NCBI RefSeq assembly: GCF_044324875.1 | Contig: NZ_CP172185.1 | Length of the DNA stretch: 64,000 nt | From: Escherichia coli | Lineage (GTDB): Bacteria > Pseudomonadota > Gammaproteobacteria > Enterobacterales > Enterobacteriaceae | Direction: 5' to 3' (one strand) | In this document: one piece after another, positions 1 to 64,000 of the stretch | Layout: every line of letters begins with the position of its first letter | How positions within the stretch are numbered: position 1 is the first letter of the stretch | The notes under the pieces: generated by a model | Databases searched by the model: none | The model's input: the letters and a program-made list of their open reading frames with translations, nothing else | Told to the model about the DNA's origin: nothing | Made by a program: the position numbers and the translations under genes

Positions 1-489
1 CAAGCGCAGCCAGCAGGCGACAAGGCTGAGTTCATCGAAAAAGTTCGCCGTGCGCTGTATCTGGGCAAAATCGTTTCTTACGCTCAGGGCTTCTCTCAGC
101 TACGCGCCGCGTCTGAAGAGTACAACTGGGATCTGAACTACGGCGAAATCGCGAAGATTTTCCGTGCTGGCTGCATCATCCGTGCGCAGTTCCTGCAGAA
201 AATCACCGATGCTTATGCCGAAGATCCGCAGATCGCTAACCTGCTGCTGGCTCCGTACTTCAAGCAAATTGCTGATGACTACCAGCAGGCGCTGCGTGAT
301 GTCGTTGCTTATGCAGTACAAAACGGTATCCCGGTTCCGACCTTCGCCGCTGCGGTTGCCTATTACGATAGCTACCGTGCCGCTGTTCTGCCTGCGAACC
401 TGATCCAGGCACAGCGTGACTATTTCGGTGCACATACTTATAAGCGCATTGATAAAGAAGGTGTGTTCCATACTGAATGGCTGGATTAA
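1..489 (+). CDS. gnd: 6-phosphogluconate dehydrogenase, 3' portion (5' end lies outside the window)
   Basis: Frame 1 translation ends ...[23 protein letters not shown] followed by TAA at 487-489, matching the recalled Gnd C-terminus. Confidence 0.9.
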
Positions 490-514
490 TCTGATTTAAC
501 CAACAATAAAATTG

Positions 515-548
515 AGGCCCGGCGTATATTGCACCGGGCTTTTTTTTG
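515..548 (+). terminator. rho-independent terminator downstream of gnd
   Basis: GC-rich hairpin gcccggcgtatattgcaccgggc followed by a run of 8 T. Confidence 0.7.
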
Positions 549-728
549 CCAATTATCTTATAGACTAAATTTCACTGCTTAATATTAACTTAATAAATAT
601 CAGCTATTCTTATAAAGAAATTCTGAATTGTTTTTCGTTGCGTTGACCATCTTACAACGTAGCGTTAAAACTTTTAACTCTTATCAGGATGCTAAAAACA
701 TCATGATTCACAGTTAAGTTAATTCTGA

Positions 729-1904
<1,176 letters not shown>

Positions 1905-2049
1905 CATCTTGTTATCAGGGCTATTTACGCCCTGATTGTCTTTTGTTACTTCCTCAATAATTCATTATTTTTATCACTTATCCTATAGCATTCACGAGGA
2001 TTATCGCTAAACTATGCGGACTTGGAAATTTCCGTCAGTTAGGGTAATG

Positions 2050-3027
2050 ATGAGAGTAGAAAATAATAATGTTTCTGGGCAAAACCATGACCCGGAACAG
2101 ATTGATTTGATTGATTTACTAATGCAGTTGTGGCGTGGCAAGATGACAATCATCATCTCTGTCATTGTTGCTATTGCCCTGGCTATAGGGTATCTGGCCG
2201 TTGCCAAAGAAAAGTGGACTTCCACAGCTATCGTTACTCAACCTGATGTGGGGCAAATCGCTGGCTATAACAATGCCATGAATGTTATCTATGGTCAGGC
2301 TGCACCGAAAGTGTCAGATTTGCAGGAGACGTTGATTGGTCGCTTCAGTTCTGCCTTCTCTGCATTAGCAGAAACGCTGGATAATCAGGAAGAACCAGAA
2401 AAACTTACCATCGAACCTTCTGTTAAGAACCAGCAATTACCATTGACTGTTTCTTATGTTGGGCAAACTGCAGAGGGCGCACAAATGAAGTTGGCCCAAT
2501 ACATTCAGCAAGTTGACGATAAAGTGAATCAAGAGCTAGAAAAGGATCTCAAAGACAACATTGCTCTGGGACGGAAAAACTTGCAGGACTCTTTAAGAAC
2601 GCAGGAAGTGGTCGCGCAGGAGCAGAAAGATCTGCGTATCCGTCAGATTCAGGAAGCATTGCAGTATGCGAATCAGGCGCAGGTGACAAAACCACAGGTT
2701 CAGCAGACTGAAGATGTGACGCAAGATACGTTGTTCCTTCTTGGGAGCGAAGCACTGGAGTCGATGATTAAGCATGAGGCGACCCGTCCGTTGGTGTTCT
2801 CACCAAACTACTATCAGACTCGTCAAAACCTGCTGGATATCGAAAGCTTAAAGGTTGATGATCTTGATATTCATGCTTACCGTTATGTGATGAAACCGAC
2901 GTTACCTATTCGTCGCGATAGCCCGAAAAAGGCAATTACCTTGATTCTGGCAGTGCTACTGGGTGGCATGGTTGGCGCGGGGATTGTGCTGGGGCGTAAC
3001 GCTCTACGCAATTACAACGCGAAATAA
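2050..3027 (+). CDS. wzzB: O-antigen chain-length determinant protein Wzz
   Basis: ORF from 2014; start placed at the internal Met giving MRVENNNVSGQNHDPEQIDLIDLL; two hydrophobic segments flank a long periplasmic region. Confidence 0.9.
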   Translation: MRVENNNVSGQNHDPEQIDLIDLLMQLWRGKMTIIISVIVAIALAIGYLAVAKEKWTSTAIVTQPDVGQIAGYNNAMNVIYGQAAPKVSDLQETLIGRFSSAFSALAETLDNQEEPEKLTIEPSVKNQQLPLTVSYVGQTAEGAQMKLAQYIQQVDDKVNQELEKDLKDNIALGRKNLQDSLRTQEVVAQEQKDLRIRQIQEALQYANQAQVTKPQVQQTEDVTQDTLFLLGSEALESMIKHEATRPLVFSPNYYQTRQNLLDIESLKVDDLDIHAYRYVMKPTLPIRRDSPKKAITLILAVLLGGMVGAGIVLGRNALRNYNAK

Positions 3028-3049
3028 TCTTTGCAGTTTTAAAGAAAAT

Positions 3050-3082
3050 GGGCAGGGTGGTGACACCTTGCCCGTTTTTTTT
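3050..3082 (+). terminator. rho-independent terminator after wzzB
   Basis: Hairpin gggcagggtg-gtgaca-ccttgccc followed by T8. Confidence 0.7.
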
Positions 3083-3115
3083 GCCGGATGCGATGCTGGC
3101 GCATCTTATCCAGCC
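3083..3115. repeat. REP (repetitive extragenic palindromic) element
   Basis: gccggatgcgatgctggcgcatcttatccagcc matches the REP pattern GCC(G/T)GATGCG...GCG(T/C)CTTATC(C/A)GGC. Confidence 0.7.
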
Positions 3116-3134
3116 AAAATGTGCAGAGCGAATA

Positions 3135-4421
<1,287 letters not shown>

Positions 4422-4489
4422 CGATAAGCTTGCGCATCGGGCAATGGCTACGGATGCGACTACAACATCGCATCCGGTCAGTCCGCAAC

Positions 4490-5094
4490 TCACTGATGCC
4501 GTTTGCGCAGGTTCTCAATCACCGTCGTTAAATCCAGCCCCTGATCCTGCAACAGCACCAGCAGGTGATACATCAAGTCAGATGCCTCGTTGGTCAGCTC
4601 AAAGCGGTCATGTACCGTTGCTGCCAGCGCAGTTTCCACCCCTTCTTCGCCCACTTTCTGCGCGATGCGTTTGGTGCCGCTGGCATACAGTTTGGCTGTG
4701 TAAGAGGTTTCCGGGTCGGCAGATTTACGTTCGGCGAGCAGTTGTTCCAGTTGATACAGGAACAGCCACTGGTGAGCGGTGTTGCCGAAGCAACTGCTGG
4801 TGCCTTTGTGGCAGGTCGGGCCGATGGGATTCGCCAGCACTAATAAAGTGTCGTTGTCGCAGTCCGACGCAATACTCACTACGTTGAGGAAATTACCCGA
4901 CGTTTCGCCTTTGGTCCACAGTCGCTGTTTAGTGCGCGAGAAGAAGGTAACTTTGCCACTTTCGATGGTTTTGTCCAGAGCTTCCGGGTTCATGTAGCCC
5001 AGCATTAACACTTCACCGGATACCGCGTGTTGCACAATCACCGGCATCAGTCCGTCGGTTTTTTCCCAGTCCAGTTCGCGACGTAGTTGTTCTG

Positions 5095-5101
<7 letters not shown>
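4490..5101 (-). CDS. hisI: bifunctional phosphoribosyl-AMP cyclohydrolase / phosphoribosyl-ATP pyrophosphatase
   Basis: 203-aa [27 protein letters not shown]...; last gene of the his operon. Confidence 0.93.
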
Positions 5102-7179
<2,078 letters not shown>

Positions 7180-7180
<1 letters not shown>

Positions 7181-8246
7181 TACAGCACTCCTTTCGACGA
7201 GGGCAGGGTGTCGCCTTCCACGCGGATGGCCTGGCGCAGGGTGCGGCCAAACGCTTTGAACAGGCTCTCTACACGGTGGTGATCGTTTTTACCTTTGGTT
7301 TTCAGGTGCAGGGTCACGCCCATGGTGTATGAGAGCGAACGGAAGAAGTGCTCGATCATTTCAGTGCTGAGATCGCCCACGCGCTGGTAGGTAAACTCGG
7401 CTTTATATTCCAGGTGCGGGCGACCAGAGATATCCAGCGCGCAGCGGGCAAGGCATTCGTCCATCGGCAGCACAAAACCGAAGCGGCAAATACCGCGTTT
7501 GTCGCCAAGAGCAATTTTTAATGCTTCGCCCAGCGCCAGGCCGGTATCTTCGACGGTGTGATGATCGTCGATATAGAGGTCGCCTTTAACGTTGATTTCC
7601 ATACGGAAACCACCGTGGGTAGCGATCTGATCCAGCATGTGATCAAAGAAGCCAACGCCGGTGTTAATCTTGCTGCCACCTTCGCGATCCAGCCACACCT
7701 GGACGTCAATTTGCGTCTCTTTGGTGTTACGCACTACATGGGCGTAACGGTCTCGTTTAGTGAGTTGCTCGCCAATCATTGGCCAGTTCAGAGTTTCGCG
7801 GTCGTAGCGTAAACCATTAATGCCCATGTTTTCCGCCAGTTGAATGTCGGTCGCGCGATCGCCAATTACATAACTGTTAGCGCGATCCATCGCTTGCTCA
7901 GCCAGATAACGCTCCACCAGTTTTACTTTCGGCTTACGGCAGTCACACTCATCGGCGGGCAGGTGTGGGCAAATCAGCACTTCATCAAACTGCACGCCTT
8001 GCGAGGTGAAGATCTGCATCATCAGGTTGTGCGGGCCATCGAAATCCGCCTGCGGGAAACTTTGTGTTCCCAGACCATCCTGATTAGTGATCATCACCAG
8101 CTTGTAGCCCGCTTTTTGCAGCTTCAGCAGCTCCGGGATCACGCCAGGTTCAAAGGCGAGTTTGTCAAAACGGTCCACCTGAAAATCACTTGGCGGTTCG
8201 CTAATCAGGGTTCCATCGCGATCGATAAAAAGATACTTCTGACTCA

Positions 8247-8247
<1 letters not shown>
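7180..8247 (-). CDS. hisB: bifunctional histidinol-phosphatase / imidazoleglycerol-phosphate dehydratase
   Basis: [23 protein letters not shown]...; start placed at the second Met ([13 protein letters not shown]). Confidence 0.92.
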
Positions 8248-10618
<2,371 letters not shown>

Positions 10619-10623
10619 GGCGA

Positions 10624-11523
10624 TCACTCCATCATCTTCTCAATCGGCAGGACCAGAATTGAACTGGCACCCAGCGCTTTCAGTTTTTCCATCGTTTCCC
10701 AGAACAGGGTTTCGCTGCTGACCATGTGCATCGCTACGCGCTGTTGGTCACCTGCCAGCGGTAGAATGGTTGGGCGTTCGGCACCTGGCAGCAGGGCGAT
10801 GACTTCATCCAGACGTTCGGTCGGTGCGTGCATCATGATGTATTTTGATTCGCGCGCCTGGATCACGCCCTGAATACGCGTCAGCAGTTTGTCGATCAGT
10901 TGCTGTTTGGATTCTTCCATTTCGCCATCGCGTTGGATCAGGCAGGCTTTCGAGCGGTAGATAACTTCGACTTCGCGCAGGCCGTTAGCTTCAAGCGTGG
11001 CACCGGTGGAAACCAGATCGCAAATCGCATCCGCCAGTCCGGCACGCGGGGCGACTTCAACAGAACCGTTCAGTAAGCAGGATTTAAAAGAGATGCCTTT
11101 CTGGTCGAGATAACGCTTGAGCAGGTGAGGATAAGAGGTGGCGATACGTTTACCGTTTAAGGAGAGCGGGCCGTCCCAGGCTTCATCAACCGGCGTTGCC
11201 AGCGAAAGGCGGCAGCCGCCGAAATCCAGACGACGCAGGGTAAAGTAGCGCGGATCTTCACCCTGGGCGCGGCGGTTAAGCAGCTCTTCTTCCAGCACGT
11301 TTTCGCCGATAATCCCAAGGTCAACCACGCCGTCCATTACCAGACCGGGAATGTCGTCGTCACGCACGCGCAGAATATCAATCGGCATGTTTTCTGCCAT
11401 CGCGATCAGGCGCTGGGTGTGAAGATTAATTTTAATGCCGCAGCGCGCCAGTAATTCGCGTGAGTCATCACTTAAACGGCCGGATTTCTGCATAGCTATG
11501 CGTAAACGAGAGTTGTCTGTCAT
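10624..11523 (-). CDS. hisG: ATP phosphoribosyltransferase
   Basis: Track ORF is 312 aa; start placed at the internal Met giving [21 protein letters not shown] (299 aa). Confidence 0.92.
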
Positions 11524-11571
11524 TTTCTTATTCCTCTTTAAACCTGTCTGAACCGTTATCAACCGCGCAAT

Positions 11572-11606
11572 AAAAAAGCCCCCGGAAGGTGATCTTCCGG
11601 GGGCTT
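11572..11606 (-). terminator. his attenuator terminator
   Basis: Minus strand reads gaaagcccccggaagatcaccttccgggggctttttt; a perfect GC hairpin plus T-run between hisL and hisG. Confidence 0.85.
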
Positions 11607-11668
11607 TCTCATGCGTTCATGCACCACTGGAAGATCTGAATGTCTTCCAGCACACATCGCCTGAAAGA

Positions 11669-11719
11669 CTAGTCAGGATGATGGTGATGATGGTGGTGTT
11701 TAAATTGAACGCGTGTCAT
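11669..11719 (-). CDS. hisL: his operon leader peptide
   Basis: Minus-strand ORF ATG ACA CGC GTT CAA TTT AAA CAC CAC CAT CAT CAC CAT CAT CCT GAC TAG = MTRVQFKHHHHHHHPD, with seven consecutive His codons. Confidence 0.95.
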   Translation of the reverse strand: MTRVQFKHHHHHHHPD

Positions 11720-11968
11720 AAAAGTCTCTGTGAATGTTTATTCAACTGATGTCTTTTAACCTAAACCACTTTCACGTTAGAAAGCAAGGGCTTTTTTATA
11801 TATTTTATGGCGATGGATTTGTTTAATGAATGAGCGGGGAAAGGAGGGGGCTAAGAGGACTGACCTCTAAGCTGACGGCACCAAAAATAGCGAAGCCTGG
11901 ATTTTCGTCTCACTGACAATATCTTGATCTACAAACTAATTAATAAATAGTTAATTAACGCCCATCAT

Positions 11969-11986
11969 TGTACAATGAGCTGTACA
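11969..11986 (+). promoter_or_regulatory. YefM-YoeB operator (paired TGTACA palindromes)
   Basis: tgtacaatgagctgtaca lies immediately upstream of the yefM start; TGTACA repeats are the recalled YefM/YoeB autoregulatory operator. Confidence 0.6.
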
Positions 11987-12001
11987 AAAGAGGAGATTGA
12001 C

Positions 12002-12253
12002 ATGCGTACAATTAGCTACAGCGAAGCGCGTCAGAATTTGTCGGCAACAATGATGAAAGCCGTTGAAGATCATGCCCCGATCCTTATTACTCGTCAGAAT
12101 GGAGAGGCTTGTGTTCTGATGTCACTCGAAGAATACAACTCGCTGGAAGAGACGGCTTATCTGCTGCGCTCCCCCGCTAACGCCCGGAGATTGATGGACT
12201 CAATCGATAGCCTGAAATCAGGCAAAGGAACAGAAAAGGACATTATTGAGTGA
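12002..12253 (+). CDS. yefM: type II antitoxin YefM
   Basis: [64 protein letters not shown]...; stop overlaps the yoeB start. Confidence 0.92.
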
Positions 12254-12504
12254 AACTAATCTGGTCTGAGGAATCATGGGATGATTATCTGTACTGGCAG
12301 GAAACAGATAAGCGAATTGTTAAAAAGATCAATGAACTTATCAAAGATACCCGCAGAACGCCATTTGAAGGTAAGGGGAAGCCAGAACCCCTGAAACATA
12401 ATTTGTCAGGCTTCTGGTCCCGACGCATTACAGAGGAGCACCGTCTGGTATACGCGGTTACCGACGATTCACTGCTCATTGCAGCATGTCGTTATCATTA
12501 TTGA
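12250..12504 (+). CDS. yoeB: type II toxin YoeB (ribosome-dependent mRNA interferase)
   Basis: 84-aa [71 protein letters not shown]... Confidence 0.92.
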
Positions 12505-12586
12505 ACAGATTCATTCATAGAATGAATTGTCAGTTTTGATACGCTAGCGTAGCCTTATAGATCTAAGGTGTATCAGGAGATAACGG

Positions 12587-13411
12587 ATGAAAAAGGTCGC
12601 AATTGTCGGGTTAGGGTGGTTAGGCATGCCGCTGGCGATGTCACTTTCAGCGCGAGGCTGGCAAGTTACCGGGAGTAAAACCACACAAGATGGTGTCGAA
12701 GCGGCCCGAATGAGTGGGATTGATAGCTATCTGCTTCGCATGGAGCCTGAGTTAGTTTGCGATTCTGACGATCTGGATGCCCTGATGGATGCCGATGCGC
12801 TGGTCATTACGCTTCCGGCACGTCGTAGCGGCCCCGGCGATGAGTTCTATTTACAAGCGGTACAAGAGTTAGTAGATAGCGCGCTGGCCCATCGTATTCC
12901 CCGCATTATTTTTACCAGCTCAACATCTGTCTATGGCGACGCGCAAGGCACGGTGAAAGAAACCACCCCGCGTAATCCGGTAACCAACAGTGGACGAGTA
13001 TTAGAAGAACTCGAAGACTGGCTGCACAATTTACCCGGAACTTCGGTCGATATTCTACGTCTTGCGGGTCTGGTCGGACCGGGACGTCATCCCGGACGTT
13101 TCTTTGCCGGAAAAACCGCCCCTGATGGTGAACATGGTGTTAATTTAGTCCATTTAGAAGATGTTATTGGCGCTATCACTCTGTTGTTACAGGCACCTAA
13201 AGGCGGACACATCTATAATATATGTGCGCCAGCTCACCCTGCGCGTAATGTTTTCTATCCGCAGATGGCCCGTTTACTGGGGCTGGAACCTCCGCAGTTC
13301 AGAAATAGTCTGGACAGCGGCAAAGGTAAGATTATTGATGGCAGTCGGATTTGTAATGAACTGGGATTTGAATACCAGTATCCCGATCCGCTGGTAATGC
13401 CGCTGGAGTAA
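12587..13411 (+). CDS. yeeZ: NAD(P)-binding epimerase/dehydratase-family protein
   Basis: 274-aa ORF with N-terminal Rossmann motif VAIVGLGWLG; synteny with yeeY. Confidence 0.8.
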   Translation: MKKVAIVGLGWLGMPLAMSLSARGWQVTGSKTTQDGVEAARMSGIDSYLLRMEPELVCDSDDLDALMDADALVITLPARRSGPGDEFYLQAVQELVDSALAHRIPRIIFTSSTSVYGDAQGTVKETTPRNPVTNSGRVLEELEDWLHNLPGTSVDILRLAGLVGPGRHPGRFFAGKTAPDGEHGVNLVHLEDVIGAITLLLQAPKGGHIYNICAPAHPARNVFYPQMARLLGLEPPQFRNSLDSGKGKIIDGSRICNELGFEYQYPDPLVMPLE

Positions 13412-13456
13412 ACGATCACGCCAGCAGGACGCCGCATGCACTGCAAGGGGGCGTGT

Positions 13457-14386
13457 ATGAAACCACTGCTGGATGTGTTGATGATCCTCGATGCCTTAGA
13501 AAAAGAGGGCAGTTTTGCGGCGGCGTCGGCCAAACTCTACAAGACGCCGTCCGCTCTGAGTTACACCGTTCACAAGCTGGAAAGCGACCTTAATATTCAA
13601 TTGCTTGATCGTAGCGGACACCGCGCTAAATTCACCCGCACCGGAAAAATGTTATTAGAGAAAGGGAGGGAAGTTCTGCATACCGTGCGAGAACTGGAAA
13701 AGCAGGCGATCAAACTGCATGAAGGCTGGGAAAACGAGCTGGTGATTGGCGTGGACGACACCTTCCCTTTTTCTCTGCTTGCGCCACTCATTGAAGCTTT
13801 TTATCAACATCATAGCGTGACGCGCCTGAAGTTTATCAATGGCGTACTCGGTGGTTCCTGGGATGCCCTGACTCAGGGGCGAGCGGATATTATTGTTGGC
13901 GCGATGCATGAGCCACCATCTTCCAGTGAGTTTGGTTTCTCGCGGTTGGGCGATCTTGAACAAGTCTTTGCGGTCGCGCCCCATCATCCGTTAGCCCAGG
14001 AAGAAGAACCGTTAAACCGTCGTATCATTAAGCAATATAGGGCGATTGTGGTAGGGGATACTGCGCAGGCCGGCGCTTCTACGGCCTCGCAACTTCTCGA
14101 CGAACAAGAAGCCATTACCGTTTTCGATTTTAAAACCAAGCTGGAGCTGCAAATTAGCGGCCTCGGCTGCGGCTATTTACCCCGTTATCTGGCGCAACGT
14201 TTTCTCGATAGTGGCGCGTTAATCGAGAAGAAAGTGGTCGCCCAAACTCTCTTTGAACCTGTCTGGATTGGCTGGAACGAACAGACCGCAGGACTTGCCA
14301 GCGCCTGGTGGCGAGACGAGATTTTAGCAAATAGTGCGATCGCCGGTGTTTATGCAAAATCTGATGACGGAAAATCAGCCATTTAA
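13457..14386 (+). CDS. yeeY: LysR-family transcriptional regulator
   Basis: MKPLLDVLMILDALEKEGSFAAASAKLYKTPSALSYTVHKLE...; LysR helix-turn-helix at the N-terminus. Confidence 0.85.
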   Translation: MKPLLDVLMILDALEKEGSFAAASAKLYKTPSALSYTVHKLESDLNIQLLDRSGHRAKFTRTGKMLLEKGREVLHTVRELEKQAIKLHEGWENELVIGVDDTFPFSLLAPLIEAFYQHHSVTRLKFINGVLGGSWDALTQGRADIIVGAMHEPPSSSEFGFSRLGDLEQVFAVAPHHPLAQEEEPLNRRIIKQYRAIVVGDTAQAGASTASQLLDEQEAITVFDFKTKLELQISGLGCGYLPRYLAQRFLDSGALIEKKVVAQTLFEPVWIGWNEQTAGLASAWWRDEILANSAIAGVYAKSDDGKSAI

Positions 14387-14652
14387 AGAAAAATTATTAT
14401 GACAAGCCTCTCATTCTCTTGTCATTTCCCCCCCATTTAGGCACAATGCGCCGCTGTCAAAAAATGACTAAAAACCGACGTTTCATCAGCGTCGGTTATT
14501 TTTTGCTTCAAACCAATCATTCATACCAAGAGGCCGGGCTTCGTACCGGATAGATATTTACTAAAAATCGACAGTTGTTGTCGCTGAGGAATCCAAAAAA
14601 ATGGGGCAATTTTTTGCTTACGCGACGGTTATCACCGTAAAGGAGAATGACC

Positions 14653-16011
14653 ATGTCGCATAACGTTACTCCAAACACCTCTCGCGTGGAATTGCGTAAA
14701 ACGCTTACGTTAGTTCCGGTTGTAATGATGGGTCTTGCCTATATGCAGCCGATGACGCTGTTTGATACATTTGGTATCGTTTCAGGCCTCACGGATGGTC
14801 ATGTGCCGACAGCCTATGCGTTCGCATTGATTGCGATCCTGTTTACGGCTCTGAGCTACGGGAAGCTGGTTCGCCGCTATCCTTCTGCTGGCTCTGCATA
14901 CACTTACGCCCAGAAATCCATTAGCCCGACTGTCGGCTTTATGGTGGGTTGGTCTTCTCTGCTCGACTATCTGTTCGCGCCGATGATCAACATTCTGCTG
15001 GCGAAAATCTATTTTGAAGCTCTGGTGCCTTCCATCCCATCGTGGATGTTTGTGGTGGCGCTGGTGGCCTTTATGACCGCCTTTAACCTGCGTAGTCTGA
15101 AATCCGTAGCGAACTTCAACACTGTAATCGTCGTGTTGCAGGTAGTGCTGATCGCGGTGATTCTGGGCATGGTTGTTTATGGCGTATTTGAAGGTGAAGG
15201 CGCGGGTACGCTGGCGAGCACTCGTCCGTTCTGGTCTGGCGATGCGCATGTTATCCCGATGATTACCGGGGCGACAATCCTGTGCTTCTCCTTTACCGGC
15301 TTTGACGGCATCAGCAACCTGTCGGAAGAAACCAAAGATGCAGAGCGCGTGATCCCGCGTGCGATTTTCCTGACCGCGCTGATTGGCGGCATGATCTTCA
15401 TCTTTGCAACTTACTTCCTGCAGCTGTACTTCCCGGATATCTCTCGCTTTAAAGATCCGGATGCGTCACAGCCTGAAATCATGCTGTACGTTGCGGGTAA
15501 AGCGTTCCAGGTTGGCGCGCTGATCTTCTCCACCATTACCGTACTGGCGTCCGGTATGGCGGCGCACGCAGGCGTAGCGCGTCTGATGTACGTAATGGGT
15601 CGTGACGGCGTGTTCCCGAAAAGCTTCTTCGGTTATGTACACCCGAAATGGCGTACTCCGGCGATGAACATCATCCTGGTTGGCGCGATTGCCCTGCTGG
15701 CAATCAACTTCGACCTGGTAATGGCTACGGCGCTGATTAACTTTGGTGCGTTGGTGGCGTTCACCTTCGTTAACCTGTCGGTCATCTCGCAGTTCTGGAT
15801 CCGTGAGAAGCGTAACAAGACGCTGAAAGATCACTTCCAGTATCTGTTCCTGCCGATGTGTGGTGCGCTGACCGTTGGTGCGCTGTGGGTTAACCTGGAA
15901 GAAAGCTCAATGGTTCTGGGTCTGATCTGGGCTGCTATCGGTCTGATTTACCTGGCATGCGTAACCAAGAGCTTCCGTAACCCGGTTCCGCAGTACGAAG
16001 ACGTAGCATAA
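14653..16011 (+). CDS. plaP: putrescine importer (APC-family amino acid/polyamine permease)
   Basis: [33 protein letters not shown]...; about 12 predicted transmembrane segments. Confidence 0.85.
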
Positions 16012-16029
16012 TCATCTTTTCTAATAATC

Positions 16030-16068
16030 AACCGGAGTCGAATGAATATTTGGCTCCGGTTTTTTTAT
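16030..16068 (+). terminator. rho-independent terminator after plaP
   Basis: Hairpin accggagtcgaatgaatatttggctccggt followed by T7. Confidence 0.7.
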
Positions 16069-16189
16069 TCTTTTTTATCGAAATCCTCATTAATAACCAT
16101 TTGTTCTAATTTAGAGAATTTGGTTATTGGTCTGCATTCCACCAGTCATGAATAATTTCCCCATTAACATTCATCTGGTTAATTAATTT

Positions 16190-17248
16190 ATGTTTTCAAT
16201 GATATTAAGCGGGCTAATTTGTGGTGCTCTGCTGGGATTTGTCATGCAGCGTGGGCGTTTTTGCCTGACAGGTGGTTTTCGCGATATGTATATCGCGAAA
16301 AATAATCGCATGTTTTACGCCTTGCTGATTGCAATTTCGGTACAAAGCGTGGGGGTTTTTGCGTTAATTCAGGCGGGCCTACTGACTTACGAAGCCGGGG
16401 CGTTCCCGTGGCTTGGTACTGTTATAGGTGGGTATCTTTTCGGGCTGGGAATTGTTCTGGCGGGTGGATGTGCCACCGGGACCTGGTATCGCGCGGGTGA
16501 GGGATTGATCGGCAGTTGGATCGCGCTTTTCACTTATATGGTGATGAGTGCGGTGATGCGTTCTCCACACGCCAGTGGTTTAAATCAAACCTTGCAGCAC
16601 TACAGTACTGAACATAACTCTATTGCTGAGACTTTTAATTTGTCTGTGTGGCCGTTGGTTACCGTTTTGCTGGTGATAACGCTCTGGGTGGTGATGAAAG
16701 AGTTGAAGAAGCCAAAACTCAAAGTCGCGACCTTACCGCCGCGCCGAACCGGGATCGCTCATATTCTGTTTGAAAAACGCTGGCATCCCTTTGTCACTGC
16801 TGTACTCATCGGTTTGATTGCGCTTTTAGCCTGGCCCCTGAGTGAAGCAACCGGACGCATGTTTGGGTTAGGAATCACTTCCCCAACGGCCAATATTCTG
16901 CAATTTCTGGTCGCGGGTGACGTGAAATACATTAACTGGGGCGTTTTCCTGGTGTTAGGGATCTTCGTGGGGTCATTTATTGCAGCCAAAGCGAGCCGTG
17001 AGTTCCGCGTTCGCGCTGCTGATGCACAAACAACATTACGTAGCGGGTTAGGTGGTGTACTGATGGGCTTCGGTGCCAGCATTGCAGGTGGTTGCTCTAT
17101 CGGTAATGGACTGGTCATGACTGCAATGATGACCTGGCAGGGCTGGATTGGCCTTGTATTTATGATTCTCGGAGTCTGGACTGCGTCCTGGCTTGTGTAT
17201 GTTCGACCGCAGCGTAAGGCGCGACTGGCAACTGCTGCGGCAAATTAA
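16190..17248 (+). CDS. yeeE: YeeE/YedE-family inner-membrane transporter (thiosulfate uptake)
   Basis: 352-aa ORF MFSMILSGLICGALLGFVMQRGRFCLTGG... with conserved Cys-containing motifs in a polytopic membrane protein. Confidence 0.85.
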   Translation: MFSMILSGLICGALLGFVMQRGRFCLTGGFRDMYIAKNNRMFYALLIAISVQSVGVFALIQAGLLTYEAGAFPWLGTVIGGYLFGLGIVLAGGCATGTWYRAGEGLIGSWIALFTYMVMSAVMRSPHASGLNQTLQHYSTEHNSIAETFNLSVWPLVTVLLVITLWVVMKELKKPKLKVATLPPRRTGIAHILFEKRWHPFVTAVLIGLIALLAWPLSEATGRMFGLGITSPTANILQFLVAGDVKYINWGVFLVLGIFVGSFIAAKASREFRVRAADAQTTLRSGLGGVLMGFGASIAGGCSIGNGLVMTAMMTWQGWIGLVFMILGVWTASWLVYVRPQRKARLATAAAN

Positions 17249-17261
17249 GTAAGGTGTAAAG

Positions 17262-17489
17262 ATGGCGATTAAAAAGCTGGATGTGGTGACGCAGGTCTGT
17301 CCGTTTCCACTCATAGAAGCAAAAGCAGCACTGGCAGAAATGGCCAGCGGCGATGAGTTGGTAATTGAGTTTGATTGCACCCAGGCAACTGAAGCAATCC
17401 CACAGTGGGCGGCAGAAGAAGGGCATGCCATCACCGATTATCAGCAGATTGGCGATGCAGCGTGGAGCATCACCGTTCAAAAAGCCTGA
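17262..17489 (+). CDS. yeeD: TusA-like sulfur-carrier protein
   Basis: 75-aa ORF containing the TusA CPxP motif (VCPFPL). Confidence 0.85.
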   Translation: MAIKKLDVVTQVCPFPLIEAKAALAEMASGDELVIEFDCTQATEAIPQWAAEEGHAITDYQQIGDAAWSITVQKA

Positions 17490-17531
17490 CTCAAAATTGT
17501 CCTCCGCCGTACCAGCGGCGGAGGCTTCACA

Positions 17532-18959
17532 TTAGACAATCTCTTCCGCGTACTGCCAAAGCGCTTTTAACAGCGCCACTTTTTCTTTATCGTCGGCATA
17601 CTGCTGCGCCAGCATCTGAATCTCTTCTGCATAACCCTGCAAAAACTCTGGCGCGAAGACCTGGCGGCGGTGCTCCAGCCAGCGTTGCTGCTCGGCATAA
17701 TCCAGCGTCCCCGGGAAGTTGCGCGCCCGATAATTGAACAACAGCTTTTCAATTCGTTTATCAACAAAAGTGATATCCAGTGCCGGTAAATTACGCGGCT
17801 CGGTTTCAAGCACAATTTTCATTGCTGCGCGATCGGCGTCACTGAAAAAGCCATTATAAAGCTGTGCATCCACGTTATCTGAAGGCGTAAACGGTTCGGC
17901 TTCCGCGAATATCGCCACCACTTTTTCACGCACTTGCGGATTTTCACGCAGAATTTTCAGGTTATCGAGGCAATGCTGACGATTAATTCCCAGTCGGTCG
18001 GCATCTTCCGGGCGTAGCGTATTCGCCTGGGCCAGCACCGGACATTTATTGATATGCACCAGTTTAACCGGAACGGCGGCGTTATCGCCAAGATCGGCTT
18101 TTGCGGTATATAGACGCTCGCGCAATGTGTCGCTATCCAGTTCCAGTAATGGCGAAATGTCTCCTGCCAAATCCACCATAATTACGGCATTGCGATTTTC
18201 AGGATGCCACGCCAGCGGTGCCACCCAGCTGGTATTGCCGCGCCATGCCCCAAACATTCCGGAAACGTGAACCAGGGGTTTCATCTGCGGAACATCAATC
18301 AACGCCATCAGTTTGTGTTTATTACGATGGGTAAAGAGATAATCAAACAGGCGTGGCTGACGCGTTTTTACCAGTTTCGCCATCGCAATAGTGGCGTACA
18401 CATCAGCCATCGCATCGTGGGCGTTGCTATGTTCAATACCATTCGCTTTGGTTAAATGCTCAAGGCGAAAGCTCGGTAGACCGTCATCATTTTCAGGCCA
18501 GTTTATTCCTTCCGGGCGCAGGGCATAACAGGCACGCATAACATCCAGTAAATCCCAGCGCGAGTTATCATGCTGCCAGCTCCAGGCGTAAGGATCGTAG
18601 AAATTACGATAAAAAACGTTGCGTGTGACTTCGTCGTCGAAACGCACATTGTTGTAGCCCAGAATACAGGTCTTCGGTACGGTAAAAAGCGAGTGAATAC
18701 GGGCGGCAAATGCGGCTTCGTTTTCTCCTTTCGCCCGAGCTTCCTGCGGGGTAATACCGGTAATTAATACTGCTCCAGGCAGGGGTAAATAGTCATCCGC
18801 GGGCTTGCAGTAAAAGACTTCGGGTTCGCCGATGACATTGAATTCGTCATCGGTGCGAATGGCTGCGAACTGTGCAGGGCGATCTAACGCGGGGTGCGTG
18901 CCAAAGGTTTCGTAATCGTGAAACAAAAAGGTAGATTGTTGCTTACCGTCATTCATCAT
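17532..18959 (-). CDS. sbcB: exodeoxyribonuclease I
   Basis: ORF from 19007; start placed at MMNDGKQQSTFLFHDYETFG (DnaQ-like exonuclease motif). Confidence 0.9.
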   Translation of the reverse strand: MMNDGKQQSTFLFHDYETFGTHPALDRPAQFAAIRTDDEFNVIGEPEVFYCKPADDYLPLPGAVLITGITPQEARAKGENEAAFAARIHSLFTVPKTCILGYNNVRFDDEVTRNVFYRNFYDPYAWSWQHDNSRWDLLDVMRACYALRPEGINWPENDDGLPSFRLEHLTKANGIEHSNAHDAMADVYATIAMAKLVKTRQPRLFDYLFTHRNKHKLMALIDVPQMKPLVHVSGMFGAWRGNTSWVAPLAWHPENRNAVIMVDLAGDISPLLELDSDTLRERLYTAKADLGDNAAVPVKLVHINKCPVLAQANTLRPEDADRLGINRQHCLDNLKILRENPQVREKVVAIFAEAEPFTPSDNVDAQLYNGFFSDADRAAMKIVLETEPRNLPALDITFVDKRIEKLLFNYRARNFPGTLDYAEQQRWLEHRRQVFAPEFLQGYAEEIQMLAQQYADDKEKVALLKALWQYAEEIV

Positions 18960-19161
18960 TAGGTTAAATCCGTTGTTTCTGCTGTCTGCCAGAGTATCAA
19001 ATATCACCGTGCTAATCAGCTTTAGCGCGACAATTTGACAGCGAGTGGCAACAGATCATGTCAGATAAAAATGAGAGGGTAGTCACATTTTCTTGCACTT
19101 TATTCCAGCCAGTTCATAAGTATTTCCGTAAAAAGAACAGCTATTTGAAACTCCTGAGGGT

Positions 19162-20334
19162 TTGCTGTTGAAACGCCGTCTTATTATTGCTGCTTCTTTG
19201 TTCGTTTTTAACTTATCGTCTGGTTTTGCGGCGGAAAACATTCCTTTTTCACCTCAGCCTCCTGAGATTCATGCCGGCTCCTGGGTATTGATGGATTACA
19301 CCACCGGTCAGATCCTCACCGCGGGTAATGAGCATCAACAGCGCAATCCCGCCAGCCTGACAAAGCTGATGACGGGCTATGTCGTGGATCGTGCTATCGA
19401 TAGTCATCGCATTACGCCAGACGATATTGTCACCGTGGGGCGTGATGCGTGGGCGAAAGATAATCCGGTGTTTGTCGGTTCTTCACTGATGTTTTTGAAA
19501 GAGGGCGATCGCGTATCGGTACGTGATTTAAGCCGTGGTTTAATTGTGGATTCCGGAAATGACGCTTGTGTTGCACTGGCTGACTATATTGCCGGTGGGC
19601 AACGGCAGTTTGTTGAAATGATGAACAACTATGCCGAGAAGCTGCATCTCAAGGATACGCATTTTGAAACAGTGCATGGTCTGGATGCACCAGGCCAGCA
19701 TAGCTCGGCTTATGATTTAGCTGTGCTTTCTCGCGCTATCATCCACGGCGAGCCCGAGTTTTATCATATGTACAGTGAGAAAAGTCTCACCTGGAACGGT
19801 ATCACCCAGCAAAACCGTAACGGGTTATTGTGGGATAAAACCATGAATGTTGACGGCCTGAAAACGGGTCATACTTCTGGTGCCGGGTTTAATCTCATTG
19901 CTTCGGCTGTCGATGGGCAGCGTCGTCTCATTGCAGTGGTAATGGGAGCTGACAGTGCAAAAGGTCGTGAGGAAGAGGCAAGAAAATTACTGCGTTGGGG
20001 GCAACAAAACTTTACTACGGTGCAAATTTTGCACCGTGGGAAAAAGGTCGGTACGGAACGCATCTGGTATGGCGATAAAGAAAATATCGCCCTGGGAACG
20101 GAACAAGAGTTCTGGATGGTGCTACCGAAAGCCGAAATTCCACATATCAAAGCCAAATATACCCTTGATGGTAAAGAGCTCACCGCGCCAATTAGCGCCC
20201 ATCAGCGGGTAGGGGAAATTGAACTTTACGACCGTGATAAACAGGTGGCGCACTGGCCGCTGGTTACCCTGGAATCTGTCGGGGAAGGCAGCATGTTTTC
20301 TCGCCTGAGTGATTATTTCCACCATAAGGCCTGA
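19162..20334 (+). CDS. dacD: D-alanyl-D-alanine carboxypeptidase (PBP6b)
   Basis: ORF with signal peptide and SxxK motif (ASLTKLM); the track start is a TTG, so the true start may be 19168. Confidence 0.88.
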   Translation: MLLKRRLIIAASLFVFNLSSGFAAENIPFSPQPPEIHAGSWVLMDYTTGQILTAGNEHQQRNPASLTKLMTGYVVDRAIDSHRITPDDIVTVGRDAWAKDNPVFVGSSLMFLKEGDRVSVRDLSRGLIVDSGNDACVALADYIAGGQRQFVEMMNNYAEKLHLKDTHFETVHGLDAPGQHSSAYDLAVLSRAIIHGEPEFYHMYSEKSLTWNGITQQNRNGLLWDKTMNVDGLKTGHTSGAGFNLIASAVDGQRRLIAVVMGADSAKGREEEARKLLRWGQQNFTTVQILHRGKKVGTERIWYGDKENIALGTEQEFWMVLPKAEIPHIKAKYTLDGKELTAPISAHQRVGEIELYDRDKQVAHWPLVTLESVGEGSMFSRLSDYFHHKA

Positions 20335-20420
20335 CCTTTCTTTTGCAGCAGACTGGCAGGAGTGCGAGTCTGCTCGCATAATCAACACTCATTCCTTGTG
20401 GTTTTAATATTGCAACCACA

Positions 20421-20436
20421 CTGTATATAAAAACAG
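20421..20436 (+). promoter_or_regulatory. LexA (SOS) box upstream of sbmC
   Basis: ctgtatataaaaacag fits CTGT-N8-ACAG, about 17 bp upstream of the sbmC start. Confidence 0.75.
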
Positions 20437-20452
20437 TAATAATGGAGGCGTC

Positions 20453-20926
20453 ATGAACTACGAGATTAAGCAGGAAGATAAACGTACCGTTGCAGGTTTC
20501 CATCTCGTTGGCCCGTGGGAACAGACGGTAAAGAAAGGTTTTGAGCAGTTGATGATGTGGGTAGATAGCAAAAATATTGTGCCGAAGGAGTGGGTTGCTG
20601 TCTATTACGACAATCCGGATGAAACACCCGCCGAAAAATTACGCTGCGACACCGTCGTGACGGTACCGAATAACTTTACGCTCCCCGAAAACAGTGAGGG
20701 CGTCATTCTGACAGAAATTTCAGGTGGTCAATATGCGGTGGCGGTGGCTCGTGTAGTCGGTGATGATTTTGCTAAACCCTGGTATCAGTTCTTTAATAGC
20801 CTCTTGCAGGACAGTGCTTATGAAATGTTACCAAAGCCCTGCTTCGAGGTTTACTTGAACAATGGCGCGGAAGAGGGGTACTGGGATATCGAAATGTATG
20901 TTGCGGTGCAGCCAAAACATCACTAA
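20453..20926 (+). CDS. sbmC: DNA gyrase inhibitor SbmC/GyrI
   Basis: 157-aa [27 protein letters not shown]... Confidence 0.9.
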
Positions 20927-21123
20927 TTCATCTCAGGGCGGTGTGTTGACGCGAAGACCTCTCTTTTTTTGAAAGCGAAAAGAGTAAGATGCGCCTTTCA
21001 ATTTTTTCGCTCCTGCCGGGAAATTACACTGTTCCCGGTTTGTCCGTCGGATAATTCAGAGGCGCGCCTTCTGGCCGACAGATGAGTTATGAGCGCTTTT
21101 AATCTTCATTACGGAGTTTCTGC

Positions 21124-22182
21124 GTGCGTGCCGATAAGTCATTAAGCCCGTTTGAAATCCGGGTATACCGCCATTACCGCATTGTGCATGGTACTCGGGT
21201 CGCGCTGGCATTCCTGCTCACTTTTCTCATTATCCGCCTGTTTACTATCCCGGAAAGCACCTGGCCGCTGGTCACCATGGTGGTGATTATGGGGCCAATC
21301 TCGTTCTGGGGGAACGTTGTCCCTCGTGCCTTCGAACGTATTGGCGGTACGGTGTTGGGGTCGATTTTAGGTCTTATCGCTTTGCAACTGGAGTTAATCT
21401 CGTTACCGCTGATGTTAGTCTGGTGCGCGGCGGCCATGTTCCTTTGCGGTTGGCTGGCGCTGGGCAAGAAACCGTATCAAGGATTATTGATTGGGGTGAC
21501 GCTGGCAATTGTTGTTGGTTCCCCGACAGGTGAAATTGATACGGCGTTATGGCGAAGCGGCGATGTGATCCTCGGCTCTTTACTGGCAATGTTGTTTACC
21601 GGTATCTGGCCACAACGAGCGTTCATCCACTGGCGCATTCAACTGGCAAAAAGTCTGACCGAGTATAATCGGGTCTATCAATCTGCATTCTCACCGAACT
21701 TACTCGAACGCCCGCGTCTGGAAAGCCATCTACAAAAACTCCTGACCGATGCCGTGAAAATGCGTGGGCTGATTGCGCCCGCCAGCAAAGAAACCCGTAT
21801 TCCAAAATCGATATATGAAGGTATCCAGACCATTAATCGCAATCTGGTTTGTATGCTGGAGTTGCAAATCAATGCATACTGGGCCACGCGCCCCAGCCAT
21901 TTCGTGTTATTGAACGCGCAAAAACTTCGTGATACCCAGCACATGATGCAGCAAATACTGCTGAGCCTTGTTCATGCGCTGTACGAAGGTAATCCGCAGC
22001 CGGTTTTTGCCAATACGGAAAAATTGAACGATGCTGTGGAAGAGCTGCGTCTGTTGCTTAATAACCACCATGACCTGAAGGTTGTGGAAACACCAATCTA
22101 TGGTTATGTGTGGCTGAACATGGAAACGGCACATCAGCTTGAGTTGCTATCGAATCTGATTTGCCGGGCCTTGCGCAAATAA
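21124..22182 (+). CDS. yeeA: FUSC-family inner membrane protein
   Basis: 352-aa ORF (GTG start) with multiple transmembrane segments; synteny between sbmC and yeeX. Confidence 0.8.
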   Translation: MRADKSLSPFEIRVYRHYRIVHGTRVALAFLLTFLIIRLFTIPESTWPLVTMVVIMGPISFWGNVVPRAFERIGGTVLGSILGLIALQLELISLPLMLVWCAAAMFLCGWLALGKKPYQGLLIGVTLAIVVGSPTGEIDTALWRSGDVILGSLLAMLFTGIWPQRAFIHWRIQLAKSLTEYNRVYQSAFSPNLLERPRLESHLQKLLTDAVKMRGLIAPASKETRIPKSIYEGIQTINRNLVCMLELQINAYWATRPSHFVLLNAQKLRDTQHMMQQILLSLVHALYEGNPQPVFANTEKLNDAVEELRLLLNNHHDLKVVETPIYGYVWLNMETAHQLELLSNLICRALRK

Positions 22183-22353
22183 TTCCTGAACTTCAGAATC
22201 ATCTTGCTGCTGCTTCGATTCAGCAAGGATAAAGGGTATGATAGTGAAAAGGGATAAAAGCATTGTCATCTGCGGCAGCTATGAGTAATGTTGGCCCTAA
22301 CGAATAGCGGTTGCTTAAACGAATCCGACTCTCACATTATCAGGGGTATAAAA

Positions 22354-22683
22354 ATGGAAACTACCAAGCCTTCATTCCAGGACGTACTGGAATTTGTTCG
22401 TCTGTTCCGTCGTAAGAACAAACTGCAACGTGAAATTCAGGACGTTGAGAAAAAGATCCGTGACAACCAGAAGCGCGTCCTGCTGCTGGACAACCTGAGC
22501 GATTACATCAAGCCGGGGATGAGCGTTGAAGCAATCCAGGGCATCATCGCCAGCATGAAAGGTGACTATGAAGATCGTGTTGACGATTACATCATCAAAA
22601 ATGCCGAGCTCTCCAAAGAACGCCGCGATATCTCCAAAAAGCTGAAAGCTATGGGCGAAATGAAAAACGGCGAAGCGAAGTAA
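22354..22683 (+). CDS. yeeX: DUF496-family protein YeeX
   Basis: [56 protein letters not shown]... (109 aa). Confidence 0.88.
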
Positions 22684-22783
22684 TTCCTGTTTTATTCAAT
22701 GAGGGTTGCCCGGCAACCCTCATTGCTCATTGATTCTTTTCTGTGTATCAAAGTCATCATTCCCATCTGATAACCTATCGAAA

Positions 22784-23227
22784 TTAGCGACAGACATCTT
22801 CTGTATGCAGCAAGGCAAAAAGTTCTGTAACTCCATTGTTATTAACCGCACTGGTTACTAACACGTTGTGCGCTCCAGCTTCCCGTAACCAACATTTCAC
22901 CAAAGATATTTGTTCCATGCTGGCTAAATCTGCTTTGGTTACTACTCCAATGACCGGGCGATTCATTGACGAGGTAAAGCCTGGCGAAAAAGGGGACCAC
23001 GGTGCGTCCGCATTAAGCATCAGGGCGATAATGTCCGCTTCGCAGGCGCTGACCAACAATGCTCTGTAGAGGCTGCGGTTTTCGAGGTATTCGCCTGGTG
23101 TATCAATGGTGGTCGGGGACCAGACGATTGCCTGCGTTTTCTGATAATGAATATTTTCGCCACGCAGACATTGCGTGAGCGACGTTTTTCCGCACTGGCT
23201 GGGGCCGATGAGCATCATACGTTGCAT
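22784..23227 (-). CDS. pduV: EutP/PduV-family small GTPase
   Basis: 147-aa ORF with P-loop [10 protein letters not shown]; last gene of the pdu cluster. Confidence 0.85.
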
Positions 23228-23231
23228 AACG

Positions 23232-23582
23232 TCAGGTCCGCGTAATGGGGCAGGCGGTAAAGCGCATCATTTCACCCAGCGTACGGGTAACCTGGCTAAG
23301 TGCATATTCAATCGCAGAAACATCACCAGTCAGCACTACGGCACCGGTAAAACGATCAAGAAAACCGATCTCTACAGCGCCTGATTTTGTGGCGATATCA
23401 CATGCGATGATAGATGCTTCGCTGGGGGTAATTGTCAGAATGCCAATAGCAGAAACGGTGTCTGGTAAACCCAATTTCTTAAACAGATCCTTCCCTGGAT
23501 TGGCGATGACATGTGCCAGCGTGACCTGCTTACCAGGGACATATTCCTGAATCATCCGTTCAGTTGTGTGCTGAGTTGTCAT
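23232..23582 (-). CDS. pduU: microcompartment shell protein (circularly permuted BMC domain)
   Basis: ORF ...[80 protein letters not shown]... Confidence 0.85.
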
Positions 23583-24136
23583 TATCCCTCCACCATCTGA
23601 CGCCACATGGCTTCATGTGGACGGGCAATCACCGACCGATAGACCAACAAACCTTTTTCTCCCGCACGCTCGCTGGCGACAGAGACCGCGTTATTAACAT
23701 CTGAAATATCGCCAGCAACCACCATGTAGCATTTACCGCCAATGCCAAAAGCCATATGCACGCGAACAAGAATGACATTCGCAGCTTTGACAGCACAATC
23801 GGCAGCGTCAATGCAGGCGGCGACACTCCAGGTTTCGACTACGCCGACAGCCCGGTGCTGTTCAACTTGGTTCAGTCCGCTGATTGCAGAAAGGATGCTG
23901 GGATGAATATTCGGCAGGACAAGACTGTCGACCAGCATTTCACCAGCAAGGGAAGCACCGCTGTTGATGGCCTGTTGCACCGCGCCCACATCGCCACCGA
24001 GCATCAGCAGAAATTTTCCGGGGCATAGCGTTTTGCTGACCAGTAACTCAACGTTGGCGCTTTTCAGCATGGCGTCGCCGGTTTCCATCCCTTTCGCGAT
24101 ACTGCTAAGTTCTAAAATACCTACCGCTTTCGACAT
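23582..24136 (-). CDS. pduT: microcompartment shell protein with tandem BMC domains
   Basis: 184-aa [35 protein letters not shown]... with two BMC repeats. Confidence 0.85.
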
Positions 24137-24138
24137 CG

Positions 24139-25482
24139 TTAACCTCTCACAAGCGTAATCGCGTTTTCTGTCACATCGCTGACCATGCCATCAATACTGG
24201 CATGAATGGGGGCACCTAATGTGCCGTGTGGAATTTGACCTACACATTGCCCATGAACGACGCGATCGCCTTTTTGTACACACGCAATTGCGCTGGCACC
24301 GATGTGCTGGCGTAACAATAACGTCACTTTTTCGGTCTGAGGCACCTGTTCAGACAATGGCGCATCCTGATACCACGGGGTTAAGCCCAGTCTGGTTACC
24401 AGCCGTTTTACGGGAATCAGTCGATAATTTGCCATGGGATCTGCAGGATTTAAGGTACCTTCGTAACGGAGATTTTGTGCGCGTAATTCCTGCTTAAGCA
24501 GGCGGTTTATGCGCATTGGTGAAATTCCTACCGGACAGGCGACGCTGGCGCAGACGTTGCACTCCGAACAGGTGAGCGCCGTCAGTAACAGTTGTGGCGT
24601 AGCGAGCTGTTGGTAGTTAACCGCACGTACTAATAAATGGGGTGCCAGTTCGTGACCGATTAAATGACGTGGGCAGAGATCGGTACACAAGCGGCATTGC
24701 TCACAAACAGTTTTCGCGACGGCAAGTACGCTGCGGTCATTCTGCATTCGACATTGGATCAGTGAATGAGAGTTGGGTAAAACCAGCAAGCCGCCAGTGG
24801 TTTTGCTGACTGGTGTGTCGAGCGATGTGATCAAACTGCCCATCATCGGTCCGCCATTGATAAAACCAGGAGCATCCACTGTTGCGCCGCCCGCCAGCGC
24901 CAGGACTTCACGTAAAGACATGCCGATGGGGACGGTTACCGTTATTGGTTTCGCCACTGCACCATTAACGGTGAGTGTGCGGCGCGTCACTGGATACTGT
25001 TGCTCGACGGCTCTGGCAATATTAAGTACGGTTTGAACATTATTGACCACCACACCGACGCTAACGGGTAATGCAGCGGGTGGAACGCGGCGACCAGTTG
25101 CCATCCAGATGGTCAGCACTTCGTCTCCTGCGGGGTAAACATCGGGCAAAATATGCAGGCGGATATCCGGTGGTAACAGTGGTGTGAGTGCGTTTATTGC
25201 CAGTTGATATTTCTCTTTCAGCGCGATGATTCCGCTGCTGGCCCCGGTGGCTTTCATCGCATAGTGAACACCGCGAAGCAGGCGGCTGGCTTGCTGCGCC
25301 ATTAACTGTTGATCCACTTTCAACATGGGTTCGCATTCCGCCGCATTCACCAGGAAAGTGTCAACACGCGCTTGTAGCTTAATATGGGTTGGAAAACCTG
25401 CGCCGCCAGCACCCACGACACCAGCTGCCTGTACTCGCTCGCGGATGGTCTGGTCGTCGCAGGAGGTTAACTCGACGTTCAT
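24139..25482 (-). CDS. pduS: cobalamin reductase (RnfC-like flavoprotein with 4Fe-4S clusters)
   Basis: 447-aa ORF with a GAGGAGFP nucleotide motif and two CxxCxxCxxxCP ferredoxin motifs. Confidence 0.85.
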
Positions 25483-26591
25483 AACAACTCCTCGAGCAGT
25501 TCTGCAATAGCGGTGGCATCAGCCGCACGCGGGTTGGTACGCAACGTTGCATCCGCCAGTGCCGCCTGAACCATATCTGGTATGCGTATTGACCATTCTG
25601 CTTTTTTTTCTTTCAGCACATTGGTAAGAGTCGGTAGCTTACAGGTTGTTTTAAGCTGTTCAATATGTTGAATAAGTGTATTCAGGCTGGCGGTGTCATT
25701 GGCGTTGTCCGGGCATAAATGGCACGTTTTCGCCAGCCGGGCGTAGCGTTTGGCAGCGCGCGGATCGCCAGCATTAAAGCGGATAACCGCCGTGAGCAGG
25801 AGCGCATTCGCCAGGCCGTGTGGCAGATGAAACTGTCCGCCGAGTTGATGAGCAATTGCATGGTTTAATCCCAGTCCAGCCTGGCTAAAGGCCATTCCTG
25901 CAAGTGTCGATGCATTATGCATTTTGCCACGGGTAGCGAGACAATCGCCTTTCTTCACTGCAGTGGGCAGGTATTGAAAAACAATTTGCACGGCTTTTTC
26001 GACCAGTGCATCCGTGAAGTCGCTGGCGCGGGGAGAAACATAAGCTTCAAGCGCATGGGTTAAAACATCCATCCCGGTATTGGCCGTTATCGCCGGTGGC
26101 ACGCTGACGACCAAAGATGGATCAAGGATCGCGATATCCGGATAAAGTGCATTATCGAAAAGGGGATATTTAATCCCTTTCTCAGGATCGCTGATGACAC
26201 AAGCACTGGTCACTTCGGAACCGGTACCGCTGGTGGTGGGAATGGCTACGCAGGTTTCAATTTCAATGCCACACTGGCGACCGAACCAGACAATTGCTTT
26301 TGCGGCGTCCAGGGCAGAACCGCCGCCAAAACCGATAACTACATCCGGGCGTAAAGTCTGCATTTGCGCAATGCCTTTCACCACGGTCTGGATAGTTGGG
26401 TCGGGCGTTATTTCGCTAAAAATACTGAGACGATTACTGTCGGGCAGCGCCTGATGCAACGTGTCAATAAGTGGTGAGCGTGCCAGAAAGGCATCGCAAA
26501 TAATCCAGATGTGTCTATGAGAGAAACGGCTAAGTACCTTGAGACTTCCTGGTCCGCTGTATAAACGCGTCTGCAGTGAAAAAGTATTCAT
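25479..26591 (-). CDS. pduQ: iron-containing alcohol dehydrogenase (1-propanol dehydrogenase)
   Basis: 370-aa ORF with the Fe-ADH GGGS motif (GFGGGSALDAAKA). Confidence 0.85.
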   Translation of the reverse strand: MNTFSLQTRLYSGPGSLKVLSRFSHRHIWIICDAFLARSPLIDTLHQALPDSNRLSIFSEITPDPTIQTVVKGIAQMQTLRPDVVIGFGGGSALDAAKAIVWFGRQCGIEIETCVAIPTTSGTGSEVTSACVISDPEKGIKYPLFDNALYPDIAILDPSLVVSVPPAITANTGMDVLTHALEAYVSPRASDFTDALVEKAVQIVFQYLPTAVKKGDCLATRGKMHNASTLAGMAFSQAGLGLNHAIAHQLGGQFHLPHGLANALLLTAVIRFNAGDPRAAKRYARLAKTCHLCPDNANDTASLNTLIQHIEQLKTTCKLPTLTNVLKEKKAEWSIRIPDMVQAALADATLRTNPRAADATAIAELLEELL

Positions 26592-26601
26592 TTCCGTTTC
26601 T

Positions 26602-27987
26602 CTAGCGAATTGAAAAGCCGCTGGTTAACACGCAGCGTCGTGAGCGGGCAAAAGTCCGTGCTGACGTTGTCCCTTCTCCGGTCGGTGTTGCAATGGTAAA
26701 GGTCGTAAAGCCTTCGCCGCCGACGCCAATACCCGCCCAGGAGGGGCCGTTTTTGACAAAGATTGAGGTTTGCATAACGCGTGCGGCAAGGTTGAGCCGT
26801 GAGACGTTCTGCGAGTGCATAATTGCCGTGTGGTGCAAGCCGTCTTCCACTTTCAGCGCCAGGGTGAGAGCGCTATCAAAATCGTTGACCTTCACAATGG
26901 GCAGCATTGGCATCAGTTGTTCACAAGTAACCCAACTATCATTGGCGTCGACAACAGCAATCAGTAGGCGCGGCGCTTTTGCGGGCAAAGGGAGGCCTGC
27001 CGCTTCCAGCAAGGCTGATGGGCTTTTCCCAACCAGTTTTTTGTTGGCGCTACCGTCTGGCAGGCAAATTGCACGCAATTTCTCCGTTTGCTCATAGTTA
27101 AGAAGAAGCGCGCCAAAACTTTGCATCTGCTGAATTAAATAATCTGCCACTGATGCCACGACAATCAGGCTTTTTTCAGCAATACACGGCAGGTTGTAAT
27201 CAAATGAAGCGCCGTTGATGATGTCCTCGGCGGCTTTCACAATATCCGCCGTTTCATCGACGATGCACGGAGGGTTACCCGCTCCGGCACCAATCACTTT
27301 CTTGCCACTTTTCATTCCCATGGCGACGATCCCCGGACCGCCGGTAATCGCCAGAACGCTGATTTTAGGGTGCGCCATCATCTGTTCGGTAGCAGCAAAG
27401 GTCGGTTCAGATACGGTAACGATCAGGTTATGAATGCCACTACAACGAAACGCGATGTCTTCGATTGTGGTAATCAGTTTTAACGAAACGTATTTGGCTC
27501 CCGGGTGTGGACTGAAGTAGACGCTATTACCTGCTGCCAGCATGCTGATGCTGTTGTTAATGATGGTTTCCGTGGGGTTGGTGCTTGGCGTGACCGAGCC
27601 AATAACCCCAAACGGGGAGTATTCAAACAAAACCATGCCACCATCACCGGTTAGTGCAGTGGTGGTTAAATCTTCAATTCCTGGCGTGTTATCGAGTGCC
27701 GCTTTGTTTTTTAGGTACTTATCTTCTTTATTTCCCATCCCCGTTTCTTTGGCGCTTTCTTCTGCCAGTTCGGTCAGGCGGGGTATTAATTCTTCGCGAA
27801 TGGCGCTGATAATGGCGCTACGGGTTTTAAGCGGGCACTGTTGAAAGCGTAAAAAGGCCTGGTGTGCTGCGCAGACCGCTTCATCAACAGTCTGGAAAAT
27901 AGCGTTTCTTTGCGCTCGTTGCGTAGCGGGGGCAAGCTGCTCACGCAGAATATTGCGGATCAGTGTTTCTAATTCAGAGTTATTCAT
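26602..27987 (-). CDS. pduP: CoA-acylating propionaldehyde dehydrogenase
   Basis: 461-aa aldehyde dehydrogenase-family ORF with an N-terminal encapsulation-like helix; position in the pdu cluster. Confidence 0.85.
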   Translation of the reverse strand: MNNSELETLIRNILREQLAPATQRAQRNAIFQTVDEAVCAAHQAFLRFQQCPLKTRSAIISAIREELIPRLTELAEESAKETGMGNKEDKYLKNKAALDNTPGIEDLTTTALTGDGGMVLFEYSPFGVIGSVTPSTNPTETIINNSISMLAAGNSVYFSPHPGAKYVSLKLITTIEDIAFRCSGIHNLIVTVSEPTFAATEQMMAHPKISVLAITGGPGIVAMGMKSGKKVIGAGAGNPPCIVDETADIVKAAEDIINGASFDYNLPCIAEKSLIVVASVADYLIQQMQSFGALLLNYEQTEKLRAICLPDGSANKKLVGKSPSALLEAAGLPLPAKAPRLLIAVVDANDSWVTCEQLMPMLPIVKVNDFDSALTLALKVEDGLHHTAIMHSQNVSRLNLAARVMQTSIFVKNGPSWAGIGVGGEGFTTFTIATPTGEGTTSARTFARSRRCVLTSGFSIR

Positions 27988-28991
27988 TGGTTTACTCCCA
28001 CGTTAATTGCCGCCATTGCGCTTTGGGCAATATCCATGTCTTGTTCAACGCTACCACCGCTGATGCCAAGCCCCCCGAGCAATATTCCGTCACGCCAGAG
28101 GGGGAAGCCGCCACCAAAGGTGACGACTTTGCCTTGCATATGGCTTTCGAGCCCATAAAGCGGCGCGCCGGGTTGCACGGTATCAGCAAGCTTGTGGGTT
28201 GCTGTTTTCATCGCCACGGCGGTCCAGGCTTTTTTCGGTGCCAGTTCACTGCTGACCAACAGGGCATCAGGCATCCGCCAGGTAACACTTTCTGTTCCGT
28301 TGGCATCAACAATGCTGATGACAACGGGAATATGCAGTTCATCCGCGCGCATTGCCGCACTACGAATGAGCTGGTGAAGATCCTGAAATGTGAGCGGCAT
28401 TGTGCGTTCCTTCAATGCTGGTGTGTGGTTGGCTTCGTGATAACGTTTTGTGATTTCCTGAATCATCAGGTTTTGATGAGCAACGTTGTCTTCCACTCGG
28501 GCGAGGGCATACAGGCAATCGGAAAGTCGGTTGATATAGTGCAGCAAAACATTCCGGACGTTGGTTTCCGTTGTCAGTTCAACCAGACGTCTTTCAGCCC
28601 GTCGAGCCACTGTGCGGGCGAAATGCATGTGGCTTGCGGCTTCAGATCGACCAGGCAGAATGAAGCTGTGAACTGGGGGGACGGCGTTCATTGCGCTATC
28701 GATCGCGTTTTCCAGCGCAGCAATTTCTTCCGTACTGATGTAACGCTGCTTCGCTGACGGCTGTTCGCTTTCACTCGCGAGTTCGGCGCTAAACCAAAAT
28801 ATCTGTTGTTGAATGGCTTCCAGTAAGATGCGATGGCTTTCGATGGCGGTGGCGCAATAACACAGACTGAGTGTCGCGTTCAGTTCATCCAGCGTGCCAT
28901 AGGTTTCGACACGTAGATGAGTTTTGCTGACGCGCTGTCCGGTAAATAAAGACGTACTTCCTGAATCACCTGTTCGGGTATAAATTGCCAT
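27984..28991 (-). CDS. pduO: ATP:cob(I)alamin adenosyltransferase (PduO-type) with C-terminal DUF336 domain
   Basis: 335-aa ORF MAIYTRTGDSGSTSLFTGQRVSKTHLRVETYGTLDELNA... Confidence 0.88.
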   Translation of the reverse strand: MAIYTRTGDSGSTSLFTGQRVSKTHLRVETYGTLDELNATLSLCYCATAIESHRILLEAIQQQIFWFSAELASESEQPSAKQRYISTEEIAALENAIDSAMNAVPPVHSFILPGRSEAASHMHFARTVARRAERRLVELTTETNVRNVLLHYINRLSDCLYALARVEDNVAHQNLMIQEITKRYHEANHTPALKERTMPLTFQDLHQLIRSAAMRADELHIPVVISIVDANGTESVTWRMPDALLVSSELAPKKAWTAVAMKTATHKLADTVQPGAPLYGLESHMQGKVVTFGGGFPLWRDGILLGGLGISGGSVEQDMDIAQSAMAAINVGVNQ

Positions 28992-29002
28992 CTTTCAGCT
29001 CC

Positions 29003-29278
29003 TTAGCGCGAAAGCGTATCGACAATGCCGACCACTGCCAGGTCGATGGCCTCATTAGGGCCGGAAAACACATGTCTGGCGCTGGAACCACTGCTGAGGA
29101 GTACCAACTCACCAACGCCTGCGCCGACTGAATCAACGGCAACTTCGTCGCCGGTTAATGGCGTGAGAGGCAGTTCGCCGTCAGCACTGACCCGGCGAAC
29201 CAGCAGCAGTTTTTTCCCGATCAGAGATGGTGATTTTTGCGTGGATACTACCGCGCCAGTGACTCGAGCCAGATGCAT
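29003..29278 (-). CDS. pduN: microcompartment vertex (pentamer) protein, EutN/CcmL family
   Basis: 91-aa [33 protein letters not shown]... Confidence 0.85.
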
Positions 29279-29281
29279 AGG

Positions 29282-29773
29282 TTACTCCTGCCTGATTAAC
29301 TGAATATTTCGGGTAATTGCCGCTTCACGAGCCAGTGCGGTCACACAACATTTCCGCTGTAACACCAATATTCCCGAGCTTAACTGTGCGATATCGACAT
29401 AACTTAAAAGTCGATCATGATGTAGGTAGATCGGTTGCCCTTGTTCGTCGCACCAGCTTAGCGGTAGACGGGCGAGAGTCTTCAATTCAATGGCGTTCAG
29501 GAAATGACGCTGCAACGACAATTGAATGTGCATTCCCCAGGCTAACGCTTCGTGTATCTGGATTGCTGCTCGATCTGACGTTTCGTTCTCCGCAAGTTGT
29601 CGCAGCAGCGGCAGATCGACATATCGGATTTGTAATGACGCATACTGATGAACGCTCTCTTGAACACTGGCGTCTCGCAGTTGAAAAACAGTCAGCACGA
29701 GTGTTTTTCCCGCACGTTGTTTAAGGCGAAAAACCACTTCGTCAACAATACGTTGCATCAGTATGTTATTCAT
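29282..29773 (-). CDS. pduM: microcompartment structural protein PduM
   Basis: 163-aa ORF between pduL and pduN; assignment by operon order. Confidence 0.7.
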   Translation of the reverse strand: MNNILMQRIVDEVVFRLKQRAGKTLVLTVFQLRDASVQESVHQYASLQIRYVDLPLLRQLAENETSDRAAIQIHEALAWGMHIQLSLQRHFLNAIELKTLARLPLSWCDEQGQPIYLHHDRLLSYVDIAQLSSGILVLQRKCCVTALAREAAITRNIQLIRQE

Positions 29774-30402
29774 GGCATTGACACCAGTGTGGCAAAAACG
29801 TCAGGGCTATCAGCCCCTGCGGCGTTGGCCTCATCGGTATCAATATGCATTTCAAGACGCATATCCGGAGAGACGCGAACAGCGACGTTTTCGAATATCA
29901 GTCGTCGCTCATCACCTTCAATGGCAACCGCCACTTTATCGCCATGCGTAACGCCATAAATCAGGGCATCCAGCGGAGACATATGAATATGCCGTTGCGC
30001 GACAATGACGCCAGATGTGATCTCCAGTTCCGCAAATGGACTTATCAAACGAATCCCCGGAGTGCCGCTGAGATCGCCTGACATGCGTAGCGGGGCGGTG
30101 ATCCCTAACGTTCTGGCGTCCGTCCGGGAAATTTCCACCTGACTTGCATTGCGTAGCGGCCCCAACAAGCGAACGTTGTGCAATTTACCTTTTGGTCCCT
30201 CCAGCGTAACAACCTGTTCAGCAGCGAATTGGCCAGGTTGCATTAACGGCTTTTTCTCGCTAATCGGTTGTTCAGGAAAAAGACGCAAATAATCCGCTGT
30301 TGAAAGATGAATATGACGACTGGAAACACCCAGAGGGATAGGGCGCTCACGCATCTCATCCAGAATCTGGCTCACTGTTTCCTGCAAGGTTTGTTTATCC
30401 AC
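29770..30402 (-). CDS. pduL: phosphate propanoyltransferase
   Basis: 210-aa ORF MDKQTLQETVSQILDEMRERPIPLGVSSRHIHLSTADYLRLF... Confidence 0.85.
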   Translation of the reverse strand: MDKQTLQETVSQILDEMRERPIPLGVSSRHIHLSTADYLRLFPEQPISEKKPLMQPGQFAAEQVVTLEGPKGKLHNVRLLGPLRNASQVEISRTDARTLGITAPLRMSGDLSGTPGIRLISPFAELEITSGVIVAQRHIHMSPLDALIYGVTHGDKVAVAIEGDERRLIFENVAVRVSPDMRLEMHIDTDEANAAGADSPDVFATLVSMP

Positions 30403-30404
30403 TG

Positions 30405-30827
30405 CTACTCCCCTCGCTTATTGGTGTGCAGGCAAAGTGAGCGGGGCTCACCTTTTTGCCGCTGACATGCCGGGTCAAGACACAAATTACAACTGATAAT
30501 CTCTGAGGTGACGGTTGTTGCTGGTGTTTCGCTTGTTTCAACCGTCCCAGTCAATGCTTCAGTTGTGTGGGGCAGAATGCCGTCTCCCGGGCGGGCAATT
30601 ACTTTGTGTGCGACAAGGCCATTTCGCTGTCCGGCGAAACTGGCTCCCGTCGCGATCGCCGCATTAACCGAGGCGACGTCACCGGTGATTTTGATGAGCG
30701 TCCAGCCTGAGCCATTGGTCTTCTCAAGGCCAACCAGCATGATAGACGCGGCTTTTGCCATAGCGTCTGCGCAACTGATAGCGAGTGCCAGACCACTGAC
30801 TTCAAGTAATCCCAGTGATTGCTTCAC
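30405..30827 (-). CDS. pduK: microcompartment shell protein with C-terminal Cys-rich extension
   Basis: 140-aa ORF; N-terminal BMC domain MKQSLGLLEVSGLALAISCADAMAKAASI... and a C-terminal tail with CxxC-type cysteines. Confidence 0.8.
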   Translation of the reverse strand: MKQSLGLLEVSGLALAISCADAMAKAASIMLVGLEKTNGSGWTLIKITGDVASVNAAIATGASFAGQRNGLVAHKVIARPGDGILPHTTEALTGTVETSETPATTVTSEIISCNLCLDPACQRQKGEPRSLCLHTNKRGE

Positions 30828-30850
30828 GCTGTGCTCCTTAGCGAATGGGG

Positions 30851-31126
30851 TTATGCCGATTTAGGTAAAATAGCCTCAACATCACTGTGTGGGCGTGGGA
30901 TGACATGGCAGGATTTAACTTCGCCAACGGCGCTTGCCGCAGCGCTCCCCGCATCAACGGCGGCCTTTACTGCGCCAACATCACCGCGGACCATCACCGT
31001 AATCAGACCCGAACCAATCTTTTCATAGCCAACCAGCTGCACGTTGGCGGATTTAACCATGGCATCTGCAGCTTCAATTGCGCCAACTAACCCTTTTGTT
31101 TCAACCAGTCCTAGTGCGTTGTTCAT
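30851..31126 (-). CDS. pduJ: major microcompartment shell protein (BMC-H)
   Basis: 91-aa [59 protein letters not shown]... Confidence 0.88.
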
Positions 31127-31145
31127 ACTGCGTTTCTCCTGTGGA

Positions 31146-31496
31146 TTATGAGTGGAATTCCCGGAAGGGAATTCCTTTTACCAGGCGGGCAGCGTTAGTG
31201 CCGATGCTGCGCCGGGCATGGTTATCTTGTTGATACATCAGCGTAAACAGTGGCGCTGATGCTGGTAAGTTTTTGTAATGCACAATCAGTTTTTCCTGAT
31301 CGCAGGCAATGCCAACCAACAGGGGAGATTGACGAGCAGCCAGCCAGGCGCTATCGATAACTTCACCTGACGGAATGTGTTGAATGCGAAAGGGAATACC
31401 TTCCTCTTCAATGCCAAGAAGCACCTCATCCCATGTAGTGATACAGTCACCGATCTCCATGACGACGATGGCTGGTGCACGCTCTTTACCTTCCAT
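31146..31496 (-). CDS. pduH: diol dehydratase reactivase small subunit
   Basis: 116-aa ORF immediately downstream of pduG; operon order. Confidence 0.8.
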
Positions 31497-33318
31497 GAAT
31501 CGACTCCTTGTGCCAGGCGATGAGGAGCCCAGTAGCTACCGCATTGCGCGGACCTTCGCTACCACGGATATTCCCCCGCCCGGCGACCAGTCGATAATGT
31601 GCCAGCGCGTCGGTGACCAATTGCGGTACTTCGAAATCCAGCGAAGAGCCACCCACCAGAACGACAAACGGAATGTCGCGAATATTTCCGGCAGGGCTTA
31701 CCTGACGTAGCGCGCGCAGGGAATTAGTTACGAAGACACGCTCTTTCGCACTGCGACGGACAGCGCGTACTTTTTCCAGCGTCAAATCACCGGGAATAGG
31801 CACCAGTTCGTCGGGTTTCACTACACAGACGCGGGCAAATACATGGGGGGATAGGGGAGTAGGGAAGAACTGAACGCTGCCATCTTCATGGCGTAAGTGG
31901 AACAGGCTTTCTACTTTTGCCAACGGGTACTTTTTGATTTCTTCTGCCAGATAACGATCATTTAAGCCCAGCTCACGAGCGATAATCATCGTTACCATGT
32001 CGCCCGCTCCCGCAAGGTGAGTGGCAACAATTTCTCCTTTCTGATTGATGATGGAGGCATCGGTAGAGCCTGCACCTAAGTCCAGAATTGCCAGTGGACG
32101 TGTGGTTCCAGGGGTAGTCAAGGCCCCCTGAATGGCGGCTTCTGCTTCTGCGCCTCCGACCTGAACATCAACATGCAGTTTTTGCTTAATTTCACTGGCG
32201 ATCATTGCCATTTGCAGACGGTCGGATTTCACCATAGAGGCAATACCCACAGCCTGTTCCAGTGAAAATTCACCTGCCAGGCCGCCGGTTACGCTGACGG
32301 GGACAGAGGTATCTATCGCCAGCAAATCCTGAATAAAAATTTCGTTGCTGGGTTTGTTGGTCAGTTCCGCCATGGTCTGGCGAACATGTTCCAGCATTCC
32401 GCCGATGTTGGTGCCTGGTTCTCCCGTCACGTTTTCCAGTTTTGGGCACTCACCGACCGCTTTCATAATGGCATCGGCACCAGCAGCTACATCAACGCGC
32501 GTTGTGCGCCCGGCAGAAAGCAGTTCGATATTTCCGGCGGGTATCGAACGGGCTTTAACGTCGCCAGAAGGCGTTTTCACTACCACTGCTGAACGGTTGC
32601 CGATTAGCGCCCGCGCGACAGGAACAATATTTTTAGTCTCTTCAGCATTGAGGGCGAAAACGGTGGCAATCCCATACGGGTTAGACAGGGTTTCGATAAC
32701 TTTCCCGGGAACGGCAACTTCAATTGCAGCCAGCATGCCGAGCGGAATACGATCGATGTAGAGGACTTCATCAACAATAGGTACAGCAATTTCCAGGCGG
32801 TTACTGACCAGCACGCCATCGTCGCGTTGCAGAATAACGCCAGTCAGCTGATATCCGGCACGTACGGAGGCGTTTATCATCGTCGCGATATCGGCAAAAT
32901 CAAATGCCGATGACACCACCAGGATGTAAGGTGTGTCCGCCGGGCGTGTTAATAACTCTTGCGGAGTGATGGTGAGCCCTACGCCCAGCCCCACTCCGCC
33001 CGGAGTTTTCGGGTTGTGACCGATCATGGTTGATTCGGTGATGATGGTTTCAGTGATGGTTTCCATCGCCACATCACCAATGACCGGAGTTGCTTCGTTG
33101 ATACGAATAAGCGAAATATCGCTAACATTGATGCCGACTTTTTTCGTTGCCTGTGCGAGCGCCTCCTGAATACCATGGACGTTACGCAACGTACCTTTAA
33201 TTCCGGTGGTTTCCGCCAGGGCGCTACTCACGAACGACAACTCTCCAGTTGCACTGAGCGTTGCCAGCGCAATCTCTGTTGATGAGTTGCCGATATCAAT
33301 GCCTGCTATATATCGCAT
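31486..33318 (-). CDS. pduG: diol dehydratase reactivase large subunit
   Basis: 610-aa ORF MRYIAGIDIGNSSTEIALATL... (ASKHA/actin-like ATPase fold). Confidence 0.85.
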   Translation of the reverse strand: MRYIAGIDIGNSSTEIALATLSATGELSFVSSALAETTGIKGTLRNVHGIQEALAQATKKVGINVSDISLIRINEATPVIGDVAMETITETIITESTMIGHNPKTPGGVGLGVGLTITPQELLTRPADTPYILVVSSAFDFADIATMINASVRAGYQLTGVILQRDDGVLVSNRLEIAVPIVDEVLYIDRIPLGMLAAIEVAVPGKVIETLSNPYGIATVFALNAEETKNIVPVARALIGNRSAVVVKTPSGDVKARSIPAGNIELLSAGRTTRVDVAAGADAIMKAVGECPKLENVTGEPGTNIGGMLEHVRQTMAELTNKPSNEIFIQDLLAIDTSVPVSVTGGLAGEFSLEQAVGIASMVKSDRLQMAMIASEIKQKLHVDVQVGGAEAEAAIQGALTTPGTTRPLAILDLGAGSTDASIINQKGEIVATHLAGAGDMVTMIIARELGLNDRYLAEEIKKYPLAKVESLFHLRHEDGSVQFFPTPLSPHVFARVCVVKPDELVPIPGDLTLEKVRAVRRSAKERVFVTNSLRALRQVSPAGNIRDIPFVVLVGGSSLDFEVPQLVTDALAHYRLVAGRGNIRGSEGPRNAVATGLLIAWHKESIHGR

Positions 33319-33327
33319 AGTTCGTCC

Positions 33328-33846
33328 TTAATCGTCGCCTTTCAGTTTTTTGCGCTCGACATAAAGCTCCGCAGCTTCACGGACAAATGCAGCACAAATT
33401 TTGGCCTGATAACGCCGTTCAAGATCGTCAGCAATGGCAATAAGTTCTTGCTTAGTCGAACGATAAGGGCGTAACGCATTGTAGATTTCGAGGATGCGAT
33501 CATCCGGTACTGAGGTAAGCTCAGCGGCGCGTTCAAAATTCATCGCCAGGCGATCGCGACCAGCATCTCTGGCAATCGCGGCCTGAATACGCAATGTTTC
33601 AGGGGTTATACGCATATCCTGGGCGGTGACGTTATCGCTGAGTACATTTTCCAGAGTGAAATCGTCGAGCGTTTTATTGGTCGCCGTTTTAACCCATTCC
33701 GGATGTTTATTTGCCAGCGGATAATCCGTCACTTTGGCGCTCTGTATTGATGCGTTGGGGACCGCAGAAACAGAAGCTGCATCCTGTAAACTGTTCATGC
33801 GGTTCAACACGTCCCTGACCATCGACTCAATTGCATCGGTATTCAT
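33328..33846 (-). CDS. pduE: propanediol dehydratase small (gamma) subunit
   Basis: 172-aa ORF following pduD; operon order. Confidence 0.85.
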   Translation of the reverse strand: MNTDAIESMVRDVLNRMNSLQDAASVSAVPNASIQSAKVTDYPLANKHPEWVKTATNKTLDDFTLENVLSDNVTAQDMRITPETLRIQAAIARDAGRDRLAMNFERAAELTSVPDDRILEIYNALRPYRSTKQELIAIADDLERRYQAKICAAFVREAAELYVERKKLKGDD

Positions 33847-33860
33847 GAAGATTTCCTTTG

Positions 33861-34529
33861 TTAAAACGTCACGCGCAGTTCTTGCGGTTTTTTGCCAGTG
33901 ACCACGTACTTCGTCTCTTTGATATGCAAAATGGCAGATTTAGCCTGGTATTTCGGCCGCGCCATTTGATCGTTGAGGGTCGGCACCGGTTGTGGAGACT
34001 CACGCTTTGCATAACGCGCGGCGTTTTTGCCAATCTGACGATAAGTTTCCAGCGTCAACAAAGGCGCTTGAGGGAATAGTTCCAGGTTAGACAAGGGAGG
34101 AAGACCCTGCTGGTGGATAACCGTTGTGCCTTTCGACTGAATACCGATAGCAATACCTGAACCACTAAGACGATCGCCTTCGACTGCTACGAATGCGACA
34201 TCGGACGATTTAAAGCAGCGAATCACACGGGCTTTAATGCCTTCTTCTTCGATACCAGCAATCACTTCGCGCAAGATGTTTTTATGCGGAATACCGATGA
34301 TATTGACGGTTTGCGCCAGGCCGAACGCCGGGCCTACAGCAATAATGACTTCATCTTGCTGAGTGCCTTGTTGGGCTTCGCCAATTTCGGTCAGAAAAGT
34401 TCCGGTATCTGGCGCGGAAGAGACAGTTGCACAGGCAGGTGCGCGAAATGAAACGGGCTTGTCGCTGGTTTGCATTTCTGCCAGCACGTCTTCGATAATC
34501 TGACGCAGTAATTTTTCGTTAATTTCCAT
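33861..34529 (-). CDS. pduD: propanediol dehydratase medium (beta) subunit
   Basis: 222-aa [22 protein letters not shown]... with an N-terminal encapsulation helix. Confidence 0.85.
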
Positions 34530-34538
34530 TTCTCACCC

Positions 34539-36203
34539 TTAGTCAATTTCGTTGGGATCAAGTGCACCGGGAATATTTTTGATCTCTTCCCAGCGTTCCC
34601 CTTGCAGGCGGTAACCTGTAGCCGGTCCGGCGTAATCATTGATGTCATTGACCGCTGAGAGCACTTGTCCGTCATCGACGATGATGGCTGAGGTATGGAG
34701 ATAATCGCCGGTCAGTTTTGCTTTTTGCATGTTGAGCATGTCCTGGGCGACATCGGTAAAACCGCCTTGCGCCAGGGCTTTCACCACTTCCAGGCTGTTA
34801 CGGTTTTTATTGATAATCTCCTGGGCGAACTTGATGTCTTCCACAATATTGCGCTCAGGCATATCTTTCGAACCGTGGGCATAGGTTGCCGCTTCGACTT
34901 CTTCATCGGTAATAGGCGGTAGTCCCATACCGGCAAAGACAGCCTGTAAAGCGCGAGCGGCTTTATTGCGGATAGCGATAACATCTTCTTCGCGTACTGG
35001 TCGCAGCCCGCCATCAACCTTCAGGTCACGCTGAATGACGTTGTAATCATCGAAGTCTTCAGCATCTTCGTTTGAACCAGCAAACATGTTGTCGTAGTTC
35101 GGCACAGCGGAAAAACCGGAAGAGATAAAGTCGGTACCTGGCAGAAACTGCATCAGGAAACGTGCGGTACGGCGCATATCCGAGTGGGTAAAGGTCTGGT
35201 CATTACTGGAAGCGCATTCCAGATCCAGCGATGAGCAAATTAAGTTTTCCGCTAATACTGCGCGGATGCCTGATGGCACAGCCGATGGGACACCGATGCA
35301 GCTTACCGAACCATTCTGCAGACCCTGAACGCCTGCGGCTTTAGTGATGTAAATGCAACGAGCCTCGAGATAAAGCATTGATTTGCCTTCCGCGTAACCC
35401 ATCTGTACTTCTGAGCCGGAGCCGGAAGTAAAGCGCATTTTTAAGCCGCGAGAAGCATAAGATGACGCGAGAAACCCTTTTGACCACGGGGTATCATCGC
35501 CATCGGTGAAAACAGGTTCTGTACCATAGACAGAAATTGTTTCGGCGTAACAGGTGTGGCCTAACATACCGAGTTTCAGTTCGGTGGCTTCTTCCAGTGA
35601 ACACTGGGTCAAGACGCCCGGACGTCCCACCTGTGAGCCGACCAGCAGGGCGATGGCGTTGAACGGTGCATAGCGAGCAACGGCAACGGTGGTTTCCTGT
35701 TCATCAAACCCGCGCCATGCGCCTTCAGCTGCGTCGGCGGCAATTTGTACCGGGTTATCTTTAACGTTGGTGACGTGAGCCTGTTGTGATGGTGTTCGAC
35801 GGGCGCGCATTTTCTGCATCGCCATCATCATCTCTACCACGTTCATCTGCGAAACCACTTCGACGATTTTTGCAGGCGTCATTGCTGTGGTAAGGGGAAC
35901 GATATCGCTACGTTTGACATTTGGATCGCACAACATATTGGCAAGTTTTACCGAATCCATCGCGATGACTTCTTCGGCGCGAGCGAGATTGATGCCGTAG
36001 CGGGCGATAAAGTGGTCGATCAGGTCAAACTGGCTGGCGGGTTTTCCATCCAGTTCGGTAACGACGCCGTTAACAATTTTGATTGACGGTTTAGGATCGT
36101 TCGGGCTTTCCATCGCAATGAAGCCTTCTTCAATCCACTCTTTAACGAAACCGTCCTGGTTGACCGGGCGTTTTGCCAGTGCTTCAAATCTTTTCGATCT
36201 CAT
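34539..36203 (-). CDS. pduC: B12-dependent propanediol dehydratase large (alpha) subunit
   Basis: 554-aa ORF MRSKRFEALAKRPVNQDGFVKEWIEEGFIAMESPNDPKPSIKIVNG... Confidence 0.9.
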   Translation of the reverse strand: MRSKRFEALAKRPVNQDGFVKEWIEEGFIAMESPNDPKPSIKIVNGVVTELDGKPASQFDLIDHFIARYGINLARAEEVIAMDSVKLANMLCDPNVKRSDIVPLTTAMTPAKIVEVVSQMNVVEMMMAMQKMRARRTPSQQAHVTNVKDNPVQIAADAAEGAWRGFDEQETTVAVARYAPFNAIALLVGSQVGRPGVLTQCSLEEATELKLGMLGHTCYAETISVYGTEPVFTDGDDTPWSKGFLASSYASRGLKMRFTSGSGSEVQMGYAEGKSMLYLEARCIYITKAAGVQGLQNGSVSCIGVPSAVPSGIRAVLAENLICSSLDLECASSNDQTFTHSDMRRTARFLMQFLPGTDFISSGFSAVPNYDNMFAGSNEDAEDFDDYNVIQRDLKVDGGLRPVREEDVIAIRNKAARALQAVFAGMGLPPITDEEVEAATYAHGSKDMPERNIVEDIKFAQEIINKNRNSLEVVKALAQGGFTDVAQDMLNMQKAKLTGDYLHTSAIIVDDGQVLSAVNDINDYAGPATGYRLQGERWEEIKNIPGALDPNEID

Positions 36204-36221
36204 AAATCTGCCTCAGAAAAT

Positions 36222-37034
36222 TCAGATGTAGGAAGGGCGATCGTTTTTCGGTGTATCGCCGAGAGTCGAAAGCACGGTTTTACCGATTTCGCGTGCGGAG
36301 ATGACCGCCTGGCGGACTGCGCCGGAGTCACCCGAGATAATCAGAATGACTTCATTGCTGTAGCTGGTGCCTTGCGCGGGGGAGCTGTATGCCACAACAT
36401 CCACATTGGCGGACTTCAGCGCGGTGTCTGCCATCAGAACACCCACCGCAGCCGGAGCGCCGACAATAACGCCGCAAGCCCGTCCCAGTGGAGCGCCAAA
36501 CGCTTTTTCCAGTGCATAGCTGGCGCGGGCGGTATATTGCAGTTCAAGATGTCCGGCTTCGTTGGCATAGACATCGCCAAAGGTTCGATCGAGTTCTTTC
36601 AGGGCAACTTCAATACCGCGTTTCACGTCGGAAACATCGTTGCCACCTAAGAGGATCAATGAGCCGTGTCCGGCACCGCCTTTAGTATCGCGAGGAAGTT
36701 CAATGCTAATAACTTCAGTATTGGTTGCTTTTACCGCTTCATCAGCGGCCATAATGTGTGGACCTGCGCCAATACGCGCACCCAGAATGCCAATGGAACG
36801 ATAGCGTTTTTCAAGTTTCATTGCGTCCAACAGGGCGCTATCAACGTTCGCAATGACCAGACCTACAGTGTCGCCAATAGCGGTGCCAACAAATTCTGTT
36901 AACGTGCAGCTTTTTTCTGCCATAGCCGTCTCTCGTATTTGATGAGTGGTTTTCGGGAGAACCTCATGCTCTGGCGTCGCTACGCGAGCGATGACCTGCG
37001 CCATGATCTGTTCGACCAGTTCATTGCTGCTCAT
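36222..37034 (-). CDS. pduB: microcompartment shell protein (tandem BMC, BMC-T)
   Basis: 270-aa ORF upstream of pduC; tandem BMC domains. Confidence 0.85.
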
Positions 37035-37315
37035 GGGTTAATTCCCTTTGGTAAGATTTTTTCGACATCGGTATGTGGGCGGGGAATAACGTGCACGGCT
37101 TTTACTTCGCCGACGTTACGCGCAGCTGCGGCACCTGCGTCTGTTGCCGCTTTTACCGCCCCGACATCACCACGAACGATGACGGTCACCAGCCCGGAAC
37201 CTATTTTTTCGTAGCCGACCAGCAAAACATTTGCCGACTTCACCATGGCGTCTGCGGCCTCTATGGCGGCAGTTAAGCCTTTGGTTTCTACCATTCCTAA
37301 CGCTTCTTGTTGCAT
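37031..37315 (-). CDS. pduA: microcompartment shell protein (BMC-H), first gene of the pdu operon
   Basis: 94-aa [60 protein letters not shown]... Confidence 0.9.
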
Positions 37316-37826
37316 AAAGACCTCGCCTGGATTTTTTTGACGATATGACTATAAAAAAAAGCGAGGAAAAAGAATGGCTGACTTAATCGGCTAATGAGAA
37401 AAATTAATAGAGAACAAATATTATAAAATTGCTTTTATGAACTATATGTTGTTAATTTATTAGTTGTTTTGTGGATATTTCAATGTGAATTAATTGCGTT
37501 GGCTAGTGAGTTTAATCGCGAGTAATATTTTGTGGGGGGGTGTTCGAGGAAGGAACTGTGATATTTGTTTCAATTTTATTATGTCATGATGGCAATTTTT
37601 TATTATAAAAGTTTGGCGGTAATTATTACTTTCAACACTGATTAACGCTGTGTTGCATGATTCGGTAATGACAATAATTTGTTATGTTAGCACGATTTTT
37701 ACACGAGTCTGTCATGCATGTTAGCAATATTTTCTGCAGAGCAATTTTTTATAGTTGCGCTCGATATATACAACAATCAGCGCATAGTTGGCTGATAAAG
37801 AAAAACTCCGTAAAGAAGGTGTCACT
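37316..37826. promoter_or_regulatory. divergent pduA / pduF control region
   Basis: A 510-bp AT-rich intergenic region between divergent pduA and pduF. Expected from Salmonella knowledge to carry PocR-dependent promoters; individual sites not resolved here. Confidence 0.5.
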
Positions 37827-38636
37827 ATGAATGATTCACTCAAGGCGCAATGCGTTGCCGAGTTTTTGGGCACCGGACTGTTCCTCTTTTTTGGCATTGG
37901 TTGTTTGTGCGCCCTGAAACTTGCCGGGGCAAGTCTGGGACTGTGGGAAATTTGTATCATTTGGGGGTTAGGGATTTCGCTTGCTGTTTACCTTACGGCA
38001 GGTATTTCCGGCGCTCATCTCAACCCGGCAGTTACCATTGCTCTGTGGCTGTTTGCCTCTTTCCCAGCCCGTAAAGTGCTGCCATTTTGTGTGGTGCAAT
38101 TAGCGGGTGCCTTTGGTGGTGCGGTTCTGGCATATTTTCTCTACAGCAGTTTGTTTACCGATTTTGAATCTGCTCACAATATGGTGCGTGGTAGTGCAGA
38201 AAGTTTACAACTCGCCAGTATCTTCAGTACTTATCCGGCAGCGGCGATTAATGTATGGCAAGCTGCGTTGGTCGAAGTGGTCATAACGTCCATGTTAATG
38301 GGGTTGATTATGGCGTTGACCGATGACGGTAATGGCGTACCCAAAGGACCGCTTGCGCCTTTACTTATTGGTATTCTGGTTGCTGTTATTGGTGCTTCTA
38401 CCGGACCATTAACCGGTTTTGCCATGAATCCAGCGCGTGATTTTGGACCTAAAATTTTCACCTGGCTTGCGGGTTGGGGGGAAATTGCGATGACTGGTGG
38501 ACGCAATATTCCTTATTTCATTGTACCCATTATTGCACCGATCATTGGCGCATGTGTTGGTGCGGCGATTTATCGCTATCTCATTGCAAAGAATTTACCT
38601 GTCAATAGTGTTACACCTAAAGAAATCAGCGAATAA
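37827..38636 (+). CDS. pduF: propanediol diffusion facilitator (MIP/aquaglyceroporin family)
   Basis: MNDSLKAQCVAEFLGTGLFLFFGIGC... with two NPA motifs (HLNPAVT and MNPARD). Confidence 0.88.
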   Translation: MNDSLKAQCVAEFLGTGLFLFFGIGCLCALKLAGASLGLWEICIIWGLGISLAVYLTAGISGAHLNPAVTIALWLFASFPARKVLPFCVVQLAGAFGGAVLAYFLYSSLFTDFESAHNMVRGSAESLQLASIFSTYPAAAINVWQAALVEVVITSMLMGLIMALTDDGNGVPKGPLAPLLIGILVAVIGASTGPLTGFAMNPARDFGPKIFTWLAGWGEIAMTGGRNIPYFIVPIIAPIIGACVGAAIYRYLIAKNLPVNSVTPKEISE

Positions 38637-38838
38637 CGAAATAATCTGGCAGCTATAAACGTTTATTTTTTTACTGTTTGTGATCTGCTTTCCGAACTTA
38701 TTAAAAAGTCTCCCGCTTCACGGAGGCTTTTGTTATTGTCCTTTGTGCTTCTCGTCAGTAAATCATCAGGGATGATGTGAAGATTAAATGTAAAACAATT
38801 GTTTTGCTATAACAATAAATTAACTGGGAGGTTTTATC

Positions 38839-39753
38839 ATGATTTCTGCGGCGACACTTAATTCAGAACTCATTAATAAAATCGCGCAGGATTTTGCGCA
38901 GGCGACCAGCCTTGCGGTTGTCGTGGTCAATATTCACGGCGATGAAATTTCCGAGCTGTTTAACTTCACTCCATTTTGTCAGATGATGCGGCAACACTCT
39001 CAGCTTAGCACTCGATGTCGCATGAGCGATCGTTGTGGGGGCCTGGAAGCCTCTAAATCCGATCAGCCTTGTATTTATCGCTGTCATGCCGGATTAACCG
39101 ATTTCTCTATTCCACTGGTAATCGCCGGACATTTAGTTGGTTTTGTATTGTGCGGGCAAGTTCGTCTGCGTAATGATGATGTCGATTTGGTCGATATTCT
39201 GAATGTCGATGATTGCTGGCAGGCAGATCCCGAATTACTTAATGAATTTCGCAAAGTCCCTGAGATGGATTACTCAAGAGTTATGGCCTCTGCTGATTTG
39301 TTGAAGTTGATTGTGGAAAATTGCCTCAAAAAACAACTCAATTTTGTTGTTATTAAAGAGAACAAATTTCAGTCAGATTCGGTGCGCCAGACTCGTGCGC
39401 CTAATCCCCACGACAATAAAATGAAAAAAGCTTTACGCTATATTGATGCGCATTTATCAGACGATTTGCGTCTGGAAGATGTCGCCTCGCACGTTTATCT
39501 AAGCCCTTATTATTTCAGCAAGTTATTTAAGAAATACCATGGGATTGGGTTTAATGCGTGGGTAAACCAACAACGGATGGCCAGCGCTCGTGAGTTACTG
39601 TGCCATAGTGACTGGAGCATCGCCAGCATTGCGCGTAATTTAGGTTTTTCGCAAACCAGTTATTTTTGCAAAGTTTTCCGTCAGACTTATCAGGTTACGC
39701 CGCAGGTGTATCGGCAGCAAGTGAATGAAAATGCGGCGATGGAAACGGTATAG
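38839..39753 (+). CDS. pocR: AraC-family regulator of pdu/cob genes
   Basis: 304-aa ORF with a C-terminal AraC helix-turn-helix; position after pduF. Confidence 0.85.
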   Translation: MISAATLNSELINKIAQDFAQATSLAVVVVNIHGDEISELFNFTPFCQMMRQHSQLSTRCRMSDRCGGLEASKSDQPCIYRCHAGLTDFSIPLVIAGHLVGFVLCGQVRLRNDDVDLVDILNVDDCWQADPELLNEFRKVPEMDYSRVMASADLLKLIVENCLKKQLNFVVIKENKFQSDSVRQTRAPNPHDNKMKKALRYIDAHLSDDLRLEDVASHVYLSPYYFSKLFKKYHGIGFNAWVNQQRMASARELLCHSDWSIASIARNLGFSQTSYFCKVFRQTYQVTPQVYRQQVNENAAMETV

Positions 39754-39869
39754 AGTAAATGCCAAAAAAAAGGAAGGTTTAAATAAACGCTGGAATGAAT
39801 AATTAACGTTATTTACGTGTTATGGGAAAAGTGAAATCAGCTCATAACATACGCTGACAGGTGTGGCAC

Positions 39870-40080
39870 ATTTGTGCCAGGGAAGAGGGTGAAAATCCCT
39901 CGCAGCCCCCGCTGCTGTAATGCTGACAAACCCGAAAATGCCACTGATCGCGAGATTGGGAAGGTCGGGTGAGGATGACGCTAAGCCAGAAGACCAGTCT
40001 GTCAGTCAATACCAACAACTTCGGTGGGAAGTGGGTTGCCCGGAAGCGTCCGGTAGAGTACTGGCGCGTCTTTATACCCC
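39870..40080 (+). promoter_or_regulatory. cobalamin (B12) riboswitch; boundaries approximate
   Basis: Contains the conserved riboswitch blocks ggtgaaaatccc, cgcagcccccgctgctgtaa, gccactg, gggaaggtcgg and the B12-box-like aagccagaagaccag. Confidence 0.65.
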
Positions 40081-40234
40081 TACCACCCTGAAAGGATCAG
40101 GGTATGGCGGCATCATTTAGTTCTTTCATCGCAGTGCCAACAGGCACCAGAGCTGCACTTAAGGTGTGGCAATCTTGTTTCATGGCTCATCAACCAGACC
40201 GCCATTACAGGAAACTAAGTGGAGGGCGAGGGAC

Positions 40235-40672
40235 ATGAAAACGATAAGACCCGAATCGATAGCTCTTTTTTGCCTCTTATCTGGAGATGCGGACCTGGCG
40301 AAACAATTGGCTGAAATATTGCCAATAACTTGTTTTGTTGGTGAGGACTGGCAGCAAGATTTCCAGCCTCTTGACGGTGGGCCTGTGCAATCGTTATCAG
40401 ATGTGTATGGCGATTATTCAGTGCTGCTATTGATAGCAGCTGAAAGCGAGATATCCGTACCAGAATGGCTCGCTCATTCTGAAGGAACGACGGTAATTGT
40501 GATTGCAGAACACAATGCCCGTTTGCTGACTGGTCCGGCTGGTGGGGCTGTAGCATTGATCCATTATCTGAATGAAATCTGTCATTCCAGAGAAACCGCT
40601 GTCAATGACGCATTTTGTCGTACGTTAACACGAGGAAGTCTGGCTATTCCGCAATGCCATCTTCTTTCGTAA
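40235..40672 (+). CDS. hypothetical protein downstream of the B12 riboswitch (possible cbi-deletion remnant); alternative start at 40166
   Basis: Open frame of 146-168 codons with protein-like composition immediately 3' of the riboswitch and 5' of cobU; no family recognised by eye. Confidence 0.3.
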   Translation: MKTIRPESIALFCLLSGDADLAKQLAEILPITCFVGEDWQQDFQPLDGGPVQSLSDVYGDYSVLLLIAAESEISVPEWLAHSEGTTVIVIAEHNARLLTGPAGGAVALIHYLNEICHSRETAVNDAFCRTLTRGSLAIPQCHLLS

Positions 40673-40805
40673 TGGATTGAGAATGCTGGATTTTTAATTA
40701 TATTACGCGCAGTATTAATCGCGTAAATGTTTTGCGGTCAGCAACGGTGGGGGATCCATTGTTCTGTTCAATGAATACCATCATACAAATGAATCAGGAG
40801 TCGGT

Positions 40806-41351
40806 ATGATGATTTTGGTGACGGGGGGCGCACGGAGCGGGAAGAGTCGCCACGCAGAGGCGCTTATTGGGGACTCTTCACAGGTTCTGTATATCGCCAC
40901 CTCGCAAATCCTTGATGATGAGATGGCTGCACGGATAGAACATCATCGGCAAGGCCGCCCGGCGCACTGGCGCACGGTGGAGCGCTGGCAACATCTTGAT
41001 GAATTAATTCATGCAGACATTAACCCGCATGAAGCTGTGTTGCTGGAATGCGTTACCACAATGGTGACTAATCTGTTGTTTGATTATGGCGGCGATAAAG
41101 ACCCTGATGAATGGGATTATCAGGCGATGGAACAGGCAATTAATGCTGAGATTCAGTTGTTGATTGCTGCCTGCCAACGTTGCCCCGCGAAGATTGTATT
41201 AGTGACTAACGAAGTGGGAATGGGGATTGTGCCGGAGAGTCGTCTGGCACGACATTTTCGTGATATTGCCGGGCGGGTAAATCAGCAGCTGGCCGCTGCG
41301 GCAAATGAAGTGTGGCTGGTGGTTTCGGGTATTGGAGTAAAAATCAAATGA
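40806..41351 (+). CDS. cobU: adenosylcobinamide kinase / adenosylcobinamide-phosphate guanylyltransferase
   Basis: 181-aa [26 protein letters not shown]... (P-loop). Confidence 0.92.
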
Positions 41352-42091
41352 GTAAATTATTTTGGGCGATGCTCTCTTTTATTACGCGTCTGCCTGTGCC
41401 GCGTCGCTGGTCCCAGGGACTGGATTTCGAGCATTATTCTCGCGGTATTATTACTTTTCCTTTAATTGGTTTATTGCTTGGCGCGATTAGCGGGCTGGTC
41501 TTCATGGCGTTGCAGGCATGGTTTGGCGTACCACTGGCGGCACTGTTTAGCGTACTTGTGCTGGCGCTTATGACCGGGGGATTCCACCTGGACGGCCTCG
41601 CCGATACTTGTGATGGCGTATTTTCTGCACGTAGCCGCGATCGCATGTTGGAAATCATGCGTGATAGCCGTTTAGGTACCCACGGCGGTCTGGCATTGAT
41701 TTTTGTTGTACTGGCAAAGATTTTGGTGTTAAGCGAGTTGGCTTTGCGTGGCGAACCGATCCTTGCATCGCTGGCGGCAGCATGCGCGGTCAGCCGCGGG
41801 ACTGCCGCATTATTGATGTATCGTCATCGTTATGCCCGGGAAGAAGGGCTTGGCAATGTGTTCATTGGCAAAATTGATGGGCGACAAACCTGCGTCACAC
41901 TCGGTTTAGCCGCTATTTTTGCTGCTGTATTATTGCCAGGTATGCATGGTGTGGCTGCTATGGTGGTGACGATGGTGGCGATTTTCATCCTCGGTCAGCT
42001 TCTCAAACGTACGCTGGGCGGGCAAACCGGCGATACGCTGGGAGCAGCCATAGAGCTTGGTGAACTGGTCTTCCTGCTGGCACTGCTATAA
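41348..42091 (+). CDS. cobS: cobalamin 5'-phosphate synthase
   Basis: [18 protein letters not shown]...; polytopic membrane protein. Confidence 0.9.
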
Positions 42092-42102
42092 AGAGACGTG
42101 AC

Positions 42103-43182
42103 ATGCAAACACTTGCCAATTTACTGAATACGATCCCTGCCATCGATCCTGCCGCTATGTCGCGTGCACAACGGCATATTGACGGGTTACTCAAACCTGT
42201 TGGTAGCCTGGGAAGGCTGGAGGCGCTTGGCGTACAACTGGCGGGAATGCCGGGGTTGAATGGCATACCGCATGTGGGCAAAAAAGCGGTACTGGTTATG
42301 TGTGCCGATCACGGCGTCTGGGAGGAAGGGGTCGCTATTTCCCCAAAAGAAGTCACAGCCATTCAGGCTGAAAATATGACCCGCGGAACAACCGGCGTGT
42401 GTGTGCTGGCAGCACAAGCGGGCGCTAACGTCCACGTAATTGATGTTGGTATTGATACTGCTGAGCCTATCCCCGGGCTTATCAACATGCGTGTCGCACG
42501 AGGTAGCGGCAATATTGCTTCAGCTCCGGCAATGAGTCGCCGTCAGGCTGAAACGTTGCTTTTGGACGTCATATGTTATACGCGGGATCTGGCAAAAAAC
42601 GGTGTCACGCTGTTTGGTGTAGGTGAATTGGGGATGGCAAACACGACACCGGCAGCGGCGATAGTGAGCACAATCACTGGCCGGGCTCCTGAAGAAGTGG
42701 TTGGGATTGGCGCAAACCTGCCGACAGATAAACTGGCTAATAAAATTGATGTTGTGCGACGGGCGATTACGTTGAATCAACCAAATCCGCAGGATGGCGT
42801 TGATGTCCTGGCAAAAGTGGGTGGATTTGATTTGGTCGGAATGGCTGCCGTGATGTTAGGCGCTGCGTCCTGCGGTTTACCGGTGTTGCTGGATGGATTT
42901 CTTTCTTATGCTGCTGCGCTCGCAGCCTGCCAGATGTCTCCTGCAATCAAACCGTATCTCATTCCTTCTCACCTGTCGGCAGAAAAAGGGGCGCGTATAG
43001 CGCTGTCACATTTGGGGCTGGAGCCTTATCTCAATATGGAGATGCGTTTAGGTGAGGGGAGTGGCGCAGCTCTGGCGATGCCCATCATCGAAGCTGCTTG
43101 TTCGATATACAACAACATGGGCGAACTTGCTGCCAGTAATATTGTTCTACCGGGGAATACGACTTCTGATTTGAACAGTTAA
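42103..43182 (+). CDS. cobT: nicotinate-nucleotide:dimethylbenzimidazole phosphoribosyltransferase
   Basis: 359-aa [43 protein letters not shown]... Confidence 0.92.
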
Positions 43183-43246
43183 AAACGAAAAGTCTGATAA
43201 AAGCTATACTTAACCGATAGCTTTCGCGACTTAGGAAAGGGACATG

Positions 43247-44179
43247 ATGCGTCGTGTAAATATTTTTTGCTCATTTGCTCTACTTTTTGCCAGCCATAAT
43301 AGCCTGGCGGTAACTTATCCATTACCTCCAGAGGGTAGCCGTTTAGTGGGACAATCGCTTACTGTAACTGTTCCTGATCACAATACCCAGCCGCTGGAGA
43401 CTTTTGCCGCACAATACGGGCAAGGGTTAAGTAACATGCTGGAAGCGAATCCGGGCGCTGATGTTTTCTTGCCGAAGTCAGGCTCGCAACTCACCATTCC
43501 GCAGCAACTGATTTTGCCCGCCACTGTTCGTAAAGGGATTGTGGTTAACGTCGCTGAGATGCGTCTTTATTACTACCCACCAGACAGTAATACTGTGGAG
43601 GTTTTTCCTATTGGTATCGGCCAGGCTGGGCGAGAAACCCCGCGTAACTGGGTGACTACCGTTGAACGTAAACAAGAAGCACCAACCTGGACGCCAACGC
43701 CGAACACCCGGCGCGAATATGCGAAACGAGGGGAGAGTTTGCCCGCATTTGTTCCTGCGGGGCCCGATAATCCCATGGGGCTGTACGCGATTTATATTGG
43801 CAGGTTGTATGCCATCCACGGTACCAATGCCAATTTTGGTATTGGGCTCCGGGTAAGTCAGGGCTGTATTCGTCTGCGCAATGACGATATCAAATATCTG
43901 TTTGATAATGTTCCTGTAGGTACTCGTGTGCAACTTATTGATCAGCCAGTGAAATACACAACGGAACCGGATGGTTCAAAGTGGCTGGAAGTTCATGAGC
44001 CGCTGTCGCGCAATCGTGCTGAATATGAGTCTGACCGAAAAGTGCCATTGCCGGTAACCCCATCTTTGCGGGCGTTTATCAACGGGCAAGAAGTTGATGT
44101 GAATCGCGCAAATGCTGCGTTGCAACGTCGATCGGGAATGCCTGTGCAAATTAGTTCTGGTTCAAGACAGATGTTTTAA
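43247..44179 (+). CDS. ldtA: L,D-transpeptidase
   Basis: [17 protein letters not shown]... with a signal peptide, LysM-like region and YkuD catalytic motif (HGT...SQGCIRL). Confidence 0.9.
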
Positions 44180-44234
44180 GAGCGTTGGTAATTAGAAAGC
44201 AAAAAGCCTGCTAGAAAGCAGGCTTTTTTGAATT

Positions 44235-44310
44235 TGGCTCCTCTGACTGGACTCGAACCAGTGACATACGGATTAACAGTCCGCCGTTCTACCGACTGAA
44301 CTACAGAGGA
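44235..44310 (-). tRNA. asnV: tRNA-Asn (GUU)
   Basis: 76-nt reverse complement of tcctctgtagttcagtcggtagaacggcggactGTTaatccgtatgtcactggttcgagtccagtcagaggagcca. Confidence 0.95.
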
Positions 44311-44564
44311 ATCGTGTGAACGGGGCGCATATTAATGGCAGTGCATGGTGATGTCAAAGGGTGAAATGCATTTTTTTGTTTGTTTGCTGTCAATTTCAAC
44401 AAAGTGGTGAGCTTTCAATCTTATTGGTAATGAACCATCGTGGTGCATACCCTCCTTTTATGGGGCAGGGGAACGCGACAGCTGATAAAAAGAGCCAATG
44501 ACGAACCTATCATAATCTCTTATTTGACAGTTGGTTAGCTTGTACATCAACGCCAAAATAAAAC

Positions 44565-44580
44565 TGGCAAGCATCTTGCA
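44565..44580 (+). promoter_or_regulatory. sigma54 (-24/-12) promoter of nac
   Basis: tGGcaagcatcttGCa has the GG-N10-GC spacing of the TGGCAC-N5-TTGCA consensus, about 55 bp upstream of the nac ATG. Confidence 0.65.
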
Positions 44581-44635
44581 ATCTGGTTGTAAGTAATGGC
44601 GGCACTTGGGCCGATTCTTATAAACCGGAGGCAAC

Positions 44636-45553
44636 ATGAACTTCAGACGCCTGAAATACTTCGTAAAAATTGTAGATATTGGTAGCCTGACCCAGGCTGC
44701 TGAAGTATTGCATATCGCACAACCAGCGCTCAGTCAGCAGGTTGCCACACTGGAAGGTGAGTTAAATCAACAGCTTTTGATTCGCACAAAACGGGGCGTT
44801 ACGCCAACTGACGCCGGAAAAATTCTCTATACCCATGCGCGGGCCATTTTACGTCAGTGTGAGCAGGCCCAACTGGCGGTGCATAACGTTGGTCAGGCAT
44901 TATCGGGGCAAGTCTCGATTGGCTTTGCGCCAGGAACCGCTGCGTCATCCATCACCATGCCCTTATTACAGGCGGTTCGCGCTGAATTCCCGGAGGTCGT
45001 TATCTATCTTCATGAAAATAGCGGTGCAGTGCTTAACGAAAAACTGATAAATCACCAACTCGATATGGCGGTGATTTATGAGCATTCCCCTGTGGCTGGT
45101 GTATCCAGTCAGGCTTTACTGAAAGAAGATCTTTTTCTGGTAGGAACTCAAGATTGCCCGGGGCAAAGCGTTGATGTTAATGCTATTGCGCAAATGAACC
45201 TCTTTCTCCCCAGTGATTACAGTGCTATTAGACTTCGTGTTGATGAGGCTTTTTCCCTACGGCGACTCACGGCAAAAGTCATTGGTGAAATTGAGTCTAT
45301 TGCCACGCTTACCGCAGCGATTGCCAGCGGCATGGGCGTTGCAGTATTACCCGAATCGGCCGCGCGTTCGTTATGTGGCGCAGTAAATGGGTGGATGTCA
45401 CGCATTACCACTCCTTCCATGAGTCTCTCTTTGTCATTAAATTTACCCGCCAGAGCGAACTTATCGCCACAGGCACAGGCAGTGAAAGAGTTGTTAATGT
45501 CAGTGATGAGTTCTCCAGTGATGGAAAAAAGGCAGTGGCAATTGGTGAGCTAA
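44636..45553 (+). CDS. nac: nitrogen assimilation control protein (LysR family)
   Basis: 305-aa ORF MNFRRLKYFVKIVDIGSLTQAAEVLHIAQPALSQQV... Confidence 0.9.
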   Translation: MNFRRLKYFVKIVDIGSLTQAAEVLHIAQPALSQQVATLEGELNQQLLIRTKRGVTPTDAGKILYTHARAILRQCEQAQLAVHNVGQALSGQVSIGFAPGTAASSITMPLLQAVRAEFPEVVIYLHENSGAVLNEKLINHQLDMAVIYEHSPVAGVSSQALLKEDLFLVGTQDCPGQSVDVNAIAQMNLFLPSDYSAIRLRVDEAFSLRRLTAKVIGEIESIATLTAAIASGMGVAVLPESAARSLCGAVNGWMSRITTPSMSLSLSLNLPARANLSPQAQAVKELLMSVMSSPVMEKRQWQLVS

Positions 45554-45654
45554 GCGTTATATCGGGATGGAATAAGATGCGGGTTTTTATTATTTGTTAT
45601 GCCGGGCATTAGACTTTAACAATAACGGGATATCTGAACTGCCCGGAGTTTACC

Positions 45655-46605
45655 GTGAATTTCCAACAACTAAAGATAATCCGCGAGGCTGCACGTCAGG
45701 ATTACAACCTGACAGAGGTTGCGAATATGCTTTTTACCTCACAGTCAGGCGTCAGCCGTCACATTCGGGAACTGGAGGATGAACTTGGCATCGAAATATT
45801 TGTTCGACGAGGTAAGCGACTGCTGGGCATGACTGAACCGGGCAAAGCATTACTGGTCATTGCAGAACGCATTCTTAATGAAGCCAGTAATGTTCGTCGG
45901 CTTGCAGACCTGTTTACCAACGATACGTCTGGCGTTCTCACTATTGCAACGACGCATACTCAGGCACGTTATAGCTTGCCTGAGGTCATTAAAGCTTTTC
46001 GCGAACTTTTCCCGGAGGTTCGGCTGGAGCTAATCCAGGGTACGCCACAGGAAATTGCGACGTTGTTGCAAAATGGCGAAGCTGATATTGGTATCGCCAG
46101 CGAGCGTTTGAGTAATGACCCGCAGCTCGTCGCCTTCCCGTGGTTTCGTTGGCACCATAGTTTGCTTGTTCCACTCGATCATCCCTTGACGCAAATTACA
46201 CCGTTGACGCTGGAATCAATAGTGAAGTGGCCGTTAATCACTTACCGACAGGGGATTACGGGGCGCTCACGTATTGATGACGCATTTGCCCGCAAAGGTT
46301 TGCTGGCAGATATTGTATTAAGTGCGCAGGATTCTGATGTCATTAAAACCTATGTTGCTCTTGGGCTGGGGATTGGATTAGTTGCCGAACAATCCAGCGG
46401 CGAACAAGAGGAAGAGAATTTAATCCGTCTGGATACGCGGCATCTTTTCGATGCCAATACTGTATGGTTGGGACTGAAGCGAGGGCAACTTCAACGTAAC
46501 TATGTCTGGCGCTTTCTGGAACTTTGTAATGCAGGACTGTCAGTTGAGGATATCAAGCGCCAGGTGATGGAGAACAGTGAAGAGGAAATTGATTATCAGA
46601 TATAG
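45655..46605 (+). CDS. cbl: LysR-family regulator Cbl (sulfonate-sulfur utilisation)
   Basis: 316-aa ORF MNFQQLKIIREAARQDYNLTEVANMLFTSQSGVSRHI... Confidence 0.9.
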   Translation: MNFQQLKIIREAARQDYNLTEVANMLFTSQSGVSRHIRELEDELGIEIFVRRGKRLLGMTEPGKALLVIAERILNEASNVRRLADLFTNDTSGVLTIATTHTQARYSLPEVIKAFRELFPEVRLELIQGTPQEIATLLQNGEADIGIASERLSNDPQLVAFPWFRWHHSLLVPLDHPLTQITPLTLESIVKWPLITYRQGITGRSRIDDAFARKGLLADIVLSAQDSDVIKTYVALGLGIGLVAEQSSGEQEEENLIRLDTRHLFDANTVWLGLKRGQLQRNYVWRFLELCNAGLSVEDIKRQVMENSEEEIDYQI

Positions 46606-46642
46606 CAAAAAGCCCGCTATAAAAGCGGGCTTTTCAGAAATT

Positions 46643-46718
46643 TGGCTCCTCTGACTGGACTCGAACCAGTGACATACGGATTAACAGTCCGCCGTTCTAC
46701 CGACTGAACTACAGAGGA
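46643..46718 (-). tRNA. asnU: tRNA-Asn (GUU)
   Basis: Identical 76-nt tRNA-Asn sequence, reverse strand. Confidence 0.95.
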
Positions 46719-46878
46719 ATCGCTGTTGAGGCACATCTTAACGGCGAAAAATCTTTTGTCAAACCCGATTTTTAAATTTCCCAACTGTTTGCCGTTTCTA
46801 TCAACAGTTTGTTGCATTTGCAGACAATTTGTTGGCGAAAATCTTTGCAGCTTTGCTGATTCTCCCTCATTATTTGAA

Positions 46879-48366
46879 ATGTGGTTTCACTTTCTGCAAT
46901 TAAGGTCGGCTTTGAATATCTCCTCTGCTTTACGCCAGGTTGTTCACGGCACTCGCTGGCACGCCAAACGCAAGAGTTACAAAGTGTTGTTCTGGCGCGA
47001 GATAACCCCGCTTGCTGTTCCTATCTTCATGGAGAACGCCTGTGTCCTGTTGATGGGTGTCCTGAGCACTTTTCTGGTCAGCTGGCTGGGAAAAGATGCG
47101 ATGGCCGGCGTGGGATTGGCGGACAGCTTCAATATGGTCATTATGGCATTTTTTGCGGCTATCGATCTTGGTACCACTGTCGTTGTGGCATTTAGTCTCG
47201 GTAAGCGGGATCGACGACGAGCGAGGGTGGCGACGCGGCAGTCATTGGTGATCATGACGTTGTTTGCCGTGCTGTTGGCAACGCTTATTCATCATTTTGG
47301 CGAACAAATTATTGATTTCGTTGCGGGTGATGCCACGACAGAAGTTAAAGCACTGGCGTTGACTTATCTGGAGCTGACGGTACTCAGTTATCCAGCAGCT
47401 GCCATCACTTTGATTGGTAGTGGTGCACTTCGTGGTGCAGGGAATACGAAAATACCGCTACTGATTAACGGTAGCCTGAATATTCTTAATATTATTATTA
47501 GCGGCATATTGATTTACGGCCTTTTCTCCTGGCCGGGACTGGGATTTGTCGGGGCTGGGTTGGGTTTAACCATTTCTCGTTATATTGGCGCAGTGGCAAT
47601 TTTGTGGGTGCTGGCGATTGGTTTTAATCCTGCGCTAAGGATTTCGTTAAAGAGCTATTTTAAACCGCTGAATTTTAGCATTATCTGGGAAGTCATGGGG
47701 ATTGGTATTCCAGCAAGTGTCGAATCAGTATTATTTACCAGTGGTCGGTTATTAACCCAAATGTTCGTTGCCGGGATGGGGACCAGTGTTATTGCCGGAA
47801 ATTTTATCGCGTTTTCAATTGCGGCTCTTATCAACTTACCCGGAAGTGCGCTCGGCTCTGCTTCTACGATCATTACAGGCCGAAGGTTGGGAGTAGGGCA
47901 GATAGCGCAAGCAGAGATTCAGTTGCGGCATGTGTTCTGGCTGTCCACTCTTGGATTAACGGCCATCGCCTGGCTAACGGCTCCCTTTGCCGGGGTTATG
48001 GCATCGTTTTACACCCAGGATCCACAGGTTAAACATGTCGTTGTGATTCTGATTTGGCTAAATGCTTTATTTATGCCTATTTGGTCTGCCTCATGGGTGC
48101 TACCCGCTGGATTTAAGGGTGCTCGCGATGCACGTTACGCCATGTGGGTTTCTATGTTGAGCATGTGGGGTTGCCGGGTTGTAGTCGGTTATGTGCTGGG
48201 AATCATGCTTGGCTGGGGTGTGGTTGGTGTCTGGATGGGAATGTTTGCCGACTGGGCTGTGCGGGCCGTGCTGTTTTACTGGCGAATGGTTACTGGACGT
48301 TGGCTGTGGAAATATCCTCGACCTGAGCCGCAAAAGTGTGAAAAAAAGCCAGTTGTGTCGGAATAA
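46879..48366 (+). CDS. yeeO: MATE-family efflux transporter
   Basis: ORF from 46726; start placed at MWFHFLQLRSALNISS...; 12 predicted transmembrane segments. Confidence 0.85.
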   Translation: MWFHFLQLRSALNISSALRQVVHGTRWHAKRKSYKVLFWREITPLAVPIFMENACVLLMGVLSTFLVSWLGKDAMAGVGLADSFNMVIMAFFAAIDLGTTVVVAFSLGKRDRRRARVATRQSLVIMTLFAVLLATLIHHFGEQIIDFVAGDATTEVKALALTYLELTVLSYPAAAITLIGSGALRGAGNTKIPLLINGSLNILNIIISGILIYGLFSWPGLGFVGAGLGLTISRYIGAVAILWVLAIGFNPALRISLKSYFKPLNFSIIWEVMGIGIPASVESVLFTSGRLLTQMFVAGMGTSVIAGNFIAFSIAALINLPGSALGSASTIITGRRLGVGQIAQAEIQLRHVFWLSTLGLTAIAWLTAPFAGVMASFYTQDPQVKHVVVILIWLNALFMPIWSASWVLPAGFKGARDARYAMWVSMLSMWGCRVVVGYVLGIMLGWGVVGVWMGMFADWAVRAVLFYWRMVTGRWLWKYPRPEPQKCEKKPVVSE

Positions 48367-48466
48367 ACGACAAAGTGCAGATTATTTCAGCAAACGATTT
48401 CAAATTTAAAAAACAGGCTTTGACATTGTGGATGAGCGTCGCTAATATTCGCCTCGTTCTCACGAT

Positions 48467-48542
48467 TCCTCTGTAGTTCAGTCGGTAGAACGGCGGACTG
48501 TTAATCCGTATGTCACTGGTTCGAGTCCAGTCAGAGGAGCCA
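48467..48542 (+). tRNA. asnW: tRNA-Asn (GUU)
   Basis: tcctctgtagttcagtcggtagaacggcggactgttaatccgtatgtcactggttcgagtccagtcagaggagcca on the plus strand. Confidence 0.95.
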
Positions 48543-48996
48543 AATTTTAGTTTTGAGACATCTCTATGAGTCTCAAGACAGTTAAAAAATAAAAATTATT
48601 TTTACCCGGTTACCTTGTAAAAAGTGACCGGGTTTTTTGATTTCTGTGTTTCGTGCGCTTAATCGAGTCTCACGCTTCAGTGAGCAAATTGCCCCTCCCC
48701 AACAGACATCACGATTCGCAAGGTCAAAAACTCTGTTCCATGAAGTACCGTACAAAGACAAAGAGAAAAATGCCTTATGCGGGATGTCGCTATCGCGTCT
48801 TTATCGGGAAACTATGCGTAATTGCCACTTTGCCTTCTGTAATCAGAAAAAGAAGAACTGGAATTTTAATAAATATTATTTCTCTGGGAATGGGGGGTTT
48901 TTATAAGCAATATGACGAGTTGAATATTATATTTTTTATAAGGATTATATGAGATTAAAGAAATCTGCCATAAAGACAGATTTCTTTAAAATATAA

Positions 48997-49713
48997 TTAG
49001 AGATTTGCGACGTTATGATAAACTTTTTGAACATCGTCGTCATCTTCAAGGGCATCAACAAGCCCTTCAAAGATTTCTAAATCTTCTGGGGAAAGCTCAA
49101 CTTCAGATTGAGCAATCATTTCTAATTCTGTTGTTGAGAACTCAGTGATTCCAGCTGCTTTTAGAGCCGCGATTCCTTTATGAAGGTCAGTAGGTTCAGT
49201 ATAAATAACAATATTACCTTCTTCTTCAGTTACATCACGAACATCAACTTCAGCTTCAAGTAAAATTTCAAAAATATGGTCAGGGTCTGTTCCTTTAAAT
49301 ACAATCACACCCGTATTGTCAAACATATAGCTGACAGAGCCTGCCGCTCCGATATTGCCGCCTTTTTTATTGAAAATTGTGCGAACGTTAGCAATCGTAC
49401 GGTTAACATTTGAAGTCAATGTCTCAGCGATAATCATTGAGCCATTAGGACCAAAGCCTTCATAACGGCCCTGCACGAACGTTTCATCTCCGCCGCCTTT
49501 GGCTTTATCAATTGCTTTATCAATAACGTGCTTTGGAACTTGTGCCTGCTTTGCTCGTTCAATAACGAATTTTAAAGATGTGTTTAATTCTGGATCGGGT
49601 TCACCTTGTTTGGCAGCGGCATAGATTTCTACACCGAATTTTGCATAAATTTTAGACGTCGCACCGTCTTTAGCCGTTTTTTTAGCAACAATATTGGCCC
49701 ATTTACGTCCCAC
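48997..49713 (-). CDS. yeeN: YebC/PmpR-family transcriptional regulator
   Basis: 238-aa [47 protein letters not shown]... Confidence 0.9.
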
Positions 49714-50054
49714 TGGAATGATCTCCTCGAAAATTTATTTACATTACTGGTAAATCGTTAACATGTGTTAATTCGGCATATTATATCATAACAGGAAAAA
49801 TCTCGTCTATTAGAAATAAAAATATTCTAAAGCCATAATATTATATTTAATCTCATAAAAACTAATGTTGTTGGCGGGATTTTTTATAATTGTGTTTTGA
49901 AAGCATACTTGCTTATAATATGTGGAAATCATTAAGGCTATAATAAAACTCGTATCCGCCCCAGGAAGCAAACAGCCTGCTTTATTGCAGGCTATTTGCT
50001 GGATGACTTACTAAATCCTTCACATCTATTCCTGATAAAAAGGAACAGAACTTA

Positions 50055-51509
50055 TTACCGGAACGGCGGCTCATTAAATGTTCGTAATTTACGTGAATGC
50101 AGTCGGTCGCCTTCTGCGCGCAGCAAATCGATCGCCCGAATGCCAATTTGCAGGTGTTCGGAAATAGCGCCTTCATAAAAACGGTTAGCCTGACCGGGAA
50201 GTTTAATCTCACCATGCAACGGTTTATCTGAAACACACAGTAGTGTCCCGTATGGCACGCGGAAACGATATCCTTGCGCGGCAATGGTTGCACTTTCCAT
50301 ATCAATTGCTACGGCCCGGCTTAAGTTAAAACGAAGTGCAGAAGCTGAGTAACGTAATTCCCAGTTCCTGTCATCTGTGGTTACCACAGTGCCAGTACGT
50401 AGCCGCTGTTTAACTTCCTCACCGGGCCTGCCGCTGACTAACTTGGTAGCGTCATAAAGCGCACGTTGCACTTCAGCAATGCTCGGAATAGGAATATCGG
50501 GCGGCAGTACCGCATCAAGAACGTGGTCATCGCGTAAATAAGCGTGTGCAAGTACATAATCTCCAATGGCCTGGCTTTCACGTAAGCCACCACAGTGACC
50601 AATCATCAACCAGACATCCGGGCGTAGCACCGCCAGATGATCGCAGATGGTTTTAGCATTTGACGGTCCCACGCCAATATTCACCAGAGTAATACCCTGA
50701 CCATCGGCGGTAATTAAATGCCATGCTGGCATCTGGTGTTTTTTCCATGCAAGGTCGGAAATGGCTTCTTCTGGCGCTTCGGTTTCGGCGGTGATCCAGT
50801 TCCCGCCAGCACAAGAAAGGGCAATGTAGGGACTATCAGGGTCGAGGATCTGGCTGCATCCCCAACGAACGAATTCATCCACATAACGTGTGTAGTTGGT
50901 AAACAAGACGAACGGCTGAAAATGTTCAACTGGCGTACCGGTATAATGGCGCAACCGCGCGAGGGAAAAATCGACGCGGCGCGCATCAAAATGCGATAGC
51001 GGGGAGAATTCAGTTGGATGATAAATGCCGTCTGCAGTTTCATCGCCAATTTGCGCCAGTTCTGTTGTCGGGAAATAGCGAGTTAACCCAGCGCTCATTG
51101 AGCGATCAAGTGTCAATTCAGAGCCATCGATGACATAAGGATAAGGGATTTCATGCTGCGAGGGTTGCACCGAGATATGCGCACCATAATCCTGATACAG
51201 CAACGTAAGTTGTTCATTGAGATACGAACGAAAGAGAGTAGGGCGAGTAATCGTGGTGGTGTAGCTGCCTGCGTGGGTAAAACGACCAAATGCGCGCGTT
51301 TTGGGGGGATTGGTTGTGCTACCGTCCCAGGTTACGGTCAGTGATGGATAGACAAAAAGACCTTGTTTGCGGGCGTTTTCATCAGGTAATTCGCCACTTG
51401 TAATATATTTGCCAATGGCGTTGCGTAATGCGACTACAGATTGCTCATACAGCGCGTCGAGTTTATCCAGTGCCTGAGCTGGGGTCAGACCGGAGCCCTT
51501 ATTATTCAT
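50055..51509 (-). CDS. amn: AMP nucleosidase
   Basis: ORF from 51614; start placed at MNNKGSGLTPAQALDKLDALYEQSV... Confidence 0.9.
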   Translation of the reverse strand: MNNKGSGLTPAQALDKLDALYEQSVVALRNAIGKYITSGELPDENARKQGLFVYPSLTVTWDGSTTNPPKTRAFGRFTHAGSYTTTITRPTLFRSYLNEQLTLLYQDYGAHISVQPSQHEIPYPYVIDGSELTLDRSMSAGLTRYFPTTELAQIGDETADGIYHPTEFSPLSHFDARRVDFSLARLRHYTGTPVEHFQPFVLFTNYTRYVDEFVRWGCSQILDPDSPYIALSCAGGNWITAETEAPEEAISDLAWKKHQMPAWHLITADGQGITLVNIGVGPSNAKTICDHLAVLRPDVWLMIGHCGGLRESQAIGDYVLAHAYLRDDHVLDAVLPPDIPIPSIAEVQRALYDATKLVSGRPGEEVKQRLRTGTVVTTDDRNWELRYSASALRFNLSRAVAIDMESATIAAQGYRFRVPYGTLLCVSDKPLHGEIKLPGQANRFYEGAISEHLQIGIRAIDLLRAEGDRLHSRKLRTFNEPPFR

Positions 51510-51610
51510 GTGTGTCTCCTGTTCCATACAATTACCGCACATCCGATAGTATGTCACAGAAATGTGAAACAAAAGTGTAAGGCGAAGATCGGATGATCTT
51601 CGCCAGACTA

Positions 51611-52927
51611 TCAAGCGCGTAGATTATCTTTCATCAACAAAGCGGTCATTGCGGAAATCAGGCATCCAGCCAGCAAATAAATGGCGACGCTATGCCAGTT
51701 CCCGGCAAAGTAAGTGATGAGTGCAGCGGCAATAAAAGGTGTAAATCCACCGCCAACCACACTGGCAACCTGATAACCGACTCCTGCACCACTATAGCGA
51801 TAACTGGCACCAAACATTTCGGTAAACATCGGTTGTTGCACACACACCACCATGTCATGCGCAATGTTTGCCAGCATTATGGAGAAGAAAACTATCCAGA
51901 AAATAGATTGTGTTTCAAGCGCCATAAAGAAAGGAAATGCGCTCAACGTTCCGATTAACGCGCCTGTGATATAAACCCTGCGGCGACCAAAACGATCGGC
52001 AAGCCAGGCAAAACAGGGAATGGTCAGGCAGCTTAATCCACCTACCAGCAAACCAATATTAAGGAAAAGTTCGCGCGGTAACCCCATATTCTGGGTTGAA
52101 TAATTAAGTGCGAAGGCGGTAACGATGTACATCGTCAGCAACTCGCACAGTCGTAGCGCAATAATCTTCAGGAAAGCACCGGGATGTCGTAATAGTGCTT
52201 CGATAACCGGAATGCGTTTTTTCGCGGCCGCTTGATTATGTTGCTGTTGTTCGAATTCCGCGGACTCCTCCATGCCATTACGCACCCACAATGCTCCCAG
52301 TACCAGTACGATGCTAAACAGGAAAGGAATGCGCCAGCCCCAGCTTAAAAACTGTTCGTCAGTCGTCATCATACTGATCAATGAAACCAGTCCAGTTGAA
52401 AGCAGTAAACCTACACCGTAGCCAACTTGTACACCGCTACTGTAAAAGGCTTTTTTATTTTTCGGTGCACTTTCAACGGAAAGTAACGCTGCGCCTCCCC
52501 ATTCGCCGCCGACGGCAAATCCCTGTATGGCACGCAGCGTCACCAGTAAAATGGGGGCCCACCACCCAATGGTCGAGAAGGAAGGAAGAATACCAATCAA
52601 GGCTGTCGCGATGCCCATCATCCAGACGGTCAGCATTAACATGCGCTTACGTCCCAGCCGGTCGCCAAAGTGACCGAAAATGACACCGCCGAGCGGACGG
52701 AAAAGGAATCCGACGCCAAAGGTGGCAAATGCGGCGAGCGTTCCCATAGCCGGGCTTACTTGCGGGAAAAACTCGCGATTAAACACCAGTGCGGCGGTAA
52801 TGCCATAGAGTAAAAAATCATACCAGTCGACGACGGCACCAGCGAAACTGCCTAACGCAGCTCGTCGGGCGCGACTTAACGAAAGCGTCCCTTCATCGGG
52901 ACGAGTGGAGATGAGCGTGGAGTCCAT
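51611..52927 (-). CDS. shiA: shikimate:H+ symporter (MFS)
   Basis: 438-aa ORF MDSTLISTRPDEGTLSLSRARRAALGSFAGAVVDWYDFLLYG... Confidence 0.9.
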   Translation of the reverse strand: MDSTLISTRPDEGTLSLSRARRAALGSFAGAVVDWYDFLLYGITAALVFNREFFPQVSPAMGTLAAFATFGVGFLFRPLGGVIFGHFGDRLGRKRMLMLTVWMMGIATALIGILPSFSTIGWWAPILLVTLRAIQGFAVGGEWGGAALLSVESAPKNKKAFYSSGVQVGYGVGLLLSTGLVSLISMMTTDEQFLSWGWRIPFLFSIVLVLGALWVRNGMEESAEFEQQQHNQAAAKKRIPVIEALLRHPGAFLKIIALRLCELLTMYIVTAFALNYSTQNMGLPRELFLNIGLLVGGLSCLTIPCFAWLADRFGRRRVYITGALIGTLSAFPFFMALETQSIFWIVFFSIMLANIAHDMVVCVQQPMFTEMFGASYRYSGAGVGYQVASVVGGGFTPFIAAALITYFAGNWHSVAIYLLAGCLISAMTALLMKDNLRA

Positions 52928-53241
52928 AATGATCCTGTTTGTACTGTCTTTTTATAATTAGTATGGAAAAGGTAACTCACATTGCCGTCGATCTATAAAC
53001 GAACCTTATGAGACTACCTCGACAGAGCGCATCTGCAAATGATTTTATGGCTGATTAACGGCAACATGAAAAATTCGCTGGAAGATGAAAGTACAGGAGT
53101 TGCTGGTGTTGTTTAAGGATTAAGCAGAGCACCCACAGGTTCGAGATATGAAACATAAAAGTCCGCATATGCACAAAATGGCACCCTGATGAGTCTGATA
53201 GACTGCATTGCATTATAACCAGTAGGGAGGCGAGGTTAATT

Positions 53242-54294
53242 ATGTTTTTAGCATCATTGTTGAGACGTATTGCATTTAGTTACTACGATTATAAAGCTAA
53301 TAATTTCAATATTGGAAAAACAGAGTTTGTTGTCATCCATATTCCCGATCAAATTGGCGATGCTATGGCCATCTTTCCAGTTATTCGGGCGCTTGAACTG
53401 CATAAAATTAAGCATCTTTTAATTGTTACTTCGACTATTAATTTAGAAGTCTTTAATGCGCTCAAACTTGAACAGACTAAATTAACATTAGTCACAATGA
53501 CTATGCAGGATCACGCAACATTAAAAGAAATAAAAGATTTAGCGAAGAACATAACACAGCAATACGGTACGCCGGATCTTTGTATAGAGGCGATGCGTAA
53601 AAAGAACCTGAAAACAATGTTATTTATCAGTCAGTTGAAAGCAAAAACGAATTTTCAGGTTGTCGGTTTAACCATGAAGTGCTATTCCCCTTTGTGTAAG
53701 ACTGCGTCCCGGATGGATCAGAATCTCCGGGCTCCCGTACCCATGACATGGGCATTTATGATGCGTGAGGCGGGTTTTCCAGCAGTCAGGCCAATATATG
53801 AATTGCCATTAAGCGAGGATGCACTCGATGAGGTGCGCGAGGAAATGCGATCGTTAGGATCTTACATTGCGCTTAATTTAGAAGGTAGCTCGCAGGAGCG
53901 TACATTTTCATTATCGATTGCAGAAAATCTAATAGCAAAAATTCAAAGTGAAACAGATATACCAATAGTGATCGTTCATGGACCCAAAGGGGAAGATAAA
54001 GCCAGGGAACTAGTGAATAGTTATAATAATGTCTACCGTTTATCCTTGTCACCCTCGATTAAACGTTCAGCAGCAATCATAAAAGATGCTTATATCGCAA
54101 TAACACCTGACACCTCAATATTACATATGGCAAGTGCCTATAATACCCCCGTTGTTGCAATTTATGCTGATTACAAAACGCGATGGCCCGCAATGGCCGA
54201 TGTCTCGGAGTCAGTCGTCGTTGGGCAAAAAATTGACAATATAAGTCTGGATGAATTCGCAAAGGCATTAAAAAGTGTTTTGGCGAGAATATGA
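53242..54294 (+). CDS. yeeL: glycosyltransferase family 9 (heptosyltransferase-like) protein, intact
   Basis: 350-aa uninterrupted ORF between shiA and yeeJ. Recalled K-12 synteny places the yeeL pseudogene here. Confidence 0.65.
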   Translation: MFLASLLRRIAFSYYDYKANNFNIGKTEFVVIHIPDQIGDAMAIFPVIRALELHKIKHLLIVTSTINLEVFNALKLEQTKLTLVTMTMQDHATLKEIKDLAKNITQQYGTPDLCIEAMRKKNLKTMLFISQLKAKTNFQVVGLTMKCYSPLCKTASRMDQNLRAPVPMTWAFMMREAGFPAVRPIYELPLSEDALDEVREEMRSLGSYIALNLEGSSQERTFSLSIAENLIAKIQSETDIPIVIVHGPKGEDKARELVNSYNNVYRLSLSPSIKRSAAIIKDAYIAITPDTSILHMASAYNTPVVAIYADYKTRWPAMADVSESVVVGQKIDNISLDEFAKALKSVLARI

Positions 54295-54873
54295 GGCAGT
54301 ATTTATGCATATTAATGCCGATCTGTTATGAACGGTGGTGTCATCAATACTCTGTGGCTGGTCAATCATTACAGAAAGCCAGTCTTTGGAGCAAAGCTGT
54401 ACTCACCGGATACGATCATAGTCACATCGAACGCGATTCTGGCGGAACCAAAACATTGTAATGTATTTCACCATCATAAATAAGGCAATCTAAACTTTAA
54501 CTCCCGTTAACTGCCATACATTATTATGAGTGGCGCTGATGTAATTTGTAATAGTGAAATATGAATTAATGTTGTTTGTACGTCCTAACATATCTTCCTT
54601 CTTGATGTAATTAGCTAAACATTAACGTGATTTGACTACATAGCAACAATGGTAGCTATCAAAAATAGCTCATGTACTTCGTTTCCTGCTGGCATGGAAC
54701 AGGTGGTTATATCGTGTGTGAAAGCTTTTATAAAAAGTAAGGAGGCTCGACTATCTTTAAACTAACAGGGGGTATGGGAAAATGCAGGTATATTAATGGA
54801 GCGTTTGACAGCAAACGAATATAAAAGCAGAGCGCCCCGAATGGAGCACTCTGTAAGAAAATATAGCGAAAAA

Positions 54874-63489
<8,616 letters not shown>

Positions 63490-63801
63490 GCTTACCTTCC
63501 CTGAACGAGCTAACATAAATGCGCCCTTTCTAGCACAGCGAAAAAAAGTAAATCCTGATAGCAATATGATTGAAAATTAATAACTTTTCGTTAAGCAGTT
63601 TTGGGTGTGAGTTGCAAGGGGGAGACTACTGAATTACTCAAGTTTTATAATCGAGGGGAAAATGGTGATGGCGTCCATAGCAAAACGCCCTCAACCATTA
63701 AGGTCGAGGGCGCTTAAGATGTCAAAAACCCGCTATCCGTTAAAAAGCAATGCTCAACTAAGGTCAGTGACATTGGGCTAAAAAAGCGAATTTTTAGAAT
63801 T

Positions 63802-63877
63802 TGGCTCCTCTGACTGGACTCGAACCAGTGACATACGGATTAACAGTCCGCCGTTCTACCGACTGAACTACAGAGGA
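63802..63877 (-). tRNA. asnT: tRNA-Asn (GUU)
   Basis: Identical 76-nt tRNA-Asn sequence, reverse strand, upstream of yeeJ. Confidence 0.95.
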
Positions 63878-64000
63878 ATCGTGTGAACGGGGCGCATATT
63901 ACTTAGCGGTACCTTGTCTGTCAACACTAAATTTCATAAGTCATTTCAATTGGTTAATTAATCTGCAAAGTTGTTAATTAATGAACATTCGTCGTCGAAA

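Follow-up and report, generated by a model that had tools for sequence, protein, structure and literature searches.

Beside the histidine leader, in a 64,000-nucleotide stretch of Escherichia coli DNA (hereafter the window), two short overlapping genes follow a closely spaced pair of TGTACA motifs. This arrangement raises two questions: whether the locus is an intact yefM-yoeB toxin-antitoxin operon whose paired motif is the operator, and, if so, what the module does for its host.

Analyses of the two predicted proteins indicated that both belong to well-described toxin-antitoxin families. The initial annotation, made from the letters of the DNA alone, had read the locus as a type II YefM-YoeB unit and had named two Pfam families to be looked for. 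Both were matched strongly, PF02604 by the yefM product (E=6e-28, 96.8 bits; cut-off 29.8) and PF06769 by the yoeB product (E=3e-43, 146.3 bits; cut-off 27), and toxin-antitoxin family matches were thus not absent. In addition, the proteins exceeded the cut-offs of the corresponding NCBIfam equivalog models, with 186.6 bits against 121 for NF008499 (YefM), aligned 1–83 to 1–83 of 83, and 132.8 bits against 51.8 for TIGR02116 (Txe/YoeB). YefM and YoeB had 100% amino acid identity to the K-12 proteins b2017 and b4539, their genes having three and two synonymous differences, respectively. The reading as a type II YefM-YoeB unit was therefore borne out by Pfam, NCBIfam and the identity to the K-12 proteins alike. 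Structural entries were matched over the full length of both proteins, with YefM matching PDB 2a6q_A over residues 1–83 (E=1.8e-49) and YoeB matching 2a6q_E over residues 1–84; the YoeB sequence is also found in the ribosome complex 4V8X and in 6OTR, 6OXA and 6OXI.

Direct reading of the translations showed that YoeB has a full-length C-terminus and retains E46, R65, H83 and Y84, the residues that Kamada and Hanaoka reportedly described as catalytic in 2005. YefM has the N-terminal arginines R10 and R31, which we take to be the positions of the operator-recognition arginines. N-terminal arginine-type residues of YefM are needed for operator recognition (reviewed in PMC3920265). Strain CFSAN061771 was 99.9% identical to this DNA over 951 nt and 100% identical over a 503-nt coding stretch, and RefSeq places yefM and yoeB at the same positions in that strain, between hisL and yeeZ. 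We are close to certain that this is an intact copy of yefM-yoeB, a chromosomal type II toxin-antitoxin operon of Escherichia coli, located where it normally lies, between hisL and yeeZ. Every detail of the feature has been described before, and there is nothing new in its identity or mechanism.

The coordinates of the genes and their control elements are given in Table 1. The module had been annotated as spanning 11969–12504, and all of these coordinates agreed with the sequence and the open reading frame readout. The two genes share a strand, with yefM directly upstream of yoeB and 4 nt in common, and so have the plan of one operon. The stop/start overlap had been described as ATGA-type; the 4-nt overlap class was right, but the actual letters are GTGA and the yoeB start codon is GTG, and no other point of the description needed correction. 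We infer that translation of yoeB is coupled to that of yefM through this overlap, which would help to keep the antitoxin in excess. The AAGGA within the 3' end of yefM is a possible Shine-Dalgarno sequence for yoeB. The spacing between the yefM ribosome binding site and its ATG is also 6 bp in K-12 (PMC1802561).

Table 1. Features of the yefM-yoeB locus and its immediate flanks, in positions of the 64-kb window.
Feature	Position	Strand	Remarks
hisL, leader peptide gene	11669–11719	-	Exact match to K-12 hisL; neighbour outside the module
Whole yefM-yoeB cassette (promoter, operator, both genes)	11858–12506	+	From alignment with O157:H7 8368 and CUVET20-PYO4
-35 hexamer TAGTTA of pyy (yefM-yoeB promoter)	11948–11953	+	17 bp upstream of the -10 box; matches the published sequence
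L (long) operator palindrome TCATTGTACAATGA	11965–11978	+	Exact 14-mer, core 11969–11974; same as the footprinted K-12 L
-10 hexamer TACAAT	11971–11976	+	Inside the L palindrome
S (short) operator repeat, core TGTACA	11981–11986	+	12 bp centre-to-centre from L
Inferred transcription start, G	11982	+	Transferred from K-12 by homology; inside the S core
yefM Shine-Dalgarno GAGGAG	11990–11995	+	6 nt ahead of the ATG
yefM (antitoxin and autorepressor, 83 aa)	12002–12253	+	ATG at 12002; TGA stop 12251–12253
Candidate yoeB Shine-Dalgarno AAGGA	12236–12240	+	9 nt before the GTG, within the yefM 3' end; inferred from sequence
GTGA overlap of yoeB GTG start and yefM TGA stop	12250–12253	+	4 nt
yoeB (ribosome-dependent mRNA interferase toxin, 84 aa)	12250–12504	+	GTG start at 12250; stop ends at 12504
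Perfect AT-rich hairpin TTCATTC-ATA-GAATGAA with a U-rich tract after it	12510–12526	+	Just beyond the right border of the cassette

Alignments with other E. coli genomes showed that the whole cassette is a presence/absence polymorphism. The yefM-yoeB pair was found in 4211–4217 of 5426 complete E. coli genomes (~78%), always on the chromosome, and ~22% were without it. In O157:H7 strain 8368 and in strain CUVET20-PYO4 the interval occupied by the cassette is replaced by an unrelated 215-bp segment, which was complete in 1197 genomes; based on the sum of 4217 and 1197, two mutually exclusive alleles cover nearly all of the 5426 genomes. O55:H7 strain CB9615, which is related to O157:H7, carries the cassette. 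The borders of the cassette are sharp, with the right border only 2 nt past the yoeB stop. Repeats within the cassette were limited to short, low-identity pairs, and no transposon ends or flanking direct or inverted repeats were found. The 215-bp segment is presumably REP/BIME-like, as judged by eye and from the REP consensus. Part of it matched other loci in other genomes at ~82% identity, and a REP-like 26-mer taken from it had no copy in the 64-kb window. The polymorphism fits the common view of chromosomal toxin-antitoxin modules as accessory cassettes and adds nothing new on mechanism.

What the module does physiologically is a matter of debate, on which the polymorphism bears. The locus could have exactly the identity described above and still be a selfish accessory cassette that brings the host no benefit, one kept mainly because its loss is harmful, rather than a host stress-response regulator. 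We consider this a real possibility, somewhat below an even chance. It is favoured by the discrete nature of the polymorphism, with its sharp borders at 11858 and 12506 and with ~1197 genomes having the 215-bp segment instead, and by the viability of a host strain deleted for five toxin-antitoxin cassettes including yefM-yoeB (PMC1802561). On the other hand, the proteins are highly conserved where present, with identical accessions found in strains of no more than 97–98% DNA identity, and the operator cores were invariant in ten alleles. This conservation of the proteins and the cores argues for purifying selection, but addiction by itself might have the same result. On the polymorphism and the viable five-cassette deletion strain together, we lean toward dispensability. 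The selfish reading concerns the role of the module, however, and leaves the yefM-yoeB operon as identified here, and its working, untouched.

The regulatory region of the operon matched that published for K-12. The two TGTACA cores (11969–11974 and 11981–11986) are separated by a 6-nt gap (ATGAGC) and occupy positions -33 to -16 from the yefM ATG, exactly where the initial annotation had placed a tgtaca-N6-tgtaca motif (11969–11986). The published criterion for this operator is two TGTACA cores with 12-bp centre spacing no more than 80 bp from the yefM start codon (PMC1802561); here two cores 12 bp apart lie 16–33 nt upstream of the ATG. In K-12 the paired operator was mapped by DNase I footprinting (PMC1802561), and EMSA, footprints and reporter fusions showed that YefM binds it, that YefM-YoeB does so with greater avidity, and that autorepression results (PMC1802561; PMC7730913). 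The K-12 promoter pyy was described as having a -10 box TAcAAT, a -35 box TaGttA, a 17-bp spacer and a G at +1 (PMC7730913, Boss 2020). When the K-12 start was mapped in vivo, the yefM ATG was found to begin at +21 and another in-frame ATG to lie upstream, at -7 (PMC1802561, Kedzierska 2007), and we assigned +1 to 11982 because both distances fit. A simple sigma-70 consensus scan did not call a plus-strand promoter upstream of yefM. This is not evidence against the promoter, because its -35 hexamer, TAGTTA, is too weak for the scan rule. Together, these data indicated that the paired TGTACA is the published L/S operator of pyy, at which binding and autorepression are predicted on the basis of near-identity to K-12.

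We also weighed whether the paired motif could be a by-product of the -10 region or a chance repeat with no operator function. The L core overlaps the -10 hexamer, and promoter function could therefore explain part of its conservation. However, exact TGTACA-N6-TGTACA occurred once in the window on both strands, compared with 0.01 occurrences expected from 100 shuffles (one of which had a match), and it was still a single site when one mismatch was allowed (0.14 expected); the single TGTACA occurred nine times. The S core, moreover, is no promoter hexamer, yet it was invariant in ten alleles. In K-12 the non-operator reading has already been refuted, as published footprints, S-repeat mutations and spacing changes showed that binding and repression act via the repeats (PMC1802561; PMC3920265; PMC7730913). 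We regard it as next to impossible here, and the paired motif is treated below as the L/S operator. There is likewise virtually no chance that YefM is a 92-aa protein begun at the upstream ATG, with the operator inside its coding sequence: the frame is open from 11975 to 12253, but the start site transferred from K-12 (11982) lies downstream of the ATG at 11975, GAGGAG is spaced for an ATG at 12002, where RefSeq also places the start, NF008499 aligns from residue 1 of the 83-aa form, and published work found +21 to be the translation start even with the upstream codon present (PMC1802561), so that start site, Shine-Dalgarno position and published N-terminus together rule it out.

Two bases of the promoter region differ from K-12, C for T at 11962, which is in the -35/-10 spacer 3 bp upstream of the L palindrome, and G for A at 11979, which is between L and S; both are outside the TGTACA cores and the promoter hexamers. 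The exact 71-nt promoter allele was present in 106 other complete E. coli genomes. When ten diverse E. coli alleles were aligned, both cores, the -10 box and the Shine-Dalgarno sequence were invariant, and positions 11960–11963 and 11979 varied. The variants at 11962 and 11979 are common natural alleles. Within yefM codons 2–3 there is also a cGTACA (12005–12010), a five-of-six match to the core, which begins 24 bp downstream of the S core, or two 12-bp steps. It was conserved in all ten alleles examined, although it is coding sequence, and it may be due to chance. That this cGTACA is a third operator element, making weak contact in higher-order YefM-YoeB assemblies, or that the alleles at 11960–11963 and 11979 tune basal expression or repression between lineages, is a speculation to which we give very little credence.

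Directly visible in this DNA are an intact two-gene operon, an intact operator over the promoter and intact YoeB catalytic residues. Based on published work on the identical K-12 proteins and the near-identical K-12 operator, transcription would be started at about 11982 by a weak sigma-70 promoter (-35 TAGTTA, -10 TACAAT). Dimeric YefM, the primary repressor, would bind L over the -10 box first and then S over the start site. YoeB would act as co-repressor, with the YefM-YoeB complex binding both repeats cooperatively in a manner dependent on the 12-bp spacing. A complex seated on both repeats would sterically block RNA polymerase, since the -10 box lies under L and the start site under S. 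In the YefM2-YoeB complex the antitoxin would wrap and inactivate the toxin, concealing the YoeB catalytic site. Depletion of the labile YefM by Lon protease would then free YoeB to bind the ribosome, where it would cleave mRNA in the A site, near the start codon, and so arrest translation; repression would be lost on YefM depletion, allowing YefM to be replenished. Ribosome-dependent mRNA cleavage and growth arrest by YoeB have been published for the identical protein (PMC3920265), and YefM of this locus is expected to neutralise YoeB and to be degraded by protease, as published for the identical K-12 protein.

The placement of the module beside the his leader was correct, as hisL is divergent and its start codon is separated by 282 bp from that of yefM, and Rfam gave a His_leader match at 11570–11693 on the minus strand (131.6 bits). 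In O157:H7 strain 8368 the first codon of the histidine run of hisL is changed from CAC to CAG (His to Gln), giving six consecutive His codons instead of seven. Beyond the right border, the RNA fold of 12496–12545 had an energy of -12 kcal/mol (z = -2.65 versus shuffles), and the hairpin at 12510–12526 was conserved whether or not a genome carried the cassette. A terminator scan called none after yoeB, this hairpin included. The hairpin may be a weak terminator or a control site for yeeZ.

Several other features of the window were observed. The interval ~22800–43200 holds a complete pdu (propanediol-utilisation) microcompartment operon together with pduF, pocR, cobUST and a cobalamin riboswitch (39842–40016), and this region is colinear with CFSAN061771 at 97.8%. 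K-12 presumably has the CP4-44 prophage remnant in the interval where the window has the pdu operon. Between plaP and sbcB, ~1.45 kb (16014–17533) is absent from CFSAN061771, otherwise the closest strain; this stretch is not an insertion sequence, and it holds a yeeE-like open reading frame for a 352-aa membrane protein (16190–17248) followed by yeeD, as in K-12. At positions 1–4400, where gnd, ugd and wzzB adjoin the his operon, identity to the closest strain was 88–96% with a shifted register, compared with ~98% in the rest of the window. Such divergence is characteristic of this flank of the O-antigen locus, which is prone to recombination. Rfam gave equal scores to four tRNA genes (44238–44310, 46646–46718, 48467–48539 and 63805–63877), the first three of which are tRNA-Asn by annotation in a related strain. 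Rfam matches to the small RNAs STnc240 (14432–14506, upstream of yoeI/plaP) and STnc230 (38695–38778) were also present.

The yefM-yoeB locus is a textbook operon; publications from 2005 to 2020 described its structure, its promoter and operator, and the way it acts. It serves here as a positive control, since both genes, the overlap between them and the operator were located to the exact base from raw sequence. One mildly useful addition, and no other, is the definition of the exact cassette borders (11858–12506) with the ~78%/22% split among genomes.

Of the known systems, the closest is yefM-yoeB of E. coli K-12, which has the same location between hisL and yeeZ, identical proteins and the same GTGA overlap. 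The likeness to the K-12 pyy promoter-operator extends to the L palindrome, the S core, the 12-bp spacing, the -10 and -35 hexamers and the Shine-Dalgarno sequence. The differences from K-12 over 11640–12600 amounted to 12 single-base changes, five of them synonymous changes in the genes and two in the promoter region.

Axe-Txe of the Enterococcus faecium plasmid pRUM is a homologous pairing of a Phd/YefM-type antitoxin with a YoeB-type toxin, and the two TGTACA cores of its operator are likewise spaced by 12 bp (PMC7730913). In the Axe-Txe promoter-operator pat, however, L is in the -35/-10 spacer and S only partly covers the -10 box, and repression is therefore weaker and at a different step than at pyy. 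Axe-Txe also differs in having an internal promoter of its own for txe. The present locus is of the pyy type, its L repeat covering the -10 box and its S repeat the start site.

More distantly, YoeB resembles the toxin of RelBE in its RelE-type ribosome-dependent RNase fold and gave weak matches to the RelE/ParE/YafQ families, and YefM is a Phd-family antitoxin (TIGR01552 match), as in Phd-Doc. The plan of a two-gene autoregulated operon is common to both of these systems and to yefM-yoeB. YefM-YoeB differs from them as a hybrid pairing, in which a Phd-like antitoxin is joined with a RelE-like toxin (PMC3920265). RelB is a ribbon-helix-helix protein, whereas YefM has a different DNA-binding fold and recognises a different operator sequence.

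Follow-up and report, generated by a model that had tools for sequence, protein, structure and literature searches.

The LexA operator of the sbmC (gyrI) promoter in an Escherichia coli chromosome, a known SOS box next to a CRP-S site and present as a rare allele

The stretch of Escherichia coli DNA analyzed here, 64,000 nucleotides in length and referred to as the window throughout, carries sbcB, dacD, sbmC, yeeA and tmaR as neighboring genes and represents the chromosomal his-sbcB-sbmC-cob region of this species. A segment of 801 nt around the site under study matched 5,418 of 5,426 complete E. coli genomes, in which RefSeq names dacD and sbmC at this position, and the window is therefore a piece of E. 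coli chromosome. From dacD to sbmC, the following features were located, with coordinates counted from the first letter of the window:

19162-20334, + strand: dacD, the upstream neighbor of sbmC (NCBIfam DacD equivalog, 849 bits; RefSeq)
20344-20378, + strand: stem-loop AGCAGACT / AGTCTGCT right after the dacD stop codon, overlapping the CRP-S site (folding)
20360-20381, no strand assigned: CRP-S type CRP site GAGTGCGAGTCTGCTCGCATAA, with its core TGCGA-N6-TCGCA at 20363-20378
20396-20401, + strand: TTGTGG as putative -35 element, separated from the putative -10 by 15 nt
20417-20422, + strand: putative -10 hexamer CACACT, overlapping the left edge of the LexA box
20419-20438, + strand: full 20-mer SOS box CACTGTATATAAAAACAGTA (consensus match, heterology index, comparison with K-12)
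20421-20436, no strand assigned: LexA operator core CTGT-N8-ACAG (direct read; unique pattern in the window)
20444-20448, + strand: Shine-Dalgarno sequence GGAGG of sbmC (direct read)
20453-20926, + strand: sbmC (gyrI), DNA gyrase inhibitor, 157 aa (NCBIfam, K-12 identity, PDB, RefSeq)

The sbmC product was recognized by the NCBIfam equivalog NF007451 with 301 bits (cutoff 179) and coverage of residues 1-157 of 157, matched PDB entry 1JYH with E=5e-106, and is 97% identical to K-12 SbmC, from which it differs at 5 of 157 residues. Its Shine-Dalgarno sequence GGAGG is kept at the same spot in most orthologues, with variants in Atlantibacter and Pseudocitrobacter. On the downstream side of the gene, E. 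coli ET826 matched the 801-nt query over only 91 nt (window 20910-21000, the sbmC-yeeA spacer; 93.5%), and the gene annotated at this match in ET826 is named 'Arm DNA-binding domain-containing protein'. In some strains, the spacer may thus lie next to an integrase-associated insertion or rearrangement.

Upstream of sbmC, the + strand reads ctgtatataaaaacag at 20421-20436, precisely where the first-pass annotation had placed an SOS box. Read directly, CTGTATATAAAAACAG is a 16-bp LexA operator core of the form CTGT-N8-ACAG with an AT-rich spacer, and its surroundings in the window read ttgcaaccaCACTGTATATAAAAACAGTAataatGGAGGcgtcATG. The sbmC ATG begins 14 nt past the end of the 20-mer CACTGTATATAAAAACAGTA, and the gene that follows is full-length, so that the placement of the box in front of sbmC was right. 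A pattern search returned a single match to CTGT-N8-ACAG in the whole 64-kb window, the one at 20421-20436. This loose pattern alone is not significant, with 0.69 matches expected per window and at least one match in 53 of 100 shuffles. The full 20-mer CACTGTATATAAAAACAGTA, in turn, carries three mismatches at most to the consensus TACTGTATATATATACAGTA, and an equally good match was found in 0 of 100 shuffles.

We scored the site by the Berg-von Hippel heterology index (HI), with a matrix derived from the LexA boxes listed in Table 4 of PMC3009722. The HI was 1.4 when all 18 sites were used for training, 1.6 when sbmC was left out, and 1.8 when both sbmC and the identical umuD box were left out (16 sites); with the latter set, CACTGTATATAAAAACAGTA scored better than 14 of the 16 E. 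coli LexA boxes used for training. The working limit for LexA sites in the literature is an HI below about 15 (PMC11002266). Within the 64 kb, CACTGTATATAAAAACAGTA is the best LexA-like site by a wide margin, followed by the 20-mer TTCTGCATAGCTATCCAGTT on the - strand at 1375-1394, inside the ugd coding sequence, with an HI of 9.3-10.3. When the window was resampled 300 times with a first-order Markov model, the best site per resample had a mean HI of 10.5 (sd 1.4, minimum 4.7), and 1.83 was never reached. Scoring by position-weight matrix, the check suggested by the first-pass annotation, thus gave a strong match and not the low score named there as refuting, and the description of the element as a near-consensus LexA operator is upheld by an HI of 1.4-1.8 that no other site in the window approached and that the null never reached. 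The runner-up was rejected as a second LexA box because its HI is at chance level and it lies within ugd. Separately, a repeated 20-mer, GGCTGTATGAACACCCAAAA (variant GACTGTATGAACACCCAAAA at 58918), gave HI values of 12-14 in the gene of a YeeJ-like adhesin, where these hits are repeat artefacts.

The sbmC SOS box is already known, has been since 1995, and figures in every E. coli LexA regulon list. Reviews place sbmC in the LexA regulon; the original description is reportedly that of Baquero et al. 1995, and Courcelle et al. 2001 are said to have given its box an HI of 2.8. One study (PMC11228462) counts K-12 sbmC among the classical SOS genes and gives an HI of 2.8, a 5.7-fold increase of expression under AZT and a 9.5-fold decrease in lexA3(Ind-). 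The first-pass annotation had named a lexA(Ind-) background as one in which its reading might be refuted, and this loss of expression argues against a refutation. The gene is also induced by ciprofloxacin, as followed in a time course (PMC11002266), and by UV (PMC3009722; PMC5999292, with a reporter). In Salmonella, nalidixic acid raises expression of the orthologue 3.55-fold, and the box there is located 21 nt from the ATG (PMC8072944). Induction of GyrI in the SOS response and in stationary phase, together with a protective role, has been described (PMC10886550), and the sbmC motif has been printed as TACTGTATATAAAAACAGTA, identical to the umuD motif (PMC3009722). DNA-damage-inducible expression, as proposed earlier for this locus, is therefore established in the literature for the K-12 allele, whose box differs from that of the window only at position 1.

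Conservation of the element was surveyed with one genome per species, which yielded 39 sbmC loci, 38 of them enterobacterial. In 35 of these 38 enterobacterial species genomes, the sbmC ATG is preceded at 14-22 nt by a LexA-like 20-mer (HI 0.9-9.7). The exceptions are Intestinirhabdus, with a box about 186 nt upstream, Klebsiella michiganensis, in which the region is replaced, and Escherichia sp. MOD1-EC7003, which has lost the LexA box by deletion (CATACTGATTGGAGG) and carries a truncated gene. The SbmC match of MOD1-EC7003 stops at residue 82 (locus L038:1430-1500), and promoter and gene alike appear degraded in this lineage. When 36 distinct sequences were aligned on the box, the information content averaged 1.75 bits per column in the half-sites as compared to 0.53 and 0.57 in the flanks, a difference somewhat inflated in favor of the box by anchoring on the best LexA-like 20-mer. 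CTG and CAG are kept across genera, while the flanks drift; in Enterobacter, Lelliottia and Klebsiella, the left arm is degenerate (AGTG or ATGT) and doubles as a good -10 hexamer. Within E. coli, the 16-bp core is identical in ten out of ten aligned sequences (the window, eight other complete genomes and SCPM-O-B-8794), and the divergent strain E69 has CCAG as the right arm.

The left edge of the box coincides with a candidate -10 element. At the position equivalent to 20417-20422, K-12 and most E. coli have TATACT preceded by C (CTATACT), which we take to resemble a sigma-S-type -10. One of TATACT, TATAGT or TACACT occupies this site in Escherichia, Citrobacter, Salmonella, Kluyvera, Enterobacter and Lelliottia, and -10-like hexamers abut or overlap the LexA left arm in all genera compared. 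A TTGnnn motif is likewise kept across genera at the putative -35, with a spacer of 18 nt in Kluyvera and Lelliottia. A simple sigma-70 scan called no promoter overlapping the LexA box and passed over the putative -35 TTGTGG; its sole + strand match in the 1 kb scanned was CTGGCA-18-CATAAT at 20353-20382, about 35 nt upstream of the box. For sbmC, previous work did not predict the use of sigma-70, observed biphasic kinetics and suspected an alternative sigma factor (PMC5999292). The silence of our scan at the box and these kinetics together indicate that LexA is not the sole regulator of sbmC.

A second regulatory site, not mentioned in the first-pass annotation, lies upstream. GAGTGCGAGTCTGCTCGCATAA is a 22-bp CRP site in which both half-sites are of the CRP-S type, with C at position 6 and G at position 17, in line with the published motif definition (TGCGA core, C6/G17; PMC1635313). 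Its core shows one to three mismatches to TGTGA-N6-TCACA in the loci of Escherichia, Citrobacter, Salmonella, Kluyvera, Enterobacter and Lelliottia, and the sequence block preceding the LexA box does not vary among Escherichia species and is largely kept in the other five genera. In K-12, induction of sbmC requires CRP, cAMP and Sxy, and Sxy raises expression 6-fold (Cameron and Redfield, PMC1635313); the authors state that the sbmC promoter works by a class I mechanism. From the CRP-S center, it is 46.5 nt downstream to the hexamer at 20417-20422 and 48.5 nt to the LexA 20-mer. Were this hexamer the -10, the CRP-S center would fall at about -58.5 to -61.5, and transcription would begin within the LexA box, which is also where the class I distance places the start; no published sbmC transcription start was found in the literature searched. 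The overlap of operator and likely promoter put forward in the first-pass annotation is probable, as both the -10-like hexamers at the left arm and the published class I position of the CRP-S site point to it.

The stem-loop right after dacD has a minimum free energy of -23.4 kcal/mol (z = -2.67). Its left arm is kept in neither Salmonella nor Kluyvera, so that the conservation here is one of sequence and not of structure. A role of this hairpin as terminator was rejected, as it has no T-run, was not called as a terminator and has an unconserved left arm; it is better explained by its overlap with the CRP-S site. A search of the dacD-sbmC spacer for structured RNAs or sRNAs gave no Rfam match even at E<=1. 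Also rejected was a sigma-54 reading of CTGGCAGGAGTGCG (20353-20366), in which the GG-to-GC spacing is 3 nt short of the sigma-54 consensus TGGCAC-N5-TTGC.

Overall, we are highly confident that the motif is the LexA operator of the sbmC/gyrI promoter, at which occlusion by LexA would be relieved by RecA-stimulated cleavage, on top of activation through the CRP-S site and Sxy. In the undamaged cell, a LexA dimer would occupy the CTGT-N8-ACAG palindrome, which probably covers both the -10 hexamer and the sbmC transcription start, and the bound repressor would thereby block RNA polymerase. Upon DNA damage, RecA on single-stranded DNA would trigger self-cleavage of LexA, the vacated operator would permit transcription of sbmC, and SbmC would bind gyrase and thus protect against gyrase poisons and agents that damage DNA. 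Activation of this promoter comes from cAMP-CRP together with Sxy at the CRP-S site (20363-20378), which probably adds to the stationary-phase induction of sbmC. With a LexA box and a CRP-S site in one promoter, sbmC therefore integrates repressor and activator inputs. The sequence of the site, its score, uniqueness, position and conservation, and the identity of the gene are shown by the present analysis, and the dependence on LexA cleavage, CRP and Sxy is known from published work on the K-12 allele. The exact -10 hexamer, the transcription start and the mode of occlusion are parts of this model that we infer. What doubt is left concerns the exact start site and the behavior of the rare allele carried by the window, not the identity of the element: the site is real and highly significant, the earlier reading of it was correct, and it is a functional-looking and ordinary SOS box.

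Other readings of the motif fare less well. A chance AT-rich palindrome, or a plain promoter element without any LexA role, would fit the chance expectation of the bare CTGT-N8-ACAG pattern given above and the resemblance of the box spacer to AT-rich -10 regions. Yet, the score of the full 20-mer was never reached in shuffles or resamples, CTG and CAG persist across genera in drifting flanks, and lexA3 dependence has been published for the near-identical K-12 site (PMC11228462); we consider this reading effectively refuted. Alternatively, transcription could start from the conserved CATAAT at 20377-20382, leaving the LexA box as a downstream roadblock at about +30 to +50. CATAAT is part of the only + strand scan match and is kept, as CATAAT or ACATAAT, across most genera. 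However, CATAAT overlaps the right half of the CRP-S site and the adjoining flank, which accounts for its conservation, and the scan match scores 9/12, with 1.0 such match expected by chance in the 1 kb scanned. Moreover, under the class I mechanism (PMC1635313), transcription would begin some 60 nt past the CRP center, inside the LexA box, and an extended -10, TGTTAGATT, directly abuts the box in Klebsiella-type promoters. A roadblock of this kind is very improbable.

If the motif is, as we hold, a functional LexA operator, the promoter of this particular strain may still be altered. The window carries CCACACTGT where most E. coli have CTATACTGT, with exactly two T>C differences that lie in or beside the putative -10, one at box position 1 and the other two bases upstream of it. 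The full 81-nt promoter occurs identically in 2 of the 5,426 complete genomes, namely O158:H23 CFIAFB20140388 and NY1601. The two changes turn the putative -10 from TATACT into CACACT, and the C at box position 1 raises the HI by about 0.9-1.1 relative to K-12. With TATACT as the -10, the change to CACACT would remove the conserved T at -12 and could thereby alter promoter strength; CCACACT might then weaken the -10 and, slightly, the binding of LexA, resulting in expression and induction unlike those of K-12. We regard this as unlikely. The -10 assignment is itself putative, and with an HI of 1.8, the site remains one of the strongest boxes; dinB and cho likewise have C at box position 1 (PMC3009722). 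Both single-step intermediates occur in other strains, CCATACT in 203740 and JCC-EE 7 and CTACACT in O157:H7 LSU61. TACACT is the usual hexamer in Salmonella and several Citrobacter, which shows that the third base is under weak constraint, and with the intermediates and the CATGCT hexamer of E. coli E69 added, these positions look weakly constrained. The C-for-T allele of the window would be expected to behave like that of K-12. That the double T>C allele retunes basal and SOS-induced SbmC, and hence tolerance to gyrase poisons, is a speculative and rather improbable extension; if true, the change in tolerance would cover microcin B17, CcdB and quinolones.

Compared with known systems, the closest counterpart is the K-12 sbmC box TACTGTATATAAAAACAGTA, which shares with the window the locus, the gene, the 16-bp core, the 14-nt distance to the ATG, the CRP-S site and the Shine-Dalgarno sequence. 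It differs in box position 1 (C in the window, T in K-12), in the base two positions upstream (C versus T) and in the two bases after the box (AT in the window, TC in K-12). The umuDC box is the same 20-mer as the K-12 sbmC box, which leaves the window box one base off both, but it belongs to a different gene, and we know of no CRP-S site there. Colicin E1 (cea) promoters are plasmid-borne and carry tandem overlapping LexA boxes, whereas at sbmC a single box is combined with a non-canonical, Sxy-requiring CRP site of the TGCGA type. LexA repression is combined with cAMP-CRP activation at cea (PMC5999292) and with CRP-S/Sxy at sbmC. The CRP-S promoters of ppdD and yrfD (PMC1635313) resemble that of sbmC in the TGCGA core with C6/G17, the class I spacing and the dependence on CRP, cAMP and Sxy reported for sbmC itself; unlike them, sbmC is not a DNA-uptake gene and carries a LexA operator in addition.

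The locus can serve as a positive control, in that a true regulatory site was placed correctly by a reading from sequence alone. The locus further presents a dual LexA and CRP-S/Sxy promoter that is kept across Enterobacteriaceae with varying geometry. As SbmC modulates susceptibility to gyrase toxins and drugs, natural promoter variants could be of modest phenotypic interest, among them the rare allele of the window and the box-splitting IS insertions of other strains.

One such insertion is that of ISEc53 (ISL3 family; ends GGGTCTTCCCC / GGGGAAGACCC), which sits in the middle of the sbmC LexA box at the equivalent of window 20425-20432 in E. coli 25POL (L042:3040-3070 and 4925-4960) and TK3888 (L041). 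It is accompanied by an 8-bp duplication, ATATAAAA, splits the LexA operator and parts sbmC from its promoter. The element carries a gene of the ClbS/DfsB family upstream of its transposase, and its exact left junction was found in 81 of the 5,426 complete genomes.

Variation of a different kind was observed in a group comprising Klebsiella, Pseudocitrobacter and Pluralibacter (loci L020, L026-L030, L032, L033 and L035), which has a canonical CRP site, TGTGA-N6-GCACA, 60-100 nt upstream of sbmC. In this group, the CRP site is 13-14 bp closer to the LexA-like box, at 35.5-37.5 nt as compared to 48.5-52.5 nt. In K. oxytoca, the extended -10 abutting the box would place CRP at about -41.5. Judged by these sequences, the promoter of the Klebsiella group seems to have switched from a class I CRP-S to a class II CRP-N arrangement, with LexA control kept.

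Elsewhere in the window, matches at the Rfam gathering score and four tRNA genes were recorded:

11570-11693, - strand: His operon leader
14432-14506, + strand: sRNA STnc240
38695-38778, - strand: sRNA STnc230
39842-40016, + strand: cobalamin riboswitch
44238-44310, 46646-46718, 48467-48539 and 63805-63877: four tRNA genes (Rfam, identical scores)

Three corresponding tRNA genes are annotated as tRNA-Asn in a related O158:H23 strain. Between tmaR and cobU, at 22784-39753, lies a complete pdu (propanediol-utilisation) operon with pduF and pocR, in which PduC, PduG, a PduP-like protein and PocR were confirmed by NCBIfam; an O158:H23 strain sharing the sbmC promoter has only an EutP/PduV pseudogene remnant at the pdu position. 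Finally, the - strand at 54874-63564 encodes the YeeJ-like adhesin mentioned above, a 2,896-aa inverse autotransporter of the intimin/invasin type with many repeated domains.

Follow-up and report, generated by a model that had tools for sequence, protein, structure and literature searches.

How does an Escherichia coli chromosome come to carry, between yeeX (tmaR) and cobU, a propanediol-utilisation (pdu) gene cluster lacking pduW and pduX, at the site where K-12 has the CP4-44 prophage, and could such a cluster work? We have addressed this question in a window of 64,000 nucleotides (the whole stretch of DNA analysed). Our results make us highly confident that the region is an Escherichia-type Pdu microcompartment locus (type PDU1B), situated at the ancestral cob-pdu site between yeeX/tmaR and cobUST, with the working and the history proposed below. 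The genes are the following (scores in bits, with the curated cut-off of the model).

22354-22683, plus strand: tmaR (yeeX), core gene, transcribed convergently to the pdu operon; NCBIfam TmaR/DUF496 above cut-off, named tmaR in the annotation of the matching E. coli
22784-23227, minus strand: pduV, EutP/PduV GTPase-like, 147 aa, last gene of the operon; TIGR02528, 184 bits (cut-off 138)
23232-23582, minus strand: pduU, EutS-type BMC shell protein; NF012012, 134 bits (cut-off 123), PGAP name pduU in L001
23582-24136, minus strand: pduT, tandem-BMC shell protein; TIGR02526 match, annotation of matching E. coli
24139-25482, minus strand: pduS, RnfC-like Fe-S flavoprotein, cobalamin reductase; TIGR01945, 254.9 bits (cut-off 246)
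25479-26591, minus strand: pduQ, Fe-dependent 1-propanol dehydrogenase; Fe-ADH family matches, PGAP '1-propanol dehydrogenase PduQ'
26602-27987, minus strand: pduP, CoA-acylating propionaldehyde dehydrogenase, N-terminus MNNSELETLIRNILREQL; NF011927, 718 bits (cut-off 403)
27984-28991, minus strand: pduO, adenosyltransferase; N-terminal domain TIGR00636, 164 bits (cut-off 108)
29003-29278, minus strand: pduN, pentameric vertex protein, EutN/CcmL family; CcmL/EutN model matches
29282-29773, minus strand: pduM; NF011957, 245 bits (cut-off 179)
29770-30402, minus strand: pduL, phosphate propanoyltransferase; NF011652, 255.8 bits (cut-off 209)
30405-30827, minus strand: pduK, BMC shell protein, 140 aa; BMC-domain matches, annotation
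30851-31126, minus strand: pduJ, major hexameric shell protein; BMC model matches, annotation
31146-31496, minus strand: pduH, diol dehydratase reactivase small subunit; profile search, annotation
31486-33318, minus strand: pduG, diol dehydratase reactivase large subunit; TIGR04491, 958 bits (cut-off 400)
33328-33846, minus strand: pduE, B12-dependent diol dehydratase; NF011971, 355 bits (cut-off 282)
33861-34529, minus strand: pduD, B12-dependent diol dehydratase; NF011616, 392 bits (cut-off 248)
34539-36203, minus strand: pduC, B12-dependent diol dehydratase; NF011979, 1073 bits (cut-off 788)
36222-37034, minus strand: pduB, shell protein near the operon start; NF011944, 474 bits (cut-off 173)
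37031-37315, minus strand: pduA, shell protein at the operon start; BMC matches
37316-37826, no strand: divergent pduA/pduF control region, by position
37827-38636, plus strand: pduF, MIP-family propanediol facilitator; TIGR00861, 223 bits (cut-off 171), PGAP start
38839-39753, plus strand: pocR, AraC-family activator of pdu/cob; NF047788, 549 bits (cut-off 500)

The 19 genes from pduA to pduV (22784-37315, minus strand) are tightly packed, with intergenic gaps of -11 to +23 nt and no internal stops; pduF and pocR, both full length, diverge from them on the plus strand, and the cluster is flanked by tmaR/yeeX on one side and by cobUST on the other. The first-pass annotation had described this same layout, a complete collinear pduA-pduV with divergent pduF and pocR between yeeX and cobU, and all coordinates agree. 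RBS-like sequences stand upstream of the pdu ORFs, and the N-terminal peptides of PduD and PduP are conserved. NCBIfam matches above the curated cut-off were obtained for PduB, PduC, PduD, PduE, PduG, PduL, PduM, PduP, the N-terminal domain of PduO, EutP/PduV, PocR and MIP, the remaining shell proteins matching BMC/EutN-type models. The Pdu signature enzyme PduCDE, the B12-dependent diol dehydratase, is thus present with all three proteins above cut-off, together with the shell set (PduA, B, J, K, T and U match BMC models, and PduN is an EutN/CcmL-type pentamer), the metabolosome core (PduP aldehyde dehydrogenase, PduQ of the Fe-ADH family, PduL phosphotransacylase) and the cofactor-maintenance set (reactivase PduGH, adenosyltransferase PduO, reductase PduS). 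In homologous loci, identical proteins carry the Pfam domains BMC and EutN_CcmL, and PduS carries Complex1_51K/RnfC_N.

At the distal end of the operon, the yeeX/tmaR stop codon occupies 22681-22683 and that of pduV 22784-22786, and two features lie at this junction.

22684-22783, no strand: spacer from the yeeX stop to the pduV stop; exactly 100 bp, nearly identical in K-12
22697-22725, no strand: hairpin with a 13-bp stem and a 3-nt loop; RNA folding, z = -4.9 on the pduV strand

The end of pduV had been placed at 22784, 100 bp from the yeeX stop, and both figures are exact; the palindrome noted at 22698-22724 is real and slightly longer. The hairpin is identical in K-12 and differs in E. 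whittamii by a compensatory G>A/C>T pair, and in Citrobacter, Pseudocitrobacter and Phytobacter non-homologous hairpins occupy the corresponding pduX-yeeX gap. It has no canonical T-tract on either strand and is not called by a simple terminator scan. From its position, its conservation and the one compensatory pair, we infer that it probably serves as a transcript end in both directions, for tmaR and for pdu.

The spacer occupies the position at which Salmonella and Citrobacter carry pduW-pduX (~2.2 kb). The claim that both genes are absent is borne out by tblastn with Salmonella queries, which gave no PduW or PduX match in the 64-kb window at E<=1e-5 and noise only at E<=10; homologues elsewhere within the cluster were looked for in this way and none was found. 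Nor was a relic of either gene detected in the spacer, where blastn-short at word size 7, run with eight intervals reaching from pduV to yeeX, returned only chance-level matches, so that the right-hand deletion end can be placed no more precisely than in the stretch from the pduV stop to the hairpin. Nor does the cluster end with pduV across the Enterobacteriaceae: pduV-pduW-pduX is found in ~50 other Enterobacterales species, Citrobacter, Salmonella, Klebsiella and Yersinia among them, with yeeX/yeeA immediately after pduX in Citrobacter, Salmonella, Pseudocitrobacter, Phytobacter, Kosakonia and others. In contrast, yeeX comes straight after pduV in E. whittamii, in E. albertii and in two species representatives labelled E. 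coli, and the loss of pduW and pduX is therefore derived within the Escherichia lineage. In a set of 5426 complete E. coli genomes (Shigella left out), blastn with a Salmonella pduW-pduX query detected pduW-like DNA in one, strain 48, in a second, foreign-type cluster; at blastn sensitivity, pduW-pduX-like DNA is absent from the other 5425, among them ~637 pdu-positive genomes.

The cobalamin side of the locus has been reduced as well.

39842-40016, plus strand: cobalamin riboswitch, former cbi/cob operon leader, between pocR and cobU; Rfam RF00174, 104.7 bits, E 1.4e-25
40166-40672, plus strand: remnant ORF, CbiG N-terminal-like segment, 168 aa; NF004463, E 1.6e-17, far below cut-off
40806-43182, plus strand: cobU, cobS and cobT, nucleotide-loop assembly and cobinamide salvage; NCBIfam equivalogs above cut-off

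Between pocR and cobU there are no cbi genes other than the CbiG-like remnant, and the riboswitch now lies upstream of this ORF and cobUST. Residues 24-141 of the remnant align to positions 1-125 of the 351 of the NF004463 profile; its CbiG assignment comes from this one sub-threshold NCBIfam match, a Pfam scan of the 168 residues having given no match. Judged by sequence, the ORF appears to be all that is left of cbiA-cbiP. A 144/145-aa form of it occurs in other E. coli, E. whittamii and E. albertii, and in the latter two species the cbi remnant likewise lies next to cobU/cobS. The losses of pduX and of the cbi genes are both ancestral to this clade.

What happened at this site in K-12? In MG1655 a 12.7-kb CP4-44 element stands in place of window positions 22967-40500 (from a blastn comparison of K-12 2062000-2084000 with the window). 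The chromosomal site is the same, with flanks shared up to 22966 and from 40501, whereas the content differs, prophage-remnant genes there and 17.5 kb of pdu, pocR and riboswitch here. The first-pass annotation had already placed CP4-44 and IS5 of K-12 between cobU and yeeX, and this is confirmed by the K-12 annotation and by blastn; the order is cobU-yeeH-IS5-...-flu-yeeRST-cbeA-cbtA-yeeW-yoeF-tmaR. K-12 still holds the last 183 bp of pduV within yoeF, a fusion ORF that matches the PduV C-terminus at 55 of its final 61 residues, which makes yoeF a pduV relic. No publication linking pdu with CP4-44 turned up in a literature search.

The full 18-kb locus is present in 637 of the 5426 complete E. 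coli genomes (~12%, about one in eight), and the pduT-yeeA junction in 643. Nucleotide identity of the locus to the full-length E. coli carriers listed is 97.4-98.8% (best 98.8%), so that this very strain is absent from the complete genomes searched, and the window as a whole is 97-99% identical to E. coli chromosomes throughout, with best identities of 97.6-99.3%. At the protein level the Pdu products are 97-100% identical to those of E. coli Z1323HEC0462, 83-100% (most 86-99%) to those of E. whittamii and E. albertii, and ~55-100% (most 75-90%) to those of Citrobacter and Salmonella. The last range includes the values for the flanking core proteins in the same comparison (YeeA 79-80%, SbmC 74-75%, DacD 87-88%), and PduJ is 98-100% identical across the Enterobacteriaceae. 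The best nucleotide identities had raised the thought of an Escherichia species other than E. coli; given the closer protein match to Z1323HEC0462 than to E. whittamii and E. albertii, this was rejected in favour of E. coli in the usual sense, or Shigella.

Could the cluster be an island recently acquired between yeeX and cobU by a minority of E. coli, with the K-12-like state ancestral and pduW and pduX never transferred? Its presence in only ~12% of the complete genomes fits such an origin, as does the classic view of cob/pdu as horizontally mobile, reportedly that of Lawrence and Roth in 1996. However, nearly all pdu-negative E. coli, K-12 included, keep the 3΄ end of pduV (its last 183 bp) at this site, along with part of the cbi remnant, and at least three different deletion breakpoints occur; E. 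whittamii and E. albertii share architecture and site, pdu of Salmonella and Citrobacter lies at the orthologous yeeX-side position, the Pdu proteins have diverged to the same degree as the flanking core genes, and GC content is 51.8% in the locus against 50.6% in the flank. Acquisition as an island, largely refuted by the pduV and cbi remnants, is therefore rejected as very improbable.

We propose instead that the starting point was a Salmonella/Citrobacter-like pduV-pduW-pduX-yeeX arrangement, that pduWX and the cbi genes would have been lost before E. coli, E. whittamii and E. albertii split, and that the rest of the operon may later have been lost in most E. coli, in K-12 by CP4-44 replacement. 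In its fullest form, towards which we lean slightly, PDU1B would be the ancestral state of this clade. It would have arisen in place when two clean prunings cut down a cob-pdu supercluster of the Salmonella/Citrobacter type, taking away exactly those genes (pduWX and cbiA-P) that lie outside the organelle and that a B12 scavenger either has no need of or cannot use; the pdu-negative state of K-12 would be one of three or more independent erasures that came later. If true, this would favour vertical descent with piecemeal loss over the view that the E. coli-Salmonella ancestor lacked the cluster and that Salmonella regained it horizontally.

How might the locus work without the two genes? PocR would activate the operon and PduF would let in 1,2-propanediol. 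Within a shell built of PduA, B, J, K, N, T and U (with PduM), PduCDE would form propionaldehyde, to be converted by PduP to propionyl-CoA and by PduQ to 1-propanol; PduL would then yield propionyl-phosphate, while PduGH, PduO and PduS would maintain active cofactor. The cytosolic last step, from propionyl-phosphate to propionate and ATP, would fall in the absence of PduW to the housekeeping paralogues AckA and TdcD. Of the 5426 E. coli genomes, 5391 carry tdcD, whose product shares 44% identity with Salmonella PduW; AckA is said to have compensated Salmonella pduW mutants in the 2003 work of Palacios et al. Paralogy and these Salmonella genetics make it likely that AckA/TdcD take PduW's place. 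As a side possibility, E. coli without the dedicated kinase may route propionyl-phosphate through AckA/TdcD, which, if true, would have consequences for acyl-phosphate-driven protein acylation. With the cbi genes deleted there would be no de novo B12 synthesis, and B12 would be salvaged from cobalamin or cobinamide via CobUST, which would leave the L-threonine kinase PduX superfluous; as a rationalisation, PduX is likely of no use without cbi genes.

Alternatively, the locus might be decaying and no longer functional, on its way to loss and idle in this strain for want of a propionate kinase of its own and of B12 synthesis. This reading draws on the repeated loss of the locus in E. coli, on damage within some carriers, such as L088, which lacks pduG/H, and E. 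albertii TW07627, with an IS1, a truncated pduA and broken pduO and pduQ. We consider it highly unlikely, given that pduF, pocR and every one of the 19 pdu ORFs are full length here, with RBS-like sequences, conserved PduD and PduP N-terminal peptides and proteins nearly identical to those of another E. coli. Moreover, published pdu-carrying E. coli grow on 1,2-propanediol in a pduC-dependent manner, a pduC deletion mutant of strain CUMT8 being unable to do so (PMC9220930). The operon is enriched in adherent-invasive E. coli from Crohn's disease, which it enables to feed in the inflamed gut on 1,2-propanediol derived from fucose (PMC4509574, PMC9220930). Relocation of pduW and pduX outside the window, which covers only ~1.3% of a typical E. 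coli genome, has a parallel in the pduW-like gene of strain 48, but can hardly be credited when 5425 of 5426 genomes lack such DNA by blastn and Axen et al. describe PDU1B genomes as having neither gene (PMC4207490, supplementary text).

The architecture is already known, having been catalogued in 2014 as PDU1B by Axen, Erbilgin and Kerfeld. This type has all pdu genes except PduX and PduW, retains cobSTU, lacks the rest of cob, and was described in E. coli E24377A, LF82 and UMN026 and in Shigella sonnei (PMC4207490, supplementary text). Our locus, with 19 pdu genes lacking PduW/PduX, pocR and pduF, adjacent cobUST, no remaining cob operon and an Escherichia/Shigella host, differs from it in nothing of substance. 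Since the CP4-44 site and the missing pduW and pduX can be retrieved from existing annotation and from the 2014 catalogue, no new question is opened; the value of the case is modest, as a clean example of a metabolic organelle locus trimmed to its core. The PDU1A type of Salmonella enterica and Citrobacter freundii, pduABCDEGHJKLMNOPQSTUVWX with cbi-cob, shares with it the pduA-pduV order, divergent pocR/pduF, a B12 riboswitch after pocR, the chromosomal side with yeeX-yeeA-sbmC-dacD downstream, and PduC/D/E/G/J/N/U, 90-100% identical where tested. In contrast, its terminal pduW and pduX and adjacent cbi genes are lacking in the window: where PDU1A has pduW (404 aa) and pduX (300 aa) in ~2.2 kb there is ~65 bp of unrelated spacer, and where it has 17 cbi genes there is one CbiG-like remnant ORF. 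The PduV C-terminus also diverges after a conserved Cys, and PduM, PduK and PduH are just 54-72% identical. In Salmonella PduW and PduX are cytosolic, outside the organelle (PMC7181861), and the two genes dropped here are thus the two with cytosolic products.

The 64,000-nt window carries 19 uninterrupted minus-strand ORFs running from pduA to pduV, with no internal stops by the ORF map and the per-gene check; adjacent genes lie -11 to +23 nt apart, with Shine-Dalgarno-like sequences ahead of most of them. In NCBIfam scans PduB, PduC, PduD, PduE, PduG, PduL, PduM, PduO, PduP, PduU and PduV scored above curated cut-offs, PduA, PduJ, PduK, PduT and PduN matched shell-protein families (BMC and EutN/CcmL), PduS resembled RnfC, and PduQ was placed among the Fe-alcohol dehydrogenases. 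The locus is flanked by dacD, sbmC, yeeA and tmaR/yeeX on the left and by cobU, cobS and cobT on the right. The features discussed here are:

37031-37315, minus strand, pduA, first gene of the operon (ORF map)
22784-23227, minus strand, pduV, last gene of the operon (ORF map; above the curated NCBIfam cut-off)
37827-38636, divergent from pduA-pduV, pduF (NCBIfam scan)
38839-39753, divergent from pduA-pduV, pocR (NF047788, 549 bits against a cut-off of 500)
39842-40016, plus strand, full-length cobalamin riboswitch after pocR (104.7 bits)
40166-40672, plus strand, remnant ORF (145/168 aa) that matches the N-terminal third of CbiG below the threshold

These results bear out the 19 collinear pdu genes with divergent pduF and pocR described in the first-pass annotation, whose observation is confirmed and whose interpretation is supported. 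Rfam also places a match to STnc230, an enterobacterial sRNA, in the pduF-pocR intergenic region (38695-38778, minus strand, 74.8 bits against a gathering score of 50), in antisense orientation to both genes. Elsewhere in the window, four tRNA-Asn(GUU) genes lie within 20 kb (44235-44310, 46643-46718, 48467-48542 and 63802-63877), with nac/cbl-like LysR genes, yeeO, amn and shiA among them, and a yeeJ-type ORF of 2896 aa with Ig-like repeats occupies 54874-63564 on the minus strand; no complete E. coli genome matches this stretch at more than 97.6% identity.

The operon was claimed to end without pduW and pduX, and a tblastn search of the whole 64 kb with both Salmonella proteins gave no match at E<=1e-5 and noise only at E<=10. 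Between the stop codon of yeeX, which ends at 22683, and that of pduV, which begins at 22784, lies the 100-bp gap previously noted. The strong palindrome seen in it (22698-22724) was located at 22697-22725, with a 13-bp stem and a 3-nt loop folding on either strand. This hairpin has no T-tract, and a simple terminator scan made no call on it; we read it as the common transcript end of two convergent units, yeeX and pdu. It is identical in K-12, partly eroded in E. albertii, and carries a compensatory G>A/C>T pair in the stem in E. whittamii, while unrelated hairpins stand at the same place, in the pduX-yeeX gap, in Citrobacter, Pseudocitrobacter and Phytobacter. In Escherichia the PduV C-terminus diverges past a conserved Cys and is followed by ~65 bp of unrelated sequence up to the hairpin, whereas in genera with pduW the pduV stop overlaps the pduW start.

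An alignment scan with PduV, using one genome per species, yielded 80 loci that were then screened with PduW, PduX, YeeX and YeeA. Here yeeX and yeeA come right after pduV in E. whittamii, in E. albertii and in two representatives labelled E. coli, whereas ~50 other Enterobacterales species have pduW and pduX after pduV; the cluster thus does not end with pduV in all Enterobacteriaceae, the condition that the first-pass annotation had named as refuting. In Citrobacter, Salmonella, Pseudocitrobacter, Phytobacter, Kosakonia, Intestinirhabdus and Entomohabitans pduVWX is immediately followed by yeeX and yeeA; pduVWX is also present in Klebsiella, Yersinia and Hafnia. By this distribution, the lack of pduWX is derived in the Escherichia lineage and concerns the orthologous site. 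Among 5426 complete E. coli genomes, only strain 48 (5.94 Mb, from deer) has DNA resembling Salmonella pduW-pduX; its pduW-like DNA (NZ_CP166879.1, 5258950-5260130, hit H56; 74.6% identical to Salmonella pduW) adjoins a second pduV of foreign type, which suggests a horizontally acquired PDU1A-type cluster. In a genome labelled 'Escherichia sp.' (L033), pduVWX is likewise of foreign type, being closest to Klebsiella loci, and no yeeX lies within 10 kb downstream.

Identity of the Pdu proteins to their Citrobacter and Salmonella counterparts is 54-100% (most 75-90%), in the range of the flanking YeeA (79-80%), SbmC (74-75%) and DacD (87-88%), and the GC content of the locus matches that of its flank, which fits vertical descent of the locus. 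Identities are low for PduM (29282-29773; 54-56%), PduK (30405-30827) and PduH (31146-31496; both 66-72%), with PduJ, PduN, PduU and PduG at 90-100%; judged by these values, the first three would evolve much faster than the remaining operon. PduK of the window is 140 aa long.

On the other side of the locus, the order is pocR, riboswitch, CbiG-like remnant ORF and cobUST. A Pfam scan of the remnant ORF gave no match. Ten other E. coli contigs and E. whittamii have it too, in the interval from pocR to cobU, and in E. albertii TW07627 it adjoins cobS. Riboswitch and remnant appear to be the scar of deleted cbiA-cbiP genes. The shared remnant and the shared pduV-yeeX architecture argue that the pduWX and cbi prunings are both probably older than the split of E. 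coli, E. whittamii and E. albertii. In pdu-positive strains the retained riboswitch would keep cobUST under B12 control, whereas K-12 has lost it.

K-12 MG1655 (2062000-2084000), aligned to the window, matches its segments 17715-22966 and 40501-44569, and the gap between them is filled by the 12.7 kb annotated cryptic prophage CP4-44, with IS5H; therefore CP4-44 replaces window 22967-40500 in K-12, in line with the claim that pdu occupies the CP4-44/IS5 position. K-12 keeps the final 183 bp of pduV, and the 100-bp spacer with its hairpin is nearly unchanged. The uncharacterised protein YoeF (b4538; 16576-16932 of the K-12 locus, corresponding to 22784-22966 of the window) is a fusion ORF, its C-terminal 61 residues matching the PduV C-terminus at 55/61 positions and its N-terminal half coming from the CP4-44 side; the K-12-type remnant is already annotated in RefSeq as an EutP/PduV family protein.

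At least 80% of an 18-kb query was found in one place in 637 of the 5426 genomes, and the pduT-yeeA junction in 643; among the matches listed, other genomes had only a 283-bp yeeX-side and/or a 305-bp cobU-side remnant. Two E. coli genomes, NZ_CP182374.1 and NZ_CP010169.1, lack both pdu and any CP4-44-type island and have plain deletions of window 22961-40622 and 23083-40331, respectively. Because neither shares its breakpoints with the other or with K-12, the losses are independent, the locus having been removed at least three separate times in E. coli. Some carriers are decaying: pduG/pduH are missing in one E. coli (L088, 14000-14640), and in E. albertii TW07627 (L096, 2500-4470 and 12500-16000) an IS1 transposase replaces pocR/pduF, pduA is a 52-aa stub, and pduO and pduQ are uncalled.

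The gene content is that of a canonical Pdu metabolosome. PduCDE would convert 1,2-propanediol to propionaldehyde inside a shell of PduA, B, J, K, N, T and U, the aldehyde being disposed of by PduP and PduQ, with PduL making propionyl-phosphate and PduGH, PduO and PduS servicing the cofactor. The N-termini of PduD and PduP (MNNSELETLIRNILREQL) resemble the Salmonella encapsulation peptides. The PduW step may be taken over by AckA and TdcD, the obvious substitutes; tdcD occurs in 5391 of the 5426 E. coli genomes, and its product shares 44% identity with PduW. PduX, an L-threonine kinase, serves the aminopropanol arm of B12; it would be dispensable here because the cbi genes are gone and only cobinamide/cobalamin salvage via CobUST is left. 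In Salmonella, PduW and PduX are cytosolic and not organelle components (PMC7181861).

Published work reports enrichment of the pdu locus in adherent-invasive E. coli (AIEC), with ~50% of AIEC and 20% of non-AIEC carrying it, and no growth of E. coli CUMT8 on 1,2-propanediol once pduC is deleted (PMC4509574, PMC9220930). What remains of interest is the evolutionary reading only, in which a plausibly ancestral locus was pruned in situ and then repeatedly erased; the point is a modest one and unlikely to be original. Axen, Erbilgin and Kerfeld 2014 (PMC4207490) state in the body of the paper that PDU1B loci lack PduW; according to their supplementary text, these loci, found in E. coli E24377A, LF82, UMN026 and Shigella sonnei, consist of homologues of the PDU1A pdu genes minus PduX and PduW and encode cobSTU, the remaining cob operon not being co-localised. 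The locus in the window agrees exactly with this description: it is a member of PDU1B and therefore already known.

Follow-up and report, generated by a model that had tools for sequence, protein, structure and literature searches.

Mirror-image promoter modules with predicted PocR boxes in the spacer between pduA and pduF of Escherichia coli

The closest described relative of the DNA considered here is the pdu/cob region of Salmonella. According to the account of Chen et al. 1995 given in PMC10433801, the activator PocR exerts its effect at promoters that lie upstream of pduA and of pduF, and PMC10433801 itself reports that MBP-PocR shifts a fragment from upstream of pduA. For the cob promoter, Pcob, PMC11264322 describes two PocR boxes confirmed in vitro, 20 and 48 bp in length and 52 bp apart, with box II lying 9 bp from the -35 region. 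Both boxes are needed for activation, and either one alone suffices for roadblock repression by PocR (PMC11264322). For the pdu promoter, Ppdu, the same paper proposes boxes 215 bp apart. Published work also reports inputs from ArcA, CRP, Fis, CpxR and CsrA to pocR and pdu expression, and a 2024 engineering paper still described as unclear how PocR interacts with its promoters. Propanediol utilisation gives an advantage to Salmonella and to adherent-invasive E. coli in the inflamed gut, and PocR and its promoters are under development as a 1,2-propanediol biosensor.

The window analysed here, a 64-kb stretch of E. coli DNA, contains a locus of this kind. It carries pduA (37031–37315, minus strand), assigned from its open reading frame and from how RefSeq annotates a 98.6%-identical E. 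coli locus, and, from their reading frames on the plus strand, pduF (37827–38636, ATG at 37827) and pocR (38839–39753). The chromosome that carries this 98.6%-identical locus is annotated with the same gene arrangement. PduA differs from the Salmonella protein of the solved structure 3NGK by a single substitution across residues 2–93, and the neighbouring PocR belongs to the NCBIfam equivalog NF047788.1 (549.4 bits, against a cut-off of 500).

The initial annotation described the DNA between pduA and pduF as an AT-rich spacer of 510 bp. Its low GC content is evident (0.325; the window has 0.495, pduA 0.53 and pduF 0.475), but its true length, from 37316 to 37826, is 511 bp. Just 0.08% of 511-bp segments across the 64 kb are as AT-rich. 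Two A/T tracts had been singled out, of which the one at 37600–37720 is indeed AT-rich (GC 0.33), whereas the one at 37321–37340 is only partly so (GC 0.45) and contains the ribosome-binding region of pduA. Homopolymers occur at 37332–37338 (T7), 37353–37360 (A8), 37534–37540 (G7), 37596–37601 (T6) and 37745–37750 (T6). The spacer is single-copy. Of 5426 complete E. coli genomes, 640 contain it with 90–99% identity, which corresponds to a pdu locus in 12% of the total.

Related spacers were gathered by several routes. A genome scan with PduF yielded 12 loci with pduA-pduF-pocR synteny, ranging from other Escherichia lineages to Yersinia and Tolumonas, and an exact look-up of Salmonella PduA yielded Salmonella and two other enterobacterial loci, the Salmonella loci being verified by a match to a published primer sequence. 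Metagenomes scanned for the invariant promoter pattern of the pduA side supplied further loci; about half of the loci retrieved in this way were dropped as unrelated chance matches or partial contigs. The resulting comparison set consists of 27 representative spacers more than 7% apart from each other, with loci denoted below by L numbers. The arrangement in which pduA and pduF-pocR diverge from a common spacer is shared by 61 related loci, and the spacer measures 509–528 bp in most lineages across Enterobacterales and more in a few.

The spacer aligns with its counterparts from Salmonella, Citrobacter-like, Enterobacter, Yersinia-like and Tolumonas loci. It resembles the Salmonella region in gene order, AT-richness, the activator PocR and length (511 against 524 bp), and both promoter cores as well as boxes B and C, described below, are invariant between the two. 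The regions differ in that their overall identity is only 68% (global 0.68), the spacer diverging faster than the flanking genes (76–84%). In addition, about 50 bp at the centre have been replaced in Escherichia with loss of a TCCATATTTACA...TGAC block, the Escherichia box F is weaker, and the Pcob boxes and the TAnAGT hexamer are missing after pocR. A comparison with the Salmonella pdu/pocR control region had been suggested as a check, and it does reveal conserved blocks, which form two mirror-image promoter modules. The blocks that are invariant with respect to Salmonella span 37348–37384, 37668–37701, 37725–37755 and 37813–37826. Across all aligned spacers, the invariant or near-invariant elements are AAAAGAATGGCTG, the TATAGT hexamers, a CAA-N4-TTG core and the pduF ribosome-binding region. 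Shared synteny, the adjoining PocR equivalog, the 68% identity and the invariant islands in 27 spacers identify this DNA as the Escherichia orthologue of the pdu/cob control region in Salmonella.

The module that faces pduF contains a predicted -10 hexamer, TATAGT, at 37750–37755 (plus strand), which would place the start of the pduF(-pocR) transcript at ~37762–37764. The hexamer follows a CCAA/GCAA element in 27 of 27 representative spacers, with TATATT in L015, and it corresponds to the invariant alignment columns T435–T440. The reading of TAnAGT as a -10 hexamer is supported by a primer used in PMC11264322 to truncate Pcob at its start site, which stops just past TACAGT. Upstream lies the proximal element, box D (ATGTTAGCAATATTTT, 37718–37733, plus strand), in which GCAA begins 26 bp upstream of the -10 hexamer; other genera carry GTTGCCAACAATTT at this place. 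Box D is a direct repeat of the flank of box C (repeat family D2).

Box C itself (ATGACAATAATTTGTTAT, 37668–37685, plus strand) begins 82 bp upstream of the -10 hexamer and continues into a conserved flank, GTTAGCACGATTTTTA, that extends to 37701. No other element of the spacer is as well conserved as box C with this flank (...GCACGATTTTT). Box C scores 23.5–29.2 bits in 23 of the 27 representative spacers and less in the four most distant, and its offset from the -10 hexamer is 81–82 bp in every spacer where one was assigned. A distal PocR-type box, box B (ATGGCAATTTTTTATTAT, 37589–37606, plus strand), is found 79 bp upstream of box C. At the other end of the module, the translation initiation region of pduF (37813–37829, plus strand) comprises a conserved AAGAAGGTGTCAC and the ATG at 37827.

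The module that faces pduA is the mirror image of this arrangement. Its predicted -10 hexamer, also TATAGT (37348–37353, minus strand), lies 32 nt from the pduA ATG within TTTTTTATAGT, the mirror of 37745–37755. The two copies of TTTTTTATAGT form a perfect 11-nt inverted repeat (I3), which was recovered in an independent repeat search. Columns G32, A33, C34, T35, A36 and T37 of the hexamer are invariant in the 22 sequences of alignment A2, and in the wider set A1 the third base of the hexamer is variable, with TATATT in Tolumonas and Yersinia. The proximal element of Ppdu, CAGCCATTCTTTTT (37367–37380, minus strand), has its GCCA beginning 25 bp upstream of the -10 hexamer and overlaps the -35 position; 13 of its 14 columns are invariant in all 16 and in all 22 aligned spacers, and the 14th is more than 90% conserved. 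Farther upstream lies a PocR-type box designated box F (AAAGCAATTTTATAATAT, 37418–37435, minus strand), whose start is 82 bp from the hexamer. Its match to the motif is weak within the Escherichia clade (6.7 bits) and reaches 27.5 bits among Yersinia-like loci, and in 23 of 27 lineages its best match is found at an offset of 80–82 bp. Between the pduA core and box F, the Escherichia clade carries an imperfect 14-nt tandem duplication of TAATAGAGAACAAAT (37392–37419, two copies, 86% matches).

From the position of the -10 hexamer, the 5′ untranslated region of pduA is predicted to be ~26 nt long (37316–37341, minus strand), with a Shine–Dalgarno sequence GAGG at 37321–37324 (minus strand) and a conserved block at 37316–37333 (conservation 0.86). 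An RNA construct used in PMC10433801 starts at -44 relative to the pduA ATG, upstream of TATAGT. If -44 were the true start of the pduA transcript, the -10 assignment for Ppdu would be wrong; the bases 7–12 nt upstream of -44 are TTTTCC, which is not -10-like. The CsrA-binding pduA leader of Salmonella has a GGA (CGGAAC), and the Escherichia leader, GTCAAAAAAATCCAGGCGAGG (37316–37347, minus strand), lacks this motif, and CsrA may consequently control pduA differently in Salmonella and Escherichia.

The upstream boxes share an 18-bp, partly palindromic consensus, approximately ATrGCAAnnnnTTGyTAT. A position weight matrix (PWM) derived from the box C sequences of 18 diverged spacers identified box B as its best independent match (16.5 bits) when both strands of the entire 64-kb window were scanned, and gave no match of at least 12 bits in the other 63.5 kb of the window. 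When the best box of each spacer is left out, the 27 spacers contain 1.08 matches of at least 16 bits per kb, compared with 0.0099 for unrelated DNA totalling 503 kb. Three loci that have a pduF homologue and neither pocR nor pduA carry no box. In other genera the boxes occupy fixed positions relative to the pduF ATG, namely -238 (box B), -160 (box C) and ~-421 (box F, facing pduA), and the mirrored boxes were recovered independently by a repeat search. A fourth box, box A at ~-360, is represented here by a degenerate block, ATGTGAATTAATTGCGTT (37483–37500, plus strand), and is weak in the Escherichia clade; it is strong in one lineage only, represented by L028, L029 and L100 (25–28 bits, at -359/-361 from the pduF ATG).

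The low GC content of the spacer (few stretches of the window are as AT-rich), the presence of the pdu locus in about one in eight complete E. coli genomes and the rapid divergence of the spacer relative to its flanking genes are also what would be expected of horizontally acquired, H-NS-silenced DNA that holds two ordinary promoters and in which the boxes are compositional noise. This account is scarcely credible in view of the number and placement of the boxes: four matches of at least 10 bits are observed in the spacer, against 0.16 in mononucleotide shuffles, and box positions and box-to-hexamer distances are constant within 1–2 bp across genera despite ~50% divergence of the intervening DNA.

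The same motif and spacing recur at Pcob. In Salmonella and five other genera, the cob promoter region immediately downstream of pocR contains two boxes 76–78 bp apart. When a 17-bp spacer is set before TACAGT, the published box II falls exactly at the promoter-near site, and box I falls over the distal site. Boxes I and II of Salmonella Pcob (Rondon and Escalante-Semerena 1996, as relayed and tested again in PMC11264322) thus resemble the boxes found here in carrying the same 18-bp motif, in forming a pair 76–79 bp apart from start to start and in placing the near box 80–82 bp from TAnAGT. They differ in that the boxes here serve pduF and, in mirror image, pduA instead of cob, and are predicted PocR sites. 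From box start to TAnAGT, the distance is 80 bp at Pcob, 81–82 bp at the pduF promoter and 80–82 bp at Ppdu (23 of 27 lineages). Ppdu, PpduF and Pcob may share one rule, in which a box lies 80–82 bp upstream of TAnAGT and a GCCA/GCAA element lies at about -38; this geometry may already have been covered by Chen et al. 1995. Correspondingly, the spacer may consist of two mirror-image modules instead of the single promoter with boxes 215 bp apart that was proposed in 2024, and the 215-bp Ppdu pair of PMC11264322 can be understood as a box in one module paired with a box in the other.

Homology, specificity and the geometry shared with the PocR-footprinted cob promoter are the grounds on which the boxes are read as PocR sites, and two PocR-dependent promoters are the best reading of the spacer that its sequence affords. 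It is nonetheless conceivable that the 18-bp boxes are operators of ArcA, IHF, Fis or another factor, and that PocR contacts only the proximal GCCA elements. The boxes are AT-rich, box C matches the ArcA direct-repeat consensus at 9 of 12 positions and the IHF consensus at 8 of 9, and its flank fits the Fis consensus. Effects of ArcA, CRP, Fis and CpxR on pocR and pdu expression are on record, as noted above, and IHF is reportedly required for induction of cob and pdu. Such an assignment is improbable, since scans of the spacer with the ArcA, FNR, IHF, Fis and CpxR consensus sequences gave counts at or below those expected from shuffled sequence, the box is confined to three PocR-controlled promoters, and the box positions at Pcob coincide with published boxes that are needed for PocR-dependent activation (PMC11264322).

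The spacer is thus very probably made up of two back-to-back, activator-dependent sigma-70 promoters under PocR control, orthologous to those of Salmonella. The earlier proposal of a divergent control region whose promoters depend on PocR in either direction gains support from synteny, the PocR equivalog, homology to Salmonella and the likeness of the mirror-image modules to Pcob. Neither module contains a recognisable -35 hexamer, and a scan with the sigma-70 consensus found one site in the spacer, where 2.2 are expected by chance and shuffled sequences contain more; matches below chance are as expected of activator-dependent promoters. The one sigma-70-like site (37483–37454, minus strand) lies in an unconserved stretch and, with the count below chance, was rejected as a promoter. 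A TTTACA-N17-TAAAT block seen in genera other than Escherichia was likewise rejected as a second pduF promoter, corresponding to the Salmonella ‘P2’, as it fails the promoter rule in L016 and L017 and is missing here.

The most likely mechanism is that PocR, an AraC-family activator whose gene lies just downstream and would be co-transcribed with pduF, binds in the presence of 1,2-propanediol to the box centred near -84 and to the proximal GCCA/GCAA-N5-TTT element that overlaps the -35 position. PocR bound in this manner would recruit RNA polymerase to both TATAGT promoters, with predicted starts, from the positions of the hexamers, at ~37341–37344 (minus strand) and ~37762–37764 (plus strand), and would thereby activate the pdu operon on one side of the spacer and pduF-pocR on the opposite side. 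As the pduF-side promoter would also transcribe pocR, positive feedback would result. A bend between -84 and -38 would suit the requirement for IHF. The AT-rich centre, with its CRP-like site and probably with sites for nucleoid proteins (IHF, Fis or H-NS), may add global control.

In kind, such a control region is ordinary and already known from Salmonella work of 1994–1996, as far as later descriptions of that work convey. The present map refines a logic that has been familiar since the 1990s and leaves it unchanged. The block map, the 80–82-bp geometry, the mirror layout and the losses in the Escherichia clade supply targets for mutagenesis and sensor design.

A broader likeness exists to araC-araBAD and other class II promoters of the AraC/XylS family, in which a regulator gene diverges from its target operon, an activator site overlies a -35 region of poor quality, additional sites are found upstream and CRP provides an input. 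The locus departs from araC-araBAD in that pocR comes second in a pduF-pocR unit and in that the box lies near -84 and is partly palindromic. MarA, SoxS and Rob recognise the marbox, AYnGCACnnWnnRYYAAAY, which we take the GCAA/GCAC-containing asymmetric core found here to resemble. The eutS/EutR ethanolamine microcompartment operon is comparable in its AraC-like activator, in being a B12-dependent microcompartment operon, in its positive feedback and in its CsrA input (PMC10433801), but eutR stands at the end of its own operon and is not divergent, and the control DNA shows no sequence similarity.

The centre of the spacer is its least conserved part in the alignment, and the stretch from 37436 to 37667 is not accounted for base by base. 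Within it, a central segment of ~50 bp with low conservation (37501–37553) is characteristic of the Escherichia clade; in alignments A1 and A2 it takes the place of a block kept in other genera, TCCATATTTACA-N9-TGAC...TTTGCTATGCG. The G7 run of the window falls within this segment. At the same position (37534–37540) the closest E. coli has GGGGTTT and other relatives have GAGTTTG, and the G7 may reflect either variation specific to this strain or an error in sequencing a homopolymer.

Downstream of this segment, a CRP-like site, TGTGATATTTGTTTCA (37557–37572), matches 8 of 10 consensus positions, and its TGTGAT half is conserved. Matches of this quality are expected 0.44 times in shuffled sequence. 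The site lies ~200 bp from either predicted start, and inspection found no -10-like hexamer at the canonical distance from it.

The initial annotation also raised the possibility of a leader or small RNA. The length of the spacer, its incompletely explained centre, a 48-codon open reading frame at 37684–37830 and an Rfam small RNA (STnc230) in the neighbouring pduF-pocR spacer could all be taken to mean that the spacer encodes, in addition to its promoters, a small RNA of its own, a leader of the attenuator type or a small protein. A search of 37316–37826 against Rfam at a permissive threshold identified no family, its sole match being a chance-level snoRNA (E=6.1), and a terminator scan of both strands found no terminator-like sites or hairpins in the spacer. 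The scarcity of sigma-70-like sites and the poor conservation of the centre also speak against such a product. The 48-codon frame was rejected as a gene, since a 1-nt indel at 37745–37750 (T6 against T5) shifts the frame in the closest relatives and the frame is not conserved. An additional product of any of these types is consequently very improbable. What does persist of the earlier suggestion is a short, always-paired hairpin in the predicted pduF leader of ~64 nt.

This hairpin (37776–37796, plus strand) consists of ATCAGC, a 9-nt loop and GCTGAT, and has no U-tract. RNAalifold, applied to 19 sequences, predicted its six pairs with none broken. In 18 distinct sequences the pairing is 100%, against 7–51% for slid partners. 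One pair is altered on both sides, and the G-U wobbles fit the plus strand only; this covariation is probably a single event that parts the Escherichia clade from the rest. With a folding z-score of -0.45, the stability of the leader is not unusual, and the hairpin is put forward from comparative sequence data as a candidate element and no more. That the one-rule module at all three promoters, together with this hairpin as an element of post-transcriptional control or stability of pduF-pocR, constitutes a finding not yet in the literature is a tentative and rather doubtful suggestion.

Downstream of pduF, the minus strand of the pduF-pocR spacer carries the Rfam match to STnc230 (38695–38778; 74.8 bits against a gathering threshold of 50, E=1e-10), antisense to any read-through from pduF to pocR. 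Its stem-loop (38704–38731) also scores as a terminator on the plus strand, and could serve between these two genes as a terminator or attenuator that works in both directions. A literature search for STnc230 found no paper that mentions it.

Beyond pocR, the boxes and TAnAGT of Pcob are present in Salmonella, L005, L009, L013, L016 and L017. In the window and the Escherichia clade, neither a box nor the TAnAGT module of Pcob was found downstream of pocR. Instead, a cobalamin riboswitch (39842–40016 in the window, 104.7 bits) begins 89 nt past the pocR stop codon. The cbi genes are missing. In the stretch 39754–40805 of the window, the riboswitch is followed by a hypothetical 145-aa reading frame (40235–40672) with no Pfam match and then, at 40806, by cobU.

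The pduF leader varies in length among relatives. In L006 (Enterobacteriaceae bacterium RIT691), an insertion of ~52 bp just downstream of the pduF-side TATAGT (2876–2927 of that locus) extends the leader to ~120 nt, and the distance from box C to the hexamer is still 81 bp despite it. In the Yersinia-like L007 (2342–2534), the leader is 115 nt longer than in the otherwise similar L112. The inserted DNA holds a long inverted repeat (…CACCCCAGTCACTTACTTATGTAAGTTCCTGGGGA…), which is presumably akin to the ERIC/IRU intergenic repeat.

Follow-up and report, generated by a model that had tools for sequence, protein, structure and literature searches.

Our analysis of a 64,000-nt stretch of Escherichia coli DNA (contig NZ_CP172185.1, hereafter the window) revealed a cobalamin riboswitch between pocR and cobUST, followed by remnants of the cbi operon. 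Judging by its sequence, this riboswitch is orthologous to that of the Salmonella cbiA leader and was inherited vertically, and its conservation indicates that it is still functional in Escherichia, i.e., a live switch. We judge the chances to be even that this Salmonella cbiA-type riboswitch, the survivor of several deletions, adds a B12-repressible component to the expression of cobUST. The riboswitch is of a known kind but stands in a rewired context, and the layout is not peculiar to this genome. A full-text literature search, which had Lawrence and Roth 1995/1996 outside its reach, turned up no description of this riboswitch for E. coli.

All features described here are located on the + strand. 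The gene upstream of the riboswitch is pocR (38839..39753), encoding the AraC-type regulator of pdu/cob (NCBIfam NF047788 TransRegPocR, E 1.8e-165, 549 bits with a cut-off of 500). Between its stop codon and the start of the riboswitch lies an 88-nt, A/T-rich, Escherichia-specific spacer (39754..39841), delimited by alignment A1 and a promoter scan. The distance from the end of the riboswitch to the start of cobU, put at about 0.7 kb in an earlier note on this DNA, was measured as 789 nt. No intact cbi gene was found in this interval; what it does contain is the rest of the cbiA leader with the start codon of that gene, a pair of relic ORFs referred to as cbiA' and cbiG', and the diverged 3' end of cbiP. 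These cbi remnants amount to some 20 codons from cbiA, some 118 from cbiG and roughly 130 nt from cbiP. They are followed by cobU (40806..41351; adenosylcobinamide kinase/guanylyltransferase; NF004469, E 3.1e-73, 245 bits, cut-off 161), cobS (41348..42091; cobalamin synthase; TIGR00317, E 1.1e-90, 304 bits, cut-off 110) and cobT (42103..43182; NaMN:DMB phosphoribosyltransferase; NF000996, 461 bits, cut-off 306; TIGR03160, 385 bits, cut-off 319), the products of which are all full length and exceed the NCBIfam equivalog cut-offs. The pdu region upstream (14600-38800 of the window) is 98.9% identical, in one aligned piece, to that of a syntenic E. coli genome, whose annotation lists pduABCDE, the reactivase genes, pduJ-pduV and a two-domain pduO. 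The profile matches and this annotated genome bear out the statement of the earlier note that the cbi block is missing and that cobUST, pduCDE and pduO are present.

The presence of a full cobalamin riboswitch after pocR, also proposed in that note, was confirmed by the Rfam scan. The model RF00174 matches positions 39842..40016 with 104.7 bits (E 3.7e-25; gathering score 31.5 bits), and the match spans model positions 1-189 of 189, so the aptamer is not truncated. The scores are between 105.6 and 112.8 bits in seven other Escherichia lineages and 97.1 bits in Klebsiella, and they are undecayed in all eight Escherichia lineages. The B12 box AAGCCAGAAGACCAG, read from the sequence, is located inside the aptamer (39983..39997). 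In alignment A3, columns 142-154 of the box (AAGCCAGAAGACC) and column 156 are invariant in nine of nine sequences, and column 155 is variable. In the structure derived from Rfam, 84.6% of the cells pair, compared with 29-47% after shifting the partners by 1-3 columns. Few covarying changes occur within Escherichia, most double changes being those between Salmonella and Escherichia. A leader hairpin GUUAUG...CAUAAC (39817..39850), present in the MFE and centroid folds and in alignment A1, overlaps the 5' start of the aptamer match, and Salmonella has a hairpin at the same place.

The proposed equivalence to the Salmonella cbiA leader was likewise upheld by alignment, as Salmonella and the window are 82% identical over 285 nt, from the aptamer through codon 3 of cbiA (blastn), and alignment A1 is continuous through the cbiA ATG in 11 sequences. 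The expression platform, which is the rest of the cbiA leader (40017..40103), aligns with the leaders of Salmonella, Citrobacter and Klebsiella up to the ATG. Its 3' end is the predicted RBS-sequestering hairpin ACCCUGA-AAGGA-UCAGGGU (40085..40103), whose loop holds the Shine-Dalgarno sequence and whose 7-bp stem adjoins the start codon at 40104. For the window, Salmonella (L084) and E. albertii (L088) alike, the MFE fold and the centroid fold both contain this hairpin, and it aligns column for column with the Salmonella-type leaders in alignment A1. An exact 22-mer consisting of the hairpin and the ATG occurs in loci L001, L003, L004 and L088-L090.

The window therefore resembles the locus of the Salmonella enterica cbiA AdoCbl riboswitch in its orthologous sequence, its position after pocR, the 7-bp RBS hairpin abutting the ATG, the Rfam score (107.1 bits in Salmonella versus 104.7 here) and the wider context, in which cobUST is followed by an L,D-transpeptidase gene. 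However, the Salmonella leader has ahead of it about 340 nt, with a promoter-like site among them, that are absent here, and 17 cbi genes stand behind it (cbiA to cbiP, about 14 kb in L084), whereas the switch of the window would gate only the 44-codon cbiA stub and the coupled 145-codon cbiG stub, which are followed by a 133-nt gap and cobU. Blocks after pocR that are conserved in Salmonella, Citrobacter and Klebsiella, about 250 nt in alignment A1, are missing, and these include a promoter-like site fitting Pcob. The promoter scan of Salmonella L084 placed this type of site (TTGTCA-17-AAAAAT) at 897-925, some 475 nt upstream of the start of cbiA, in agreement with a Salmonella cob leader of about 470 nt from Pcob. 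A Pcob promoter of its own with a leader of about 470 nt behind pocR was not found in the window. The scan detected neither a promoter-like nor a terminator-like site on the + strand of 39754-39841; a possible -10 element, AATAAT, lies in the spacer at 39798-39803 without a -35.

The first relic ORF, cbiA' (40104..40238, 44 codons), starts at the ancestral cbiA ATG, to which the start codons of Salmonella, Citrobacter and Klebsiella cbiA align. Its first 16-20 codons or so are CbiA-like (MAASFSSFIAVPTGT versus MAARHHAFILAGTGS), and its TGA overlaps the start codon of cbiG' as ATGA. In all eight Escherichia lineages checked, cbiA' has exactly 44 codons and the ATGA overlap, and cbiG' is open over 144-145 codons. 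The kept frame, length and stop-start overlap, together with an unconstrained peptide, give cbiA' the properties of a regulatory leader ORF.

The second ORF, cbiG' (40235..40672, 145 codons), consists of the N-terminal 118 or so residues of CbiG and an unrelated tail. It matches the cobalt-precorrin 5A hydrolase profile NF004463 at positions 1-125 of 351 (E 1.6e-17), with 63.7 bits, far below the cut-off of 546 bits, and is 41% identical to residues 1-112 of Salmonella CbiG (BLASTP, E 4e-23). The genuine CbiG of Salmonella L084 contains the CbiG_N, CbiG_mid and CbiG_C domains; in cbiG' no Pfam domain was found even at E ≤ 10. Among genuine CbiG proteins, from Aeromonas to Salmonella, the N-termini resemble one another far more closely, and the whole proteins share 60-70%. 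The residues invariant in genuine N-termini (P6, E7, S8, F12, C13, L14, H93, G100, G103, Y111) are kept; the GATGIAVRVLAPL block and the SGH motif of CbiG are gone. The C-terminus is variable, with 136-aa alleles and one 188-aa fusion. The AlphaFold model of CbiG' is of moderate confidence (pLDDT 75, pTM 0.69); a Foldseek search of the model against the PDB gave only generic Rossmann-like matches (E ≥ 0.02), and a sequence search of the PDB gave nothing below E 0.6. By these comparisons, the ORF is a CbiG-derived fragment and not a CbiG; RefSeq names it 'hypothetical protein' or 'cobalamin biosynthesis protein'. The description of the riboswitch as orphaned, given in the earlier note, thus holds for the loss of the cbi genes but not in the sense of a simple orphan, as the native platform and start codon are kept and two relic ORFs appear to be gated. 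PADLOC gave no defence-system match for the relic ORFs, and a role in defence is therefore without support.

The rates of evolution differ along the locus. The mean pairwise divergence is 0.055 for the aptamer and 0.051 for the platform, compared with 0.15-0.22 at the third codon positions of pocR, cobU and cobS and 0.156, with indels, in the spacer, which is near neutral. The aptamer and the platform evolve about four times slower than neutral sites, and the spacer and the relic ORFs evolve near the neutral rate; the fourfold slower evolution therefore argues that the switch is alive. On the E. albertii branch, there are no private changes at the 150 otherwise invariant aptamer sites, versus 10 at 161 pocR third positions (0.062 per site). 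Throughout the genus, purifying selection acts on the aptamer, platform, RBS hairpin and cbiA start codon, all of which are intact.

The relic ORFs present a different picture. Over at least 381 inferred substitutions in both ORFs, the probability of no stop codon under neutrality is 8e-7; it is 5.5e-4 with only the five lineages not found via the ORF product, and 0.012 for cbiA' alone. In the five-lineage alignment, the 569 nt of the ORFs contain one 3-nt indel, compared with 8 gap columns among the 91 of the spacer and 12 among the 134 that precede cobU. In each of four independent pairs, the dN/dS of cbiG' lies significantly below 1 (0.33-0.44; p = 0.041 to 0.00085), and its third codon positions evolve fastest; on the E. 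albertii branch, its private changes are nearly flat over the codon positions (10, 9, 10). The dN/dS of cbiA' (0.5-1.2) is indistinguishable from neutral. The regulatory RNA is more strongly constrained than the coding remnants behind it, and the remnants are kept open, not erased.

The layout was found in 643 of the 5426 complete E. coli genomes (about one in eight; annotated by RefSeq) and also in E. whittamii, E. marmotae, E. albertii and the cryptic clades. At least 80% of the pdu region is present in 636 genomes, the switch being present in 643. A sensitive blastn search with Salmonella cbiH-cbiM (3.9 kb) gave no match in any of the 5426 genomes, which speaks against cbi genes elsewhere in E. 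coli. The absence of corrin-ring synthesis across E. coli therefore implies dependence on salvage, as the earlier note had argued. It is long established that E. coli salvages B12 and does not make it, and this picture is unchanged.

A recent deletion from a Salmonella-like operon was rejected, since the same deletions and ORF layout are common to E. coli, E. whittamii, E. marmotae, E. albertii and the cryptic clades; the deletions therefore most likely predate the diversification of the genus. Alternatively, the shared architecture could have spread later, given recombination between lineages. Our results suggest that the full operon once stood here in the ancestor of Escherichia, its ring-synthesis part having been lost through internal deletions. 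The relics of cbiA, cbiG and cbiP, located at the chromosomal position of the Salmonella operon, bear on the 'loss and reacquisition' account of enteric B12 synthesis, and the locus offers a clean natural example of a riboswitch outliving its operon. E. albertii keeps the switch and both ORFs, with cobU a degraded pseudogene and cobT deleted. Its locus is a mosaic, the part from pocR to the aptamer being no more distant from the other lineages than these are from each other and cobS being twice as distant, which weakens E. albertii as a clean case of a switch without cobU.

The cobU gene itself appears to have its own source of transcription. The stretch between cbiG' and cobU (40673..40805) is the non-coding relic of the cbiP 3' end and contains the cobU ribosome-binding site (blastn, alignment A2); window positions 40775-40900 match 15493-15618 of Salmonella L084, i.e., the end of cbiP and the start of cobU (blastn). 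Within it lies a sigma-70-like promoter candidate for cobUST, TTGAGA-16-TATATT (40677..40704), with 10 of 12 consensus matches, the -35 hexamer of which is invariant in seven Escherichia sequences, including the riboswitch-less K-12. All deletion variants sampled keep at least 183 nt upstream of cobU, and the stretch with this candidate is present in every riboswitch-less E. coli of the sample. In published RNA-seq data for strain LF82 at 2 h, cobU reached 83.4 RPKM, the relic 16.7 and pocR 7.3, so that cobU RNA was 5-fold above the relic and 11-fold above pocR (PMC4509574). The relic homologue LF82_328 is transcribed, at 16.7 and 13.0 RPKM, and pocR is at 7.3 and 10.8 RPKM (PMC4509574). The 5-fold excess of cobU over the relic suggests a separate promoter, and cobU probably has an independent one. 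The earlier note had named cbi genes elsewhere in the genome, with an independent cobUST promoter, as a finding that would speak against its reading; such a promoter is probably present, but none of the 5426 E. coli genomes matches cbiH-cbiM.

The E. coli K-12 locus, arranged as IS5, a 'cobalamin biosynthesis protein' pseudogene and cobU, shows what remains after further loss. In common with the window, it has cobUST, the salvage-only B12 lifestyle and 300 nt ahead of cobU, a stretch that contains the promoter-like site and the final 144 nt of cbiG'. The window is a less degraded state; from K-12, pdu, pocR, the riboswitch, cbiA' and the initial two thirds of cbiG' are gone. The complete E. 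coli genomes with cobUST but without the switch make up 88%.

B12 control of cobUST through the switch is plausible, and the preferred reading would operate as follows. Three deletions would have shaped the operon: one removing the stretch with the Pcob-like promoter, one running from about codon 20 of cbiA through cbiF, and one from about codon 120 of cbiG through most of cbiP. With B12 bound, the RBS hairpin would be closed and cbiA' left untranslated, as described for Salmonella cbiA, and cbiG' would be untranslated too through the ATGA coupling. When B12 is scarce, both ORFs would be translated, and the upstream RNA, supplied by read-through from pocR or by a weak activator-dependent promoter in the 88-nt spacer, would be protected by ribosomes and continue into cobUST. 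The switch would then control a B12-repressible, probably propanediol-linked share of cobUST expression, on top of the constitutive promoter at 40677-40704, which would provide most cobU RNA in the uninduced state. In this scheme, cbiA' would serve as a leader ORF whose translation matters and whose sequence does not, and cbiG' would encode a weakly constrained protein.

The untranslated gap from the cbiG' stop to cobU is 133 nt, and translational coupling to cobU is therefore impossible. No conserved intrinsic terminator was predicted on the + strand between the relic ORFs and cobU. The single terminator-like site on the + strand of 40017-41000 is weak and lies inside cbiA' (40152-40170); an intrinsic attenuator there was rejected, as the hairpin is weak, with no folding advantage over shuffled sequences (z = -0.5), and lacks conservation in E. 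whittamii and E. albertii. A Rho-type C-rich, G-poor stretch was not found in the relic ORFs (C/G ≤ 1.33, mostly < 1), which gives no support for polarity, although polarity may still act. Counting against a link between the switch and cobUST are the probable cobU promoter, the 88% of genomes without the switch, the 133-nt gap and the lack of a Rho-type stretch, and also E. albertii, with its switch but dead cobU and cobT, and the scan that showed no promoter for the switch.

A bolder reading, which we regard as possible but doubtful, is that the cbiA stub was exapted as a riboswitch-gated leader ORF and the cbiG stub as a new, B12-repressed small protein, kept by purifying selection in the genus Escherichia, whose role in salvage or propanediol use would not depend on cobU and cobT, both dead in E. 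albertii, where the stub persists. Going further still, the switch may, as a 3' extension of the pocR mRNA, feed B12 status to the pdu regulon.

It is rather unlikely that selection preserves the B12-repressed production of CbiG' as such, with cbiA' as its leader ORF and cobUST expressed independently from its own promoter. The low dN/dS of cbiG' in four independent pairs, with third positions fastest, the retained invariant CbiG residues, the moderately confident AlphaFold model, the switch and ORFs of E. albertii beside dead cobU and cobT, and the evidence for an independent cobU promoter all favour such a protein. However, at 41% identity and without the GATGIAVRVLAPL block and SGH motif, CbiG' is far more diverged than real CbiG; it has no Pfam match and no fold match with E < 0.001, its C-terminus varies between the 136-aa alleles and the 188-aa fusion, and its private changes in E. 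albertii are nearly flat over codon positions. Moreover, we know of no function for an isolated N-terminal fragment of CbiG, which also counts against this explanation.

We consider it improbable that the switch and ORFs are inert leftovers of the cbi operon, persisting merely between the selected pdu-pocR and cobUST blocks. Such an account is consistent with the retention of cobUST in the majority of E. coli genomes, which have no switch, with the apparent promoter of cobU, and with the resemblance of the cbiA, cbiG and cbiP fragments to deletion scars. It is contradicted by the fourfold slower evolution of the aptamer and platform relative to neutral sites in the same alignment, the undecayed Rfam scores in eight of eight lineages, the stop-free, in-frame state of both ORFs (P 5.5e-4 to 8e-7) and the unchanged E. 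albertii aptamer (0 of 150 sites versus 0.062 per site at pocR third positions).

Very improbable is a switch that, with the Pcob region deleted, forms a 3' extension of the pduF-pocR mRNA and acts back on pocR/pdu, through stability or termination, or in trans as a B12-responsive RNA; the conserved platform has the classical form of an RBS-sequestering hairpin adjoining a start codon and speaks for translational control in cis, and the LF82 relic RNA, higher than that of pocR at 2 h (16.7 versus 7.3 RPKM), fits a separate start equally well or better. Either way, induction of the propanediol regulon would be tied to B12 supply. The 88 nt between the pocR stop and the aptamer, with no + strand promoter or terminator detected, the co-occurrence of switch and pdu (643 versus 636 genomes) and the retention of the switch in E. 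albertii without cobU or cobT nevertheless fit a pocR extension. It is also favoured by the B12 riboswitches that control pdu/eut regulators by RNA routes, i.e., AspocR in Listeria and EutX/Rli55 in Enterococcus/Listeria.

Strains of E. coli carrying pdu, including adherent-invasive LF82, need imported corrinoids for the use of 1,2-propanediol in the gut. If the switch works, these strains sense B12 at this locus, and cobinamide salvage, or a small protein, may be tuned to B12 supply alongside propanediol use.

Among known systems, the btuB leader riboswitch of E. coli and Salmonella belongs to the same Rfam family and acts by B12-dependent RBS occlusion with secondary effects on the transcript, as would be expected here. 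It differs in its locus, its sequence and the regulated gene, which encodes the outer-membrane B12 transporter, and it is not the source of the element in the window because the alignment of the latter with the cbiA leader extends through the start codon of cbiA. Likewise, cbiA' resembles signal-transmitting leader ORFs, such as attenuation leader peptides and ORFs with ATGA coupling, in that its peptide is unconstrained and its length, frame and ATGA are strictly conserved; it differs from them in its origin, which is the 5' end of an enzyme gene and not a dedicated leader, and its downstream effect is putative. Finally, comparative-genomics surveys place cobalamin riboswitches before cobU, cobS, cobT or other salvage genes in other bacteria. 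The end result is the same as in the window, a B12 element before nucleotide-loop assembly genes in a corrinoid salvager, but the layout described here would have arisen by internal deletion of a biosynthetic operon, and two conserved relic ORFs and an apparently separate promoter lie between the element and cobU.

A scan of the whole window against Rfam, whose cobalamin model the earlier note had named as a check on its claim of an orphaned B12 riboswitch with cbi genes absent and cobUST kept, returned a full-length cobalamin riboswitch (RF00174) at 39842-40016 on the plus strand, scoring 104.7 bits (gathering score 31.5; E 3.7e-25). The element lies 88 nt past the stop codon of pocR (38839-39753, plus strand; NCBIfam PocR equivalog, 549 bits) and 789 nt ahead of cobU (40806-41351, plus strand); cobS and cobT come next, and all three cob genes exceed their NCBIfam cut-offs. 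The genes around the switch (his leader, the pdu operon on the minus strand, pduF, pocR, cobUST, ldtA, tRNA-Asn, cbl and nac) identify the stretch as Escherichia chromosome. Window 14600-38800 aligned in one piece, with 98.9% identity, to a syntenic E. coli genome in which pduABCDE, the reactivase genes, pduJ to pduV and a two-domain pduO are annotated. The Rfam match, the pocR and cobUST profiles and these pdu genes bear out the claimed place, extent and gene content.

The last pdu gene is pduV, which adjoins tmaR/yeeX at about 22355-23228 (by homology to positions 7756-8629 of locus L094). The annotation of the syntenic E. coli genome includes neither pduW (propionate kinase) nor pduX (L-threonine kinase of B12 synthesis); the Salmonella pdu operon, by contrast, has both. 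Between pduF and pocR, on the minus strand, Rfam placed the sRNA STnc230 (38695-38778; 74.8 bits, gathering score 50), which is kept in all Escherichia loci looked at (65-76 bits).

The interval between pocR and cobU, of about 1 kb, was aligned to its counterparts between pocR and cbiA in Salmonella, Citrobacter and Klebsiella, collected by a PocR scan of species-representative genomes. In this alignment the homology spans a hairpin just 5' of the aptamer, the aptamer itself and the rest of the leader up to the cbiA start codon, and blastn against Salmonella gave 82% identity over 285 nt, ending at cbiA codon 3. The comparison with the Salmonella cbiA leader that the earlier note had proposed thus showed orthology as far as the cbiA ATG; the element belongs to RF00174 and is the orthologue of that well-studied leader. 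A 7-bp RBS hairpin, ACCCUGA-AAGGA-UCAGGGU (40085-40103, plus strand), with the Shine-Dalgarno sequence in its loop and abutting the ATG at 40104, is predicted in the window, Salmonella and E. albertii alike, and the mode of action is expected to be B12-dependent RBS occlusion, as in the family.

The leader is followed by two relic ORFs on the plus strand. The first, cbiA', starts at 40104, has 44 codons with CbiA-like first residues, and its TGA overlaps the next start (ATGA, 40235-40238). The second, cbiG' (40235-40672), is 145 codons long and is the counterpart of the first ~118 residues of CbiG; its product gave 41% identity to Salmonella CbiG (BLASTP, E 4e-23), covered only profile positions 1-125 of 351 of NCBIfam NF004463 (E 1.6e-17, far under the cut-off) and had no match in Pfam. 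The final ~130 nt ahead of cobU align to the 3' end of cbiP from Salmonella, where that gene and the start of cobU overlap. The post-pocR blocks conserved in Salmonella, Citrobacter and Klebsiella are missing from the aligned window interval, including a promoter-like site whose distance to cbiA, about 475 nt, fits the published leader length of Pcob, the Salmonella cob-operon promoter. These remnants and missing blocks mark the locus as a Salmonella-type pocR-cob operon with at least three internal deletions: the Pcob region, mid-cbiA to cbiF, and mid-cbiG to most of cbiP. Unlike the Salmonella leader, the window element has lost its own promoter region, fronts two gene stubs in place of an operon of 17 genes, and lies upstream of salvage genes that seemingly have their own promoter.

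Across eight Escherichia lineages, counting the window, RF00174 scores ranged from 105 to 113 bits, compared with 107.1 in Salmonella and 97.1 in Klebsiella. In a five-lineage alignment, mean pairwise divergence was 0.055 in the aptamer and 0.051 in the expression platform, against 0.156 in the pocR-riboswitch spacer, 0.13-0.18 in the relic ORFs and 0.15-0.22 at third codon positions of pocR, cobU and cobS. No other non-coding part of the locus is thus as conserved as the regulatory RNA, which has been under purifying selection since cbi loss. Along the branch to E. albertii, private changes occurred at 0 of 150 otherwise invariant aptamer sites and at 10 of 161 pocR third positions. In the Rfam-derived structure 84.6% of cells were paired, against 29-47% in slid controls, but the double changes fall mostly between Salmonella and Escherichia, so covariation adds little.

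The relic ORFs have stayed open. In each of the eight lineages cbiA' is exactly 44 codons long and overlaps, through ATGA, an ORF of 144-145 codons. Parsimony required at least 107 substitutions in cbiA' and at least 274 in cbiG'; with a stop-creating chance of 3.4-4.1% per random substitution, the probability of no stop in either ORF is about 8e-7, or 5.5e-4 when restricted to the five lineages found via PocR or DNA and not via the ORF product. The five-lineage alignment contained one indel, of 3 nt, in 569 nt of ORF and several in the non-coding flanks. The dN/dS of cbiA' (0.5-1.2) is indistinguishable from neutral, as expected if translation alone matters. For cbiG', four phylogenetically independent pairs gave values of 0.33-0.44 (p = 0.041, 0.032, 0.00085 and 0.0021), below 1 but above the neighbouring genes (0.03-0.17), which indicates that cbiG' encodes a weakly constrained protein. 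This product is without blocks nearly invariant in genuine CbiG, its structure model (pLDDT 75) gave no specific match, and database variants show a flexible C-terminus.

Relic alleles in public data include proteins P0001, P0004, P0007, P0018, P0033 and P0043. Among the forms are a 188-aa in-frame cbiA'-cbiG' fusion, a 136-aa form, the type to which the K-12 remnant belongs, that has lost 3 aa and stops earlier, forms of 113-119 aa and, in Shigella dysenteriae, one of 96 aa. The N-terminus of P0018 (119 aa) is new, which a deletion with its end inside the ORF would produce, and P0012 (113 aa) is without the C-terminal tail.

The pocR-riboswitch-small CDS-cobU layout, counted when at least 80% of a 1.2-kb query was covered, was present in 643 of 5426 complete E. 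coli genomes and tracks carriage of the pdu operon (636 genomes). The finding of the earlier note is largely right, but within E. coli the layout is nothing unusual. Hundreds of RefSeq genomes already carry it in their annotation, as the riboswitch and a CDS called 'hypothetical protein' or 'cobalamin biosynthesis protein', and the relic CDS is in the transcript list of LF82, a pdu+ adherent-invasive E. coli. In the full-text literature covered, which leaves the Lawrence and Roth papers outside, no paper was found that discusses the kept switch or the relic ORFs conserved behind it; the interest lies in selection on a switch after operon loss and in gene stubs that may have been exapted. The remaining E. 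coli genomes carry larger deletions ending inside cbiG': K-12 keeps only its last 144 nt, annotated as a pseudogene beside IS5, and in others pduV is joined to mid-cbiG'. At least 183 nt upstream of cobU are retained in every sampled deletion variant. Sensitive blastn with Salmonella cbiH-cbiM (3.9 kb) matched none of the 5426 genomes.

Outside E. coli, the same architecture was found in E. whittamii, E. marmotae, Escherichia sp. E4736 and E. albertii, and also in two divergent 'E. coli' species representatives. None of the other PocR-scan loci reaching far enough past pocR has cobU within the next 10 kb, and in the Enterobacterales loci (and one from Aeromonas) with a full-length cbiG this gene is at the Salmonella position. 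The E. coli-type arrangement on a MAG contig labelled 'Citrobacter sp.' (L004) and the 98% identical PocR fragment encoded on a 383-nt contig of a Streptomyces assembly (L065) look like the result of contamination or mis-binning. 'Escherichia sp. MOD1-EC7003' (L038) carries a full, Klebsiella-like cbi operon.

In E. albertii (L088-L090, 4436-5877) frameshifts and the loss of 148 nt have left cobU a degraded pseudogene; cobT is deleted, and cobS remains open. Even so, pdu, pocR and the riboswitch (112.8 bits) are intact, as are both relic ORFs. Third-position divergence of L088 over pocR-aptamer is 0.205 to the others, against 0.214 among the others, whereas its cobS is twice as distant from other Escherichia (0.419 vs 0.195). 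The locus is mosaic in ancestry, which suggests recombination within the relic region, with a breakpoint near window 40100-40150.

Control of cobUST by the switch is plausible. It follows the logic of the ancestral operon, the sequence is continuous to cobU with no conserved terminator, the relic ORFs are open and coupled, and the layout is associated with pdu. However, a promoter-like TTGAGA-16-TATATT (10/12 matches) lies at 40677-40704, with a -35 hexamer invariant in all Escherichia sequences, K-12 included; the 133-nt gap before cobU rules out translational coupling, and a Rho-type C>G stretch was not found in the relic. Moreover, 88% of complete E. coli genomes have cobUST and no switch, and E. 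albertii keeps the switch and both ORFs beside its degraded cobU, an argument weakened by the mosaic locus. In strand-specific RNA-seq of LF82 at 2 h, cobU (83.4 RPKM) was well above the cbiG' homologue LF82_328, annotated 'CbiG' (16.7), and pocR (7.3) (PMC4509574). We infer that the switch would still gate the cbiA' start codon and, via the ATGA junction, cbiG', and that it probably modulates only the upstream-derived share of cobUST transcription, which would be small absent propanediol induction.

At the same time point, cobU RNA was 2.2-fold lower in LF82, which has the riboswitch, than in the pdu-less commensal HS (83.4 vs 183.7 RPKM; PMC4509574 supplementary Table B), a difference that could reflect strain background, upstream sequence or the switch. 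Directly after the promoter-like -10, within 40677-40740, lies the palindrome TTACGCG-CAGTATTAAT-CGCGTAA, perfect in E. coli and imperfect in E. whittamii, E69 and SCPM, which may be an operator or due to chance. Four tRNA-Asn (GTT) genes (44235-44310, 46643-46718, 48467-48542 and 63802-63877) flank cbl-nac and a further segment of ~15 kb; tRNA-Asn genes are known integration sites of genomic islands in E. coli.

Follow-up and report, generated by a model that had tools for sequence, protein, structure and literature searches.

The open reading frame (ORF) between the cobalamin riboswitch and cobU in the window, a 64,000-nucleotide stretch of Escherichia coli DNA (contig NZ_CP172185.1), can be identified by homology as the N-terminal third of cbiG, fused to sequence that derives from the cbiP 3' end. 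Judged by its substitution pattern the frame is more than a chance one and the ORF is not a neutral pseudogene, and its product, as far as can be read from the protein sequence, is not a cobalt-precorrin-5A hydrolase. The explanation we favour, whilst giving it slightly less than an even chance, is that this cbiG remnant belongs to a riboswitch-leader-cobUST operon and is kept mainly for being translated. The name of the ORF is already known, as RefSeq and the LF82 annotation label it cobalamin biosynthesis protein or CbiG. Our analysis settles its identity and corrects the picture of the locus, which has undergone two deletions and carries a cbiG remnant with a leader in front of it that opens at the cbiA start.

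The earlier note had described an uncharacterised ORF at 40166-40672 with an in-frame ATG at 40235, and both the coordinates and this ATG are as it gave them. In the ORF list the plus-strand frame opens at a GTG and encodes 168 aa. From ATG 40235 there are 145 codons up to the stop at 40672, and the resulting 145-aa product begins MKTIRPESIALFCLLSGD and includes the peptide LLTGPAGGAVALIHYLNEICHSR. On comparative grounds ATG 40235 is the start to use, because it aligns with residue 1 of CbiG, because the upstream GGAGG is kept across lineages except E. fergusonii, because the PGAP start is 40235 in every E. coli locus fetched, and because other species have a stop in the same frame 8-13 codons ahead of the ATG, which closes the extension. 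GTG 40166 was rejected as the start, since the extension it adds is found in E. coli only and is not conserved in other species. Same-length homologues of the ORF were found throughout Escherichia. An antisense ORF at 40215-40556 was also considered as the true gene and rejected, since its third codon positions are the least variable ones.

Residues 1-118 of the product match positions 1-125 of the 351-position NCBIfam equivalog model for CbiG, NF004463 (E 9.9e-18), and in tblastn about 50 enterobacterial loci had a cbiG with 40-44% identity to the ORF, a range that also holds for the CbiG N-termini of Citrobacter and Salmonella. The cbiG homology ends at about codon 125-137, and nhmmer alignments with the final 160-200 nt of cbiP start at 40607-40698. 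The nhmmer alignments give conflicting registers for the ORF tail relative to the native cbiP frame, and residues 134-145 are disordered in the AF2 model. A Pfam scan returned nothing relevant, the only hit being a chance Nup96 match (E 0.12) on the 168-aa form, and a profile search against the sequences of solved structures gave chance matches only (gp41 at E 0.13). The earlier note had placed the ORF at the junction of a single cbiA-cbiP deletion and thought of a fused remnant downstream of the B12 riboswitch, with CbiA or CbiP as its source. The fused remnant at a cbi deletion scar stands, as does its position. An origin of the protein from CbiA or from CbiP read in frame was rejected in favour of CbiG, whose alignment starts at residue 1. 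Mapping against a complete Salmonella locus (L087) replaces the single deletion by two, which collapsed the cob operon from cbiA' to 'cbiF and from cbiG' to 'cbiP (Table 1).

Table 1. Features of the pocR-cobT region, in window positions.
Feature	Position	Strand	Remarks
pocR, propanediol-responsive activator of pdu and cob	38839-39753	+	From the ORF list; annotated as PocR in a 98%-identical E. coli locus (L001)
Cobalamin (AdoCbl) riboswitch aptamer	39842-40016	+	Rfam RF00174, 104.7 bits, full-length match
Expression platform	40017-40103	+	RBS hairpin CCCTGA-AAGGA-TCAGGG at 40086-40102, just 5' of the old cbiA start codon
Leader ORF, 44 codons	40104-40238	+	Opens at the cbiA ATG; its TGA (40236-40238) overlaps the ORF ATG (ATGA)
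Shine-Dalgarno (SD) GGAGG	40221-40225	+	9 nt before the ORF ATG; kept across lineages except E. fergusonii, shifted in E. albertii
cbiG-derived part of the ORF, about codons 1-125	40235-40609	+	Degenerate CbiG N-terminal alpha/beta domain; nhmmer matches to about 40609
ORF tail and stop codon	40610-40672	+	cbiG'/'cbiP junction at about 40609-40650; downstream DNA is the cbiP 3' end
Spacer, 133 nt, derived from the cbiP 3' end	40673-40805	+	Promoter-like site at 40677-40704
cobU	40806-41351	+	Nucleotide-loop assembly gene surviving from the cob operon
cobS	41348-42091	+	Nucleotide-loop assembly gene surviving from the cob operon
cobT	42103-43182	+	Nucleotide-loop assembly gene surviving from the cob operon

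The riboswitch is well preserved. Between Escherichia species the aptamer has a mean identity of 94.7% with zero indels, and the platform is 92.6% identical, with an RBS hairpin that is predicted by folding and invariant in the alignment. Over 39838-40112 the sequence shares 82.8% identity with the cob leader of Salmonella, through cbiA codon 3. In Salmonella the RBS hairpin of the AdoCbl riboswitch is said to control cbiA translation, a finding ascribed to Richter-Dahlfors, Ravnum and Andersson in the 1990s and to Nahvi et al. in 2004. The Salmonella leader likewise has an RBS hairpin with the SD in its loop, and the likeness runs up to the third cbiA codon. There the start codon opens cbiA, whereas its Escherichia counterpart opens the 44-codon scar ORF. 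The pocR-to-cbiA interval is 597 nt in Salmonella versus 350 nt here, the upstream part of the Salmonella leader having no counterpart.

This leader ORF amends the earlier view that the uncharacterised frame lies directly under the riboswitch, as it intervenes between the two from the old cbiA start codon at 40104. Its first 9 nt are cbiA, followed by about 30-40 nt of DNA from the cbiF 3' end, or about 80 nt in a single match. When the leader interior was aligned locally with the cbiA 5' or cbiF 3' ends, the scores were no better than those of shuffled controls, and the resemblance seen in the leader (MAASFSSFIAVPTGT / MAARHHAFILAGTGS) is put forward as a suggestion. In 12 of 12 sequences, drawn from six lineages, the leader has an open frame of 44 codons that finishes in the ATGA overlap. 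In E. fergusonii it overlaps the ORF by 20 or 10 nt. The ATGA overlap suggests riboswitch-gated translational coupling of leader and ORF. A known case of the same layout is the leader of ppe2 in Mycobacterium tuberculosis, where a B12 riboswitch is a translational OFF switch on a uORF, and the downstream gene needs translation of that uORF through termination and reinitiation (Kipkorir et al. 2024, PMC11260477). The two cases differ in aptamer class and organism, and the Escherichia leader is a deletion scar whilst that of ppe2 is a dedicated uORF. Also inside the leader, at 40152-40180, is a hairpin with a T-run that resembles a terminator. It was not used; it has a 5-bp stem, a 9-nt loop and one compensatory pair, and the number of terminator-like sites equals the shuffle expectation.

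All Escherichia lineages examined have the same collapsed Salmonella-type pdu-pocR-riboswitch-cbi'-cobUST locus, with cobUST lost or degraded in E. fergusonii and E. albertii. In E. fergusonii the riboswitch, leader and ORF are present and no cobUST precedes ldtA; the CobU-based genome scan missed several Escherichia species and so is silent on cobUST elsewhere in that genome. In E. albertii cobU is degraded and cobT absent, and the leader and ORF frames are both open. Within E. coli the unit was found in 644 of 5426 genomes (about 12%), and in about 88% most or all of the ORF is deleted. The 'cobalamin biosynthesis protein' pseudogene of K-12 and most other E. coli, next to IS5 and upstream of cobU, is the same DNA kept from 40501 on (87-89% identical). 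In K-12 this fragment lacks riboswitch, leader and about 89 codons at the start of the ORF, and the NCBI pipeline flags it as incomplete or a pseudogene. By contrast, the unit in the window is intact, and its relatives annotate the ORF as a normal CDS. The K-12-type genomes without everything upstream of 40501 still keep the spacer. These observations bear on the history of B12 synthesis in enterics, for which Lawrence and Roth reportedly gave a 'loss and reacquisition' account in 1996; in Escherichia the cbi genes look to have been lost by internal deletion from a locus that was itself retained.

Substitutions in the ORF carry a coding signal. By the NG86 method its dN/dS falls between 0.27 and 0.62, mostly about 0.35-0.5, where a permutation null gives 0.72-0.78 (about 0.75), and maximum likelihood (ML) gives an omega of 0.43-0.71, about 0.5 between species. 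The neighbouring genes, including cobU, cobS and cobT, have dN/dS values of 0.03-0.17 by the same NG86 method. Variable sites are distributed 54/44/77 over the three codon positions (p = 2.6e-4), and the periodicity of coding DNA is also seen in codons 1-105 alone (p = 3.6e-4). Codons 106-145 fit neutral change and yet are open. Read in this way, codons 1-105 are under weak purifying selection, with about half of amino-acid changes removed. The frame was open in 15 of 15 loci read, which cover E. coli, E. fergusonii and five other lineages (E. albertii, E. marmotae, E. whittamii, Escherichia sp. E4736 and the E69 representative). Disrupted alleles, frameshifted or truncated, are rare and occur in E. 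coli. The checks on conservation and dN/dS that the earlier note had proposed thus returned homologues with a conserved frame and a dN/dS below the neutral null. Frameshifts in close relatives, which it had named as counting against a gene, were absent from the 15 loci, the only indel being one of 3 nt. It had also held that clear identity to a truncated Cbi protein would mean a pseudogene. That identity was found, but the pseudogene verdict does not follow from it, because the frame is conserved, frameshift-free and under weak purifying selection genus-wide. The small B12-responsive protein that the note had offered as an alternative is therefore still a candidate. The result is a natural test case, in which a fragment expected to be dead is open and weakly constrained at synonymous divergences from 0.3 to saturation, and in which the alternatives are selection on translation (polarity, coupling or riboswitch relay) or re-use of an enzyme fragment.

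Our preferred explanation is that translation itself has been retained. In an ancestor of Escherichia, two old deletions in a Salmonella-type pdu-pocR-cob locus, one from cbiA to cbiF and one taking the rest of cbiG through cbiP, would have left a small operon made up of the cob promoter region, the AdoCbl riboswitch, the 44-codon leader, cbiG' and then cobUST. With AdoCbl bound, the RBS hairpin would be closed and translation from the old cbiA start blocked, as in Salmonella. When B12 is scarce, the leader would be translated, with termination at the ATGA and reinitiation on cbiG', so that ribosomes may cover the transcript from the switch to cobU, a length of about 570 nt. Control by propanediol (through PocR) and by B12 would be carried downstream by this ribosome-covered message. 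Selection would then mainly preserve the state of being translated, with the leader and the tail open and their sequence unconstrained. The product would be a foldable, non-catalytic leftover domain that became dispensable after pdu loss.

Several observations sit uneasily with parts of this proposal. As E. fergusonii has no cobUST before ldtA, a relay to cobUST cannot explain retention there, and the open frames of E. albertii, despite its degraded cobU and missing cobT, also speak against a relay. The ORF stops 133 nt before cobU, and coupling therefore does not reach that gene. A promoter-like site lies within this gap, and K-12-type strains keep cobUST without any of the riboswitch-leader unit; both count against a relay. 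With regard to coupling, the ORF has a strong SD of its own and might initiate independently of the leader. A role in translation only would not predict that codons 1-105 are constrained at the amino-acid level.

A less likely reading, to which we still give appreciable weight, is that the ORF encodes a domesticated, stand-alone CbiG N-domain protein with a non-catalytic function, for example corrinoid or partner binding in cobinamide salvage or in Pdu cofactor supply, made only at low AdoCbl through the riboswitch and the coupled leader. The periodicity of codons 1-105 would fit such a protein, as would long-term constraint relative to E. fergusonii. The ORF has 44-49% amino-acid identity to its E. 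fergusonii homologue whilst neighbouring genes have pS of about 0.7 and synonymous sites are saturated. Between 63 and 70 residues are identical, compared with 45-48 under the null (null maximum 60), differences fall 58/38/80 by codon position, and the chance of no stop is 0.002. E. fergusonii, without cobUST, and E. albertii, with its broken cobU, both keep the ORF together with a strongly constrained riboswitch, which in E. fergusonii has 1 difference in 263 nt versus 21 in 226 nt of intergenic DNA. In E. coli the unit also appears to co-occur with pdu (644 genomes with the unit and 641-642 of 5426 with pduC), judged by matching counts and not genome by genome. Against a domesticated protein, the constraint is weak, with the ML omega noted above and a piN/piS of 0.34 within E. 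coli and 0.55-0.65 within E. fergusonii. The ORF no longer carries the defining motifs of CbiG_N, some alleles circulating in E. coli are frameshifted or truncated, and the N-domain has no known function even in real CbiG. The AF2 alignment contained real CbiG sequences, and the resemblance of the model to 3eeq is thus partly built in. If this reading were true, a fragment of an enzyme would have been recruited to a new role after deletion of its pathway, and the protein would be genus-wide, serving Escherichia that use propanediol whilst unable to make B12 themselves.

That the ORF is instead a dead pseudogene fragment in neutral drift, its open frame owed to luck and to the picking of sequences, we regard as improbable. 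The ORF amounts to a third of an enzyme, truncated and left without its pathway, its dN/dS is 5-10-fold higher than in the neighbouring genes, its last 40 codons fit the neutral null, and its loss from most E. coli and the pseudogene flag in K-12 are as drift would have it. At the nucleotide level the ORF and leader are also the fastest-evolving part of the locus (81-82% identity versus 85-86% in the non-coding flanks). However, when the observed substitutions were placed randomly on the tree, the ORF was left open in all seven species sequences with a probability of 5e-4 and the leader with one of 0.03. Three of these sequences came via a protein database, which favours intact alleles; for the four picked without that bias the probabilities were 0.017 and 0.16, respectively. 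Both frames together (569 nt) contain one indel event, of 3 nt, and none that shifts the frame, whereas the flanks have seven indels in 221 nt (Poisson P = 3e-7, Fisher P = 8e-4); the spacer has five among the seven species. The codon periodicity, the identity to E. fergusonii far above the permutation null and the low chance of no stop also argue against drift.

It is similarly doubtful that the ORF is expressed alone from its own SD, perhaps with an unrecognised promoter, and that the riboswitch and leader are irrelevant to it. The conserved GGAGG at ideal spacing would allow this, and the amino-acid sequence of the leader is unconstrained, with no codon periodicity (variable sites 20/17/21, p = 0.67). 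One E. fergusonii allele even tolerates a 1-nt frameshift in the leader. Against this, no promoter-like site was found on the plus strand from the aptamer to the ORF. The leader, which has no indels among the species aligned, is open and always ends at or beyond the ORF start, in the frameshifted allele too, and nothing nearby comes close to the conservation of the riboswitch and RBS hairpin.

The annotated name would suggest a working CbiG, but the middle and C-terminal domains of CbiG are lost, as is the CbiG_N signature, and so the product is not a hydrolase. Salmonella CbiG carries CbiG_N, CbiG_mid and CbiG_C. The ORF ends at residue 145 without the latter two and so corresponds to the first third only of CbiG from Salmonella, Citrobacter and Klebsiella, lacking the CobE-like C-terminal domain. 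On NF004463 it scores 64.4 bits, compared with a cutoff of 546. The ORF and its E. albertii and E69 orthologues had no match to CbiG_N (PF11760) at E <= 10, whilst a 145-aa fragment of Salmonella CbiG, used as a control, scored 125.8 bits. Of the 76 columns with at least 95% conservation among 26 real CbiG N-termini, the ORF keeps just 25, and inside the Pfam region 10 of 51. Relative to CbiG it has a 7-residue deletion and has lost the GATG, DPAV..DE, SGH and PVITTATDVN motifs. Apart from cbiG', the cbi genes between the riboswitch and cobU are reduced to scraps of cbiA, cbiF and cbiP. With no cbiF or cbiH neighbours, and no other cbi genes in the locus to supply substrate, we consider the chance that the ORF still encodes a cobalt-precorrin-5A hydrolase to be practically nil.

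A 'cobalamin biosynthesis protein' or 'CbiG' label at this locus does not, then, equate to a capacity for B12 synthesis in pdu-positive or adherent-invasive E. coli (AIEC). Full-text literature searches turned up no study of the cbiG remnant apart from an RNA-seq table for LF82. There LF82_328 'CbiG', which adjoins pocR and is an orthologue of the ORF by annotation and synteny only, is transcribed at RPKM 16.7 and 13.0 (PMC4509574). CobE of the aerobic pathway (PDB 2w6k, 2w6l) is a homologue of the opposite end of CbiG (residues 227-330) and has nothing in common with the ORF. As a stand-alone homologue of the CbiG C-terminal domain, it shows that one CbiG-type domain can exist separately.

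An open reading frame (ORF) between the B12 riboswitch and cobU, proposed in the earlier note, is present in the window; it ends where the note placed it and its amino-acid sequence agrees with the one quoted. The closest E. coli genome, at 98% identity, has 40235-40672 annotated in this riboswitch-to-cobU position as a CDS, 'hypothetical protein'. ATG 40235 was taken as the start because CbiG residue 1 aligns there, because GGAGG lies 9 nt upstream and because in other species an in-frame stop 8-13 codons upstream closes the longer extension. Judging from the his leader and tRNA genes, the window belongs to the his-cobUST-ldtA-nac region of an Escherichia coli chromosome. The four tRNA genes score identically against Rfam, and related E. 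coli carry tRNA-Asn at the position of the one adjacent to ldtA. In the gap separating pduF from pocR, and antisense to both, Rfam matches 38695-38778 (- strand) to the enterobacterial sRNA STnc230 with 74.8 bits.

Features of the cob locus and its surroundings, in window positions; L087 is a complete Salmonella locus
Feature	Position	Remarks
his operon leader and four tRNA genes	11570-11693, 44238-44310, 46646-46718, 48467-48539, 63805-63877	Rfam
pduF	37827-38636	
pocR	38839-39753	
cob leader and first 9 nt of cbiA	39838-40112	82.8% identical to L087
Cobalamin riboswitch aptamer	39842-40016	Rfam, 104.7 bits
ORF	40166 (GTG) or 40235 (ATG) to stop 40670-40672	168 aa or 145 aa
Last 30-40 nt of cbiF (one match ~80 nt), then cbiG codons 1 to ~125-137	about 40200-40609 (one match from 40152)	blastn/nhmmer against L087
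Last 160-200 nt of cbiP, then cobU start	about 40607/40650-40810	blastn/nhmmer against L087
cobU	40806-41351	followed by cobS and cobT

A Pfam scan of the ORF found nothing. The NCBIfam equivalog for cobalt-precorrin-5A hydrolase (CbiG), NF004463, aligned ORF residues 1-118 with model positions 1-125 of 351 (E 1e-17), scoring 64 bits against a cutoff of 546. Eighty enterobacterial loci centred on cobU were fetched, and in about 50 of them the ORF matched the first 112-119 codons of a gene 8.1 kb upstream of cobU at 40-44% identity. In L087 this gene is cbiG, with the domains CbiG_N, CbiG_mid and CbiG_C. Mapping of the window onto L087 with blastn and nhmmer thus indicates that two deletions collapsed the operon, joining cbiA' to 'cbiF and cbiG' to 'cbiP. 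By this alignment the ORF is cbiG' continuing into 'cbiP DNA. The pocR-to-aptamer interval is 88 nt (39754-39841) compared with ~320 nt in Salmonella (L087 2327-2648), hence neither the promoter region nor the upstream portion of the cob leader of Salmonella has a counterpart in the window. Across Escherichia the block 39809-39841 does not vary, and the promoter may lie there.

The ORF was open in all 15 loci read, with every lineage represented. In the six lineages apart from E. fergusonii, all 12 sequences had the preceding leader ORF open over 44 codons and closed by the same TGA. When parsimony-inferred substitutions were re-placed at random, the share of simulations in which all seven species sequences stayed open was 0.05% for the ORF and 3% for the leader; with the four sequences that had not been picked via a protein database, the values were 1.7% and 16%. 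Only one indel (3 nt) was found in the 569 nt of both frames, compared with seven (1, 1, 1, 1, 5, 6 and 11 nt) in 221 nt of flanking non-coding DNA (Poisson P = 3e-7; Fisher P = 8e-4). Nucleotide identity between species was 82% in the ORF, 81% in the leader ORF, 85-86% in the non-coding flanks, 93% in the riboswitch platform and 95% in the aptamer. Variable sites in the ORF were distributed 54/44/77 over the codon positions (p = 2.6e-4). This signal sits in codons 1-105 (p = 3.6e-4), with none in codons 106-145 (p = 0.38) or in the leader ORF (p = 0.67). NG86 dN/dS of the ORF was 0.27-0.62, compared with 0.72-0.78 in a permutation null that kept the mutation spectrum and forbade stops, and 0.03-0.17 in neighbouring genes; maximum likelihood gave 0.43-0.71 for the ORF. 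Within E. coli, piN/piS was 0.34 for the ORF and 0.07-0.11 for its neighbours.

The whole E. fergusonii region is 75-80% identical to that of other Escherichia, approximately the same distance as Salmonella; its pduF, pocR and ldtA fall in this range, with pS saturated at ~0.7. The E. fergusonii ORF shares 44-49% of residues with the others (pN 0.34 vs pS 0.62), with 58/38/80 differences per codon position. The number of identical residues was 63-70, whereas 300 permutations gave a null of 45-48 with at most 60, and the probability of no stop codon was 0.002. The E. fergusonii leader is longer (49 codons), its stop lying 20 nt into the ORF where the native cbiF stop falls (18/23 nt identical to Salmonella); one allele with a 1-nt indel has a 46-codon leader that retains a 10-nt overlap. 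Between two E. fergusonii alleles the riboswitch differs at 1 of 263 nt and the intergenic DNA that follows the ORF at 21 of 226 nt (P = 7e-7); the genes neighbouring the riboswitch differ at pS 0.09-0.12. Within this species, 17 differences in the ORF are non-synonymous and 9 synonymous (ratio 0.55, p = 0.15), which is near the neutral null, and E. fergusonii therefore does not settle whether translation or product is preserved.

Two readings are compatible with these results. Selection may well preserve translation itself, the product being a non-catalytic leftover; the leader and tail, which are open but unconstrained in sequence, speak for this possibility. The transcript regulated by PocR and B12 would be shielded from polarity by ribosomes covering the ~570 nt from switch to cobU, and regulation would thereby be handed on to cobUST. 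That the product is a protein with a function of its own is somewhat less likely, and would make the finding of greater interest if true. Protein-level constraint on codons 1-105 argues for it, as does the order in E. fergusonii (L094, L095 and L096, ~5600-6700), where pdu, pocR, riboswitch, leader and ORF are followed directly by ldtA and cobUST is absent from the locus. In E. albertii, too, both frames are kept despite a degraded cobU and a missing cobT. The first ATG of this cobU (the start used here) is CTG and the gene has internal deletions (L084, 6436-7900). E. albertii cobS is intact, and its dS of ~1.2 to all other Escherichia, vs 0.2-0.5 among the rest, points to a replacement by foreign DNA whose breakpoint falls in cobU. 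The constraint on the ORF is weak, with roughly half of amino-acid changes tolerated. The open frames, exclusion of indels, codon pattern and E. fergusonii comparison together make a neutrally drifting fragment improbable.

Translation probably starts under riboswitch control. The platform is conserved as far as the old cbiA start codon, and its hairpin CCCTGA-AAGGA-TCAGGG (40086-40102) carries the SD in its loop. The same Salmonella element reportedly renders cbiA translation B12-repressible, from the work of Andersson and of Breaker. Here the controlled start is ATG 40104, which opens the 44-codon leader ORF. The amino-acid sequence of the leader is free to vary whilst its TGA always overlaps the cbiG' ATG (ATGA). 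This is the layout of termination-reinitiation coupling, demonstrated experimentally for the M. tuberculosis ppe2 B12 riboswitch leader (PMC11260477). At low AdoCbl the leader and hence cbiG' would be translated, and at high AdoCbl translation of both would be off. Expression independent of the riboswitch seems unlikely to us, and no + strand promoter-like sites were found between aptamer and ORF. Within the leader ORF, at 40152-40180, a T-run (T5-T8, and more Ts in other species) comes after a weak hairpin. The two might form a translation-sensitive attenuator, but the stem is only 5 bp with almost no covariation.

Pfam CbiG_N gave no score for the ORF or its orthologues even at E <= 10, whilst a 145-aa N-terminal fragment of Salmonella CbiG, used as a control, scored 125.8 bits. 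Alignment with 26 real CbiG N-termini revealed a 7-residue deletion in the ORF family and loss of the GATG, DPAV..DE, SGH and PVITTATDVN blocks. The ORF retains 25 of 76 columns at least 95% conserved in real CbiG (10 of 51 within the Pfam region), has neither a middle domain nor a CobE-like C-terminal domain, and stands without other cbi genes at its locus. Homology aside, every sequence-based test of membership failed, and judged by its sequence the ORF is not the CbiG enzyme; an active CbiG is extremely unlikely.

The existence of the ORF is not new, as databases already name it, and it is the intact form of the K-12 pseudogene fragment upstream of cobU. Literature searches found no published study of it. 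New are the scar anatomy, the putatively coupled leader ORF and the evidence that the remnant is kept translatable and weakly constrained genus-wide. Rather than a new kind of system, the unit is a variant of two known things, the relic of a cob operon and the translational riboswitch that has a leader ORF.

Searches of 5.8 billion proteins (word-indexed) and of 1.84 billion cluster representatives (HMMER, exhaustive) both limited the family, genuine CbiG proteins aside, to Escherichia and Shigella. Orthologues 144-145 aa long are found in E. coli, E. albertii, E. marmotae, E. whittamii, Escherichia sp. E4736 and one more GTDB representative, which bears the label E. coli E69; E. fergusonii generally has a 156-aa form. 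Of 5426 complete E. coli genomes, 644 contain the entire riboswitch-ORF unit, a count matched by pduC (641-642). Among the remaining genomes, most have lost everything before 40501 and retain the 3' piece alone, and some keep less. In K-12 this piece (L093 2256-2797) adjoins IS5 and carries a flag as a pseudogene that is incomplete. The K-12-type piece, which comprises the ~300 nt up to cobU (40501-40805) and is 87-89% identical to the window, belongs to a 136-aa allele type in which 9 nt are deleted in frame and the stop comes 6 codons early. K-12-type strains presumably have their cobU promoter in this stretch. A promoter-like site is located within it at 40677-40704. Independent deletion variants join a pduV remnant to ORF codon 34 or to the last 60 nt of the ORF (E. 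coli GF50, L003 4707-5341; search hits H40, H41, H87 and H89), and PGAP calls these a 119-aa chimeric 'hypothetical protein'. In the 188-aa protein P0001, from one E. coli allele, the leader ORF is fused in frame with the main ORF (MAASFSS...RKLWRARGMKTIKPES...). Its protein sequence points to a one-base frame change, with the region probably still translated right through. In LF82 the gene between pocR and cobU is named 'CbiG' (LF82_328), which by annotation and position we assume to be an orthologue of the ORF; an RNA-seq study reported it at RPKM 16.7 and 13.0 (PMC4509574). The window allele of 39760-40810 is uncommon: of the 5399 E. coli records that match, just 2 are at least 99% identical, and most full-length matches lie at 95-98%.

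Follow-up and report, generated by a model that had tools for sequence, protein, structure and literature searches.

The stretch of DNA analysed, called the window here, measures 64,000 nucleotides and comes from Escherichia coli. The genes around its four tRNA-Asn genes follow one another in the order ldtA-asnV-nac-cbl-asnU-yeeO-asnW-yeeN-amn-shiA-yeeL-yeeJ-asnT-mtfA. Positions 43000-64000 have megablast matches in 5,425 of 5,426 complete E. coli genomes, and the best match, 97.7% identical over the whole 21 kb, resides in E. coli VCSW5. The order annotated in RefSeq for this strain is pduF-pocR-(cobalamin riboswitch)-cobUST-ldtA-asnV-nac-cbl-asnU-yeeO-asnW-yeeN-amn-shiA-GT9(yeeL)-yeeJ-asnT-mtfA-serU, and confirms the names asnV, asnU, asnW and asnT used in an earlier note on this DNA. 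The locus is the asnT/asnW/asnU/asnV cluster located at about 44 min in K-12. Some features lie outside the cluster. At 39842-40806 a cobalamin riboswitch is followed by an ORF of 168 codons (40166-40672), annotated as hypothetical protein in VCSW5, and then directly by cobU; no cbi genes are found between riboswitch and cobU in the window, though pduF and pocR are located just upstream. The window also holds a His leader (11570-11693, minus strand) and the sRNAs STnc230 and STnc240.

The tRNA genes and their putative signals are listed below by position.

44201-44228, canonical terminator hairpin of asnV, abutting the ldtA stop codon (fold)
44235-44310, minus strand, asnV, tRNA-Asn(GTT) (ARAGORN, Rfam, synteny)
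44329-44357, minus strand, promoter-like element of asnV, TTGACA-17-TAATAT (sequence pattern)
about 46607-46635, canonical terminator hairpin of asnU, abutting the cbl stop codon (fold)
46643-46718, minus strand, asnU, tRNA-Asn(GTT) (ARAGORN, Rfam, synteny)
46735-46762, minus strand, promoter-like element of asnU, TTGACA-16-TAAGAT (sequence pattern)
48420-48448, plus strand, promoter-like element of asnW, TTGACA-17-TAATAT (sequence pattern)
48467-48542, plus strand, asnW, tRNA-Asn(GTT) (ARAGORN, Rfam, synteny)
63777-63801, terminator of asnT, of which the left half only survives (fold, alignment)
63802-63877, minus strand, asnT, tRNA-Asn(GTT) (ARAGORN, Rfam, synteny)

Exactly four tRNA-Asn(GTT) genes, each folding into a cloverleaf with a GTT anticodon, are recognised by ARAGORN. 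The Rfam family RF00005 scores 72.6 bits at each of the same four places, and no other RNA is found by Rfam in the 44-64 kb interval. When the copies are aligned with 50-nt flanks, all 76 positions of the tRNA are invariant; ARAGORN, Rfam and alignment thus agree with the number, placement, orientation and identity claimed earlier. The 23-nt pattern at the tRNA 3' end has 4 matches, against 0 expected from 100 shuffles. The same 76-nt sequence is unchanged in nearly all of the 80 enterobacterial species-representative loci fetched with YeeO, and the four-fold identity is unremarkable, because this tRNA is the sole Asn isoacceptor and is invariant across Enterobacteriaceae. Similarity extends beyond the tRNA in pairs of copies, and measures 85 nt at 100% identity for asnU/asnW, 104 nt at 97% for asnV/asnW, 107 nt at 96% for asnW/asnT and 125 nt at 94% for asnV/asnT. 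In the four-copy alignment the conserved TTGACA and TAATAT boxes are found upstream of asnT as well. Since asnU and asnW are divergent, both of their promoter-like elements fall inside the yeeO segment. Each copy is predicted to be transcribed on its own, as a unit of one gene with a strong sigma-70 promoter and a terminator to itself.

Native junctions, made of 300 nt, the tRNA and up to 300 nt, were searched as uninterrupted sequences in the 5,426 complete E. coli genomes, a set biased towards clinical isolates; all junction counts refer to assemblies. The asnV junction is uninterrupted in 4,664 genomes, the asnU junction in 5,180, the asnW junction in 4,980 and the asnT junction in 2,671. 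The window is in the majority state at asnV, asnU and asnW; its state at asnT is shared by about half of the genomes.

The 3' flank of asnW contains the features below.

48543-48688, plus strand, left end of a fossil island (attL-proximal region, upstream of the integrase), with two hairpins; about 78% identity to island left ends
48547-49969, insertion of 1,423 bp between asnW and its ancestral terminator; GC 0.365, against 0.495 in the window
48689-48772, plus strand, 5' portion of a P4-type tyrosine integrase gene, decayed (alignment; blastn, 37/45 nt, E = 1e-5)
48992-49750, minus strand, Lactococcus-like DNA spanning yeeN and its RBS region; 80.4% DNA identity to L. kimchii over 759 nt
48997-49713, minus strand, yeeN coding sequence; YebC/TACO1 family, YebC_II, with both TACO1/YebC domains (Pfam)
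49955-49972, plus strand, possible attR remnant, very decayed and weak (visual comparison with the attR of loci L004, L085 and L048)
49967-50054, plus strand, ancestral asnW terminator (about 49970-50000) and spacer to the amn stop codon (homology, fold)

About 230 nt next to asnW (48543-48772) align with genomic islands, and the alignment reaches the first codons of the integrase. The left end is about 78% identical to the islands found at asnT and asnV in Escherichia whittamii (L004, two copies) and to the island at an asn tRNA in E. coli 2016C-3878 (L085); weaker similarity is found in loci L019, L016 and L048, and to Salmonella diarizonae and Citrobacter. Codon remnants of the integrase are recognised as ..TDTAIRK.. 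and ..YMKYRIDGKEKK.., but the start codon is missing, a deletion has removed about 70 nt, and a 1-nt deletion shifts the frame. By these alignments the asnW flank is the decayed left end, with a 5' integrase fragment, of an island of the asn-tRNA type. The candidate attR at the far side of the block (49955-49972) reads ATCC GCCCCAGGAAGCAAAC, against ATCC CAGTCAGAGGAGCCAAAT in intact islands, and is without statistical support. As no attR can be demonstrated, an integrase-mediated entry of the block is argued from the attL and integrase homology only.

The original arrangement is seen in sister Escherichia. In E69, E1V33, E. whittamii and SCPM-O-B-8794 the terminator AAAAGCCCGCTTTTATAGCGGGCTTTTTGC is located immediately 3' of asnW. 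The spacer from this terminator to the amn stop codon measures about 60 nt in the first three, about 300 nt, of unrelated sequence, in SCPM-O-B-8794. Both yeeN and the 1.4-kb block are absent at asnW in 4/4 representatives of other Escherichia species (L002, L003, L004, L006). Since the terminator lies 1.4 kb downstream in the window, and is adjacent to asnW in the sister species, a block of 1,423 bp has been inserted. At a coverage of at least 80% this block is carried by 5,394 of the 5,426 complete E. coli genomes (99.4%), K-12 derivatives, O157:H7, UTI89 and Nissle 1917 included, and yeeN is its only annotated gene in the RefSeq records checked. The block is a fixed fossil, which has apparently passed unremarked before. 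The K-12 spacer between amn and yeeN (window 49714-50054) is tabled among 'promoter islands', in the H-NS binding section of a paper that treats horizontally acquired DNA (PMC3661553). The second hairpin of the fossil (48604-48633), followed by T6 (48604-48639), has a fold z of -6.0; judged by its sequence, this island-derived hairpin probably now terminates asnW transcription.

A tblastn search with the P4-type integrase of E. whittamii finds no significant intact integrase in the 64-kb window, but noise and the short asnW stump only, and no integrase is annotated in the syntenic RefSeq region of VCSW5. No extra copy of the tRNA-Asn 3' end, as expected for an attR direct repeat, occurs in the window even with up to 2-3 mismatches allowed; intact comparator islands do feature an attR (3644-3659 in E. 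whittamii L004, 17945-17963 in E. coli 2016C-3878 L085). Downstream of asnV and asnU the flanks are clean, with canonical terminators set against ldtA and cbl, and flank alignments reveal no island-type left end at asnV, asnU or asnT. All four copies had been described as free of islands in the earlier note, which named an integrase or attachment repeat beside a tRNA as the finding that would speak against it. The description holds for intact integrases, attachment repeats and the asnV and asnU flanks; it does not hold at asnW, where a decayed integrase/attL remnant lies beside the tRNA.

P4-type islands at asn tRNAs include HPI (at asnT, a known HPI integration site), pks/colibactin (at asnW, asnU or asnV) and ICEEc1/ICEKp1 (PMC8209727). 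The 3' ends of asn tRNAs serve as attachment sites for such islands, none of which is intact in the window. Two of the genomes used for comparison have features of their own. E. whittamii (L004, 3644-7434 and 16059-21485) carries two related integrase islands, at asnV and asnT, in one genome, and at the asnV island a degenerate attR (CCAACCAGAAGAGCCA) immediately precedes the ancestral terminator. In E. coli 2016C-3878 (L085, 53-17963) an island of 15 kb separates two asn tRNAs that point towards each other. Both ends of this island have a P4-type integrase gene, one of the two being a pseudogene; next to cbl there is an attR repeat, and then comes a T6SS island. This cluster exemplifies island-driven reshuffling.

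The only annotated gene of the asnW block has its closest non-enterobacterial relatives in another phylum. YeeN is 89% identical, over all 238 residues, to a Lactococcus kimchii protein (P0012), 85% identical to the L. termiticola protein and about 78-79% identical to proteins of many Streptococcus species. The donor-type gene of L. kimchii is chromosomal, and resides in a housekeeping context on a contig of 2.1 Mb. These matches, in protein as in DNA, speak for a transfer that brought the gene into the E. coli lineage from Streptococcaceae, and on these comparisons such a transfer is very likely. That yeeN arrived together with the island is less certain, as is the lack of a prior description, and the gene could have entered the stump later. 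Literature searches retrieved no explicit report on yeeN with asnW or on horizontal transfer of yeeN. A YeeN homologue 91% identical to the E. coli protein (P0004) is named 'Putative Integrase' in a Salmonella Hvittingfoss record, evidently a misannotation.

The asnT flank differs in sister species too. One long gene lies there.

54874-63564, minus strand, yeeJ, inverse autotransporter / Ig-like repeat adhesin, 8.7 kb, between the asnT 3' flank and yeeL

The half terminator of asnT is followed by 237 nt, then by yeeJ and yeeL, and the sequence past the half terminator has no counterpart beside asnT in sister species. In sister Escherichia and in Pseudocitrobacter the asnT terminator adjoins yeeL directly and yeeJ is absent there; by this comparison yeeJ appears as an indel at the asnT flank. 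Neither the asnT 3' flank nor the yeeJ-yeeL spacer has homology to island ends in the 85 loci, and no att trace is found in them. As its GC content is normal (0.50), and integrase or att signatures are missing, yeeJ has not been classified as an integrase island. Within its ORF of 2,896 codons, three tandem repeats of 609 nt (58547-60064), 93-94% identical, are superimposed on an older periodicity of 297/312 nt. The repeats are duplications of Ig-like domains, and the likely cause of the strain-to-strain variation in yeeJ length.

The orientation of the four genes creates inverted repeats, and the segments that these bound are as follows.

44311-48466, segment that asnV x asnW recombination can invert, about 4.2 kb (nac-cbl-asnU-yeeO), with inverted repeats of 104 nt, 97% identical, at its borders
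46638-46722 and 48463-48547, perfect inverted repeats of 85 nt, bounding the yeeO segment
46719-48466, segment invertible by asnU x asnW, holding yeeO and both tRNA promoters
46879-48366, plus strand, yeeO, inside the asnU-asnW segment

Identical tRNAs with their flanks (85-107 nt) would be substrates for RecA-type homologous recombination, which would occasionally invert or reshuffle the gene blocks in between. Junctions predicted for such events were built and searched in the 5,426 complete E. coli genomes. The junction expected from asnU x asnW, in which cbl, the tRNA and the 3' end of yeeO are joined, is found full-length in 32 genomes (0.6%) that fall into several identity classes. In one of these, YZ22MPE54, yeeO is annotated on the opposite strand, the flanks are unchanged, and the alignment breakpoints fall inside the 85-nt repeats. 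The asnU/asnW inversion around yeeO, proposed earlier as a mere potential of the sequence, therefore occurs in nature, as a rare event. It should be neutral, because two equivalent tRNA promoters are merely swapped.

Recombination between asnV and asnW should leave two junctions. One, junction B, joins the nac upstream region, the tRNA and the fossil, and 265 genomes (4.9%) have it, Nissle 1917 included. The other, junction A, is seen in one genome only, that of SE15; it is nearly absent because pks sits on the ldtA side in the flipped strains. The order in Nissle 1917 is pks-int-tRNA(-)-yeeO(-)-tRNA(+)-cbl(-)-nac(-)-tRNA(+)-fossil-yeeN. An inverted asnW-asnU-asnV region of 4,309 bp has been reported in pks-positive B2 E. 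coli by Auvray et al. 2021 (PMC8209727). SE15 (L083, 9401-14853) features, besides the asnV x asnW-type inversion, an extra, frameshifted partial yeeO beside the asnW-side tRNA, a layout beyond what a simple inversion between two repeats would yield. Junction A of asnU x asnW and junction B of asnV x asnW coexist in E. coli KL53; several rearrangements must have followed one another there, with a net transposition of the yeeO and nac-cbl blocks. A rearranged junction joining ldtA, the tRNA and the 5' end of yeeO is found in 35 genomes. Its interpretation as a deletion of nac-cbl by asnV x asnU has been rejected, since nac-cbl is relocated beyond an island in 2016C-3878. The junction of a 15-kb asnW x asnT inversion was found in 0 of the 5,426 genomes; asnW and asnT are the longest inverted pair (107 nt) and yet no inversion is seen, so selection or distance matters, and not repeat length alone.

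Rearrangements are fixed at larger evolutionary distances. Genera differ in how the blocks [ldtA], [nac cbl], [yeeO] and [amn shiA] are ordered or oriented about the tRNA copies, as in E. albertii, several Citrobacter species, Kluyvera, Pseudocitrobacter, Enterobacter and Kosakonia. The tight module tRNA(-)-yeeO-tRNA(+) is kept in 36 of 70 informative loci. In other Escherichia species (L002, L003, L004, L006, about 14.9-17.3 kb) the segment [yeeL ... asnT-mtfA-serU] is inverted relative to window 53242-64000, the order being shiA- serU- mtfA+ asnT+ yeeL- hchA-. The zinT-msrPQ-hiuH-hprRS block is missing between yeeL and hchA in these species, as is yeeJ, and the breakpoints of the inversion are located away from the asn tRNAs.

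Taken together, the window very probably holds the canonical asnV-asnU-asnW-asnT cluster in its commonest layout, with the tRNA copies acting as integration sites for islands, one of which left a fossil at asnW, and as substrates for recombination; anatomy, homologies and population frequencies of the cluster are direct observations. The fossil at asnW is species-wide; it consists of the island's left end, the 5' stump of an integrase gene and foreign DNA that includes the Lactococcus-derived yeeN, and it has pushed the original asnW terminator 1.4 kb downstream. Four pristine attachment sites, never occupied, at a locus that is simply empty, would account for the lack of an intact integrase and of a duplicated tRNA 3' end, and for the clean flanks of asnV and asnU, but are very improbable: about 230 nt of the asnW flank can be aligned with the attL/integrase 5' region of islands, and a low-GC block of 1.4 kb, absent in sister species, parts the gene from its ancestral terminator. 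Nor is the flank a conserved native one, as sister species have a different, canonical flank at this place. How yeeN came to lie in the block is a closer matter. The gene may be a recent inter-phylum import from a Lactococcus/Streptococcus-like donor, lodged by the P4-type asn-tRNA island whose stump has been fixed at asnW, and this account is put forward tentatively, as one that may equally well fail. An independent insertion of naked Lactococcus DNA, by illegitimate recombination next to or into a dead island remnant, is considered rather unlikely. It would suit the small size of the Lactococcus-like part, which measures just about 760 bp (gene and RBS), the flanking AT-rich stretches of 220 bp that match nothing examined, and the absence of yeeN homologues from this island family among the fetched loci. 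Stump, yeeN and AT-rich spacers form, however, one contiguous block, bounded exactly by asnW and the ancestral terminator and wholly absent from sister species, and a weak attR-like motif is located at its far end.

The flips raise questions of a different kind. Perfect inverted repeats of 85 nt around one gene and two promoters, with both orientations found in nature, may recall a programmed, site-specific switch of the phase variation type. This is scarcely credible, as no invertase or recombinase gene lies in or beside the segment, the flipped state is found in 0.6% of the genomes only, and no expression switch is expected from an inversion that exchanges equivalent tRNA promoters and does not part yeeO from its upstream region. 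Moreover, other pairs of repeats recombine too, as general homologous recombination predicts. No recombinase ORF was found in 44-50 kb of the window, in or beside the yeeO segment, so general homologous recombination, rather than a switch, is inferred as the source of the rearrangements. The counts come from database assemblies alone, and repeats can mislead assemblers, but it is most unlikely that the flipped junctions are artefacts of the repeated tRNA. The repeats (85-107 nt) are shorter than ordinary reads, and flips have been found in 32 and 265 complete genomes, which include several identity classes and lineages, among them the independently sequenced Nissle 1917 and clone D strains. 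The flips agree also with fixed differences between species, and with a published survey by PCR and WGS (PMC8209727).

The locus is ordinary, and both the targeting of asn tRNAs by islands and the 4.3-kb inversion have been published before; the additions made here are the integrase/attL fossil at asnW, the Lactococcus-like origin of yeeN and the counts of rearrangements, and nothing further. Yersiniabactin (HPI) and colibactin (pks) islands land at the four asn tRNA genes, and a picture of the empty state, which at asnW is not entirely empty, is of help in placing island boundaries correctly. The junction counts provide a population-scale view of reshuffling by identical tRNA repeats of 85-107 nt. 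If the island account holds, yeeN, usually seen as core K-12 machinery, is island cargo, and asnW has relied on an island-derived terminator ever since the insertion. The gene would be a clean case of a Firmicute translation-factor gene fixed in E. coli, and its Lactococcus origin may interest groups studying YebC_II proteins.

The window shares with the K-12 cluster the four genes, their orientations, the tRNA sequence and the neighbours (mtfA/yeeJ, yeeN/yeeO, yeeO/cbl, nac/ldtA). Compared to K-12, the window strain has an intact yeeL-like glycosyltransferase gene, a long yeeJ ORF and pdu/pocR upstream of cobUST, all of them strain-level differences only. The inversion of Auvray et al. involves the same repeats and segment as junction B, and the window is in the non-inverted orientation; the passages seen of that paper (PMC8209727) make no mention of the inversion of yeeO alone, or of block shuffling between genera. 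P4-type islands at asn tRNAs and the asnW flank share one plan of the left end, in which about 150 nt of conserved sequence lie between the tRNA 3' end and the start of the integrase, and the E. coli HPI and the asnW block are alike in having no recognisable right direct repeat. In contrast to islands of the HPI/pks type, which vary among strains, the asnW block is fixed species-wide, is reduced to a stump of about 230 nt devoid of functional integrase or mobility genes, and retains yeeN as its sole cargo. Compared to the YebC_II factors of Firmicutes, such as B. subtilis YeeI and S. pyogenes YebC (PMC12856214), YeeN, known here from its sequence, has both TACO1/YebC domains and is 78-89% identical to the Streptococcus and Lactococcus proteins, but its host is a Gammaproteobacterium and its gene resides inside what appears to be a fossil island linked to a tRNA.
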